64,000 bases of DNA from Dicyema japonicum (GCA_011109175.1 RDEW01000048.1:333445-397444); one strand, 5' to 3'. Positions 1-64,000 are shown, counted from the first letter of the stretch. The notes: generated by a model not told the origin, from the sequence alone. A program made the numbers and translations.

Positions 1-204
1 ATTTCATCAATTAAAACAGACTGCTTCAGTTATGATTGATTAATTTTTTGGAATAGATTCTCAATGTCGACAGTATTAGGGAGTCCAGTACACTTTATAA
101 AATCTTTATTATTCAGTTTATGCTACAGAATGACAAAGACCTTAATACGTTATCCATGAGTCAGTAGATGAGTAAGAAATATTGTACAATTTGGACATCT
201 TTGA

Positions 205-350
205 AACATAAATAAAAATGTTGGTTTATATATTTGGATTTAATTCGATAAATAATATTTGGATAACATAAATAAAATGTTGGTTTATATATTTGGATTT
301 AATTCGATAAAATGTTGGTTTATATATTTGGATGTAATTCGATAAATAAT
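205..350. repeat. Three imperfect tandem copies of AAAATGTTGGTTTATATATTTGGAT(T/G)TAATTCGATAAA
   Basis: Copies start near 205, 265 and 309; read directly from the sequence. Confidence 0.9.
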
Positions 351-379
351 TGTATAAACTCCACATCACATTGTTAGTT

Positions 380-640
380 ACAATAATTTGAATATTTTCC
401 CTCCTCACGACTGTCATGAAGGCTATCCAAGACCCCAAGTTTACTTGCTTTTGGAATCCGCCTCATTTGTAGAGGTGATGATAAGAAGCGAGATGACGTA
501 ACGACCACGAATATGGAGCCAAGTGAGGTTTCTTGTTTGGGATTCAACGTGCATGGATAATTTCTCAAACACGAATCTGTTGGAGTCATCGTCGTTCGTG
601 GGTTCCGCAGCGAATACTGTTGAAAATTCCAAAAGGAGAA
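380..640 (-). mobile_element. Degenerate RTE-like APE endonuclease fragment
   Basis: ORF 441..632 (LTWLHIRGRYVISLLIITSTNEADSKSK) resembles the APE strand before the YAPT motif. A second APE-like scrap (FIVGNWNSKVR, cf. GDFNAKVG) lies on + at about 880-960. Confidence 0.35.
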
Positions 641-1186
641 AATACCGTAGTCTAAATTTTATAGTAATAAAAGTATAAAACCCAATATTTTTGTTGAGGC
701 GGTGAACTAAGAAAATAAGAATTTTCTCTTATGATTCAATACAAATTTTTTCCTAAAAACGAAATTATGACTGTTCACAAAAAAAAATACTGGAGGATCA
801 ATGATAAGATCTGCATAATGAAATTTTAATCGAATGATGGGAGCAATCTGTAACCTCAAAATACCATGAAGAGGTCTCTATTTTAGACAGAGTTGTCAAC
901 TACCTTGGATTTCGTACCGTTTTCATAGTTGGAAATTGGAATTCGAAAGTGAGAAGACGATCCAAGGTGAAATTTTGAATAAGTCATGAAAATCCTTAGC
1001 ATAATTCTCTTTGATTAATCTATTTTTGTGTAGTATTGTTTTATCCACTTCATGACATATGGATGGACTTAATAATTTATCGGTGATTAAAGTGCTCACA
1101 AAATTGAAAACGTTTTTGTAAGAAAATTGTTTATATTAAATGATTATAATAATTATTTAATAAAAATTAGTAACCAAGGAATAGTA

Positions 1187-2671
1187 ATGTCTCAATGTAT
1201 TTGTGAAATTTGTACTTGTGGGTTAATAATATACAATTACTTGTAGTCGCCATGCATGTAAGCATGAACATAGAACTCCAAAGGGAGATATTGGTCATTC
1301 AATGTATACAGAAACATATAAAACCCCCAACTACAAAAGACAACCTGCTGCAAGCCACCACCAACAGTAAACGTATCCTCAGAACCTTTGGAATCAATGA
1401 CTACTCACAAGTATGTATAACTAAAAACCATAGAACTGACTATATAAAACATGCAATGAGTAGTAGACACGTGATTCCTAAGAAAGAGGGTGAATATGAG
1501 ATCCCAAGGCAACCATTCGAAAAGATGACGGGTTACCAACAGGACTATAGACGTATGATATGTGATTAATTGTAGGATTCCGTGGAGAAAAGACAAAGTC
1601 AATGAAACCGTTGAATATTTACAAAAGTGGTGGTGAGTTTAAGGGAACCTCAAATTATAAAAGTAATATGAATATGTCATATTAGATGATTATGTGCAGT
1701 GGAATATAGAAAAGAGGAAACCAATAGAAGATGCTTATTCGTGGAACAACCATCACCAACCATTTGAAAAATATACTACTCATCAATTGGATTATGTCTC
1801 CAAACCCATTTCTATTAGAGATAATTACAAACCATCTGCACATGCCTCCACATCCACTGATCCACTCAGCAGTAATACTGATTACAGGTATTCACTACAC
1901 ATTATTGAGGTCCAACTACACAAAACATCAAATTGCTCCCAAATTTATAAGACAATCTCATGAATATGTCCCCAATCCTACACCATTTGAAGGATTTACT
2001 ACAACTGGATTGGATTTTATTAATAAAAACTCAAAACCTGCACAAAGTTGTAAACCAGACAACAAAGTATATTACTGAACACTATTCAGGCATTCACGTC
2101 ATCAGAACCATTCGCAGGGACAACCACCTTCACTAACGATTACAGAAAGTGGCCTTTGAACATACAAGTAGTAAGGGAGACACACGAATACCAACCTCCC
2201 ACAACTCTTATGAACTTCAATACAGTCTATAATAATGATTACAGGTATATTTACATCACACATTGTAGAGGACTAAATGCCCCTCCTCTTAAGGCTATTA
2301 AAAATGAGACAACTCGCAAAGAGTTACCACCATTTGAAGGACTATCAAACTACACTCAAAACTATCGTAGATGGTCTCTAGTTAAGGAACCGGTTATTTC
2401 TAATAATGACACATCTTTGCCTTCTCCACCATTTGTCGGTGTATCTAACTATCAGGAAAACTACCGACAACACAAAATGAAGCCAATAGATATAAATAAA
2501 CCAAAGACACAAGTCCACACAACGTCCTCTCCATTTGATGGTACTACAATGTACAGATCTGAGTATTTCCCTCGGAAAATAGAGTCATGCAAAGCCTGTG
2601 CTTACATAAACTTAACATCAAATGATGAACGTGGGGGACATCAATATTATAGAGTTGGGGATAATAAATAA
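1187..2671 (+). CDS. SAXO1: Stabilizer of axonemal microtubules (SAXO/FAM154 family), 8 exons
   Basis: Starts MSQCICEICTCG|RHACKH (FAM154 N-terminal Cys motif). Repeated P-F-x-G-x-T-T-x-x-x-D-Y modules. Seven 22-25 nt GT-AG introns (first 1222-1246). Needs one extra A at 1320-1323. Paralog (SAXO1 vs SAXO2) not resolved. Confidence 0.88.
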
Positions 2672-2809
2672 TTATATTTAACGATAACTAACATTTAAGT
2701 ACTTTTACCCCCTAATAATTAACTTATTGATTATATTGGCTTTTAATACTAAAGGTCACTTAACCAGATTTGTAAACTCTATATAAACCGACTGCCAAGG
2801 GACTGCTAA

Positions 2810-5690
2810 ATTAATATTAATTCCAAAGACCACTGTTAAACCGAAAAACTAAACTAACTGATACCGACGAATTGGATCAAGGCTCTCATCTTTGCTCGGT
2901 GTTGATCCCTTGAGCCTACACAAGTTCGTTGCGGGCGAGCACTTTTTTGGCATTGGTGTCCATTTTTGTTTTTTAAGATTAGTTTCTCCATGGGCGTCGG
3001 TGCTTTGATGTTTTTCCCTGTATACCATCTCTCGGTTAGTTTGAAGGCCCTTTTTTGGGTTGCGGAGATTTTCTGGATCTTCGTATAAAATGCCAGTGGT
3101 CCCCATGAAGTACACGCATATGAAATGCATGGTTCGATGTACTGTGAGTAGAGCGTTTTAAGCATAGGGTGATGTCCAAGTTTCCATAGACCTGTTAGGC
3201 ACTTCAGAAGGTTGATTTTCTTCTCACATTTGTTCAGCACGTTAGTGACGTGTCTCGTAAGTACATGTGCGTATCAAAGTCGAATCCAATATTTTTTGCC
3301 ATTTGCTGAACGGCAATGCTCTTCCCTCCGCAGTAACTTCTATTGTCTGTTCGTCAATCTTTTGTTTGAGGTATAGAGAGTTGTAACAGATTTTTCGGTA
3401 TTGATTGACATCCGATTTTCATTAAACCACTCGAGTAGTCGACTTATGTGGTGTTGTATTCTTTCCGTCGCTGTTTGGGTGTTCTGATCCCGTGAGGCTA
3501 AGACGATATCGTCTGCATAAGCCAGAAGCAGGTCGACTTCTCCATTCAGCGTCGGAATGTCAGCTGTAAATAAGTTGAATAGGAATGGTGATAACGGCGA
3601 GCCATGAGGTACTCCATTTGGGAATAAACGGGAGACAGAATTAATGTTTCCAATGCACACTCTACCTCTCCGTCCACTAAGGAAGTTAGTCAGTCAGCGT
3701 TTGAGGTTGTCGGGGATATCTGATTTGTAGATTTTCCATGTTAGATTCTTCCTTTGCACAGAGCCGAAAGCTTTGTGGACATCTAGTGAGCATAACACAG
3801 TTTTCTGGTGTCTTGGCTTGTACAGAAATCCAGAGCGAATAAAGTTAGTCAGGGATGTGAGTAAGCTTGATGTGGACCGATCCTTTTTGAAACCATGCTG
3901 GAACGGTTTATCGGAAGTCCTTTCAGTGACTTTTGTGAGGATAAGCTTTTCCAGAATTTTTGACATGGAGCATAAGAGAGAAATAGGCCTGAAGGAAGCT
4001 GGGTCTTCTTTCGGTTTTCCTGGCTTCAATACAGGGCGAATGTTTGCAAGTTTCCATATCGTTGGGATTGAGTTATAATAAATCGACCAGTTGTAGATTT
4101 TGGTCAGAGTACCGATTTCCTCATTGCCTAGGTTTTTCAGGAGGATTATGGGAATTCCGTCTGGACCATGAGAATGTGTTACTTTTGTTTGGCTTAGGGA
4201 TGCCATTACCTCCTTTTCCGTGAAATAAGTTAATTGATCCCTTTTCGGTTTTCTTAGCGGCGGTTTGGGTGGGTCAGTCTAATGTGGTTTTTGTGAGAGA
4301 TTTTCGCATAGTATTTTATTAGGGCGTTTAGGTCCTTTTGGCTGAATTCGTCATTTCCGGGTGTCCTCTCATCCACCTTTGAGATATTTCGAATCGTCTT
4401 CCAGACTACGGATGTTGACCGGTTACGATTTAATGACGTAAGGACCATCTTCCATTTAGCTCTCTGTATTTTGAATTCATTGGCTTTTATTTCTTGTTCA
4501 GCACTTTTAGACGGATCCTTGCTTCGGAGGAACGGATCTGCTTTTTTGAGACGGTTTCGTTCCTTGACCAGAGCCTTCTTTCCGTAGTCTCTCGTGTAAA
4601 CGACATATCTTTTAGGGACAGCCATTGTTTTTGCTTCCAGGATGACTTTGTTGACGTAGGCAACCACTATATTAAGGGAAGTAAAGTTTTCCAGCTGTAT
4701 GTTAGCCAAATGTTGGTAACTGATCGGAATAATTGCCAATTTGCAAGATTGTATATGCAGGTTTCTTCTTTCCACTGGTAATTTCGCTTTTGATTTTTAG
4801 CAGAATAGGGTTATGGTCACTTTGGGTGTCGTAGATGATAGACCAATTAATCGTTGTTGAAAGCTGTGGTGAACAGAGTGTGATATCTGGGGAGGTTGGA
4901 TTGTCAGAGTTCCTTTGAGGTGTTTTTTGATGGGTCATTGTCAGACTGCGACAACAGCAAATTTCCTCTTGTATCTGCAGACTGATTTAACAGCCAGAGA
5001 GGGTGTTTGGCATTCAAATCGCCGCATATCACAACTTCGTTCCAAATCTCCAGTGCTGATAAGTCCGGCATAGTGTAATGTTTCGGACATGAGCCTGGAG
5101 GCGGAATATACATGTTTACAAAATATAGTCTTCTTTTTGTTGTGCCAACAGATATTCCGATTGTCTCCGTGGTTTCATCACTTCCCAAAAGTTTCTTCGC
5201 TTCGAGTGTCTAGTCCTCACACTTTATGCCTTTTCTGATGAATGTAAGTAGTCCTCCTCCACGTTTCTTAATGCGATCGGCACGTATTATGTTATATCCG
5301 GGAAAGAGGGGCGTAGTATCTTTTGCTGATAACTCCGATTCTTGGATGAGCACAATGTCAGCTTTAAGTTTAACAATCAGAGTTCTAAGTTCAATAATTT
5401 TGCCTTTTATTCCGTTCACATTCAGTTGTATAACGGAGATCCGGTCTTTTGACTTGTGTAGGTTGCGAATCCGAGAAGCTGTAGCCAGACCAGTAATCCG
5501 TCGACCGGGAGCGACATGTACCCCGGTGGAAGAGAGCTGATGGCTTTTTTGGAAATGTTTTAGGAGCATTTTGACCGCCTCCAGAATTGTTGCATCCGGT
5601 GAACCACATGACTCCACGCTAATATCTTGTGGACGGTTGCGATTCCAAGGTAATGAGAATCTCCGTTCACTAAATTCTCTTCGATTAAAA
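2810..5690 (-). mobile_element. Near full-length (~2.9 kb) single-ORF APE-RT non-LTR retrotransposon (Ingi/Vingi/I-group-like), frameshifted
   Basis: APE: IQLNVNG, IVLIQES, NMYIPP, CGDLNAKH, SPDITL. RT: GPDGI, FRPISLLCSMSKILEK, QHGFKK, GVPHGSPLSPFLFN, AYADD. No ORF1 upstream. Confidence 0.92.
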
Positions 5691-5734
5691 TATAAAATAA
5701 AAAAAAGACATAATAATAAATAATTTAAATAATA

Positions 5735-6222
5735 ATGAAAGTAATTACTAGAGTGGGTAACCTTATATATTAAAAGTAGGGTTGTGGACTTCCAACATAC
5801 TAAAAGATTATAAAAATTCACTATTAGAGACAAGTGAGGATATTAAAAGGAGACCAATTTATTCACTGACAATATTAGGAGGACTTATTATTTTAACTAA
5901 ACTAATATCATCACGACCAGACTCATCCTCCTTTATTGATAATGTGGTACAACAAACAAACCTAATAAACTCTATTCCTTCATCACAACAAAATGACCAA
6001 TGTAAGGATGCACTCAACCACATAAACCACCTCATTGCCACTGATTCCCTTCTTTTTATTAACATGGGACTCTTTACTCTTGTATGGGAAGGGTCATACA
6101 ACAACAAACTGAGGACATTCAAGTCCACGTGGGATAATAGTAAGGAGAGATTCATTGATATGGGTGTTGTCGGCTATTGGCCACTACTTAACTATAAAAT
6201 GATAGATTATGACATTAAATAA
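5735..6222 (+). CDS. TIMM29: Mitochondrial TIM22-complex subunit Tim29
   Basis: MKVITRV|GLWTSNILKDY with a 23-nt intron (5757-5779). NMGLFTLVWEGSY and RFIDMGVVGYWPLLNYKMIDYDI match the Tim29 motifs NLGLCSLVYEAPF and RVLDVGFVGRW..L...M.D.DI recalled from the human protein. Confidence 0.8.
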
Positions 6223-6379
6223 AGACACGTGGGTTCAGTTAATTTTACTTTTTAATTTATCATAGAAAATAATAGCAACTTCCTGGGGGGGTTTAAGGAA
6301 TAATTTTATGTTAGTTGCTGGGACATACTGATTTGTGGGGCTGTTTAAATGCCATAATGCTATTTATTTTAAAACCAAG

Positions 6380-6600
6380 AATTACCGACAAAAAAAACAG
6401 AGTGAGGGCCGTCAGGTGATCCCGGTCTCCTTAAGCAGCCGCCTCATCCTTTCTAGGTGTTCCTCCGAGAGCCGACACACTTTCTGTATAGATGAATCAC
6501 TTTTCGGTAATTTTGAGGTTTCAATGGGGCTCCAGTTCTCCTCACTTGATAAATATCGTCGATGCAAATTGCTTCATAAGGATATTTGAATATTAAGATT
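6380..6600 (-). mobile_element. 3' terminal fragment of an APE-type LINE
   Basis: Ends ...RMRRLLKETGIT-stop (GGGATCACCTGA), the C-terminal motif shared by other LINE ends in the window. Confidence 0.55.
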
Positions 6601-7184
6601 TAGAATAATTGATAATCCCCATATCAAGGGGTTTAAGAATAGCTGTTGTATTTTTTTGGAAGTTTGAGGAAAGTAAGATTTAAATAATTTTGACAAATGT
6701 GACAAACAGAATTATCAAAAATTAAGATTTGTCGATTCTGTAAGAACATTTCATTATTAATTCTTTTTAACCAATTTCTGAAAGATCACTATTCATCCAT
6801 GCAGTCTATCAGAGCCACGATGGCAATGTTTTAATTCCGGAAACTGAAATTCCATCTTGCCTCAGGTTTCAGGTGCCCTAACCCGGAGTTTTATTGTGTA
6901 ACAAAAAATATATAGAATGATTGATTGTTCTCTATGCAATAAAAAAATTAATCCATAAAAGAAATTTACAGTCAATATCCATCACTTTCATTTAAACATC
7001 AACGAAGCTTGAGTATTGTCTTTATTTTTAAATTTTAGATTAAAAATTTTCTATTCAATCCAAGTTAGTAGCAACTGAGAACTTGACCCCTTTAAATTGT
7101 GGAAGACCCAACAGAAGTAATAGAGTAATGATTTGTAATATTTTAACTATTAAGAAATAATACAATGAAACACCAATATTAAAG

Positions 7185-7560
7185 TTAATTAGCAGCCACT
7201 TCCTTAGGCTTTTTAATGGAAGAACAAGTTTCTTAACAATTTTGTGTTCTTCAATGAAGAATGCCCGTTTTATGGTATTCTTGACACACTTGTGGCATCT
7301 ATTCCCACCATATATGCGAGTGACTGTCTTGGCCTTCATTGGGAGACGGGACTTCATGGCTGGGCGTGCAGGAGTTATTCCTTTCATTTCTCTTTGCAAA
7401 TAGCACACTTTACTACTGACTTTCTCTTCTTTAAGTACTGTACAGTAAGGCGACCACCAGGAGTACGTATTCTATAATTATTTTTATAATTAATACATCT
7501 TCTTTCTGTTTGATTTGTGTTGTATGGCTTTTTACGGGTTAATTGAACTCGCTGAACCAT
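7185..7560 (-). CDS. RPL34: 60S ribosomal protein L34 (eL34)
   Basis: MVQRVQLTRKKPYNT..., IRTPGGRLTVQYLKK, YGGNRCHKCVKNTIKRAFFIEEHKIVKK. One tiny intron. Three single-A frame corrections needed (plus-strand T-runs at 7514-7516, 7387-7389, 7210-7214). Confidence 0.93.
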
Positions 7561-7639
7561 TCACACTAACAACACGTGGCTATTTAAATATTTATTTAAT
7601 TTAAAATTATATTAATTGAATAAAAATTTATTAAAAAAA

Positions 7640-9700
7640 TCTCTGTTTCTCTTCTTTCCTTGAACACTTGAGTCTATCATAGAGGCAACTGGAGGCAATT
7701 TCAGAAGAGGAGAGAAAAAAACCCCCGTCCGTATAGAAAATGTGTGGGGTCACGGTCAAAGCATCGAGAAAAGATGGCCCAATTATTGAGAGATGCCGGG
7801 ATCACCTGAAAATTAGTTAGTGGCTAAGACGGTGTTTCTTTGGCTTAAATGATAATAATAAGGAATTTTCGATGTTGTTCACCTTCACGGAGAAAATGGG
7901 ATACCAGTTTCAATCTGGCAACTAAAGAACTAAAATTACTCCCGTGTCAACCTGTTCAACATCTTCTGGAAGTCAGACTGGATGATAGCGGCTATTGAGC
8001 GGGCGCCTAGCTTTCGTCCTCAAAGATCGGATTGGCTAATCCTAATCCTCGCTGGGGACATCGAACAGAATACCGGGCACCATAAGAATGGTAAATTCCT
8101 CAATGTCATGCAATTTAACATAAACGGCTTTACACACGAATCCACTGAACTTTTGCATTTCTCTCATCCACAAAATCAATATTTCTCTCTTAGAAACGAA
8201 ACTATTCAGAATATCAATTCTTCCTTACTTCAAAATATCCTCTGTGACCGACCTAATTCAAACATGGGAGGCGGTGTAATCATCCTTATACACTAGTCTA
8301 TTTTTGTGATACTTCTACTCGGACACAAGCTCCGATTGAACTATAACATTGAACTTCCATCCTTGTCAAAATAAACCACACACCGTACACATTCGTAAAT
8401 ATTTACATCCACCACTTCATCCAGTATATAACAATATTCTCTTCAAATTGGCTGGATTACAAACGATATCATATTTTGCAGTTACCTAAGCACCAAAGAT
8501 CCACTTTGGCTAATTGGTTAAAATGGCAATGAGAGGGGAGATCTTATCTCAATTTGAAAACTAGTTATCCTCAATGAAAAAAATCACTCACTTAAACAAC
8601 TTCCAGAGTTGGACACTCCATACCTCACTCTATGTTTTCCATCGCTATCTTCGACGATATGACCATAATCGAATTCTTCTGTCAATCGAACTATTGTTAG
8701 TCACCGAAAAACCATAATTAATTACAAACGTGCAAAATGGGATTCATTCCACGAAGAAACTGAAAAATTGCTATCCGACTATTTCATTGAGTATTTCAAA
8801 TCGCTTGACACCGCAGTGAAATTTTTTAATGTGCCGACAAGAAACACATTCCAAAAGGACTCATTGCAGACTATAATCACAAATTTTCTAGGAAATTATC
8901 AAAAAGATTCATAAAGACGCCGACTTAAAAATCAATATTTTCTACGGCCAAACTGTCCAACCTTAGTAATGAAATTAGAGAGTTAACTTTATAACCAAAA
9001 TTAACTACCGAATAAAACTAAAGGATTTATGGGGGACTTTACGTGGAATTCGAGACAAAATAGAATGGACACAACCCACGCCACCGGTATTGACAAGAAT
9101 CAAACACCACGTGATTTCGCACATCATGCAGATATAATAATGGACCATTGCGCAAAAGTGAGTCCATCAACATGAACGAATGCTTCCGTCCATGCAAATT
9201 TAGAAGCGTACAAATGCCTCAAGAAAACCGATTGTAATCAGACTGATCTTGGAAACCTGTAAAAAACGCCAAAAACTCTCCTGCCAAAAAGTTTGATAAA
9301 ATCGCATATACAGCTCCTGGGAATCCAGTGACTTAAATCAATTACAAATACAACAACTGCCGAATTCCTGCACTATGAAAAAATCCAAACAATCCCAATT
9401 CTGATGCCCAAGAAAGATCCTTCGGATCCAGGATCTTTCAGACCGATTTCACTACTACCTGTAGTATCGAAAATTGTTGAACGTATTAAAGCTAATATCA
9501 GAGCATCTTCCCTTCCCAGATTCTCAAACATGGACGGAAATATTCAACAACACATAGCCTAATATATCACTGATGGTTACAACAATTAATATCCTCACAA
9601 ATGTGCAACCTCTACAAGTTGACAACAAATCACCTATTTTAATGTCATGAATTAACATAATATTCCTCAACAATACAAGGACTAATCAATCTATGGGAGT
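7640..9700 (+). mobile_element. Highly degenerate APE-RT LINE preceded by a LINE 3' scrap
   Basis: GGGATCACCTGA end motif at ~7798. 2A-like LILILAGDIEQNTGH, then MQFNING and GGGVIILIH (APE). RT scrap KKDPSDPGSFRPISLLPVVSKIVERI at ~9400-9490. Confidence 0.75.
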
Positions 9701-9990
9701 GACCTGCATTTGATGCGTCTTATTAAATAGCTTTTGGCCTCCTACAAGTTTAGTGAGTTACTTAACTAACTAATGGAGTGGTGTAATGTTATTTACCTGT
9801 CTTAGACCTCCCAGTGCTAGGATTGCATTACAAGTATCATTTGCTCTCCTCTACCTCATTGGAAAGTTTTCTAAAAATTGTAAAAAATAACTTTTTCGTA
9901 AGAATTAGTAAAATTGTGTATTTTATCAGTCATCTTTTATTCAGAAATGTCGGTTTATGTTTAATAAGCAAAATATTGACTCATAAACCA

Positions 9991-10002
9991 ACCTCATTTA
10001 TT
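9991..10002. repeat. Target-site duplication ACCTCATTTATT (3'-side copy of the CRE-like element)
   Basis: Identical 12-mer at 12570-12581. Confidence 0.8.
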
Positions 10003-12569
10003 TTTTTAAACAATAACAATTTATTGAAGAATAAAACTAAATAGTTAAAGGCTACTGGCTGCTCTCAGGATTGAGAGCGCATTTCCCCTTACGATCTGTA
10101 AGGAGATGCGCTCAATGAGCCAGCCCTTCTCTCTGACATCCCTCCTCCTTTTAGCGACTAACGATCCAATTTTGTTGAGCAGGGCTAACGACCTGCTTCC
10201 TATGACTCCCGAAGTTTCGACTGCGACTGGTTCAAATGTGTACTGTTCGCCGAGGCATGTGTACTTCTTTGCTTTAAGTATTTCTGCTTTCTCTGCAGCT
10301 GAGCCTGGATTTGTCGCACTCATTGTAATATTGGAAGGGGAGAAGCTATCTACGCAGGTGGGCATCCCAGGCCAGGTACTTCCCAGCATCCCACGGGAAC
10401 AGAGTCATTGGTTCAGTGTCCGATCCGTTAATGTAGCGTAGGATCTGGTGAACTAGACCACGGGAAGCATATGTCGAAGACAGAAAGGCTGGAAGGGCGA
10501 GTTCAAGTGGCGAGCGTATCTCAATTCCTCCATAACGAAGTGGTAACTTGCATTGGGTCCACCCTGTTTTATCCAGAGAGATGTTAAGTGTTTCTTCAAC
10601 AGAGGTCCTCAGCTTCTCATCGATAACTCTCAAGAAATCCATGTCTGTGAAACATGGGGATGTCCGTAGAAAAAAAAGAAGTCGTGGTGAAAATTCTTGA
10701 GGATGAAGAGAGAAATGTGGTGTAAGGTGAAAATTCTTGAGGATGAAGAGAGAAATGTGGGAGTCCAAAGCTTTTAGATTGTGCGTGAGCAGCTGTACGG
10801 ATTCACTCTTCTCCTCCAGGACAGTTGACATGTCATACAGAGGAGATCCGAGGAAAATTGCCTTTTCTAGTCGGGTGACTTTGATGTCCTGGAGGCAAGT
10901 AGAAATGGTCGTTATTGCGCGTTCTAAGGTGTCCTCTCCACAGGTCACGTTAATAACTTTGCACATCGATGGATACGGCTCCAGTCGAGTGCCGCGAGGG
11001 CAGGGATGACGCGTTTAACCTCTTCCACGACAATTTCCCAAACTCCCTCCAATGGTCGCGTCATCAAGGTACCATAAGTTCAAGGAAGTTTTGATCGCAG
11101 ATGATACACAGTTGATACCCAAAGCAAAGAGTAAAGGGCCAAGTGGGTCTCCTTGTTGGACTCCAGTCTTGGACTTGATGGCGTGTTGTCCGAAGATCAG
11201 CGTACACGGGGAACCATATGAGAGTCTGACCATCCTGCTGATCTCATAAATCCTGAGACACTATCTTCTATGATTCTATCTTCGGATGCTATTGAATGCA
11301 TTACGTATGTCCAGTTTGACTATAATTGAATCCTGCGCGTCAGGAGGGCTGGCAACAAAATTCCGGATTGAATGTATTACTGCATCACATCCATTAGGTA
11401 CTCCAACTCCGAGTTGGACAGGACTAAGTTCGGCACTCAAAGTCTTGCTGGCTGCTCTGGCAGCGATCTTCGACGATAGGCGCCTAAGGACGTTACCAAT
11501 GGCGATGGGTCTTATCCCGCCGCAAGGATTCTTGAAGGCTACCAACCTCGAAGCGAAGAGGAGTTCTCAAGCATACTCCGAGATATCTGCCCGAAGAACG
11601 TGGTTCGTAAGAGCATTCAATGAGACGATGAGGGAGTCCCCTGTGTCGACGGTTGTTACAGAGGTGAGGTCTTTTATGTGGCTTGGGGCGTAGCCCGTCC
11701 AGACCGGCGCCGCTGCTTCCAGGGAATGCACGAATAGCCCATTTAATATCATCAGAGGTGCCATTTAGTTGTGGGACATCCTTTTGAATTTCGTGTCACG
11801 TAGATCAGCTGGTGCGGGCGGAAATTTCTGGACTAACTGGTCTAAAATTTCTTTTCTTGGTGAAAGAACCTTGTCGCTGCTGAAGAGTGTACGTAGGACT
11901 CCCCGAATGTCCCCGACCATGATCTTCTTGTTTATTTCTCTGCGAAAATCCCTTTTCTTGGTTCTGGATGAAGAGGGTGAGTCAACAGCAGTCGAAATGC
12001 TTTCCAGTGTATCCGCCAGGTTGATACTTTCGTATTTAGAAACGTTTTTTTTGATGATTGACTTGACATTCCGTCCTTCAGTTCGGTCGGATGTGATCCG
12101 AGGACAAGAGGTGCAAAGCAGAGAAGGCGCATCCAAGCTTCTTGGGTGTTGTCACTGACTGCTTTGGTGATTAGTTTTGAGAGACACGTGGTAGCTGCTA
12201 GGCGACTTTGGGATTCTGAGTGGGATAACCCTCTCTGATACAAGCCGGTTCAGGCGCGTAAACATTCGTCCGTGTTAGATAGGTCCAGGACTGAACCAGA
12301 GAGCGGTTCCTTTTGCCTTGTGGGGTTCCCAAGAGATGTGGGGCATGACCAACTTGGGAGACACTGAGCAGTCCGTCTTGTCAGCTTGTTGCACCCAAGG
12401 TGTCCAAAATTTGGGCAACGGGAACATTGGATACTATATTTCCTCTTGTTTGCCTCTCCACAGATAATGCAGGGGATAGACGTGCGAGAAATATGCTTTT
12501 GGGTTTCGGTGTTGGTTTCGGATCGTTTTCCATTGTCATGTTCAATCCAAAAAGTAGAACGGCCAATAC
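10003..12569 (-). mobile_element. CRE-clade-like (RLE endonuclease) non-LTR retrotransposon, internally deleted, with an N-terminal PHD finger
   Basis: GGIRPIAIGNVLRRL, QLGVG, KLDIRNAFN, GVQQGDPLGPLLF, WYLDD (RT). PW..GKYLAWDAT, KY, FEPVAVETSG, ISLQIVRGNA (RLE). CIIC..CSRC..H..C..W.C PHD pattern. Short A tail and a 12-bp TSD. Confidence 0.88.
10686..10760. repeat. Local tandem duplication (period 40) inside the CRE-like element
   Basis: GGTGAAAATTCTTGAGGATGAAGAGAGAAATGTGG occurs at 10686 and 10726. Confidence 0.9.
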
Positions 12570-12581
12570 ACCTCATTTATT
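12570..12581. repeat. Target-site duplication ACCTCATTTATT (5'-side copy of the CRE-like element)
   Basis: Identical 12-mer at 9991-10002. Confidence 0.8.
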
Positions 12582-13117
12582 ATATGTCACAATTATAGTT
12601 ACTCACATGGCTGTTGTGTCAACAAAAGTGGTCCTTTATAGTTGGGAGTGTCTTAATGTGATTTGTTGGAGGGAATGGCCACTGCCTTTTACCAGTTGGT
12701 TCTGACCTATTTTGTTCTCGTTTGACTTTATGCCAAATAAAATTATGTAGTGAAGGATATTCACAATTATGTTGTAGAAGTGTATTCGACACTATTTCCT
12801 TAAATTAATAAATCCTGTCGATTTCCCACTATTTCCTTGAAAAGTAGAGTTTCCGTTAAAAATTCGAGGATTCGAGAATTTTTAAAACGTGTCATTTATT
12901 AATTTTATATTTATAAACGTGTCGTTGTTGTTAGTGATGAGACGTAAAATATTGAAAAATTAGAAATCATGAAATTTATGCAGCAAAATAAGGGATTTAA
13001 TAATTTCCTTAGTATTTTCAAGAATGGATAAATAACAGATTCCTGATTGAGAATTGAAAAGGATATTGTTCGTAATCGGAGAATGAATGACTTGTAAAAG
13101 AAGTAAAAAAGTGATAA

Positions 13118-14217
13118 TTAAGGAGTAATAAAAATAGAATCATCATCATATTTAGTATTATAGTAGTAATCATCAAAGTAATGAACATGAACACTTCCAT
13201 CCTGTCCTGCACTACAATACGATCTCCCATTTGGGTGAAATCCCACTCCATTGATTGGTCCAAAGTGACCACCAAAGTTACACAATTCCTCCTCTGTCCC
13301 TATATGATAGAATCTTGACAAAAACTCCCCATTAACTGTTGTTGTCACATCCTTAGCCTCCTGTCCCCCAGCCAGGATAACCTACATGTAATTAGACTAC
13401 CAACATGAGGCATGAGTGAGGATATTCCCACAGAATTGACAGGTCTATCAGACGAATAAGTCATCAATTCTAACAAATCAAAGTCAAATAACTAACATTC
13501 ACAAAATCAATACCTTCGCTGTTTGATCCTTACTACCACTTAACACTAATGGAACACGTGGGTGTACTTTCATATCAGTTATCATCTTCTCATGAGTACT
13601 CAGTCTCTTCATTATCTTCTCATTCTACCATAATCACTACCACTCACTCTAATGTCGTACAAGCTAACAACTCCACACTCATCCCCCAATATTACTGATT
13701 CATCACACAAACCAAACACAGAACACGTGACTCGTTTAGTGCTCTCTATTACTCTTATTGGTTTCCTCACTGATTTAGTCATCATTATTACTTTTCCCAA
13801 TGTCGTACAGCTCCACACGTGGACTCCAACGGGAGGCCAACACAATCTTACCATTCCACGATAGCTTGCATGATGAACATCTCAGAGTTATGTTCTCCTC
13901 TTCTATCAGTTCCACAGTCTTCCCTGTCTGAATATCCACCAGTCTCAGAGTACCGTCACCAGCAACTGATAACAGAAACTGAGTCATGTCTTTGTATTAT
14001 TATAAAAACAACAATCAACATCAAAGTCAACAACAGCCCCAGTGTGGGGGATTGTCCCCATTTTACTGCATTTGTTGATGAACCATACAATAATAGACAT
14101 GTCCTTTCCACCAGAGAACAGAAAATCCCCTTCCCTGTTGTACAAAATCTTAACTATTGCCTTTGTATGTCCACTCAATATTATTGGGATCTATGTTTAT
14201 TACACTACAATTACCAT
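13118..14217 (-). CDS. EIF3I: Translation initiation factor 3 subunit I (WD40), 7 exons
   Basis: M|IPIILSGHTKAIVKILYNREGDFLFSGGKD, HTGAVVDFDVD, GGQEAKDVTTT, GHFGPINGVGFHPNGRSYCSAGQDGSV. Six 22-24 nt introns; frame intact. Confidence 0.95.
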
Positions 14218-14849
14218 TTAATTAACGTGATTTTAAATTATTAATTATAAATTAAACTATGGTTACATTAATATAAATAATTATATATCAGAAAAGTATA
14301 GGGAAATACTTATGGTCCCAGGATTTGAGTTGGAGGACAAAACAAAGTACAGGTTTGTACAATCTCTTGACCATATTGGTTTGTCCAAAAATATTACCAC
14401 GGTGATTTGTTTTCGAAGATCTTTGAAACATTTTTTAGAATTAAGGATTTTATCAATCGTTTCATGGTTCACTATGGCTAACTGATAAACTCTATTTTTA
14501 GTAGGGTCATCAATGGAACATGAGATCAAGTATATAATCCGGAAGATATCCTTGTTGGAACTTCAAATCTGGGGTTACTTGTCTCACAGTGGAAAGATTT
14601 TGGAGTTGTCCTCATATCTGAGGCTTCCTTTTCTACTTCTAGAACGGGAAATTAGAAATTTCCAATCTATTCTAAAGTCTCTATCACACTGAAGAGATAC
14701 AAAATTTTGTAAAGGAGAAATCTCTCAATGCTTTTCAGGTGATTTCGCATCTTATTTCTTAAAGTCAAATTCCTTATGTGGGTAATGAAGATTCTGTATT
14801 ATTAAAGAAAATTAAAAAGACAACTGAAAAGACTCGTGTGATTTCACAT

Positions 14850-15300
14850 GAAACCTATCAGCGTTTATATTGTGTGGCCAGGTGTTTCGGCGGAATCTGC
14901 CGAACCATAGGGCATGGTGTGCTCTTTACTGAACAGCATATTTCACTATGAACGTCGGGTGAATTCACCCATTCAATCTCAGTGGGTAGCCAATCGGCCA
15001 CACGGTTTGAGGCGTACACACGTTGGATGAATCAGAAATTTGATTCTTTTTAGAGAATACTCCTTTTTGATATATCCAACATCCCGGAAATACCTAGTTG
15101 TGGAGATACCCTGACTCAATCGAATCACATGCTTCATTCGGTGAACAACGATTGGAAGATGTTCCAAAAGGATATAACCTACAAGTTATGGCAGTATGAT
15201 GAGTACCTTGGTCGACAGACCATGTACGTGGAAGAAATTCCTTCCACACAACATCATACCTTTAGGAGCTGAAATTGTTTCTGAACTCGGAAACAAGACA
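14850..15300 (-). mobile_element. Degenerate LINE C-terminal fragment
   Basis: CCSVKSTPCPMVRQIPP resembles the LINE post-RT motif TG..KSTP...L...IPP. Confidence 0.35.
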
Positions 15301-15419
15301 AGGGTCGTCACTATATACCCTATTGGGTGAATATTTTACAGCCTATTTTAGCACATATGATAAAATAGGCCCAACCACCTTGGTTGTCCTGACATTCAAA
15401 GGGGAAATACAAGAATACA

Positions 15420-15700
15420 TTGAATATTATTATTAGCACTTTCACGAGAGCCCGCATGTGCAGCAAAAAATATAAGAGAAAGAGTTAGCTTCTTCCAGGC
15501 TTTTCTGTTCTTTGCTAGGTCCTTCAGTGTGTCCACATTGGGACCAGATGCCAATGTTTTCTTCACGGCTTTCAGATCGTTTTGTAAAACGACCGGGAGG
15601 GTTATTCTCGGTCTTCCACGAAAGTGTTTTACATTGGAGGAGTAGTAATCTTCCATTGCGATATTCGAAGGGATATCGGGTCCAACCTCAGGACGAATAG
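15420..15700 (-). mobile_element. 3' end of an RTE-like LINE with a (TAA)n tail
   Basis: FRGRPRITLPVVLQNDL...LAKNRKAWKKLT (RTE-type C-terminus). Tail shared with 57545-57650 and 60315-60395. Confidence 0.8.
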
Positions 15701-15745
15701 TATATGAATAATAACACGTGGGTAAAGAATTAATTACAAAAGACT

Positions 15746-16671
15746 TTAAAAAGTATTAAAATGTCCAGATTTAAAGAAATTAAATTGAATGTAATTTCCC
15801 CTATAAATAAGTAAAGACATAACCAGTCAACAGTCACACATTGCCTCATCAATATCTTCTCAGCAGTCCCCCAACTAGATCTTACTATTGAGGGATATCC
15901 AAATATGTGATCAACACTGTTTAACATAAATTTCTTAGTAATTGGGTCTATGATAATCCATCAGTAATACCATTAGGATAACCACTTCCATAATCCTCAT
16001 AGTCAAATCCCTCAGGAAATGACCAATCACGGAGAGACTCATCCCTTGCCACTTTTGCACAAATACTTGCAGCCCCCACAACAGGAAATAACAAATCAGC
16101 CTTTGACCTCACCTCAAAGTTGACTTTCTCCTTAAAGGACATTGATAATTTGGTGTGACAGATTGATGGTTTACCAATAGTGTCCACATACACCTAAAGT
16201 GATTATTAGAGACAACAGTGTGAATGTCCACTCCATCATCAATCAAAGTTTGTACAAGAGAGACCACACAGTCCATTGATATTTGGTTAAGACTATATTT
16301 GGGAGTCTCTAACATTTTATTTGATATCAAAAGAGGTGAGATATACTTAACAATCCACATGAATGACCCACTGTGAATCCCATTCTTAAGTTTGTCAATG
16401 ATTTGTTCACGTTTGATGGGAGTAATGGTCTTAGAATCTGTATAATATTATAATAATACCAGTAGCACCAATCTCATTGAGAGTGTCCATCATGTGCAAT
16501 GGTACTACAAATGCACCAAACACTAAATTACCTAAAATTATATATATTATTACCCAAAACAGGACCTCTACCAGCCTCATCAATACCCACTATACATTTG
16601 TTATTCTTACAGACATCACTAACCAATGATCGCTTTATATATTTTGTTAATTGTTCACACTTCAATAACAT
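15746..16671 (-). CDS. RNASEH2A: Ribonuclease H2 catalytic subunit A, 6 exons
   Basis: GIDEAGRGPVLG, DSK, VYVDTIG, KADLLFPVVGAASICAKVARD, YGSGYPNDP, VRSSW. Five 22-23 nt introns. Confidence 0.95.
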
Positions 16672-16739
16672 TTATTATTTAAATTTTTACTTTATTTAAC
16701 CAACAATATAAAGTTAATATTTAATAATCAACCTTCCTC

Positions 16740-18300
16740 GCCTGCCTGTTCGTCAGCCTCCTCAGGCAGGTTCGATTCTGGTTGCTGAAACAACTCCGAG
16801 AGCGCCTTGTCCAATTGAACCCTTTGTCCATATGTCATCTCCGGGCTCTGCCTCCTATACCCGAGTGTCAGGCTCTCTAGGATCCGCTATAAAACAGTGG
16901 ACTGTAGATAGGCCTGGAGCTTCCTATCTAACCCTAACTGCTTCAGATAACCCTTGTGGTACCTTGTTGCAATTCCTTCCTACGTCATTACTATTGGAAT
17001 AACGAGGACCTTGCAACCAAGAATCTGCCCCATCTGGTTTGTAAGCAAGTCATACTTCTTTTTTTCTCCATTTCCACAGTATGCAAACGGTCTTGAGACG
17101 TATGCCAACCTCTATGATAAGGACTTGGCCAGGCTCCTTATCGTGTACCACAATGTCCGATTTATTGTGCTTGACTAGCACCTAGTACGGATAACACTGT
17201 CTACCTTAATTTGGACCCTGGTGTTTTCTACTACAGATTGCACCTTATGAGTCCGCAACTTTCTGGTGTGGCGAATACCATACTTATTGCATAGAAGATG
17301 AAGACTCCTTACTACCTCGTTATGTCTCCACACATAGTCGTGGCAAGCATGGATCCGCACAGAGTGGCTAAATGATCAACTGACATGCTCCTTGACTTAC
17401 AGTGGGGACATGTATTTGTTGATCGACCACAAAAATATTGTTGTTTTGCATATACGTTATAGCGCCTACAATCGAGGTGAGTTGTCACCGTATTTAGCCA
17501 TATTGTCGACGTTTTAAGGTCGACATGTGGGTTGTCCAATGCTCTGAAGAGGACCTTATGAAGGCTTTTTAAGTTGATCTTTTCCATAAATTATTATATT
17601 GTAATTCGATCAACGCCTTCACATTTACTAGCCCACCATCATCAACACCATACTTAGCAGACAAAAAAGGTCTGATAGTGCCTAGGTGGGCTGCCCGTGT
17701 TTTCTCGGTCGTTATTATGGCTGCTTCCTAGAGACACACTTGACCCAGCTATCAGGGTGTCGTGCATTCACATTAGGATACGCTCACTTAGTTGGATTAC
17801 TCCAAAGTCCACGGCCGAATTTATCACGGGTAAATATAGTCTCTCCTTATTGGCTGCCAGCATGGACATGGTTCTCTCTGAGTACTCCACGGATCATAAC
17901 ATCCATCTCATCATACTCTGAACTCAAACTCCACAACATCTATGTAGTAGTTTAGCAGCGAGACAGCATACTCATTTAATGCTAGGAACAAATTCCTTGC
18001 ATTTAGAGACATCTTACATAATAACGCTGCTCTTTTACGAATGCCTTCAGTCGCTTTGTCTCAGGCATTATGGTTTAAAGTTTCGGTAACACCTAGATAT
18101 CCTCTAGGACTCTAACTAACTCGCTACATTTTTGTGTTAGTCACAAACTGAATAATTAAAATCTAGTCCTATACTCTCAAAGAATTCCATGGCACAGACC
18201 CCATGAGTAAAGTCCTCGCTGTTCGAGCATACATCTAGGTCATAATAAGAAGGGTGATTTGTACTGAAATATCCTAAGTTGTTTTGTGTTATAATTAAAT
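16740..18300 (-). mobile_element. R4/Dong-like RLE non-LTR retrotransposon, 3' half, degenerate
   Basis: CPHC...HLATLC zinc knuckle, HNEVVRSLHLLLCNKYG, KVDSVIRT, EKKKYDLL, IPIVMT; RT scraps upstream. Confidence 0.8.
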
Positions 18301-19483
18301 GTTAATAAAAAATGTTTCTTAATGATTGTTAATTATGCTGAGTATGCTGATGGAACACAGGATGAAAGGTTTCTGATGAAGAGTACACCTTTGCTACCTC
18401 TTAACTTGTGGAATTGGCATGTCGTGAGGACATTCCACTGGACTCTAATAGAGATATTTTGACTTACTCTGATGTGGAGATGGGGAATAATGGATAGTTG
18501 ATGGCACATTCTTCTTCTAAGAGAGAAGGATTACTACCAATCTGGATTAAAATCCGATTAATTAGATATTTTACTGGTTTTACTTTTTAATCATTTTGTT
18601 GAAATTAATAACTCATTATAGTCCACCACCTAATTGTATTTAACTTACAATCTGATGGACCTCTATTCTTATTAATTTGAGCCCAGTTTTTTAATTCAAA
18701 ACATCGTCTTGATTCCTTTATGAGACAATCATGTTCTCTAAAGTTTTCCTGATTACCAGTAAATGAATGATCCCAACGAATGTGATGTTGCATAGCCATC
18801 ACATGTAAGTACTACTTGGAGGGACAATTTTGACCTTCCCATGATCCTGGAGAGATAGTCGCATTTCCAAGCTTTTAATACCCCGCTTACTGTAGATTTT
18901 TAATAAATAAAAAGCATATATTCCACTTTCAAAAACAAAATTTAATGTTATTTGACTAATAATGACACAGGTACAATTAATAATATTATTAGTCAACCTT
19001 CTATAATTAATAATCATAATACTCCACCCACCTGTCACAGATATGACTAATCCTCTTCACAACCATCTCTTTAGCGTTTTTATGTATCTTCCGGGGAGGT
19101 CAACATTTGGAAATAAGATCCTTATTGGATAATGCTTCCTAATTACGATTCACACTTGCACTGGATGGAGGACCTCTATTTTGGCAAGTTCAGTTCTGAC
19201 TATCTCCAGGCGGTAGAGATGCAAATTGGGATTATCTCGTCGCAAGCAAAATCAATATCGTCCGTGTATATTAATTTTCACTTGTTCTGACTTTAACATC
19301 ACTTCAACATAAATAAAAAATAAAATGAGTCTCCTTGGAGAATTAATAGTAACCACAAACAAATTTGTTAATAGTTCAAATAGCATCAAATATTCATGGA
19401 AAACTCGTTTATTATTAAATTTTTAATAATATTTTAATTTCATATAATAATTGTTATAAATAAAATTTAAATTTAAACTAAAA

Positions 19484-22400
19484 ATGTCTTTGATAATGAA
19501 AACCGCCCTTTCAAGAATATCCCGTCTTCACTTTCGATATCGCAGTACATCTTTACGCCCCCAAGATATTACAGTTGGGGTACCAGCTGAGACTGAATTA
19601 AATGAACTGTATTGCAGTATTATCATTATAGTCGAGTAGCACTCAGTCCACAAGGCGTCTCTGATTTAATAAAAGCCGGATTTAAATTGCAAATACAGAA
19701 GGGTGCTGGCTTAGGGGCCAATTACACTGACGAAGACTACTCCAGTTCTGGGGCATTGATTGTTACCAGCCCACGTGATGCATTCCAGTCAGATGTGGTA
19801 CTCAAAGTGAGATCATTTATAAGTAATTATTAGGTGAGACCTCCCACTCTTTCAGAAGTGGAGTTGTATAAGACAGGAGGACTATCAGTCTCATTTTTGA
19901 GTCCATCAGTACACAAATCAACAATAAATGCAATGATGAATAAACACGTGACTGTTATGTCGATGGATATGATCCCTCGAATCAGTCGGGCTCAGGTTGT
20001 GAACTTGATTGACCCAGGCATTCGACGCACTGAGTTCAATGGCCAACATTGCTGGATATAAGGCTGTTTTGGAGGCAGCCAACAAATTCGGGAGATTTAT
20101 GCCGGGACAAATGACAGCAGCAGGGAACATATCCCCAGCCCACGTGTTAGTGATTGGTGGGGGAGTGGCTGGACTGTCGGCCATTGGAGCAGCTAAACGA
20201 ATGGGTGCTGTGGTGAAGGCATTTGACACTCGTTCGGCTGTGAGAGAACAAGTTGAGAGTTTGGGGGCTCAGTTCTTAGAAGTTAAATTGGGGGTTAATG
20301 AGAGAGTTATTATAATAGGAGGAGGGAGAGGGAAGTGGGGGATATGCTAGGGAAATGTCCCCTGAGTTTATTAAGGCTGAGATGGAATTGTTTGCCAAGC
20401 AGTGCAAGAATGTGGATATATTGATAACCACAGCTCTAATTCCAGGTAAACCAGCACCAAAACTGATAACACGTGCTATGATTAAGTCTATGAAGGCTGG
20501 GTCTGTCGTGGTGGACCTGGCAGCTGAGAATGGTGGTAATATTGAGACAACATTGCCCGGTGAGTGCTACGTGTTCAATAATGTGGTTCATATTGGATAT
20601 ACTGATATGCCTAGTCGTCTCCCACGACAGTCATCATCTCTTTATAGTAATAACATCTCCAAATTCTTTCTTTCTCTACGAAGTATTCACAAGTCATTAT
20701 TTGTAGACCAAAATGGGGACTTTGAGGTTGATTTGACCAATGAAGTGACACGTGGAGCAACAGTTGTGCAATCTGTATGACTAATTCATCACTATAGGGC
20801 AAAATACTACCACCAGTTCCCCCAAAAGTGGTAAAACCATCGCCAAAGAATGTGAAAGAGCAGATTGTAGAGGAACCAAACTACTTGCGGAAGGCGTTAG
20901 TAAATTACTCTGCCCAGTCAGCTGTTCTGAGTAGTCTAATTGGTTAAAATATAAAATAAATGCTTAGGTTTGGGGGTTGTTGCTCCCTCAGCCTCATTTG
21001 CACAGATGTTGTCGACATTCTCATTGGGAGGAGTAGTTGGATACTACACAGTCTGGGGAGTTAGTCCATCTCTACATTCTCCCCTAATATCCGTGACTAA
21101 TGCAGTGTCAGGAGTGACTGCTGTAGGTGGAATGCTGTTGATGGGTGGGGGATATCTCCCATGTACGTTACCACAGTCGTTGGGAACAGCTGCTGTGTTT
21201 ATATCAGCAATCAACATTGGAGGAGGATTTGTTGTCACCAAGAGAATGCTTGAAATGTTCAAAGGACGTGACAACTACAGTTATATGACTGGTCTGCCTC
21301 TTTTGACTCTTCTTGGGGGATACTCTGCCTCCAAGCTGTTGTTGGATGTCCCATACTTGGATAGTGTTGGCTACCTCTGTGCCTCACTTTGTTGTATTGG
21401 TGCTGTCAGTGGATTGGCCTCACAGAAAACAGCACAAATTGGTAATTCACTGGGAATTGTTGGGGTTACTACAAGTCTGGGGATTACTTTGGGGGTCATT
21501 CAACCTCATCTTCCATTACTATCACAAATACTTACGACTACTGCATTGGGTAGACCACGTGGATTATTATAGGGACTGCTGTCGGAATGAGAATAGCAAA
21601 AAGACTGGAAGTGACCCAATTACCACAAACAGTTGCACTCTTCCATAGGTGAGACTCCTATTCATTCTAGTTTGGTTGGGGCTGCTGCTGTGCTCACATG
21701 TGCTGCTAGTTTTATGGACACTCATGATGGTGATCTTTTAGTCAAGACATTCCAACATTTGGGCACGTGTATTGGATCTATCACATTCACTGGTTCTTTG
21801 ATTGCCTTTGGCAAACTGCAAGGTTATCTGTTGTTGTGATGTTAGGATTCATTTCTGGTGCCCCATTTTTGTTGCCATACAGAAATACTATTAATATGAC
21901 ACTACTGCTGTCTGCTTTGGCCACATATGGGGGATTCATGGCTACTGATTCATTGGAGATTGGACTATCCATGATTGGACTGGGAGGACTACTGACTGGC
22001 ATATTAGGGGTAACACTGACATCCGCCATTGGAGGAGCTGACATGCCTGTTGTGATAACTGTCCTTAACAGTTACTCTGGGTGGGCCCTCTGTGCTGAGG
22101 GATTCATGCTCAACAACCCATTAATGACTGTTGTGGGGTCGTTGATTGGTTCATCAGGAGCTATTTTATCCTACATCATGTGTAAGGTAGAATTGTACGA
22201 CTCAGCAGGCAATGAACCGGTCCCTTCCAAATGTGGTACTTGGAGGATATGGGGTCACCAGTAAGACATCTAACACATCATAACGGGCACTCATAAGGAA
22301 ATTGATATTTCATCAATGGCTGATCTAATAACAGGACAATGTAATAACATCATAATTGTCCCCGGCTATGGACTATGTGCTGCTAAGGCTCAGTACCCCA

Positions 22401-22849
22401 TTGCTGAGATGACTAAAATTCTCAGAGATAAATACAACAAGAATGTCTGCTTTGGCATTCATCCTGTTGCTGGTAACTTTATAACCAACATGCTAGGTCG
22501 TATGCCTGGACAACTAAACGTTCTTTTAGCTGAGGCAGGTGTTCCCTACGACATTGTGTTGGAGATGGACGAGGTTAACCCAAAAATATCAGAGTTTGAT
22601 CTGGCAGTGGTGATTGGGGCTAACGACACGGTGAATTCCGCTGCGGAAGATGATCCCGAGTCTGTGATAGCGGGAATGAGTGTAATCAGAGTATGGAAGG
22701 CCAACCACGTAGTAATACTTAAACGATCGCTGGGGGTTGGGTATGCTGCAGTAGACAACCCAGTCTTCTTTAATGATAACACCTCTATGCTATTGGGAGA
22801 CGCAAAGGCAACATGTGACGCACTACTGTCTAAGATTACTGATAAATAA
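19484..22849 (+). CDS. NNT: Mitochondrial NAD(P) transhydrogenase, single chain dI-dII-dIII, ~13 exons
   Basis: Transit-like N-terminus, [129 protein letters not shown]. Twelve 22-27 nt introns; one frame correction near 22275. Confidence 0.97.
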
Positions 22850-22936
22850 TAACAAATTAACAAATAATGTTTCTTTCAATGAGTGACTGGTACCACTTAT
22901 CCTTGTCTGTTATCCCACATGGGTTGTATTCTTACG

Positions 22937-23614
22937 TTAATATAATAATTTACCTTTTGCTGTTAAGGCACCACGTCGGGCGTACAGGTCTGCAGTCTCG
23001 TTTCCTTTTATGCCATTGTGGGCAACCACGTGCTTCCATTTAATGTCCACTGTCTTTATAACTTGACTGAGGAATGTGATGAGGTCCTTGTTACGGACAT
23101 CAGATCCAGCAGAATTGATCCATCCATTAGTCTTCCACGTGTGAATCCAATTAGTAACGGAAGAGATGACATATTTACTATCAGTTATTAACAGAATCGG
23201 TCCCAGTAGTTTTCTTCTTGCAATTTCTACGGCCAAACAAGCAGCTTCTATTTCCGCCTGGTTGTTTGTGTTAAAATTGGAGGGACCACTGAAGCTGAGT
23301 GAGTCATCGTGTGGGAAATAAACCCCAATCCCAGAGTCACTCTTAACAGCACCATTATTGAGGGAAGATCCGTCGACGTAAATATGAATTCTGTTAGGGA
23401 ATTGGTCCCTGGTTTGTTTGGTGAACTGTTCATCAGTTATTCCAGGTTTGCACGTGGTATTAGCTGTATCATTATGCATGAATCTTTTTGCAGATTCTAG
23501 ATCCTTAAATCTTTTGAAGGACGCATTTGAGTAGTTCTTAACATTAGCTTGACAAATAGCCCACGTGGAATATATTCCTGGTTTACGTCCAGTTCGTACA
23601 GCATAGTAAGGCAT
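22937..23614 (-). CDS. RNASEH1: Ribonuclease H1 (hybrid-binding domain plus catalytic domain), intronless from this ATG
   Basis: YYAVRTGRKPGIY..W HBD. Catalytic YVDGS, NQAEIEA, ITDSKY, W..NGW, VRNKDL, AHNGIKGNETADLYARRGA (all four acidic residues present). Confidence 0.93.
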   Translation of the reverse strand: MPYYAVRTGRKPGIYSTWAICQANVKNYSNASFKRFKDLESAKRFMHNDTANTTCKPGITDEQFTKQTRDQFPNRIHIYVDGSSLNNGAVKSDSGIGVYFPHDDSLSFSGPSNFNTNNQAEIEAACLAVEIARRKLLGPILLITDSKYVISSVTNWIHTWKTNGWINSAGSDVRNKDLITFLSQVIKTVDIKWKHVVAHNGIKGNETADLYARRGALTAKGKLLY

Positions 23615-23879
23615 TAATAATAGCCGGGAAATAATTAATAAATGATAACGTAAAGCTAATATTTTAAGTTTAAATTAATAATAATTAATTATACACTTAA
23701 TTAAAAAATATTTAGTATTATGGACGGGGATAATTATATTTGTTCCGAATCTATTACATCTGATGATTTTTCTTCCTGTAGTACTTCCATCATATTTGTA
23801 TATTCCATCGACTTCTCTATGCTTAGTAAGTACCTTTTCAATTGAACATATTATTCTATGCCGAGATTTCAATGCCCTG

Positions 23880-24800
23880 CTCCTACGTGTTTATACGATC
23901 TAGGTATGCCTGAACTCGGCGGCTACCATTAGGATGTGTTCCCAAAGGCGATGATAGAATATTCTGCATATGACAGGATTAGTGTGTTGGGATTGTATAT
24001 CTGAAGATTTCCTAAAGTAATAAATTAAACAACATCAAAGAAATCGGGGAGCCTTATGAGACTCCATTGGTAGTAATTACGATCTGTTATTTCCAAAGAA
24101 TATTCTCTGACGACGTCCAGACAGGAAATTTTCTATTCATAAATCTTTTGTATTAGTCATCGAGACAGACGAACATGGATCTAAACTATCCCAGTACGCA
24201 TATGTGACCTTAAACAGTCAATATTAAATTAAGATAAAGTTTACAAGTGCTTAGTGGTAGATCTTCACATTAGATCACTATGTTGGAAAGATCGCCCAAG
24301 TTAGGGATAATCGTCATAGAAACCGATTATTGATCAAAAACACCAAGAATTAATTTGAGTGTAATCAGACATTATGAGAAGGGGTCATTCTTGGATTTTC
24401 TGAGTTTTAGAGAAGGGATAATAACTGAATTCTCATAAATGTTAGGGAGGGTTTGTATATTCACCGAGTAGTTGTATATGTGTGTCAGCGTTTCAGATGA
24501 CTTGAAGACAATCCATCGGAACCACAAGTACGGGAGTTCCATATGGAGCTGATGATCTTCCACAATTGTTCAGCAAAGAAAAATAGCGTGTTAAGGTTCG
24601 GTCAGAATAAGCAAGTGTCGATTCTGAATACTTTGGGTGATTTTGTAACTTACATTAATTTATCTGTTAGCAAGTTTATCTATTCTGTATTGGAGAAGTT
24701 GCACCATCCTCATCTTCAAGAAGTGTCTGATCCGTTTAAGAATCTTCCAGGAGTTGACTCTTGTGATTAGGCATTTAATTATGCGACTCCATTTTGTTTA
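23880..24800 (-). mobile_element. Degenerate LINE RT relic
   Basis: LTHIYNYSV...IIPSLK..KNDP, NFLSGRRQRI, NGVS*GSPISLMLFN, SYAE (YADD remnant), with stops and frameshifts. Confidence 0.7.
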
Positions 24801-24869
24801 TTTTGTAGTCAAAGAAAATTTAGTTATGACATAATTATATTTATTTGAAATTAAAAATCACCTACAAAT

Positions 24870-25660
24870 AAACGGGAATAAGTGGCTGTCAGGTGATCCC
24901 GCATCCTTATGCAGTCGAAGAAATGATGTTGCTGATATGCTTTCTAAATTTCATAAGGGGTCGTATGTGATCCCAGTATTTTGACAGAGTTCGTGGAGGG
25001 AATTGACATTCAATTAAGGGTAAAAAAGGTGCCAAATTTGTTAGTCTTCCATTTGAAGTAAAAACCGTTGTGGTAGACTTTTCAGGAATTGTGTGTAACA
25101 GGTTCCTCATAAGCCAACAGCTCAGGTTGTCCAATCAATCTTGTAAGCGGTTTCCGTGTAAATACATTAATCTCTTGTTTCCAAGATTTAATAAGCGAGG
25201 ATCAAAGTGATGTTGTTTCTATAGGAAGGCATACCGCTCATAAAGAGGTTGAAGAAAATGGTGACAGTGGGGATCCCTGTTGGACCCAAATGTTAAGAAT
25301 TTAGAGACAGAAAATGTGGAATGTGAAATCACTCTTCCTTATCGTCCATTGAGGAAGTTTGAAAGCCAAATTTTCAAATTGTTTGAAATGTTAGAGCCAT
25401 AAATCTTCCTAGTTAGTAATTTCCTCGGAATCGTGTCAAAAGTCTTCTGTACGTTAATGGAACACATAAGGGTCTTTTCATACAGAGGTTTGCATTGTAG
25501 GCCCTCCTTGATGAATTTCGTTACGCATGTAAGTTGATTAGTTGCTGAGTGACCCTTCTTAAAACCATGTTGGCAGGATACGTCCGAAAGGTAAGGTTTA
25601 ATCTGACCGAGAATGAGTTTTTCTAGAATTTGTGGTAAAGGTATAATAGAAATGTCTAGT
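24870..25660 (-). mobile_element. Degenerate, internally deleted LINE RT relic
   Basis: ILEKLIL...QHGFKKGHS, KTFDTIP, WLSNFLNGR, LDNLSCWL..PEKST. 24920-25133 is a close relative of 44919-45133. GGGATCACCTGA end at ~24890. Confidence 0.8.
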
Positions 25661-25669
25661 ATTTCCTTT

Positions 25670-25865
25670 ATTATTACCCCCGGGATCACTCGGTCAAAGA
25701 AAAAGAAATAAAAGTTCTCAAATAACAGTGACCCCACCCCCTCCGACAAGGAAGAAGACGAGTCCGGCGGGGTCGAGAATCCTGTACAGCTCTTCTCATT
25801 GTTCTTTATAAGGAATTTTGGTTCGACACATAGCTGTCTTTTGTATATGGTAAACAGCGTGACAG
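25670..25865 (-). mobile_element. 3' end of the (TAA)n-tailed LINE family (copy 1)
   Basis: Matches 29570-29750 and 31175-31620. Confidence 0.75.
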
Positions 25866-26003
25866 AAGGTAATGGAAATAGTAGACAATTCTATTATACC
25901 TCATCAAAAAGTATTTCCATTAAAATTATGAGAAAAATTTATAATAAAAGTTACAAATTAATATAAGAAATGAATTTTATATAATAATTAATTTAAATAT
26001 TTC

Positions 26004-27017
26004 ATGGAGCACGATGATTGTGGTGGTTACTTTATAATTATTAGCAAAGATGAAATAAAAGATAATATAAACATTTTGAAGACTCAGTATGACAACACTC
26101 GAAATAAAACACGAAAAAGAGAATTATTCAAACAAATACAGCAAATAAAGCGAACCAACAAACTTAAAAGTCGACACTCAAAGAACAAATCATCGAAGAA
26201 GACGCCAATCACAATAGAAAACAGTCGTCCATCAGATCCAACTACAGTCATCTCACAGGATACTGAGGTTGTGTCCTATAAATTAGATAGACAAGAGCTG
26301 ACTTAGACTGTGACGAACTGTCGTCTTACTTTGAGGGGTCAGTAACTCCCAAAGTGATAATAACAACCCAACGTAAAAAAGTGGAGAGAGTGTCCCCCTT
26401 CTGTGAGGAATTGGGTCGACTAATCCCCAACTCGCTTGTATTGGTGAGGAGACGGATGGATATTGGTAATCTGACAGAGCAGGCCATAGCCAATGATTTA
26501 CAGCAATAATAGTGGTTAATCAAGACAGAAAAGTGCCCAGTTAGTGTGTATTTTAATTATTAGACGGAATGATAATATCCCATCTACCAGAGGGTCCCAC
26601 AGCCAAGTTCAGACTGTCGGGGGTTAAACTGAGGAGTGGTATAAAGAATAGAGCAAAGATGAGTAGTGGATATCCAGAGATACTGTTATCTAACTTTACA
26701 ACACGATTGGGGACTAGTATAGCACGTGTGTTGGGTGCTGTGTTTAACCAATCTCCTGATTTCCGTAAGCGTAGAGTGGTGACTTGGAGGAATCAGAGGG
26801 ATTTTATATTCTTTAGACAGCACAGGTGGTTGTGTGTTGTGATTGTAGATATATGTTTGTTAGTAAAGACAGAGTGGCCTTACAGGAAGTGGGACCTCAG
26901 TTTACCTTAAAACTATGTTCATTACAGAAGGGTGTGTTTGGTGACCCTAAGGAATATATTTGGATATATAAAAGACATGAAATGGAGACTGCACATAGAA
27001 AACGATTTTATTTGTAA
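26004..27017 (+). CDS. RPF1: Ribosome production factor 1 (Brix domain)
   Basis: [16 protein letters not shown]...[81 protein letters not shown]. Tiny introns; one T missing at 26497-26499. Confidence 0.92.
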
Positions 27018-27129
27018 TATGTACATGATTTATATGTTTTGTAACGGTGATTGTCTTTTAGGTAATTTAATTGTCACATCCTATAGACGTGTCCATTATT
27101 TATATATACACCCCACAAAACATAACATT

Positions 27130-27990
27130 TTTATTCAATAGTTTGGGGATTATTAAAATTCTTGATTCTTTTGCAGTTTTATCCCCTCTAGCTTCAAAGT
27201 CTCATCTGAACGTATGTATCATCCATTTTGGTCCTCAGATAAAACTCTCGATCCGTTCCACTACAACACTCATTACTGAATTAATCAGCGCTTCCTACTC
27301 TTCTTCTAGTGCTTCTTCACCTCTTTTACGAAGGGCCAGCTTGATTCCCATCCTCCACGTCTTATCCAGAAGATCGATTATTGTCTCTTTCTTGGGCGAA
27401 AAATATCATCCTCCAGATCTGTAGATGAGAGAGGTGAGAATAATTCCTTCAAAAATAAAGATAAACGTCTCCTTCAAATCGAGTTTCCATAGACACAGAA
27501 GTGATTGGTAAGCCTTTTTTTCCCATTTTGGCACCTTCAACATAATCCCCTTAAAACAGACACTCAAATAACCCAACATTGCTGATACCACTCACTCCTA
27601 CTTTGAGACTTTCTCCAAATAGACAATCTGGGCCCACCTATAGTTTTAACTATATCCATTCCAAGAGCTTATTTCTGCACTTAATAATGGTTTGTTTCAC
27701 CTCTTCCTTAGTAATAATAACCATGTCCCAACGTGCTCGTCCAGGATTTTCATACTCTAAAGAGATTTTTCGGGCACCAGATCCTTAGGATCAATCCCTT
27801 GAATTCTCTCGAACTGCTCCCGAAAAGAACATAAATGGAAAAATAATTAGGAACATCGGCTTTAGTGATAACACTACAATTGGACCTTTTCAAAGTAACA
27901 ACGTCTGATTTAAATCCAGGAACTACAAGCCTCCGACAAGACTTCCAGAATGTTGGGCTATTGTTACCCAACCTTCCTGTCTCAGTCCTC
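27130..27990 (-). CDS. Unidentified probable host gene, convergent with RPF1
   Basis: Patchwork of open frames (FREQFERIQGIDPKDL, ISLEYENPGRARWDM, GLPITSVSMETRFEGDVYLYF) with host-gene-like purine-rich composition and GT-AG candidates. Exon structure not resolved. Confidence 0.35.
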
Positions 27991-28039
27991 CATTTTTATT
28001 GACTTTTTTAAATAAGAAATCTATAATCCTCTGAGTAAC

Positions 28040-28700
28040 TCGTATTCTTCTGTTTAGAAATCCTCGATCCACACAATCCAGACACCTTCTTAGTTTTGCC
28101 TGAATGCGATTTCGTTCTGAAATTTCCAGTTTGATATGGTAGGGACAGAGAAAACAAATTTAGCAAAAATATTTAGATACTCCACCATTGCAATCACAAT
28201 ATTTGCGCTTAGTCCACATCACCTTCCAACATAACGTCGATGAAAAACATATCCGTCATGAAAGTCCTGTAATGACTCCAATTGACATAATCAAATTTCA
28301 TAAAACCCCCGCAATACAAGGCCGACTTTAAATTAACATACAAGACTTGAAGAATGGTCGCCTCCGATATTTCATCCACATGCGCAATAGGAGGTGAAGA
28401 GACCAGAAAAGGAGTTTATCACAACCAGTGTATAAATAATGATTTGGTTTTTTGGATGTCAAAACCTCGAAGCCAAGAGAGTTAGATCAATGCCTCAAGC
28501 TTCGTCCATCTTTATTTGTTGAATCACACCCAAAAGCACATGTTTAGAATTAAGATCTCCAAGCCAAGTAGATTTCGGGCCACTTCACAAATAAGAAAGT
28601 TATATAATAAAGCCATTCCTTAAATTATCATGTCCCTATTACAGCACTCAGAACAAATATACATAAACTTTATGATCTCCATTGAATTACAGAAAACATT
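28040..28700 (-). mobile_element. Possible piggyBac-like transposase relic
   Basis: GGFMKFD...YR...FFIDV (cf. GGVD..D...Y...FF.D), then a Cys-rich CDC...C*IC..CPYH tail; stops present. Confidence 0.35.
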
Positions 28701-29049
28701 TTTAAACAAATAATTATTGATTAAAGTAAAGAGAAAATAATATTAAATAAATTTTTTTTTATACAAAAATTTTTTTTAACAATTAAACAAATGTCAGTTG
28801 AGGAAGCCTGCTGCGTGGATTGCGAACGAGTTCCCTCGGAGTATAGCTATTCCAATCTTTTGTCTTAGCCATAACCCTTCTCGTTGATCCCTTTTCTTTC
28901 TGGTATTAAATAAATTGTGAAATCAGTTATTCAGTGCATTCGAATGTTATAACTAGGGCAAACATTTTTTAAATTTAAAATTAAAAAATTTAACTTTACT
29001 CTCAATTTAAACTTGTAAAATATAGATACGATAGAACAATAAAAGACAA

Positions 29050-29560
29050 ATGATTTTAAAAGACTATTTATTGAAAATGGACACTACGTAATTTTCCAGA
29101 TTTCGTGTACAAAAGTTTCTGTTTGTCCTCAAAAAACTCAGGAGAGACATTTTTACATTCCATATTAATAATTTTAGTTAGGTCGCTTTCCAAAATTCTC
29201 TTCTCCAAATATTGTTTGACCCCTGTTTCATCTTTCCCAAAATCTATTGCACTAAACGTCGAATATGCGTAAGATAAGAACAACCTGGAGTATGAGAATA
29301 GTTAGGCGAAATAGCGCATAAGTTCTGTACTATTTTTTTCACTTTTTAATGCATTCTTCGTAAAAGTCCTCAATTAACTCAAAAATGTTAATCACGGATT
29401 AAATTTTTTGAATAAAAAGATGCAGCCTTCAACCAGTTGCCCAATCTCGTCAATACGACTTTGGGAGGAATTCCAACTTCAGAAACAACAATTTCCGCTT
29501 TGGTTCTTCCTAATATAAGCTTGTACGCCTTATTCACCGAGCTGCCCCTTCTATTCAAAT
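29050..29560 (-). mobile_element. hAT/CGGBP1-like transposase relic
   Basis: PPKVVLTRLGNWLKAASFY matches the P..V.TRWG.WL.AA.YY motif. Confidence 0.45.
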
Positions 29561-29569
29561 ACTATCGAA

Positions 29570-29750
29570 TTATCTACAATCATACAGAAATTTTGAGCCG
29601 ATGCCATGTCCAATGAGAAGAGCTGTTCAGGATTCTCGACCCCGCCGGACTCGTTCTCATCTTTGTCGGTCTGGGATCACTTAGTTAGATGAGAACTTTT
29701 ATTTCTTTCTCTTTGACCCAGTGATCCTGGGGGGTAATAATAATAATAAT
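29570..29750 (+). mobile_element. 3' end of the (TAA)n-tailed LINE family (copy 2)
   Basis: Nearly identical, in inverted orientation, to 31175-31350; ends GGTAATAATAATAATAAT. Confidence 0.85.
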
Positions 29751-30199
29751 ATCACAACATCTACTTCTGGACAAGATTTTCTGACCTACATGGGCAACGA
29801 AATTGAAAAGATTAGGATATAAATTTTAAAAAATTTTCCCAGCTAGATCATAGATGAATTAAAATAATACCGACTGTCATAAACCTTGCAGCATAAGAAA
29901 TAAAAGATCAATGAACAAAGGCATTTATAATTTATTAAGCGGAATGTCACATTTCAAAAGAGCCTTAGTCACCTTAAAATCCCAGTTTCCAACTTCAGAT
30001 TCATTTAATTTTTGTTGACTAAATGTTGTCAAACGAAAAATCTTTACCAACAGAAATTTTATGTTTCTTGGACGACCTGTGAAGGTTGACAAAGTGCTTT
30101 TTAGAGCACTTCACTGTCGTTAAGCATATTTTACAACATAACTCGTGGTTATTATGTAATTGAAATTCTCTTGGAAATTCGTTAACAAGTGATCTCCTT

Positions 30200-31130
30200 G
30201 ATTAATGCCGACCTGCCATATCCCCTGGTGTAGTTATGGTGGTGTTTAAGTATAGATAGTGATCTCGCATCCAAGATAGTGCAGTTTACATAAACGACTA
30301 CTTTGTCCATGGAAGTAGTGCCATCCAGGTACTGCAGTAGGTTGTCAGTAATTGTGCGGTAAAGTCTCCAGTCTGCGCGTTTGTAGTTGAATTGTTCTGG
30401 GGACCTCCTCCTAGTTAAAGTTTATCTTCAAAAGAATGTCATTGTGGTCGCTTCTTGAATTGTAAGTGACCAAGTCGATAATGCCTCCAGGCCGTGAGAC
30501 CAAATCGTGATGTCTGGAGAAGTTAATTAATCTGACTTCCTGAAAGGGGTTCTCGTATGTTTTGACGGGTCATTTATAATCGTGGTAGGTCCTGTCTGCG
30601 ATAGTAATACTTTTATTTTTGAATCGGACGGTTGACTTGTCAGCCATAGAGGGTGTTCTGCGTTGATATCTCCACCAATGATCACGTCGTTCAAGGAAAC
30701 CAAAGTGGCTAAATTGGGCATAGCGTAATACTTTGGGCAAGAACCAGGTGGGGGAACATAGACGTTCACAAAGGAAATTTTTCCATTTGTTGTTCCAAAT
30801 GAGACTGCATTAACTTCAGTAACATTGTCATCTCCCAAGATATTCTTCGCTACTGAAGTGATGTCCACAGATTTAAGGTCTTTCCGATGTAAAATGAGTA
30901 AGCCACCCAGCTTCCTCTCCCGGTAAGTCCGTATTGACTTGCATCCAGGGAACATCGGGGTAGGACTGTTTATAGGCAGTTTTGTCTCTTGAATAAAAGC
31001 CACATCGATCCTCAGCTCCGTCAAGAGAGAGCACAGTTCCAATATTTTGCCCTTTATTTTATTGACATTTAGTTCTAGAACCGTGGTCCGTTTCTTGCAG
31101 TGGACTAGAGGTTTTTTCCAGGTGGATGAA
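30200..31130 (-). mobile_element. APE-domain 5' part of a LINE related to 2810-5690
   Basis: LELNVN, VAFIQETKL, NVYVPPPGSCPKYY, GGDINAEHPLW, NDPSKHTR. Confidence 0.88.
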
Positions 31131-31174
31131 GCTGAAAGCGCGTGCTGCCGGGGAAACAGTATTCTCGGAGGTAA

Positions 31175-32235
31175 ATTATTATTATTACCTCCAGGATCAC
31201 TGGGTCAAAGTGAAAGAAATAAAAAGTTCTCATCTAACTAAGTGATCCCAGACCGACAAGGAAGAGGACAAGTCCGGTGGGGGCAAGAATCCTGAACAGC
31301 TCTTCTCATCGGACATGACATCGGCTCAAAATTTCTGTATGATTGTAGATATTTCAATGGTTCAGGTCGGATAAATTGTTCATAAATCGTGGCAAGGCCA
31401 CCAGTTTGGTCTCTAAGTGTTTTTGAGAGCACTTTTAAAATTCTCATTTTCCTCAGAACAGAAGTTACTATCAACATGTAGGATGAAGGTGAGTCCCTGA
31501 TCAAAGGTGACTCCCAGAATCTTCGGTGTTTTGCTAATAGGAATAGCCTCGTTCTTAATAAGATTTTTGGTTCGACACAGAGCTGTCTTTTGTAGGTGGT
31601 AAACAGCGTGACAGAGGACTTTGTTGATGATGTGTCAAGTCTCCGCTTCGAGAGCCATAGTTCCAGCTTGTCAAGCATTTGTTGAGCGGACTGGGTCGCT
31701 GATTGAATGCTTCTGTCCTTAGAGGAAATAATGATATCGTCGGCATAGAGGAGTAGGCAGTTTTCATTACAAATTTGTAGAATATCGTTTATGTAGAGAT
31801 TGAAAAAGGCTGGCGATAGTGGGGATCCTTGAGGGATTCCATTTGGTATGAGACGGGATTTTGACTTTATGTTATTGCAAATCACTTGTCCACGTCTCCC
31901 ACTTAAGAAGTTGGCAATCCATAGTTTTATGTTTGGGTGGATGCATGTATCGTAATTTTTCTCAGTAAGGAGTTTTCTTGAGACTGTGTCAAAAGCCTTT
32001 GTTATATCAACAGAGACCAAGACTGTTCGTTGGTGTGGTTTAGTAGAATTGAATCCCTCCGCAATGAACTGGCACAGGGACGTTAGGTATGTTGCTGTGG
32101 AGTGTTTAGCCCGGAATTCATGTTGGAAAGGAGAGAGCTGGATGTAGTCTTAGATATTTTCAAGACCTAATCTTTCGAGTATTTGGGAAAGTGAACATAG
32201 GATCGAGATTGGTCTGTAGGAAGAGGGGTCATTTT
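31175..32235 (-). mobile_element. 5'-truncated (TAA)n-tailed LINE, RT half (copy 3)
   Basis: SYRPISIL, QHEFRAKHST, SVDITKAFDTV, NFLSGR, GIPQGSPLSPAFFN, LLYADD, ...SGIT-stop and a TAA tail. Confidence 0.9.
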
Positions 32236-32410
32236 CGGATTTTCTTGGGAACCACATAACAGGACAATAAATAATAATTATCTGTTTCAATTTAATATGT
32301 TTATAGTGTTGTTGATGTAGTAAATGTTAGTTCAATATATGTTTTATAAATATGTAATATTAAATTATAAATTTAAATTGATTAATATAAATAATTAAAT
32401 TTGTGATTCA

Positions 32411-33679
32411 ATGCGACACCACACAGACAGTGAACATGAGACTGACGAAGAAGTACAACAACCACCAACAAAGGTAGTAGCCGATTCAATTGATGGATAT
32501 GAATGGGATGATAACAGAGGAGGGTGGTTCCCTAAGGTAGTTATTACCTCACAATCAGATTGATGAAGATTTTATTGCTGTTTATCAAATGAATTATGGT
32601 AACTACCAGGAGCCTCCAATCACTAACTCCCAACCTATTGAAGGGAACAAGCAGCCTATCACACCAGCACACGTGGATGACACTAAAGAAATAACAAAAT
32701 TTGAGGGGAATGCTAAGAAAAAGTCAGATGGTTTTATAAATTATTAACTACAGATTGGTTTGAATTGGATGACAAACATAACAAAAGTGTTTATGTGAGT
32801 AATCTCCCTAAAAATATAACAATGCCAGAATATGAGGAATTGATGAAGAAATTCGGTATCATTGAGAAGGATATGTTAACATACAAGCTTAAACTGAAAT
32901 TATACACTGATCAGGATGGTAATATTAAGGGAGATGGTCTTTGCACTTATATAAAGGTACATAATAACAATTTTGCCCGCCATTATATTATATGTATTGG
33001 TTAACCACACTAGAATAATGTTAATATTATAGATGGAGTCAGTTAAAATTTGGCTTTAAATATATTGGATGGGAGTAATGTTGATGGAAATATTATCAAA
33101 GTTGAGAAGGCTCGATTTGAAAGGAAGGAAGGATTCGATATCTCAAAGAGACCTCGTAAGATAAGCAAGAAGGAGAAAAAAAGCATGAGAATAAAGCAAG
33201 AAAAGTATTATTGTAGTAAATGGGAGATTATTAGATTGGAGACCAGATAAGGACAAATTCACTCGCCCTAAACACGAGAAGACAGTGGTTGTCTCCAATG
33301 CCTTTGATATTGAGGATTTTAATGTTTTAGTATTTATTAAGATTAAAGAAATCCCCGAATTGATTTTGGAGATTAAAGAAAGGTTGATGAATATATTTTG
33401 TAAATTTGGGGATGTTAGGAAGGTCGTGGTTTATGATGTGAGTGTATTTGTATTAAACAGTAGAGGAACCCCCGTGGCATTGGGACAGTGAGCTTTATAG
33501 ATGTGAGTGGTGCTGATTTGTCAGTGAAAATGATGAATAATAATGTATTTGAGGGAAGGACTGTGAATGTGTCACTTTGGAATGGTCGGGATAAGTTTTA
33601 TGTGGCGGAGACAAAGGAGGAAGAAGAGAGGAGGCTTAGTGAATGGAATAAGTTCCTTGAAGGAGAGAATGACCAATGA
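32411..33679 (+). CDS. HTATSF1: HIV Tat-specific factor 1 / CUS2 homolog (two RRM/UHM domains)
   Basis: YEWDDNRGGWFPK|IDEDFIAVYQMNYG, VYVSNLP, KLYTDQDGNIKGDGLCTYIK, VEKARFE, KFGDVRKVVVYD|RNPRG, VSLWNG. One frame correction near 33048; one 76-nt intron (32957-33032). Confidence 0.92.
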
Positions 33680-33779
33680 TATATATTATATAAATGGAGG
33701 TTATTATAGTTACAATTTTATAATTAATATTTCTGTTTTTTCCTCACTACTAAAGGTCATATTGAGTTTTTTATACACC

Positions 33780-34650
33780 TTAATTTTACAAAATAACTTT
33801 CGCCGAGGAGTAGTATTGAATCCGAAACAGTAGAGAGGAACAATTTTCTCCACCTCTTTTCTAAAGGTGCCAGGCATCAAAGATTGTAAGCCTGGGGTTA
33901 ATATCCAAATTTTTTGAGGAAGATCTGGGACTTGCTGCTTATCTTTCCGGTTGTCTCGACAGCAATTGCGCAGAAGGTATATCGATCGAGAGTCCTCTAT
34001 ACTTTTTTCCATTATCTCTCTTTGCTTTCTCTGCGATTGACAGTGCCTTTACCGTGCTCCTGAAAATACTAGTGGTTGAGAGTCGACACATGTTGCATCC
34101 CACAATAACGGTTTCCTCTCTTTGAACGTCAAGATCGTTACTCTGTCCTATCATTTTCGTCTCCCTTGTCCAGGCGAGTGGGCTCCAGTATGGATCTTTC
34201 ATAATTTCATTCAAAAAAGTGTGCAGCGAATTTTTCTGCACTTCTTCAGGAGAGGACGTGAAGTTCGTATCAAAGATAGTCTTTCTGTTTAATCGAGGTT
34301 TATGATTATTGCAACTTTTTTGGCGGCCAAGTTTCTGCATACTCTTTTTCATTGGTCGATGATTCTGTAGGATGAAGAATCATTTTGACCATCAGTTGAC
34401 TGGGTGTAGAGAGGATAGAATGCTATATCTATCGGGGAAAAATCCCAAGACTTCCGAAGCAGACATGTAGGATTGCCAGCCTTGATTGTCGAACTTGACT
34501 TTGGGTAGCAGACGGAAAAGTGAATTCATCGATTCGATCTAATTTATCCTCAAGAAACAAGGTGTACCACGAAGTACTGGTACAGTTGAGATGTTATCAT
34601 GATATTCTTCAGAAGGAAAAGGTACATATGTACACCTAGCATTTCCAGCC
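33780..34650 (-). mobile_element. Degenerate RLE-type non-LTR retrotransposon 3' relic
   Basis: GKKYRGL and RYTFCAIAVETTGKISSKSQIFLKKFG match the RLE C-terminal motifs seen in the CRE-like element. Confidence 0.5.
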
Positions 34651-34773
34651 GCGTGTTTTTAGTTATTTACCCCTGGTCCCTTCAAGTGAAAAAAACCAGT
34701 GGCTAACAAAAGCAAGAGAAGACGCTCTCAGAGATCTGACATGTGTATATTTGGTTCTATAGAGAACTAGTAA

Positions 34774-35088
34774 ATGGACCCGGACAAAAGAAAAGGTGAT
34801 CCGTCTTCTTGTATTCAAGAAAGCACGATGGGTATAGTGGAGAGGACGATTGTCCAATCCTCTACTGATATGAATGTAAATTCAAGTGATGACCACAACG
34901 TATGGCAACAAGTGGACGTGAACTTCCCGAGACAGAGAAGCTTCGCTTCCGTCAACAATAGGTGGAATATGCTCAATAAGTTTGTTTATAACAAGGATTC
35001 TGATGGCTTTATTGGATTTCCAGTCATGGATTGTTTTCTGACTGAAATGGGATGGTTTGTAGAAACCGAATTTGATTACCAATATTAA
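34774..35088 (+). other. 104-aa ORF of unknown nature
   Basis: ATG-started open frame; no recognisable motif. Confidence 0.2.
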
Positions 35089-35392
35089 GAATAATTCTCC
35101 TTTTGTTTGTGAAGACCCAAAGCCAGTGAGCTGGGTGTCCTAGCGTTTTACACTTTTTTAGGAATTGTAGACTGAGCATCTTGAAATGGTCTCTAATTGG
35201 GAGAATAAATTCTGTTTTCTACACATAACGTTTAAATCTTTCGCCTTTTACTAACGATTTCCGTGTGTAGTGTGTTTTTCTCTTGTATTAATAATTTTTT
35301 AATTTATTTATTTTATATTTTAAAAGAATAATAATTTTATATGTGAATTGGATAACCAGAAACAAAATAAATATTCAAATGTTTTAAATGAA

Positions 35393-36448
35393 ATGACAGA
35401 TTTTAGTTCGTTGTCAAACGTATGGAATTGGTTGCTCTACCCTGAAGCGGAATACCCGAATGACCCTGTACACACATAAATATTATTTGCAGATTCAAAT
35501 TCTCAGTCAAATGACTCAATACGCAGTCTACCTAGAACAGTGCATAATAATAGCCAAGAAGAAACTCAAAATAGATTGTCTAAACAAACTGCCTCTCTCA
35601 AAATGTCAAAGTAACATTATAAATCATTTAGGTTTACTAAGAAGGTGCAAACTCCCAATATTCGAATCATCTTTGGTTGGTTAATTCATTAATTAAAGAA
35701 TAATCACACTTACAATGAAAACAATCATTCAACGGTCTCCTCCTTTCAACCAACAACAGAAAGTTATTACATTCCTCCATACCTCACAGATTCTACTACT
35801 GATTCATTCTCACCTTACAATCAAATTTACATGAATTATTTAGTCCATCTAAACCCTTACTCATTCTCCACTGACTTGAATGAAAATTCATTATCTCTTC
35901 ACAATTACACTTCATTGGACAGTCTGTTCTCGTCACACTCCACTAATATGAATATCCCTTCATTTTCTCACCAAAATTCTAATTCAATCGACAGTACTCT
36001 CTTTTCGTCACACTACACTGATTTGAATACCTCTTCATTATCTCCTCATAATTCCACTTCATTGGACAGTTTCTTCTCGTCACACTCCATTGATATGAAT
36101 ACCCCCTCATTTTCTCATCAAAATTCTAATTCAATGGACAGTACTCTCTTTTCGTCACACTACACTGATTTGAATACCTCTTCATTTTCTCTTCAGAATT
36201 CAAATTCAATGGACAGTAATATTTTTTCGTCACACTCCACTGATTTGAATGGTAATTCAGAAATGTTCTCATTAACCTATCCAACTTCATTAGACACTAA
36301 TATTTCACACTCTAATGATTTAAATACTACTTTTGGAGAATTCTTCAAACAAAAACATACAAATATCACACAAATTCAAGCTAATGAAGGTACCCCTACT
36401 TCTACAGAATATCTAACGATAACTACAAGCAGGTTTACTACTCATTAA
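35393..36448 (+). CDS. Orphan protein: helical N-terminal part plus Ser/His/Asn-rich 24-25 aa repeats
   Basis: Introns 35468-35492, 35611-35631 and 35676-35698 (25, 21, 23 nt) join MTDFSSLSNVWNWLLYPE.. to ORF 35460 and ORF 35831 in one frame with no corrections. The true start may be further upstream. Confidence 0.7.
35860..36250 (+). repeat. In-frame coding tandem repeat, 72/75-bp units (~5 copies, 147-bp dimer)
   Basis: TCGTCACACT recurs at 35930, 36005, 36077, 36152 and 36227. Confidence 0.92.
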
Positions 36449-36845
36449 ATTAACAGAGTCTCACTAAATAAAAAAATAAACGGATACATATTATTTTTAA
36501 AAATATTTAAAGAAAAAAAACAAATGGGGGTGATTTCTAAATATAGTAGTGCCAGTATAGAATGGAAGTTAATGATACAATGTGAGAAGAGGTTTTACAA
36601 GTAAGGGTACGTTATGATGGTAGAGAACAAGCGTCGTCAATAATAGGTCAAATTATAGAGAATAACTTGGAGTATCCATATGAATTCTACGTGGAGGACT
36701 ACAATAAAAACACATATATTGTTATCTTTTTTTAACTGTTGTGTTAATGTTATAGTTATTTGTGATTAAATTTAAGTTTTATTTGTTTTAGTTTTTAAAA
36801 TTAATTTTAATAAATAAATTTAAAAAATATTTATAACTAAGCAAA

Positions 36846-39800
36846 ATGTCTTTAAAGCCTCATCATATTTACGGAATAAATTTTTCAATTCGAAATAATA
36901 TATTCTTTTCCGACGAACAAAAGATTGCATTCCCAGGAGGAAATAACATTGTAATCCAAAACAAAGACACCAAAAGTCAGAACATAATTCAATGTTCTGA
37001 GCATTCTACAGGAATGACCGCAGTGGCTTACAGTCCAAATAGGCGGTAAATAAAATAAAACTAAAATAGTTATGTTGCTGTGGCTGAGACATTAGAGAAG
37101 ACTACGATTTGTGTTTACGACTTGGTATTACTACGACGAAAGAAAATGTTACCTACGGTTGAAATGATAAACACTCCTGCAGTTTCCATGGCATTCTCGT
37201 CTGATTCAAAGTACTTGGCTGTTCAGGGTGGGGGACCTGACTGGACGGTGGTTTACTGGCTGTGGGAGAAGGCCAAAGTACTCTCTTCTATAAAGCCTGT
37301 AATGTCAAAAAGCAGTGCAGAAGTGTGCGAGGTTGAAAGGTTGTAAAATATAAGATATCATTCAATCCTGAGGATAATTCACAAATCTGTATAGTAGGAA
37401 TGAACACACTTAAATTTTACCGATATACTGAGGGGATACTACAACTGTTTAGTCCCCAAAAACTGGACTCTTTAAACTGCACTTGTCATGCATGGATTGG
37501 TGAGGACAAAATTGTGGTGGGGACATCAGAAGGGAAACTAATTTTCATAGAAGGTGGTGAAATTAACTCTGAATTGAATCCTTTCGATTCCAACTCGTTA
37601 GTGAGGGAATAATTATAGAGGGGACTGTGCAGTGACAGCCATTTGTGGATATTCTAAGGGAATTCTGTTTGGATATGGAAGCTCGATGGTACTCCATTAT
37701 GAGAAGACAAAGGACAGGGAGTACACATTCAACACAAAAATAGAGGTTTGTAGTTATATTTATGGTTTGATTGAAATTGACGAATTTAACGTTGAAAGTC
37801 ACCTCACTCAACAGATAATCCACTCGCTGGCGGTAAACTCATCAGAGGAAACTCTGGTGTGTTCTACAAACATGGGACAAATATATATGTTTGCACTGGG
37901 GTGTACAGCCATCGATAAGGTAAATTGTAAGCAGCACAGTAGAAAGACGGGAACCATTTTGAGAATATTGGACAATTCAACCACTATGAAGGAGTTAAAG
38001 GGATGGATGTGTGCTTCCAAAAGTCTCTGGTAGTAACGACTGGAAATGACCGGACTGTGGCTGTGAGAAACTACGAGACATAGTATGATGACTAATGAAT
38101 TAGTAATCTTGAATTGGTGAAGGAATTCAATCAGGAAATACATTCAATATCACTCCATCCGTCAGGATTGTACATTCTGGCTGGATTTACTGACAAACTA
38201 AGACTGATGAGTCTGCTTATTGACGATATAAAGACCATCAAAGAATTTCAAGTCAAACTGTGCAAAGAGGTTAATGAGTGTACTAACCCAAACAGTGTCG
38301 CTTCAGTAATGGAGGACACATGTTTGGGGCAACAAACTCAAATTTGATACAAATATACTCAACCATTACTTATGAGAATATTATTAACCTTAAAGGACAT
38401 AATTCACGGATATCATCAATAGAGTGGGGACCTTCTGACCTCAAGTTGTTTTCATGTGGCTCAGATGGAGCTGTTTACGAGTGGGACATCATTTCGGGTT
38501 TTCATAAAATAATGACTTTAAGGGACAAGGGTTAATGAGAATGTCCTCAAACAGTGCAACTACTCAGACCTCACAATATCAAAAGATGGAAAGTACACCT
38601 GTGCTGTTGGATCTGACAAAAAGATTAGAGAGATTTCCAACTCCTCAGTTATATGTAGACTGATTCAGTAGGTTAGAATACAAGTGGACTCTCCGGGTGT
38701 TCCTTTCACATCCATATCAATGTGTGCCTCTAACAAGTATTTGTACTGCGGGACAGTCTCTGGACTGATGACCAGTGTAAAGTTTCCCCTCGTGGCCAAT
38801 CCAGAGTATATGATCTGGTCAGGACACTCAAAATGTGTGACACGTGTATGTGAATATGAGTGATTGTCCCAGATTAGACTGACATATGACGGGTCATCCC
38901 TAATAACAGCATCAGAAGATGGGACTGTGATTGTGTGGAATGTGACTGAGTCAAATAAGCAAACGATAGATTATTCTGATGAGATTCTAATAACAAAGAC
39001 TGACTTAGAGGATAAGGTTTTGAAGGATCACTTATTAGAATGCCAACATATTTGACTTACAGACCAGGGTCGATGAGCTCAAAATGGAGAATGAGTACCA
39101 ACTCAGACTCAAGGATATGTCTTATGGAGAGAAAATAAAAGAACTCACAGACAAGTTCACTGCAGAAATTGAAGAGTTGAAGACGGACTACCTCAAGTCA
39201 TCCACCGATAAAGAGACAGTCGAAAACAGATTTAAGGATCTTATTTCCGTGAATGAGGACAAACACTCCAATGAAATACAGAATATAAGTAAATGAGTGG
39301 TGATTACTGTTAGATGACTCTCACAGCCACAAACTGCTGTTAGAATATGAAAAATATCAGTCTTTACAGTCAAAGTCACAGAAAATGCAAGAAAACTACG
39401 AAAACCAACTTAATATGAAAAATATCGACAAAGAGGGAGCTTTGAAGGATCAGGAGGAGTTTTATGAAGCCAAACTGGAGGATTTGTTCCGACAGTTACA
39501 AAAGGTAAACGAGATTGAACAAGTCAGGCTGAAGGGATAATCAGTTCTCAACAGACTGAGCACGAGGAGATGAGAGATCAGATTGAGGAGGACGCGGATC
39601 AGGAAATATTGGAGTTGAAAAATGACTATGAGAGGAGACTGAGGGAGGAAAGGGAGATCAACCACAAACTAAAGAGTGAGTCTGGGATTATGAAGAAGAA
39701 GGTCAGGAATGTAATTGATTATTAGTTCTCCAGTCTGACTGGGGAGATTGATGATCTTAGAGGAGAGATTAAGACTCTGCAGAATGAGAATGTGAAGCAA

Positions 39801-40811
39801 GCCACAGTCATTAGAAACCTTGAAAGGGACATTATGAGTTTTAAGAAGGAGGTCGAAGAGAGAGATGACGTAATTCAGGACAAGGTTAATATGGGAGTCA
39901 TTATTTGCAGGAGAAGAAGATTTACGACATAAAGAAGAAAAACCAAGAACTAGAAAAGTTCAAATTTGTGTTGGATTACAAAATCAAGGAATTAAAGAAG
40001 CAGATTGAACCAAAGGAGAACTACATAAAGGCAATGAAGGAACAAATTCAGGAAATGGAAGAGGAGTTGGAGAAGTTCAACAAACAGAATGCACAACTTG
40101 ACTTGAATTCCGTAAGTTTAACGGAAAAACTAAGAATTACTCAAAAGGAAATGTTGAAGGAACGACAATATGTAAATTACAACCTCACACAAAGGTCAGA
40201 GACAAGGAATTTGTGATCCGTAAATTTCAGACTGACCTTCATCGATGTATATCCTTCATCCAGGATCCCAAGGAACTCAAAGCAAAAGTTAAACAACTTT
40301 ACAAAAAGCACGCTCATGGCAATATTGTATGCCCACGTGTTAGTTGTAGTTGGAAGTGGCCACATTGGACTCTGACTTGCAGAACGAATACAACCGGCAA
40401 CGAGAACATTTGGAGAAGACCGTTCACTCTCTGCGGAAAAAGTTGGTGAAGGATGTGCAGCTAAACAGAGCCGACCACGTCAAGATAATACAGGTATGTC
40501 GGTAAAATAACGTTTTACGGAAAACGTGTGTTTGATAAAGGAAATAAATGATTTACGAAAAGAATTGAAGATTGCTCTCACTCAAATACACGATTTGGAG
40601 GTGGCCCTGGGAATACACAGAAACCAACAAAACAAGGATTCTGCCACAACACTCGCAATGATAGCTGCTTCCACCAAGAATGCCATTTTGGAGAAGAATC
40701 TGATTGAGGCCGAGAGACAGATTCATTTACAGTACACACAACTCAATCAAGTATTCTCATTATTTATTATAGCCATTAAACACCAATCTCCCAAATATTA
40801 AGTCAACGTAA
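36846..40811 (+). CDS. CFAP57: Cilia- and flagella-associated protein 57 (WDR65): WD40 plus coiled coil, many tiny introns
   Basis: [22 protein letters not shown]|[94 protein letters not shown]. Confidence 0.93.
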
Positions 40812-40849
40812 TTACTAATTATCACACTCTTAATTAGGTTTTCATAGGG

Positions 40850-41450
40850 AAAACTAATTATTTAACAAAATCTGTTATAGGCATTCCTCCATTAAATAAT
40901 ATTCACGTCTGCTCCTATAATTAAATCTGACACCCACAAATAATTATCTGCAATGTCGAGAACGTACAATTCACATTTTTGGAAAGTAATATTCCCATCA
41001 AAGAAATGTCTGTTTCCTCCTTTGTTTTTATCAATATTGTCCACAATTACAATGAGAGACCTTAATTGGACAACAATTTCATTTTTTCGTTATAAATCTG
41101 TTGTTTCAGATGGTAGTTGATAATATTCCTCGTTAAATAGGCATAACAAGAGTACCTCATTTTGTAAATAGGAATATTTGATTCGACAAATGCTTTCGTA
41201 ATTTTATTGGCCAACTTATATGATCACCGGAAGTTTTAATAGAAGTATTAGGTGCTTTTAACAGACTTCATGTCATCTAAAAATACTTTTTCCAGATACC
41301 TTAAGGTTTTATCAGCAAATTTTTTCAAATGTTAATTACAAATTTGAACAAAAAATTCTAAATTGACTACAAATTCAGAATATTTATTTGCATAAAAATG
41401 AGCTTTCTGAGTTAGTGAACTTATACACTCAACTATCAAGATTAATAAAC
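40850..41450 (-). mobile_element. hAT/CGGBP1-like transposase relic
   Basis: ITKAFVESNIPIYK and YQLPSETT (cf. AF..ANIP..K and LP.E.TLR). Confidence 0.45.
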
Positions 41451-41699
41451 ACCTGTCGAGTAAAATTATTATTATTTTTATTTAATTAAATTAAAATTTA
41501 TTGAACCAGAAAACCACAGTCATAGCCAGAATGAAAAATTAAGGTGATCCCGGCCTTCTCAGCAGTCTTTGCATGCTTGGAGTTGAAAGAAGTGGCGTCC
41601 AAGAGATGGTTGTTGACTAATGGTCATTTTTGGATATAATTTAGGAGATATCTGGCGCCACCAGAGATGGTGAACCACACGACGCATGCTAATAATTCA

Positions 41700-41800
41700 A
41701 GCTCCTTGGAACTAAAAGGGAAGAGGAGGAACAGAAGAATCAAATAAAAAAACTTAAATTTAAGTAGCAACACGTTGGCGCCAGACGGCACCATAATTGT
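41700..41800 (-). mobile_element. RTE-like ORF end plus pyrimidine-rich 3' UTR (diverged copy A)
   Basis: AVWRQRVAT-stop followed by TCTGTTCCTCCTCTTCCC; related to 42500-42640. Confidence 0.3.
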
Positions 41801-42429
41801 AAAAAATGATATTTTGATATTAAAAAACAATTAGCTATTTTTCTGTTGCCTTAGTTATTACATATTATATTGATGAATAGGTTTGAAACCACAAACCATC
41901 ACTAAGAACTGCTTAAAAGCCTCAAGAAAATCAACAATGTTCATCTTTTCAACGAAAGAAACGAGGATCAAACCACAAGTCAACTTGAATGACTTCCAAA
42001 TCCTAACCAAAGTAAACCCCTTTATCCTCGCAGTTACCCTTGATCCATTTGTGTCATTCATACACCTATTAAACCTGGTAGCTTCGAGGATATAAAAAAA
42101 GATGGTAATGCTGAAGATTTTTCGCATTCATAGGTATCTCAACCCGTTTACTGAGCATCAAATTGATCTTCTCGCTATTAGCATATAGTAAATTAGAACT
42201 GATATAGAACCGATGCCCTAGTCTTATTTCGATTCCCGAATGGAATACAATTTGTTACTGAGTATTATTATTAATTAACCCCGGACACACCGAGAAAGAA
42301 GTTAAAGTAAACAACTAATTAAGTGTATCCAGTTTCCACTTCTACAGAAACAGAGTCCATCCGGAATCAGCATAAAGGGTAAGACGTCCATTACATGCAG
42401 TCGTGGAAACCCCTCCAGTGGAGTGGGGA

Positions 42430-42640
42430 AGAGCAAATGATCCTTTTTCATGCCGGCCTGGCACTGGGCGTCACCTAGACAGGTGGATCACATGACGCCA
42501 TTCTATTGGGAAGAGAGAGGAGGAACAGACAAGTAAGCAGAAAAATTAAACTAACTAACCACGCAGCACCACACGGCGCCACGCGGCAAAATCCTCGTTA
42601 CTGAGAATGCTAAACGTGGTGGTAATTAATTATTACTTGA
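42430..42640 (-). mobile_element. RTE-like ORF end plus GC-rich structured 3' UTR (diverged copy B)
   Basis: AAWRRVVLRG-stop, TCTGTTCCTCCTCTCTCTTCCC, and a GGCGTCA...TGACGCC stem. Confidence 0.3.
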
Positions 42641-43073
42641 AAGAATAACGAGATATAAAATTCTGAAGTCTCAGATTATGGAATCCTCCCCAACATATGA
42701 AAGGAAATTATTCCCTTTATATCAATGCAGGATCCCAAGACTAAGTGGGTAATAAATGTTAATTCTGTTTTATGTATATTAGTCATATTAGAAAATAACC
42801 TAGTACCTCTTCTATTGCACAGTATTTTAGTATCAAATATAGGATCTCATAAGGTTTTGTGATTTCACGGAAATAGAAAGGAGTACAATAGAAACAGGTC
42901 AGTTTAACCTATTTCCACTGATTGGGCCAAACAGCTTTACAAATACTCTAAAATATTATTATCAACCAAAGAAGAATGTTGAGTTCTAAATATTCTCCAG
43001 TTGCAGCAAAATACATGAAATGTATAACATAGTGTTAGATAAGGTTTGGTAAAATTATATAAATAAAAAATAA

Positions 43074-43743
<670 letters not shown>

Positions 43744-44799
43744 TTTATTCACTTTTGGCTTATTAATATATAATTTTGGATATTAATAAGGACGACTTAT
43801 TCATTGGGCAAACAACCAGTTTATTTAGTCAATGTTTGACTGCGCAAATTACGATTCCCTCCCTTCTTTCTACATAGACTATCCACCATCCGGAAACCGC
43901 CAACAGAGTAATCAGTTTTAATTTCGAGTTTAAGCGCTTCTAGCTGAACAAACTCATAATGGCGACAAGTCCTTCAACTTACCTATGACATCCTTCTCAG
44001 ATATCTCGATAATGAAAAAACATGCTGACTTTATGTCAAATGAAAAAAGCAGTAGAGGTCTCCTTGTATATCAGGGATCTCTTAGTTATATAGTTTTTTC
44101 TTTCTAACCAATTAATCCTGTAGGAATATATTGAATAAATAAACAGCACTTTTGTTGGATGATTCGTTATCGATCTTACAGTCACCTGGTACTGTCTCCG
44201 GAAACGTCTATCAAAGAACTCAATTGGAATATCTTACTTTAAAGCCAATAAAAGTTCCTATGCACGGAAAATTGCGTTCATGAAAAAATTTTTTGTTTAT
44301 TTCTGAGAGGAAAAAATCGCAACTGTCTTTCCTTGCTGATTCTTCCCTAAGAAAGAAGTGGAGGGAGATTCTCAAGAGAAATAACAAGTTCTGTTTTTCC
44401 ATAATCAAAAAACTTGTTAGTTTAGTCCGCAATTGTTGGAGGGCTCTTCTTTACTATTACTTTTAAAACATTCCATATTTGAATTCTATTCGTCAGGCTT
44501 TTCTATTAAGTCAATAGCCTGTCGCAGCCGGTTCCAAGAATTTTTGAATTCTTTGTGCATGAAATTGTGGTATTGTCAGTACTTACCTTATATCACAAGT
44601 TAATATTTTTGTGATTTTTATATATCGACAATTTTGTTGATAACCAGTCTTATATAAAATGTGGATAAACCTTACCGGGGATCTATCCTTTGTGACGGTA
44701 ACATCATTCGCATATGTCAAAAGAAGATTAGGAGATGGAGAATTTAAATAATATTAATGGAGAACTCTTACTCTATTTGGCAATAGGGAGATTTATTTA

Positions 44800-45133
44800 A
44801 AACCAAAAATCACCGACTTAATTGTCAGCTGCGTATAAAGGTGGCTTAACTTTGAGTATAAACAGCCTTTTTAGTATCCAAGACTTGTTTCTACAATGTT
44901 TAGTTTTTTTAGGAAGAGGAAATGACGTTGCTGATATGCTTTCTAAATTTCATAAGGGGGCCGTATGCGATCCCAGTATTTTGATAAAGTTAGTGGAGGG
45001 AATTGACATTCCATTAAGGGTCAAAAAGGTTCCGAGTTTGTTAGTCTTCCATTTGAAATAAAAATCATTGTGCTAGACTTTTCAAGAATTGTGTGTGATA
45101 GGTTTATCATAAGCCAACAGCTCAAGTTGTCCA
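44800..45133 (-). mobile_element. LINE RT-thumb fragment (same family as 24920-25133)
   Basis: About 210 bp direct alignment with ~85% identity by eye. Confidence 0.75.
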
Positions 45134-45337
45134 GTTCACATATTGGGTTGATTTGTATTATTCAATATACTCTCGTAATCCGTAAAAAAATTACATAATG
45201 TTGGAGTAAATGCATTGTAATGAGACTGAATGATCATAATGTACTACATATTTAATATAAATAATTATAAGGTTTTACAGAGAATGGAGGTTTACAAAAA
45301 ATAGACACAAAGGCATAACTAAAAAAGTTAATATGTA

Positions 45338-45435
45338 CGTAATAAAGAATTAGAAAATTTAAGAATCACGTGGTCAAAACTATTATCTTTAAGCAGTTTG
45401 ATAGATGAGCCAATAAAGATAACAGTCAAGCATAA
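45338..45435. repeat. ~95-bp direct repeat, left copy flanking the R4-like element
   Basis: Aligns with 49290-49380 (CGTAAT.AAG.ATTAGAAAATTTAA...CACGTGGTCA.AACTATTATCTTTAAG...AGCCAATAA.GATAACA.TCAAG). Confidence 0.85.
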
Positions 45436-45439
45436 TTAA

Positions 45440-48400
45440 AGTAGTTTTTTGTAGACAAACAAAAAGAGTTGGTTAACATTAAATTCCATTTCGACAAGTA
45501 CTCCGACATGCAAACGTGACAAAGCATTTCAATTTTAAATGACTCAAGTGGTGTTTATAGTATTTGCTCACGACTCCATCCCAAGTAAGGACTACTGGGA
45601 CCACGTGAACTTTCGCTTTGTGTATAATCCCCATCTCACTTGCGAGAAGATCGTACTTGCGGCCTTTCTCCACTTCTACATGTTTCAAAGAATCTTGGGA
45701 GGTTATTCCCACTTCTATTAGCGTTATTATGTTCTTGATTTTGTCACACACGAAAATATCCGACTTGTTATATTCTCGTATCCGTAGCTATTGTTGTGTC
45801 AACGCGAATTTCCACAAGTTCAGTTACAACCGTTGTTTGCACTGAATGAGTCTTTAGTCTTTTCGATTTCTTTATTCCATACTTCCTGCACAGGTGTAAG
45901 TGTATGCACCTGACGACCTTATTATGACGACGTAAGTAGTCACTATTGAGCATTCTCCCACACCTTATTGCCAGATGATGCACTGTTTTTTTTCGCTCAT
46001 CTGTTCAATTTCAATGAGTCCTATATAATAATTATATAGAGAAGTCGCATGCTCATTGATTGCCTTGAAGAAATTGACACTATTCAGTTTAGTCTTTGTA
46101 AGATTCACGCTCATATTCTCCACTTCTGCATAAATAGACTTCATCACATTAGTCTTCACGACGTTACTATATTTGTCTTCTAATACGCCAAGATATCGAT
46201 AACCTCAAGACCGTCAAGTAACATAGCTTTTTCAACCAACAATCAACATTTGTGGCTGATTTGTCGATATTAGGCTCCAGTCCAGCCACATCAAAAAATT
46301 TTCCAACTTGGTTCATCATTCTTAGCATTGTGTCATAAGATATTAATTTAAGATCATCCGTAAACAAAAAGTGGTGAGTAGCATAGGTAAGAGTATTTCC
46401 CTCAGCATCCATGGTCACTTTAGGGTATTTACCATTCAATAGTCGACTCAGCGGATCAATCAATAATACAAATAACTGTGGGGATAAGGAATCTTCTTGT
46501 AATATTCCCCTTCTTAGATTCACCACACCAAACAATTTTCCATTAAATTTAAGTTGGAATGTCCACATTTTCATAAGTTTTTTTTTATAAACGTAATAAT
46601 CCATAAAGGTAGTTCAGAGTTTTCTAAAACTTCGTACAGAAAGCCATCTTACATCAATCCAAGTCGAGCGTAAATTGGCTGACTGTTTGTTAATAGTTAA
46701 CCAATGCTTGTTCTTTCGCACCCTGACACATTCTACGAGTTCCTAACTGGTTATCACTAATTAGATCGAATGCTTCAATATATTTGCTCAGCTTCACCCA
46801 CATTCACCCACTTTGTTGTCAATTTATAGAGGTTAGACATGTACGTGATCGGTCTAAGGTCCTTCGGAATGTCACAAACTTCTTTCTTTGGAATAAAGTA
46901 AGTGACACCAGTATAAAACCATGACTCAGGAGTCGATTATAACCTTTTCTATTTCTTGGTATTTATAATCATGGAGGGACGTAATCTTCTTAATAAAGAA
47001 ATTGTAGATCCCATCACAGCCGCACGCTCTTCAATTTGGCAAAAGTGGATTATTCTGTCACATGGGCGGCGCGTAACGCATGGGCAGCCTGTTACATTTT
47101 TTTCGACCTTGAAAAGGTCTTTTGATTATCCGACATTTGATTTTGTATATCTGATTTATATCGTGATTTAATCCTGTTAAATTAGTTTTTTATTCATAAA
47201 TGTTATGATCATAAAGATTTTATTTTTTTTATAGCGGTAAACCTAGATTTCTAGCGTGATTTATAGCATGGAAGATTATTTTGTTGCAATGGCTTCTTAC
47301 AAGGGTTTGTGAAAAATTGCGTTGAATATCAAACTTTAAAAGATGCTTTGCATGATAATTTTCCCGAAAATCTTCCGAGGCATCGAAAATATAGGCTTGT
47401 AAAGAAGATAGAGAATTTTTCTATTATCTATGACAGGTATTGTAAATTTGCAATAATTTTAGACTGTATCTTAAATCAACTGATTCTAAGTTAGTCATAT
47501 CTCTGGATAATGAAACCGAAATGGACCATGTTGCGAAATCGTTGCACGAGTTTTCACACGGAGGAGTCAATAAAATTGAGCATGAATGTCGACAAAGATA
47601 CTTCACTGTAAAGAATGAGATTATCAGAAAAGTCATTCGAAATTGTGAAGTCTGCAAATTTTCGCGTCCTTTAAAAGTTCGTGATTTTTTATAATTGTAG
47701 ATTGGAGATATAAATCACCATTTGTATGCTTCTTCTCCAAATGAACGTTTTCAGGTAGATCTAATAGACCTGAAAAAATTTTCAACATTAAATGAAAATT
47801 TCAAATGGATTTTAACGGTCATTGACATATATAGTAGAAAGATATCGAGGAATTAAGGGAATAAATTCAATAATTCATGGTTATACTTATATCACATTAT
47901 GACTTAGATAATTTAAGTGATGAGTGTGCGATTCCAGAACAAATTGACGATTTGGTTAATTGTTCGACTCCAGAATCTATTGAAAATTTATATCTAGATA
48001 ATTCCCAGTCAGATAATTTGTGTCTGAATGCGAAGAGATTCAATTTCGAAATTAAATCGATTGAAGAAAATTCTAATTATTACAAAGCTATGAGCAGGAA
48101 AATGAATGTTCATAATAGTAAATATACTTTAATGGGAAATAAAGTATGAATTAAAAACATTAATAAATAGGTTCGGGCTAAAAAGGACTTTGGAACAAAT
48201 GCCTCTAAGTTTGAGTCTCAGTATTATCCAGTTGCAGAAATAATTAATATTTTATCGAATAATCGCGTAGAGGTAGTTTTAAATAGTTTAATTTGATAGA
48301 TAAAAAATTCGAAAGGAGAAATATCGACTGTATTAATGAGTAGACAAAAAAAAGTTACTTAAATTTAATTTTTTGTGGTAATAAATCATTTATAAAATTA

Positions 48401-49290
48401 ATTGAAGTCAATCTTGGTTCAAGGTTAATGTAACAAGCAGCCATAGGTATCGCTTGGCCCATGTGACATATTCTCAGCAATCCTTCTTTCGAGAAGTCAG
48501 CATATATCTCCTCTTCCCCATTAATCCTTTTAGATATAGAGAATCCCACATCCTTATCCTTTTCCTTCCACATGTTTTTCAAAAAAGCTAAACATTCCTC
48601 GATCTCAAAATTGTATACAGAACTGCGGCCTTCCACTCTCATCTTCCTATAAAAAGCGCCTTCTATTAAGCTCAAAGCATAAATTGTCTCTTTGAAATTC
48701 CTTTCTCGACTTGTGCATCCTAATCTATTGATTGTGCACAACAATCTTTCCGGATCTCCTTTTTTGACTTCTTGTATGCATAAACACACAAAGCTTCTCT
48801 CGTTGAGTCATCATACTTCTGATTTCCCGATGACCCAACTAGTGCGCTGATTTTTTCTACGTGATTCTTTAGTTTTGTAAGTCGTCTATTTATTGATTTA
48901 GTCAGTCGCTCTCCTTGCAGTTTAGCAGTACAGTGCAGTTTGTTTCATAGCACTGTCTAGCATAAAGGATATCTGTAATATCTTTCATTGTATTCGGGGG
49001 CATACTATTGATATAGTATCCCACAGCATAATTCAATCCGGATAATATATCCTTTTTGAGAAACCGATAAGGAATTTTCCTGGTTGGTTTTCGTTTATCC
49101 CGGGAAATCGGCTTGATCTCTTGAATCCGGCATGAAAAACTCTTCCAAGCACTTAGTGAAACAGGCAATCTCCGACTTCTCGGCGCTCTGCCGATTTCCT
49201 CCTTGGTGACACGTAGTATTCTTTACATCACATTTGAGAAGTAATTTCACATTTGCCACAGATTTGGTGGTACTGAACCGCAATATATCC
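45440..49290 (-). mobile_element. Degenerate R4-like RLE retrotransposon interrupted by a nested insertion
   Basis: RRGILQEDSLSPQLF, FLFTDDLKL (RT). RRHNKVVRCIHLHLCRKYG, RVDTTI, LIEVGITSQD..VEVEKGRKYDLLA, VVLTWDG (RLE). The 5' part continues at 48350-49290. Confidence 0.8.
47230..48330 (+). mobile_element. Ginger/KRBA2-like DDE integrase transposon relic nested in the R4-like element
   Basis: H-x3-H...C-x2-C zinc-binding motif (LHEFSHGG...NCEVC), then SPNERFQVDLIDL...KWILTVIDIYSRK (rve core start); rest of the core deleted. Confidence 0.7.
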
Positions 49291-49380
49291 GTAATGAAGC
49301 ATTAGAAAATTTAATAAAACCACGTGGTCAGAACTATTATCTTTAAGATAAGCCAATAACGATAACAATCAAGTACAATA
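49290..49380. repeat. ~95-bp direct repeat, right copy flanking the R4-like element
   Basis: Aligns with 45338-45435. Confidence 0.85.
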
Positions 49381-49552
49381 TTAATATTAATTTTTAATAA
49401 TATTTAATTGTAATAATATTTAATTGTAATAAAACTAAATTCCCAATACAATTTCATGCAGTTAGACCCTTTGCCACTGAAAATATGTGTTAAATATTAC
49501 GTTAAGGGCAATATAAATATGGTTGACTTGCGGTTTATCGTCAACGGTCATA

Positions 49553-50912
49553 ATGGTATTATTATTATTTTACACGATTCTCTCCATAAATTCACTTAAA
49601 TTCACACACTTACCTAACTTTGAGACAATCACAAACAATAACATTAAAGTGGAATGCAAAACTGATTATAAATCAGCAAAGTCTTAATTCCCAGTTATAT
49701 TTAGAATTCGGTGGAGGCTCAACGGCATTAATAGTTCCAAACCAGTCCTCACCTTTACTAGAGGACAAATTGGGGAATTTCAATGCATTGCCTCAAATGG
49801 TAATGACACAATTTATTCTCCCATGTTAAAACTAATAAAACCAAGTATTTGTAATCTACATTAAGAATCAATCGATAAGCCTGAGTTTATATTCCAATTC
49901 AATTCCCGTGGACTCGTCTTCAAATATTCTCAACTCTCGACTGGTTATATTTACAAAGATCAGGTGGAGTGCACAGGAAATGCACAAATTATGGATGATA
50001 GTAATAATATTTAATTTATCAAGAATATGCATATATTATGGAATATCATGAAACTATTGAATGTCATGTAAAATCACTAAACATCACTACTGCTATATAT
50101 AAGGTTACTCCCTCTTTTACTGATTGTATTAATATAAAATATGTTTTCATAGTCTAAGATGATTTACCCCCACGTGGAGCCTCACTTGTTGTATCAGACG
50201 TAGATTCAGGGATTTGTGTGTCGAGCAACTGGTTGAATATAAATGTAATAAACAGTGACAATTCCAGAATATTTATAAACAAAATAACATAATAACTGAA
50301 CTTAAAAACATCGAAAGTGGTTATTACACGTGCATGGATTGTAATGGGGAAGAACGTCCTTTTCAATTGACCTTTGAAGGTTTAATGATGAGTAATTAAG
50401 AATCTGTTAAAATACTTATTAAATTTGACAAATACACAAAAGTTAATGAGAAATTGTTACAATTGGAATGCCCCACAACGGAACCTCTACAAACATTCGT
50501 TGGTACTTTGACACTGAAAGAAATGGTAGAATGTAAAAAACTAAGAAATAAAAAATACTCGTCAAAAAGAATCGATTATTCTAGAATATGATGAAATATT
50601 TTCTTATGGAAGTGATACAAGACTGGTCTCTTGTTTCGTAATGAATCGTGACTCAATGGACTACAGAGAGACTATGCTGGAGAAAAGTTATACAAACAAA
50701 TAATATTTAGAAGTCCAAGTAAACTCAAATAAATTAACAGAGAGATTACTTGAGAATTTACGTACTGCTTTTATAGTGATGACAGTAATATTGTGTGTGA
50801 TTATATTAATTCTCATTACTTTTAGTAATCAGTATTTATTATATTTAGTTTGGAAAATATCATCACAGAAAAAGAAAATACACAGAGAGACTCAGTTCAA
50901 CACTTTTTGTAA
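49553..50912 (+). CDS. Immunoglobulin-superfamily type I membrane protein (signal peptide, at least 2 Ig-like domains, TM helix, short tail)
   Basis: MVLLLFYTILSINS signal. VEC...|IRWRLNG...GEFQCIASN (Ig C-W-C). ESGYYTC (second Ig F strand). TM TAFIVMTVILCVIILILITFS. Introns 49681-49704, 49845-49865, 50001-50023, 50380-50400. The middle exons need frame corrections. Confidence 0.72.
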
Positions 50913-50949
50913 TTATTAATATAACACATTTATTCTAAAATAATATTAT

Positions 50950-51800
50950 TTCCAATTAAACCTGCAAACTAAGGGACTACGTCACCAACTCTCCATGTGG
51001 TTAATCAATAACCATTTACTCCAGAGACATTCACTTATTAGTTTCTTTGTTTTCACCGTGGTATACTTAAGAATATAAGAGGTACAAAACGTTGAAATGT
51101 CCTCAATAACAAAATGTAGTGCTATTAACTTGTCTATGCCTCATACAATACTATAGTGTAGTGGTTCCACCTTAAGGTGCTCGCGGAACCACTCCAATTC
51201 AATTATTAAAATTTTCACTTAAAACATAATCGTAATAACCGAAAACAATTTTAATGTGAACATTAACTTTTTATTATAGTTGTGTAACGTTAGGAGTTAT
51301 TGTTGACAATTATATCCTCAAATCAGGAAAGATTTGGTAGACGTATATATTGAAAACCCCGACTCGCATGAGTAAGTAGCTGGAAGAGGTAAAAGTGTAC
51401 TGCATATAGCCTTTTCTGAGATATCAGGATATTTTGAAATGTATGCTCTCCAAATATTAAAAAGGGATTCATTTTATATATCTGATTTGAGGTTGATTCT
51501 GATGTCAAAGCAATAAGCATATTCAATTGATGTTAGATTTGCTGGTATTACTTGGAATACATTTCGTACCCAATCGTCATCAAATATATCCGGAAAATAT
51601 TTTGCAATGTTGTCATCCAAAATTACCAAATGATGCTCTTGCAGAACGGCATAGCATGTAATGTTATTTTATTTACGGAAGACCATCAAAATTTGTTCGC
51701 CATAAATACACTTGATGATCTTTTATGCCTTTATAAGATTTTCGGCAATTGTATGTGCCTCTCCACAACGTGCTGTAAGAGAACTCACCTGTTTAATTAA
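50950..51800 (-). mobile_element. hAT/CGGBP1-like transposase relic
   Basis: Scraps resembling the AF..NI..K..N..L..F and SD.APY motifs; similar to 40850-41450. Confidence 0.3.
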
Positions 51801-51829
51801 AATAATTGTAGATTCATCAATATTCTTTT

Positions 51830-52075
51830 GAGCGCTACGCGACCAATTCGCGTTTTATCCGATAGTGGTCGAGACAACTGGAAAAATAAGTGGAAAATCG
51901 CTTCGCTTCCTCAAGAACTCGGACGCTTAGTTACACTAAAAAGCCACGACGCACGTGAGACCCGGTGGCTACTCCAGTTGATCTCTGTTGCAATCGTAAG
52001 AAGCAACGCAACGTCGATAATGTCGGCGGGATCCACTTTGGATTGATGGCAGTTTTAAATAAAAGATTAATTAAA
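51830..52075 (+). mobile_element. 3' scrap of a second CRE-like element
   Basis: ELGRLVTLKSHDARETRWLLQLISVAIVRSNATSI parallels the RLE end at 10045-10250. Confidence 0.7.
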
Positions 52076-53413
52076 TAATTTATGATAAATTTCGCGGAAA
52101 TATAAAACTGTTGGGAACCACTGCTATAGTAAATTGTTGGATCCTCTATGAAAAAATTGTTCGTTAGAAAATTGCTTAAAACTTTAAAAAAACACATCAG
52201 ACTTTCGTAAAAAGAAAGACTGCATTTGCATAGGAATGTTTGGGAGGAGATTGTGCTCAGTCTTTTTCATATAAAGATGTTAGTGAAATTTAAGGCTGGT
52301 TGGAAAATAGACTGTTCCCATTAAGAAAATTCACTTGGCACTATTTACGTCAGCGAAAAATAATTATTTCGATAAGAAAGAATAGTCAACTTAGCTTTGA
52401 ATGGCAATATCTCTCCCGATTAAAGAGATCATATTCTGAGACATGTTTAAAAAGATACCTAAATATTGTCGGGATAATCAACCAGTCCTATGGATTGCGT
52501 TTCATCCTACTCTTCGATGAATATTTAATTCCGTCGTTTTTTGGAGCCCAAGACTTCTTTAAACCTTTCCTCTTTTCTATTACTATTGAGAAAATAACAA
52601 AACTTGCTGTCTTCTCTCAAACTATTGTATCTGGATGATGCACTTCTTGAGGTTCCCAGATGTTGTCACTTTTGTATGAAGCTAGCGGTTCGGTACCACC
52701 AATGACAGGGACAAGTGTGGAATTATTAACTGTGGACATTCGATATCGATTTTCCCAAGCCCATTGTTCTTTCCATTCGTTGTTGTCAGGGAGTTTTTTC
52801 TTGATTCTTTTTTGACTAAAAGTGCGATGGAGAAAGTGATATTTAACAAATCCTCTTTGTCCATGGCTTCTTGACCATTACACTGCTTGGTTTCTACTGA
52901 GGTAAAGTCTATCTATCCAATTGACGTCGACCATCTACTAAAATCTATCCCCGTGACTATTCATCACTCTAACCTTTCTAAGATTTGCAACGGAGTCTGG
53001 ATGATGTTTCATGCCGAAGGGTTTTCGATAAGCTACTTAAATCCTCAAATCAACACTGTCGTGCATATCTGTTGTACAGAGAATCTCTTAAATAGGAGTG
53101 GCTTAAAAGAGTTTTGGAGCTAGCTACGAGCTGAATTCCTTCGCCTTAGACTGACGATCTGTCTATCATAAACAAAGTCAAATCTTTGACATTACAAGAG
53201 GTCAATTGAATGTTTTATCCATGGACGCAATAATAATGTCATTGGCATATAAGAGGATCGTTTTCTGGGTTGTTGTGACCATCCAATAAGCAGATTCGTA
53301 GCCAGTTGAATTAATGATTAATCTTTTGGCTTTATTTTGACAATAATAATTATTTTTTAATAAAATAAATTATTTAAATTATTTAAATATTTTAACGATT
53401 AATAAACACGTGA

Positions 53414-56864
<3,451 letters not shown>

Positions 56865-57544
56865 TTTGTTTTGATTTTGCTTTCGTATTTTGTGAAAATA
56901 TTGTTTTATTAAGGTTTTTGGTAATACCACTGTGGGACTGTTATCCGATAAAGGTAATTTTCAACATCGGATTTTGTCTGAAAGTAAGAAGGGAGTAGTG
57001 TATTCGGGTTTGTCGGTAAGTTTGTAAGCTGAATAAGACTAAAGAGAAAGTCACATCCGAAAATATAATCTTCATATTACGGATCTTTTTGTTTAATAAA
57101 TGATGTTTTGTCAAATACTGTTGATAGGCAATGAGTGATCATTTTGGAGTTTTATCACAATGAATTTACTAAGCTATAGTTTCATGTTGGGACTATTTCG
57201 AATATATTTTGTCACAAGTTACCAAGGAACAGAGTTTGATGTATTGGTGATATCTACTAACAAAGGGACAGGTTTCCAGTGAGGATTAGGTAATTATAAA
57301 TTAGGAAAGGGGGTCAGGAACCAACGGGTTTTTCAACCTTGGTGTAATTGCAAAGGACAAATTTCTGTCTTGACTTTACAACTAACACACATCTCTTCAA
57401 CATTTTGGTAACAAAACATGCGGTTCGTCTTATTTCTAATATTATTTCATATTTGTAAATTTTTTAAAATTTACTCTCAAAAAAATTATATCTTGCTCGG
57501 ATATTCCTTTATCAATCTTTTCCATCTTCTAGAGCAGAGGTTTC

Positions 57545-57650
57545 GACAGAGGAAGATGGAAAAGACTAACTATAAATATTGTTTCTTTGAGTGTTGCACA
57601 TGCGGGGCTATAATCATTATGGCTTTCGTGAAAGTGCCTTAATAATAGAG
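57545..57650 (+). mobile_element. 3' end of the RTE-like family (copy 2)
   Basis: RWKRLT...GCACATGCGGGGCT...CGTGAAAGTGCC-TAATAA; matches 15420-15500. Confidence 0.7.
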
Positions 57651-57679
57651 CAGAAGTTACCAGATTTTTTACAAGCCTC

Positions 57680-58900
57680 CCTTTTTTTATTTAACCTAAG
57701 ACCACCGTAAACCCAAACTAACTATCACGTGATCCAGATGCATTCTAGCAGAGACATCAACTTTGCCAGGTGTGCTTCCTTCGTGCCCGCGCATGAACGT
57801 ACGGCTGCCTGAATTTTCAGGGCCACCTTCCCGTGATCTTGAGTCCAGTCTTATAAGGGCCTCCAGAGGCGTAGGTCTGGTTCGGTGATCTTCACAAATC
57901 CAACGCTCCGTTACTCTGTAAGCCCTCTTTTGCATTTCCTCAATTTTCCTCATATTTGTCCAAGATATGGACGGTCCCCACGAGGCGCATGCATATGAGA
58001 AACATGGCTCAATGTATTGTTTGTATACGTTCATCAGGCTCGTGTGAGTACCACTCTTCCATATTCCCGATAAACTTTTCAATACGTTCTTTTATTCTCC
58101 CGAGCACAAGCCTCTCCAGGATTTTTGACATGGAACATAGTAGTGACACCGGTCTAAAAGACGCTGGATCATCTCTCGGTCTTCTTGATTTCAGTATTGG
58201 CCGAATTATTGCATGTTTCCATAATAATGGTATCACATTCTGGTCAATCGAACAGTTGAAGACCGACGTAAGGAAAGTGATTCCCCTGTCTCCAAGATTT
58301 TTTAATGAAATAACAAGAATGTTGTCTGGTCCGTGGGAGTATGTCACTTTTACGAAATGTATTGTATCCCTTACCTCTCTCCGAAAAAAAGAGTGGTTCT
58401 GATAGTCTCTTTAGTTAGCTTCGTGATGGTAGTGTATCAGACTTCATGTGCTTCTTGTGTGAAATTTTAGTATAGAATTTTATCAAGTTGTTCACACCTC
58501 GTTAAACATAATCCTCCTCTCTTAAAATTTCATCGCCTTTTGCCACATTTCGAATAGCTTTCTACACCTCTCCCGTATTGCGATTTCTATTTACCATTGT
58601 AACGATTCCACTTCATCCTCTTGGCATTGAGTTCTTTTGCCTTCATTTCATTATTCAATGTTCTGATCCGGAGTTTCATATCCAAGGCTATCCGGTTAGA
58701 TTTTTTAAGCTGATTTCTTTTTTTAATCAAGGCCGTCTTCCCTCGACCACTCGACGAATTTAAGTAATGTTTGGGTATAGCCCTTGATCTTGCTTCCAAG
58801 ATTATGTGGGTAAAGTAGCTGATGGCATTCTCCAGAGAACTGAAGCTATCCAAGTAACAATTCTTAATTTCGTCTTCTGAGATTTCGCGATACAATTTCT
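57680..58900 (-). mobile_element. APE-type LINE relic related to 2810-5690, RT core deleted
   Basis: SHGPDNI, DPASFRPVSLLCSMSKILER fused directly to post-RT sequence; YKQYIEPCFSYACASW; A-rich end at ~57683. Confidence 0.85.
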
Positions 58901-59019
58901 AGTTAGAAAAAAATATACAATCTTATGACTCCCTTTATGTTCCATGATATATTATTTGTAGCATAAAAATTTTTTTAACACAAAAAAGTTAGTGAGATAA
59001 ATGTTTTTCATTCTTTACA

Positions 59020-59560
59020 CAAAGTATTTGAAATCTGAGGAGAGTTCTACTAGTTAAGAGACCCTGAAGATGTTACTCGTAGGAAGATCCTTGCTATGAG
59101 TGGACTGAAAAAAATATCGTCAACGTGGAGCCACAAAAAAAGGATAGTACTAAACACCAGACTTATAATATACAAAGCTTTTGTCATCCGGTACTAATAT
59201 ACAACTCTGAGACTTGGGGCATCCCTAAACGGGAAATGGACCGTCAACTGACCTATGAAGATCTCCAATGCAAACCTTTATAATAAATGCAAATCCGGCG
59301 TGCTGTCAAATGATATTTTCAAATCAAGATGGAGCCTCTTTGGCCACATGTTACGTCTAAATGACCAAATCCCAGCAAATGTCGCAATGGACAACTACTT
59401 CGCACACACAGGAGCCAGGTTCCGTGGTAAACCAAGAACGACACTACCGACTATCTTGAATGAAGACCTATCGGCGGTTGGTATGAGACTAAATTCGACG
59501 GACGACCTGGACTACTTAAGAGAACAGAAGATCATTGTCGAGGCTTACTGAGAGGATGAA
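59020..59560 (+). mobile_element. RTE-like LINE C-terminal relic
   Basis: PVLIYNSETW, RWSLFGHMLRL, FRGKPRTTLPTILNEDL. Confidence 0.8.
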
Positions 59561-59829
59561 TCGGAATACGGCAAAAGGGAGGCTTAATTAACTTTATGTT
59601 TTCTCGGGCCTCGAATAAGATTTTAGATACCTTTCACTTTTTTCCTCCCAACCAAAAGGAATCAACATACAAGGATTTATTCCGTTAGCATGCAGAGCTA
59701 AACGCGTTTTCTCGAGTTTTTTGAAAATTGAGTCTCTCCATTTTGAGTCGTGCCATCCTTCTAAACCGTATAACACTCCAGGAGTATTGCTGAGTTGAAG
59801 GCATAAACATTATTATTAAGCCGAAAATC

Positions 59830-61740
59830 ACCAGGTAAACTAATTAAAAGGAAAACGCTATCAGGTGGTCACGGCTTCTCAGCAATATTCTCATTTTTCC
59901 GGTATTGCTCTCGGGAACCGACACATGTTCGATAGCACCGTTCTTCTGGCGGTTTTCCATTTCGGGTAAATATGCCGCCGGAATTCCTCACAAGGACCTC
60001 AAATAGGGTTGCCCTTATTGGTATTCTTCGAGAAATTGTTTTGGTCATATTGGATTCAACGGAGTTGATGTTTGTTTTGGCGAGTTTTGTTCCTTAAGCT
60101 CAACATTCATACTTATAGTTGGCTCGATGAATTGAGTGTATAACATGGATAGTGACTGGTTTGAGGATCCTCTAAAATTTGAGACGAGCACATTTACGAA
60201 GTTAAGCTTTCGTGCCGAAACACTGATTACGTTTGACACACGTGTGCTGAATTTTGGCTTGTTTCTTAGGATTAGTTCACCACTTAAAAATAGTTAGGCA
60301 GAATAGCTTGATGGTTATTATTATTAGCACTTCCACGAGAGCCATAATATTTATAGCCTCGCATGTGCAGCAAAAAATATAAGAGAATTAGTTGTGTCCA
60401 AAAAGTCTCCAACGCCTTCTATTCGACGTAAAAAAGAGGTAAAGGACTTTTCTGTATACGATGACATTGAATTTCTGTTCAACCATTTATGGAGTCCGTC
60501 CAGAGTAGTTTGTAATTTGTTAGTAGCTGTCGTAACACATATATCCTTGCAAGTCATATATTATGTCATCGGCAGAGTAGGTTAGTTTTTGGGATTCGAT
60601 TTTCACTGGTGAAAACGATGTATGATTATGACCACATCTTGATTTCATCAATGACACGGGAGGATCCTCGTAATTTTTATGAGGTAAGTAGCTGTTCATC
60701 ATTCTATCAAGTTCTATTTTGCTGATATCAGAACTGTTTCTCTTCTCAGGGTTTTTGATCATTGAAAGAGTCTTCCACATGATTGACAGGGACCCCTGTT
60801 TGTTAAACGCGGAGGTAATTTTTCTCCATTCGTTCATTTTTCTTTCTTAGAGATCCAGCACTCGAATTCTGTACATAATTTCTGGTATTGGCCTTTGGAT
60901 GCTTTTGAGTCGATTACACTCATTCATAATCTTCTTGGTTTTGTGATCAAAACGTTCAATGTAAGATTTGATTGACCTTTCCCTGATAAATACTTCATTG
61001 CCTTCTGGATCTTTTTGTTAACACAAGAGACTGCATTATCGAGTGAGTTGAAACGCACTGCGTCGTAATCTGCTAAGTTTATGTCCACACATTGAGCAAA
61101 AATTTTCTAATTAACGTTTCTGTAATCCAGGAACGTGTTGCGTTTTTTTCCAAGATGAGCGTGTTTTTCATCCGAATGAAAATAGGATTGTTGGCGCTCT
61201 GGAAGTCATAAATCACAGATTAGTTGGCAAGAGAAGCAATTAGGGGTGGCAAGGGTCAAATCAGGTGAAGTCGTGTTGTCATCAGCTCTATAGGGTGTTC
61301 TTGTGTTCATCCGATAGTCGTTAAGGATTATGAAGTTATCCAGTAGAAAGAGAAGAAAATTTCCTTTGGCATCATCAGTTCGGCTTTTGTACATGGTCGG
61401 GTGTTTCGCGTTGAGGTCTCCACATATCGACAAATGTTGGTATTGATGTAACACATTCATAGAGAAAATAAGTTTTTTTGGGCAGGAGCTGGCAGGGGGA
61501 ATGTACATGTTCGCAATTGTGATATTTCCCATTCTTGTACGAATGGAGATCCCAGTGTATTCCACGAGAGACGGAAGATTGTAATGTAAAGGCGTTATAA
61601 TGCCTGATCTCACTTTTCACGAGAGTAATAACTCCTCCACGGCCAAACTGGCGGTCCTTCCTGATAACAGTGTATCCCGGAAGTGTTGCAAATGATTCTT
61701 TTTACTGTGTAACTAATTACACACCAGCGAACCACATGAC
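59830..61740 (-). mobile_element. Degenerate APE-RT LINE with a nested RTE tail
   Basis: NMYIPP, CGDLNAKH, TSPDLTL (APE). YSADD, LQTTLDGLHKWL, LYTQFIEP (RT/thumb). The 5' motif GAACCACATGAC is shared with ~5600. Confidence 0.8.
60315..60395 (-). mobile_element. 3' end of the RTE-like family (copy 3), inserted in a LINE RT
   Basis: Matches 15425-15485 and 57595-57650; LINE coding sequence resumes on both sides. Confidence 0.75.
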
Positions 61741-62418
61741 ACGCCATAACATAGGTCTTAGACTAGAGCTTTAACTTTCTAACGTAGAACAGAGTTCGTA
61801 GCTATTATTTTGCGCATTTTAGTATGTTCTATAAAATTACCTCCCTCGTCAATTATGAGGCCAGAGTATTTCATAGTTTTCTTCCGAGGTATGCCATGTA
61901 ACGAGTTCTTCAGGTAAGTCAGCCTCCTTCTAGTCAGCCTCCAACTTCTCTTGTGCGACTGTTAGAAAGTTTCTATTCACTAATCTTCGATCTGCGCGGA
62001 TCAGGACATCCCCGAAGTTTGTTTCTCGAACATTGTTTCCATTTCAAAAAAACTACAACATTTTTTAATTCAAAAGAAATTTCTTGTTAACCTAATAAAC
62101 TTTAGTCGAATATGTTTCGAGGTAAGATGTAAAAAAATCAATTAGTGAGTCTCTTGAACCCTCATGTCCAAATTGGAGGAATTTTCGTTACAATAATTTT
62201 CAGAATGTTCAAAAATATATAACAATGCCTTTTTGGTAATGGTCCCAGTTTATAATTGACAGATCATTGCATCAAGAGCAGACTTAACGAGTTAGGTTGA
62301 GTTTATAAAATATTGGTAGATGATCACTACCAATATCTCAAGCGTTATTTGGTCCTTCCAAAAATTAATGAACAGATTCCGATTTTAACGACATGCCCAA
62401 ATAATTTCAGCCATTAGG

Positions 62419-62490
62419 GAATAGTTGCTAGTGGTTAGGTGTCGGGCTTAAGTGGCTTAGGTTACGGGTTCAAATCTCGCTGCTGTTCAC
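62419..62490 (+). other. tRNA-like (SINE-head / pseudo-tRNA) sequence
   Basis: A-box-like GCTAGTGGTTAG, B-box GGGTTCAAATCTC with a T stem (CGGG/CTCG), acceptor-like pairing GAATAGT/GCTGTTC; anticodon arm does not fold canonically. Confidence 0.45.
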
Positions 62491-63399
62491 CTGGTGGAAG
62501 GTTTCACGCATCTATGATGCAGAAATGGTTGACGAGTGACGCCGTCATCAGTGGATACTCACTGCGGAACTGGATTGTCTAGAAAGGACTATTCGGGATC
62601 GAGGTCGTTACAACGGAAAATCCAAAAGACAAAGAAAATCCCTCAGAACAAGGCCGTCTCTTTTGTCTCCACACAACCGAACGAGGTATCTTTCGAGTTT
62701 AAGTCCCAAGAGGATAGAGAACGATGCATTTTCATCATGAAAAAATCACGGATACGAAGATAATTTTTCGAATATATCCCCTCGAATTTCATACAAGTAT
62801 TTTCAACTACCCGAGAAACAAATAACATAATTCCTGAAATATCTTCAGGGTACGAACTCTTAAATTTAGTTTGTAGAACAAAGATGTACCCAGCAACCAA
62901 ACCAGACTTCCGATTAATGTAAAGAGAACAATATCCCTAAAGTAGAAAATTATCCAAATTCTAACTTTGTTTCATTCACAATTAATATATCAGCGAGATT
63001 GGTGGATAACATCCATAATCTCTGAACGCCTCTATAAGGATCGGGCGTTCACCGTAATAAGATCAGCCTTCGAACCTCTGCCTCTCTAAAAAAGAGGGCT
63101 AACGGGTTCCTGACGTGAATTCCTTTTTTGGCACAAAAATAAACTAGTTTGTCAACAGCATATATCAATTCCAAGTCTGCAATTGTGCCTTCCACCAGAT
63201 TAGGAGTACTGACAGTATTCCCTTGGTTTATGTAGTTGGAAAACAATATTTGTATTGTCAGAGGACCGACATTTTTGCGTGTGAATTCACGTCCGTTTGG
63301 GTTGAAAAGTCATATTTTATGTTGTGTGTAGATTTTCCCCAAACATTTTCAACAGCCTCAGCTATAACCCACTTAACGGGTCAAACACCGTCTTAGTCA

Positions 63400-63950
63400 T
63401 GTTTTTCGTACCTCTTCAAAAACAGTCTTTGCTGAAGAGCAACCACCCTTTTAGCAAAATGACAAACTTTCCCGCAGTTAATGCATTTTTTATCACTGTC
63501 CTTAACCCATCAAGAGTTCATATTGTCATCTCCCCCACAATTTAAGCACCATTCTTTTTTCTTGCAGAAATACGCAATGTGCTAAATTTTTTAGCATCGG
63601 AAGTCCTAATTACCGATTATCTGTACCATTCAAAACGAACTCTCTGGAAACCAAACGCAGTCTCAGGCTTTCACCGACTTCAAAGTTAATTTTCCAACAG
63701 GGAGGCTCTGCCCGTCTTTCATGAAACGTTGGAAAGAGATATTAGGTTTTAGAGTTTCTGTAAGGTATCCAAGTCATCATCTGAGACCCAAAAAGGGATT
63801 CCCTTCATAACAACAGTGAAAGGATATAAGACGGAAGTGTAAAAACATGTCCATATATCAAATGGCGCGTTCAAATCAAAATCATCGACACGAGAGTTCA
63901 TATCCTCTTTTGAGGCAAATTCAAGAGCGAGTTACCCCGTCATTAGTGAC
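63400..63950 (-). mobile_element. LINE ORF1 (gag-like) relic with triple CCHC knuckles
   Basis: FTVVMKGIPFWVSDDDL, then RC..HIAYFC, WCLNCGGD, KCINCGKVCHFAK; stops present. Confidence 0.65.
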
Positions 63951-64000
63951 ATTTCACTACGGAACCGGATCGTCTAAAAATGACTCACAAAAAACAAAAA

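Follow-up and report, generated by a model that had tools for sequence, protein, structure and literature searches.

CACGTG is over-represented in resident genes of a 64-kb window of the Dicyema japonicum genome and stands at about chance in its transposon DNA

The genes in a 64-kb stretch of the Dicyema japonicum genome (the window, meaning the whole of the DNA analyzed here) are dotted with one palindrome, CACGTG, which raises the question of whether a force acting at the DNA level concentrates the word there and, if so, what that force might be. An exact search finds 42 occurrences, the first at 1468 and the last ending at 60244. An initial annotation had counted 41 by eye; the excess that it reported holds, while its exact number does not. 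Computed GC content is 37.4% and not the ∼35% assumed earlier, and 100 dinucleotide-preserving shuffles of the window contain a mean of 5.65 sites (sd 2.31, maximum 11). CACGTG ranks first by z-score among all hexamers at Markov orders 1, 3, and 4. The runners-up in this ranking, CCACGT and ACGTGG, are overlaps of CACGTG, and hexamers of equal composition all fall far short of its over-representation in the window. Code-overriding, hyper-abundant palindromes are known from cyanobacteria; in the literature, we found no description of a comparable pattern in any animal. The introns of the window have a mode of 23 nt, in agreement with the traits reported for dicyemid genomes, namely, tiny introns (23-nt mode), a GC content of 37%, and an abundance of LINEs (PMC6736024, PMC13644364).

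As confident genes, we took the 18.0 kb of resident genes supported by Pfam, including up to 30 nt from an ATG or stop. They hold 32 sites (1.8 per kb, or about one per 0.5–0.6 kb overall), where Markov models of orders 0–2 trained on the genes themselves expect 1.9–3.9. The remaining 46 kb of LINE and unclassified DNA holds 10 (0.22 per kb; 4–5 expected), a split close to the 33 and 8 first given. CACGTG occurs in the resident genes at ∼10–17 times chance expectation, so that the excess of a highly iterated palindrome (more than 10-fold over Markov expectation) is found in the genic counts, beside the window-wide 42 against 5.65. The claim that the word avoids transposon DNA was overstated: LINE DNA contains 4 sites for 1.8 expected and other non-genic DNA 6 for 3.5, which is chance or slightly above, and transposon DNA in the window is neither enriched for CACGTG nor avoids it. 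Within the window, the density differs ∼8-fold between genes and transposon DNA, none of the other hexamers behaves in this way, and the ratio of observed to expected stays at ∼6 under a codon-aware model; on all three points named by the initial annotation as able to overturn the pattern, the pattern stands. Twenty-eight of the genic sites lie in ATG-to-stop spans and four at most 30 nt outside them; the zone 31–300 nt from genes (5.4 kb) contains none (P = 8e-5 at the genic rate), and the excess drops abruptly at gene ends. At least one site is present in 11 of 12 genes, and the genes are not significantly heterogeneous (chi-square P = 0.2). As a description, the data support a CACGTG excess that belongs to resident transcription units and arises at the DNA level.

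The genes and elements behind these counts are collected in Table 1. Pfam searches of exon ORFs upheld the initial gene calls (TIMM29, RPL34, EIF3I, RNASEH2A, NNT, RNASEH1, Brix, RRM, WD, and AlaRS) and confirmed LINE reverse-transcriptase and endonuclease fragments in the window; the clusters listed for AARS (9 sites), NNT (7), RNASEH1 (4), and EIF3I (3) proved exact.

Table 1. Genes, LINE-derived elements, and non-genic CACGTG sites of the window. L001, a contig from an octopus assembly (the octopus being a dicyemid host), is the closest relative obtained for comparison.
Feature	Position	Strand	Basis	CACGTG sites
SAXO-like resident gene (weak match)	1252–2671	+	spliced-ORF model, Pfam SAXO1-2 E 4e-4	1468 (exon)
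Degenerate LINE (reverse transcriptase + endonuclease)	2857–5842	-	Pfam RVT_1, Exo_endo_phos; blastp to other copies	0
TIMM29 + 9 nt	5735–6231	+	Pfam Tim29 E 2e-28	6126 (exon, phase 2), 6226 (starts 3 nt after stop)
RPL34 + 18 nt upstream	7055–7578	-	Pfam Ribosomal_L34e	7573–7578, 12 nt upstream of ATG (7560); none in CDS
Isolated non-genic site	9108–9113	.		9108
Site in GC-rich region (gene or transposon) adjoining PHD-finger ORF	12185–12190	.		12185
EIF3I	13018–14217	-	Pfam EIF3I, two exons, E 1e-14 and 3e-17	13555, 13724, 13816 (exon)
RNASEH2A	15715–16671	-	Pfam RNase_HII E 3e-10	15715–15720, ends 9 nt past stop; none in CDS
NNT, NAD(P) transhydrogenase	19484–22849	+	Pfam AlaDh_PNT_C, PNTB_4TM, PNTB; spliced model 1030 aa	n = 7: 19772, 19945, 20141, 20470, 20749, 21556 (in 23-nt intron 21550–21572), 21764
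RNASEH1, single exon	22937–23614	-	Pfam RNase_H, Cauli_VI	23027, 23136, 23451, 23562
Brix-domain gene	26004–27424	+	Pfam Brix	26723
LINE copy	29514–32326	-	Pfam, blastp to other LINE copies	0
RRM-domain gene	32411–33004	+	Pfam RRM_1 E 1e-3, spliced model	32670
WD-repeat gene then coiled-coil gene	37400–40510	+	Pfam WD40 families	38841 (exon), 40334 (in 23-nt intron 40327–40349)
Arf-like GTPase, resident gene	43122–43743	+	ORF translations; 70% nt identity to Arf-annotated gene of L001	none
Non-genic site in short repeat	45367–45372	.	repeat 45330–45436 by self-blastn; near-identical flanks to 49321 copy	45367
Non-genic site, LINE-related region	45602–45607	.	blastp	45602
Non-genic site, second repeat copy	49321–49326	.	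repeat 49282–49379 by self-blastn	49321
Two sites in AT-rich unannotated DNA	50171–50332	.		50171, 50327
Site in ORF family with copies at 10.0 kb and 0.5 kb	51952–51957	.	blastp	51952
Alanyl-tRNA synthetase (AARS)	53407–56864	+	Pfam tRNA-synt_2c, spliced model	9: 53407, 54067, 54343, 55237, 55415 (in micro-intron 55404–55423), 55593, 56010, 56510, 56710
LINE-derived DNA	57532–61616	-	blastp to other LINE copies	57726, 60239

Within coding sequence, CACGTG uses all three codon phases (∼9/9/7). The 24 sites in ORF segments (14.8 kb) compare with 3.8 ± 1.8 in synonymous shuffles (maximum 11 of 2000) and with 2.2 in codon-order shuffles, and the spliced gene models carry 26 against 4.5 ± 1.9 in synonymous-codon shuffles. 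Where the peptide permits the word, it is often written: 26 of the 47 permissive codon contexts in genes (∼55%) spell CACGTG, as opposed to 3 of 26 in LINE ORFs (Fisher P = 4e-4). By context, the figures are 10 of 15 for His-Val (3.0 expected), 9 of 19 for [SPTA]-Arg-[VADEG] (1.3 expected), and 7 of 13 for x-Thr-[CW] (0.2 expected). An alignment of RNASEH1 places three of its sites on residues common to homologues (TW, HV), with the rare Thr codon ACG. Permissive peptides themselves number 47 in the genes against 28.6 ± 5.2 in amino-acid shuffles (P = 0.001), and CACGTG moves protein sequence toward them. Amino-acid demand had been dismissed as an explanation at the outset, and the three phases, the introns, the UTR-side sites, and the shuffles agree. 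Phase counts and shuffles likewise bear out a frame independence and an override of codon choice like those of HIP1, with a coding presence beyond codon usage or peptide content.

Three of ∼66 introns carry the word, all of them micro-introns of 20–23 nt, giving 3 sites in 1.75 kb of intron for 0.13 expected (P = 4e-4). Spliced models confirm the intronic placements in NNT and AARS, and 40327–40349 is also an intron because its removal restores one long ORF. The UTR-side positions are four, each within 30 nt of an ATG or stop, and those described earlier at the AARS and RPL34 ATGs and the TIMM29 and RNASEH2A stops check out by coordinates; at AARS, CACGTG (53407–53412) is followed by one nucleotide and then by the ATG at 53414.

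On the sense strand, the base before genic CACGTG is A in 12 cases, C in 13, T in 3, and G in 4, and the complement of the base after it is A in 12, C in 12, T in 5, and G in 3. The flanks are reverse-complement symmetric, with A/C before and G/T after, and T at −1 is disfavored (8 of 64 half-sites, P = 5e-4; A/C in 49 of 64). The minimum distance between genic sites is 92 nt (P = 0.003 versus uniform placement), a spacing rule that falls to P ∼0.1 under permutation restricted to permissive codon contexts. One-off variants at the inner positions are low in genes (22 versus 40.7 expected, 0.54) and not outside (95 versus 70.6, 1.35), and outer-position variants in genes are not low (18 versus 11.7). 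The deamination products CATGTG and CACATG are mildly low at 0.83 of expectation, on small counts. Among other E-boxes, CAGCTG, CACCTG, and CATATG show no enrichment in genes, being ordinary or low. Related ACGTG words, which had been called common, owe most of their number to CACGTG itself; the one pair in excess in genes is CACGTC/GACGTG (9 versus 3.2). The CpG observed/expected ratio is 0.48 in genes and 0.80 elsewhere, TG and CA are in excess in genes, and 10% of genic CpGs lie inside CACGTG. Genic GpC is depleted nearly like CpG (0.63 overall, 0.55 at codon junctions).

We tentatively favor, with somewhat less than even confidence, a dimeric CACGTG-binding factor that would mark the transcription units of resident genes, the mark being maintained by selection. 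A symmetric, CACGTG-specific protein would read the word on double-stranded DNA and occupy entire gene bodies at roughly one site per 0.5–0.6 kb; its occupancy would set transcription units apart as active or resident chromatin, LINE-derived DNA making up half of the genome; and selection on the mark would keep CACGTG against mutation at a cost in codon choice and some amino acids. The best candidate reader may be a bHLH-leucine-zipper factor of the Max/Myc/Mnt type, because such factors are known to avoid T ahead of the core, in line with the CACGTG flanks: MYC:MAX and MAX:MAX disfavor tCACGTG (PMC5515408). D. japonicum keeps 14 HLH-domain genes, and most of its other transcription-factor families are reduced (PMC6736024, Table S5). 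The link to bHLH proteins is a best guess drawn from the core sequence, one flank preference, and this gene count. The flank preferences could stem partly from codon structure, which counts against a binding factor.

The canonical E-box (Myc/Max/Mnt, USF, TFE, Cbf1/Pho4) has the identical core hexamer and the same two-fold symmetry, and flanks typical of such factors are found here. Much of the marked set serves growth or housekeeping (tRNA synthetase, eIF3, ribosome biogenesis, mitochondrial import), as Myc targets classically do. Location differs: canonical E-boxes act singly or in small clusters within promoters, first introns, and enhancers, whereas 28 of the 32 genic sites are within ATG-to-stop spans and only 2 are just upstream of an ATG. 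To our knowledge, E-box factors act at promoters and enhancers and not at ∼2 sites per kb across coding exons, and we know of no E-boxes at ∼1.7 per kb over whole coding regions that cost codons and residues. Variant E-boxes are not enriched here. The one orthologous site compared, that upstream of RPL34, has no counterpart at the aligned position of L001, an observation against a gene-body reader.

Other explanations make different use of the same evidence. That the excess is a by-product of composition, codon usage, amino-acid content, or repeats, and not a real feature, has a negligible probability; the dinucleotide, synonymous, and codon-order shuffles, which give 2–6 sites versus 24–42 observed, refute it. 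A fourth-order Markov model does shrink the excess to 84 versus 53 (both strands), and the GC content of genes is slightly above that of the remaining DNA. At fourth order, however, z is still 4.2, the top of all hexamers, and the expectation draws on pentamers inflated by CACGTG itself. The genes are CpG-poor, which lowers the expectation and does not raise it. Self-blast finds only one repeated pair of sites, and the flanks are unrelated to each other, so the sites are not repeat copies. An RNA-level signal, in which CACGUG in pre-mRNA would be bound by an RNA-binding protein or pair with itself for export, stability, or micro-intron splicing, suits an enriched domain that is the transcription unit, UTR-side positions and introns included. 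We consider it very unlikely: the symmetry of the sense-strand flanks is expected of a dimer on duplex DNA and not of single-stranded RNA, intron density equals exon density although introns are removed, the sites 1 and 12 nt upstream of ATGs lie in very AT-rich leaders that are perhaps not transcribed, and the few intronic sites show no tie to splice sites. Less remote, and still improbable, is that CACGTG is a cis-signal by which the dicyemid somatic rearrangement machinery tells genes, to be kept or amplified, from repeats, to be discarded as circles. The split between genes and LINEs, the stop at gene borders, and the marking of 11 of 12 genes irrespective of function all fit on circumstantial grounds, as do the chromatin elimination, extrachromosomal circles, and selective DNA amplification reported for dicyemid somatic cells (Noto 2003 and Awata 2006, cited by PMC6543705). 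On the other side, RPL34 and RNASEH2A carry no site in their CDS, and the Arf-like gene lacks one even with 30 nt on either side included. Nor do we know of a DNA-elimination system built on a hexamer that is dense within genes; elimination in ciliates is guided by RNA, and Ascaris break regions are not known to carry motifs. Put more broadly, and in our judgment a long shot as well, a dense palindrome through exons, micro-introns, and UTRs could be a resident-gene tag whose reader protein separates ∼5,000 genes from the transposon-derived half, for example in somatic elimination or amplification, under a pressure strong enough to reshape codons and proteins. Retention would then be one specific function of the mark that a binding factor reads.

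The close rival to a binding factor is a methylation- or repair-driven ratchet, which we regard as possible but on the unlikely side. A methyltransferase or a nicking/repair enzyme at CACGTG or its near-cognates would make mismatch or deamination repair favor the complete word, which would accumulate neutrally. The drive might be confined to accessible or transcribed chromatin, or transposon insertions might have had too little time; the sites would not be useful. Frame independence, the override of codons and residues, and one exact palindrome without a degenerate family form an HIP1-like signature, and the scarcity of inner but not outer near-cognates in genes points the same way, given that deviations from HIP1 gather at its outer nucleotides (Elhai, PMC4390886). 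A ratchet also predicts a set-point density with a minimum spacing, and both are seen here. Mutational drive can do without selection that is effective at thousands of sites in a small population. With the effective population of a parasite presumably small, keeping an extrapolated ∼10,000 weakly selected sites would be demanding, which favors such a neutral drive. CpG-poor genes, the TG/CA excess, and the share of genic CpGs in CACGTG fit a methylated gene-body compartment, but GpC is depleted in genes almost like CpG, so that CpG loss through methylation is at most a candidate cause. Neither a methyltransferase nor a Vsr-like or MutH-like gene is known from the D. japonicum genome, the window encodes no methyltransferase gene, and our literature search found nothing on dicyemid DNA methylation. 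Moreover, the 46 kb of non-genic DNA, including stop-ridden degenerate LINE copies, stands at 1–2 times chance, and the excess is over within 30 nt of gene ends; a plain genome-wide drive predicts neither pattern. Bhagwat and McClelland reportedly described in 1992 how very-short-patch repair shapes CCWGG-related word frequencies in E. coli, and Elhai proposed a methyltransferase/repair bias for HIP1. Such repair in E. coli resembles the present case as a methyltransferase and mismatch-endonuclease pair raising its own recognition word genome-wide. It differs in that the effect there is modest against 10–17-fold for CACGTG, such enzymes are not known in D. japonicum, and alone they would leave gene confinement unexplained. 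For HIP1, between-genome site conservation was the key evidence and spoke for selection over biased repair (PMC5861425).

HIP1 (GCGATCGC), too, is short, palindromic, and exact; it exceeds expectation tens of times, reaches about one copy per gene or more, lies in coding DNA in any frame and in non-coding DNA, overrides codon choice, and has near-cognates whose differences fall chiefly on the outer nucleotides. For ∼30 years, the question of its function has been without a settled answer, with selection and methylation-linked repair competing (PMC5861425, PMC4390886). Unlike CACGTG, a hexamer in an animal nuclear genome, HIP1 is an octamer, has the methyltransferases DmtA and DmtC where none is known here, and runs chromosome-wide with a 10–90 kb periodicity. 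The CACGTG excess in the window, in contrast, is confined to transcription units: it extends to micro-introns and to within 30 nt of genes, and the word is at chance level in the 46 kb of non-genic DNA.

Self-marking words read by a specific protein are also known in bacteria, where Chi (GCTGGTGG) and DUS/USS are read by RecBCD and a competence receptor, respectively. Like CACGTG, they are short words of which resident DNA has a strong excess and foreign or mobile DNA has few; they differ in being bacterial, non-palindromic, and strand-oriented, and nothing here evidently corresponds to their roles in recombination and DNA uptake. PATCs, periodic An/Tn clusters in germline genes of C. elegans reportedly described by Frokjaer-Jensen et al. 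in 2016, are likewise a DNA-level, non-coding signal through resident gene bodies, thought to license expression in repressive, transposon-silencing chromatin. They consist of 10-bp-periodic A/T runs in introns only, with no exact palindrome and no invasion of codons.

CACGTG shows a DNA-level force able to bend protein sequences in an animal and would be new biology for Metazoa either way, whether the cause is a reader protein coating the bodies of genes or a repair ratchet with sequence specificity. It provides a concrete cis-element to set against the reported dicyemid DNA elimination and amplification, and for a poorly annotated genome its density is a classifier of resident versus mobile DNA that needs only the sequence. 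Among the non-genic sites, those at 45367 and 49321 were inherited with the repeat because both repeat copies have them. A 75-aa minus-strand ORF in the 50171–50332 region has no Pfam match, and this region, with its two sites, is possibly a small gene.

An exact search of the whole window returned 42 CACGTG sites, from 1468 to 60244. Dinucleotide-preserving shuffles of the whole window (n = 100; GC 37.4%) yield 5.65 ± 2.31 sites, with a maximum of 11, so the excess described in the initial annotation is real, at a count one higher than the 41 given there. When hexamers are ranked with both strands pooled, such that the 42 sites score 84, CACGTG has the top z-score among all hexamers under Markov orders 1, 3, and 4; the expectations are 12.2 (order 1), 17.6 (order 2), 26.9 (order 3), and 53.3 (order 4), and the runners-up, CCACGT/ACGTGG and ACACGT/ACGTGT, overlap this word. 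Copies of a single repeat can be eliminated as the source of the sites: the flanks of the 42 are unrelated, and self-blastn shows one repeated pair, 45367 and 49321, in a common ~100-nt repeat.

Pfam scans of exon-sized ORFs upheld the gene calls made previously, and we add to them an Arf-like GTPase gene. The LINE fragments share 35-57% protein identity with one another and are interrupted by stops; the D. japonicum genome as a whole is similar, with 36.7% GC, 49% repeats, and many LINE ORF2 copies (PMC6736024). In the spliced models, the intron length mode is 23 nt, which again matches D. japonicum, the one animal outside the Myxozoa whose introns are so short (PMC13644364). We note that the alanyl-tRNA synthetase (AlaRS) gene contains a single 173-nt AT-rich intron (53774-53946), its other introns being 20-27 nt, and that at 53947-54003 and 54590-54650 its conserved reading frames cannot be joined by any GT..AG intron, which could reflect assembly indels or unconventional splicing. 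In the last exon of NNT, an in-frame 24-nt GT..TAG segment (22473-22496) breaks a conserved HPVAG-RMPG stretch and is probably a micro-intron that preserves the frame whether spliced or unspliced.

Resident genes and LINE-derived fragments of the window
Feature	Position	Strand	Basis
TIMM29	5735-6222	+	Pfam on ORFs
RPL34	7055-7560	-	Pfam on ORFs
EIF3I	13018-14217	-	Pfam on ORFs
RNASEH2A	15730-16671	-	Pfam on ORFs
NNT	19484-22849	+	Pfam on ORFs
RNASEH1	22937-23614	-	Pfam on ORFs
Brix gene	26004-27424	+	Pfam on ORFs
RRM gene	32411-33004	+	Pfam on ORFs
WD-repeat plus coiled-coil genes	37400-40510	+	Pfam on ORFs
Arf-like GTPase gene, four short exons	43122-43743	+	added to the earlier gene list
Alanyl-tRNA synthetase (AARS/AlaRS)	53414-56864	+	Pfam on ORFs
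LINE-type reverse-transcriptase/endonuclease fragments	2.9-5.8, 24.4-25.9, 29.5-32.3, 45.0-46.6, 57.5-61.6 kb

The sites follow these genes closely. Host genes, defined as the Pfam-supported genes with 30 nt of padding (17,973 nt, GC 38.6%), hold 32 CACGTG (1.8 per kb), where Markov models of orders 0, 1, and 2 trained on the same DNA predict 2.4, 1.9, and 3.9; the enrichment is therefore about 8- to 17-fold. LINE DNA (13,088 nt) contains 4 against about 1.8 expected, and the other DNA (32,939 nt) contains 6 against 3.5. Taken together, the 46 kb of non-genic DNA has 10 sites versus 4.1-5.2 expected, or 1-2 times chance (P = 0.04); two of the 10 belong to one repeat family, and another two sit together in unannotated DNA (50.2-50.3 kb). 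The proposal that the word marks genes and avoids transposons is thus supported in its first half only, as the transposons lack the enrichment but show no avoidance. The boundary of the CACGTG domain at genes is sharp. Of the genic sites, 28 fall within ATG-to-stop spans and 4 more at ≤30 nt, and the 5.4 kb lying 31-300 nt from genes contains none, although the genic rate would give about 9 (P = 8e-5). A site occurs in or within 30 nt of 11 of the 12 genes, the Arf-like GTPase gene being the only one without, and the per-gene counts are compatible with one rate (chi-square P = 0.2).

Coding constraints do not account for the excess. On the sense strand of the ORF segments (14.8 kb), 24 sites are observed, compared with 3.8 ± 1.8 in synonymous-codon shuffles within genes (n = 2000, maximum 11) and 2.2 in codon-order shuffles; the spliced models contain 26, compared with 4.5 ± 1.9. 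As previously claimed, all three codon phases are used, at 10/9/7, or about 8/10/7 after hand correction of two sites (40334, intronic; 54067, phase 1), these counts being approximate because parts of the AARS spliced model are mis-framed. Where the peptide permits the word, genes choose it far more often than codon usage predicts: in 10 of 15 His-Val contexts (3.0 expected), 9 of 19 [SPTA]-Arg-[VADEG] contexts (1.3 expected), and 7 of 13 x-Thr-[Cys/Trp] contexts (0.2 expected), the last of which rely on ACG, elsewhere only 9% of Thr codons. LINE ORFs use it in 3 of 26 permissive contexts (difference from genes, P = 4e-4). Permissive peptides are themselves in excess (47 versus 28.6 ± 5.2 in amino-acid shuffles, P = 0.001), and the pressure therefore acts on protein sequence too. 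In RNASEH1, three of the four sites lie on residues common to homologues (TW, HV), and one has Thr in place of the Ser, Asn, or Lys of homologues. PAHV occupies the NNT nucleotide-binding loop, where PAK(I/V) is presumably the form in relatives, and the AlaRS HxxxH motif reads THVV where THLL would be usual.

Sites also occur outside coding sequence. Three lie in micro-introns (21550-21572, 40327-40349, and 55404-55423), in agreement with the initial annotation, where 1.75 kb of intron would be expected to contain 0.13 (P = 4e-4), and four lie just beyond CDS ends. These findings rule out codon bias and translation as causes, together with amino-acid demand, against which the initial annotation had already argued.

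The exact hexamer is what is enriched. Among words one base away from CACGTG, genes are short of those that differ at an inner position (22 versus 40.7 expected) but not of those that differ at an outer one (18 versus 11.7); outside genes both classes are at or above expectation. A general enrichment of E-boxes (CANNTG) was rejected, since other E-boxes are ordinary, as was enrichment of the ACGT core, which outside CACGTG is as depleted as other CpG tetramers. Other palindromes are ordinary apart from two: GTCGAC shows an excess of about 3-fold (18 sites versus about 5.8 at order 1; e.g., 3438, 17505, 17519, 21011, and 55278), equally in genes and non-genic DNA, and GTGCAC is under-represented in the window (2 versus 6.5).

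The CpG observed/expected ratio is 0.48 in genes versus 0.80 elsewhere, and 32 of the 324 genic CpGs (10%) lie within CACGTG, the next commonest NNCGNN hexamers having 5 sites each. A TG/CA excess in genes at codon junctions (1.33) suggests methylation-driven CpG decay. Gene-body methylation is nevertheless not established as the cause of the CpG poverty, as genic GpC is low too (0.63 overall and 0.55 at codon junctions, versus 0.43 for CpG without CACGTG), with both dinucleotides at about 0.8 in LINE and other DNA. Protection of the word from decay cannot be the sole source of the excess because the 32 sites exceed the 2.4 expected even without CpG depletion.

With regard to spacing, the closest pair of genic sites is 92 nt apart (P = 0.003, uniform placement), and no significant period was found within 100-250 nt (P = 0.09). 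Of the 21 permissive contexts left unused, six are ≤70 nt from a used one, and no used site lies that near another (Fisher P = 0.005, post hoc); interference between nearby contexts was not retained, as label permutation among the 47 contexts gives P of only about 0.1. A minimum-spacing rule is suggestive only.

What these results establish is a strong force, acting on DNA and confined to genes, that installs or maintains exact CACGTG; the nature of this force can only be inferred. That there is no real feature to explain is scarcely credible, since composition, codon, and peptide artefacts are ruled out by the dinucleotide, Markov, synonymous, codon-order, and amino-acid controls. The flanking bases bear on how the word may be read. 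Sense-strand counts are A12 C13 T3 G4 at position -1 and a near-identical A12 C12 T5 G3 for the complement of +1; of the resulting 64 half-sites, 8 have T (P = 5e-4) and 49 have A or C (P = 1e-5). This symmetry points to duplex DNA read by a putative two-fold symmetric protein and speaks against a motif of single-stranded RNA, so that a signal acting at the RNA level seems very unlikely. The explanation we rate highest, albeit tentatively, is that CACGTG is a binding site, maintained by selection, for a dimeric CACGTG-specific protein, which would most plausibly be a Max-network bHLH-Zip. In its favor are the core sequence, the preferred flanking bases, a density in LINE DNA at about chance, and the sharp match to transcription units whatever the gene function; moreover, D. 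japonicum has kept 14 HLH genes while losing most other regulators (PMC6736024). Against it, the intragenic density is unprecedented, and selection on about 10,000 sites would be hard to sustain in a parasite. As to what such binding might do, the retention or amplification tag suggested in the initial annotation is a specific version of the binding-site model and a candidate function; it is consistent with the elimination and selective amplification of DNA reported in dicyemids (PMC6543705), but we consider it improbable.

A possible though more doubtful explanation is a neutral ratchet, in which methylation-linked mismatch repair fixes mutations that create CACGTG, as Elhai proposed for the cyanobacterial palindrome HIP1 (PMC4390886). 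It would fit the near-cognate depletion, the set-point density, and the CpG-poor genes with no need for selection; however, it has to assume that DNA outside genes is either inaccessible or too young, no such enzyme is known, and for HIP1 itself site conservation favored selection (PMC5861425). HIP1 is the closest known phenomenon, sharing over-representation and frame independence with CACGTG, which differs in being confined to transcription units in the window; our HIP1-type conservation comparison covered one orthologous site. With E-boxes, CACGTG shares its sequence and one Max-like flank rule, but it is not located as a promoter or enhancer element would be. Literature searches found no paper coupling dicyemids with CACGTG or Dicyema with DNMT1, and no description of a gene-body or synonymous-site CACGTG excess for any eukaryote.

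Two further segments of the window deserve mention. A GC-rich block (46-48%) at 10045-12705 has several ORFs, a PHD finger at 12253-12576 (-), and protein-level relatives at 51801-52043 and 502-675; its CpG is not depleted, it has one CACGTG, at 12185, and may be either a transposon or a family of genes. At 35831-36448 lies a 205-aa ORF, internally repetitive over 35866-36325 (blastn self-coverage up to 5-fold), that has neither a Pfam match nor CACGTG.

Protein searches for dicyemid orthologues of RNASEH1, TIMM29, and NNT returned none, from a database without even the RNASEH1 of the window. RPL34 was the only window gene to lead to a related contig, an 87-kb sequence in the Octopus sinensis assembly (GCA_006345805.1, contig VCDQ01007651.1). 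The stretch retrieved from it (L001:1-20378, bases 59,799-80,176) has one CACGTG in 20.4 kb, its gene sequence of only about 0.7 kb of CDS being too small to judge an excess. Its RPL34 is 80% identical to that of the window in amino acids and 73% in nucleotides, and its 30-nt intron matches that of the window gene in position; its Arf-like gene has 70% nucleotide identity to 43158-43730, and it shares LINE families with the window, with LINE relatives of the window's 46-49 kb. Judged by these similarities, the contig is dicyemid-like and probably parasite DNA that contaminates the assembly of its octopus host, through which a second dicyemid genome could be reached.
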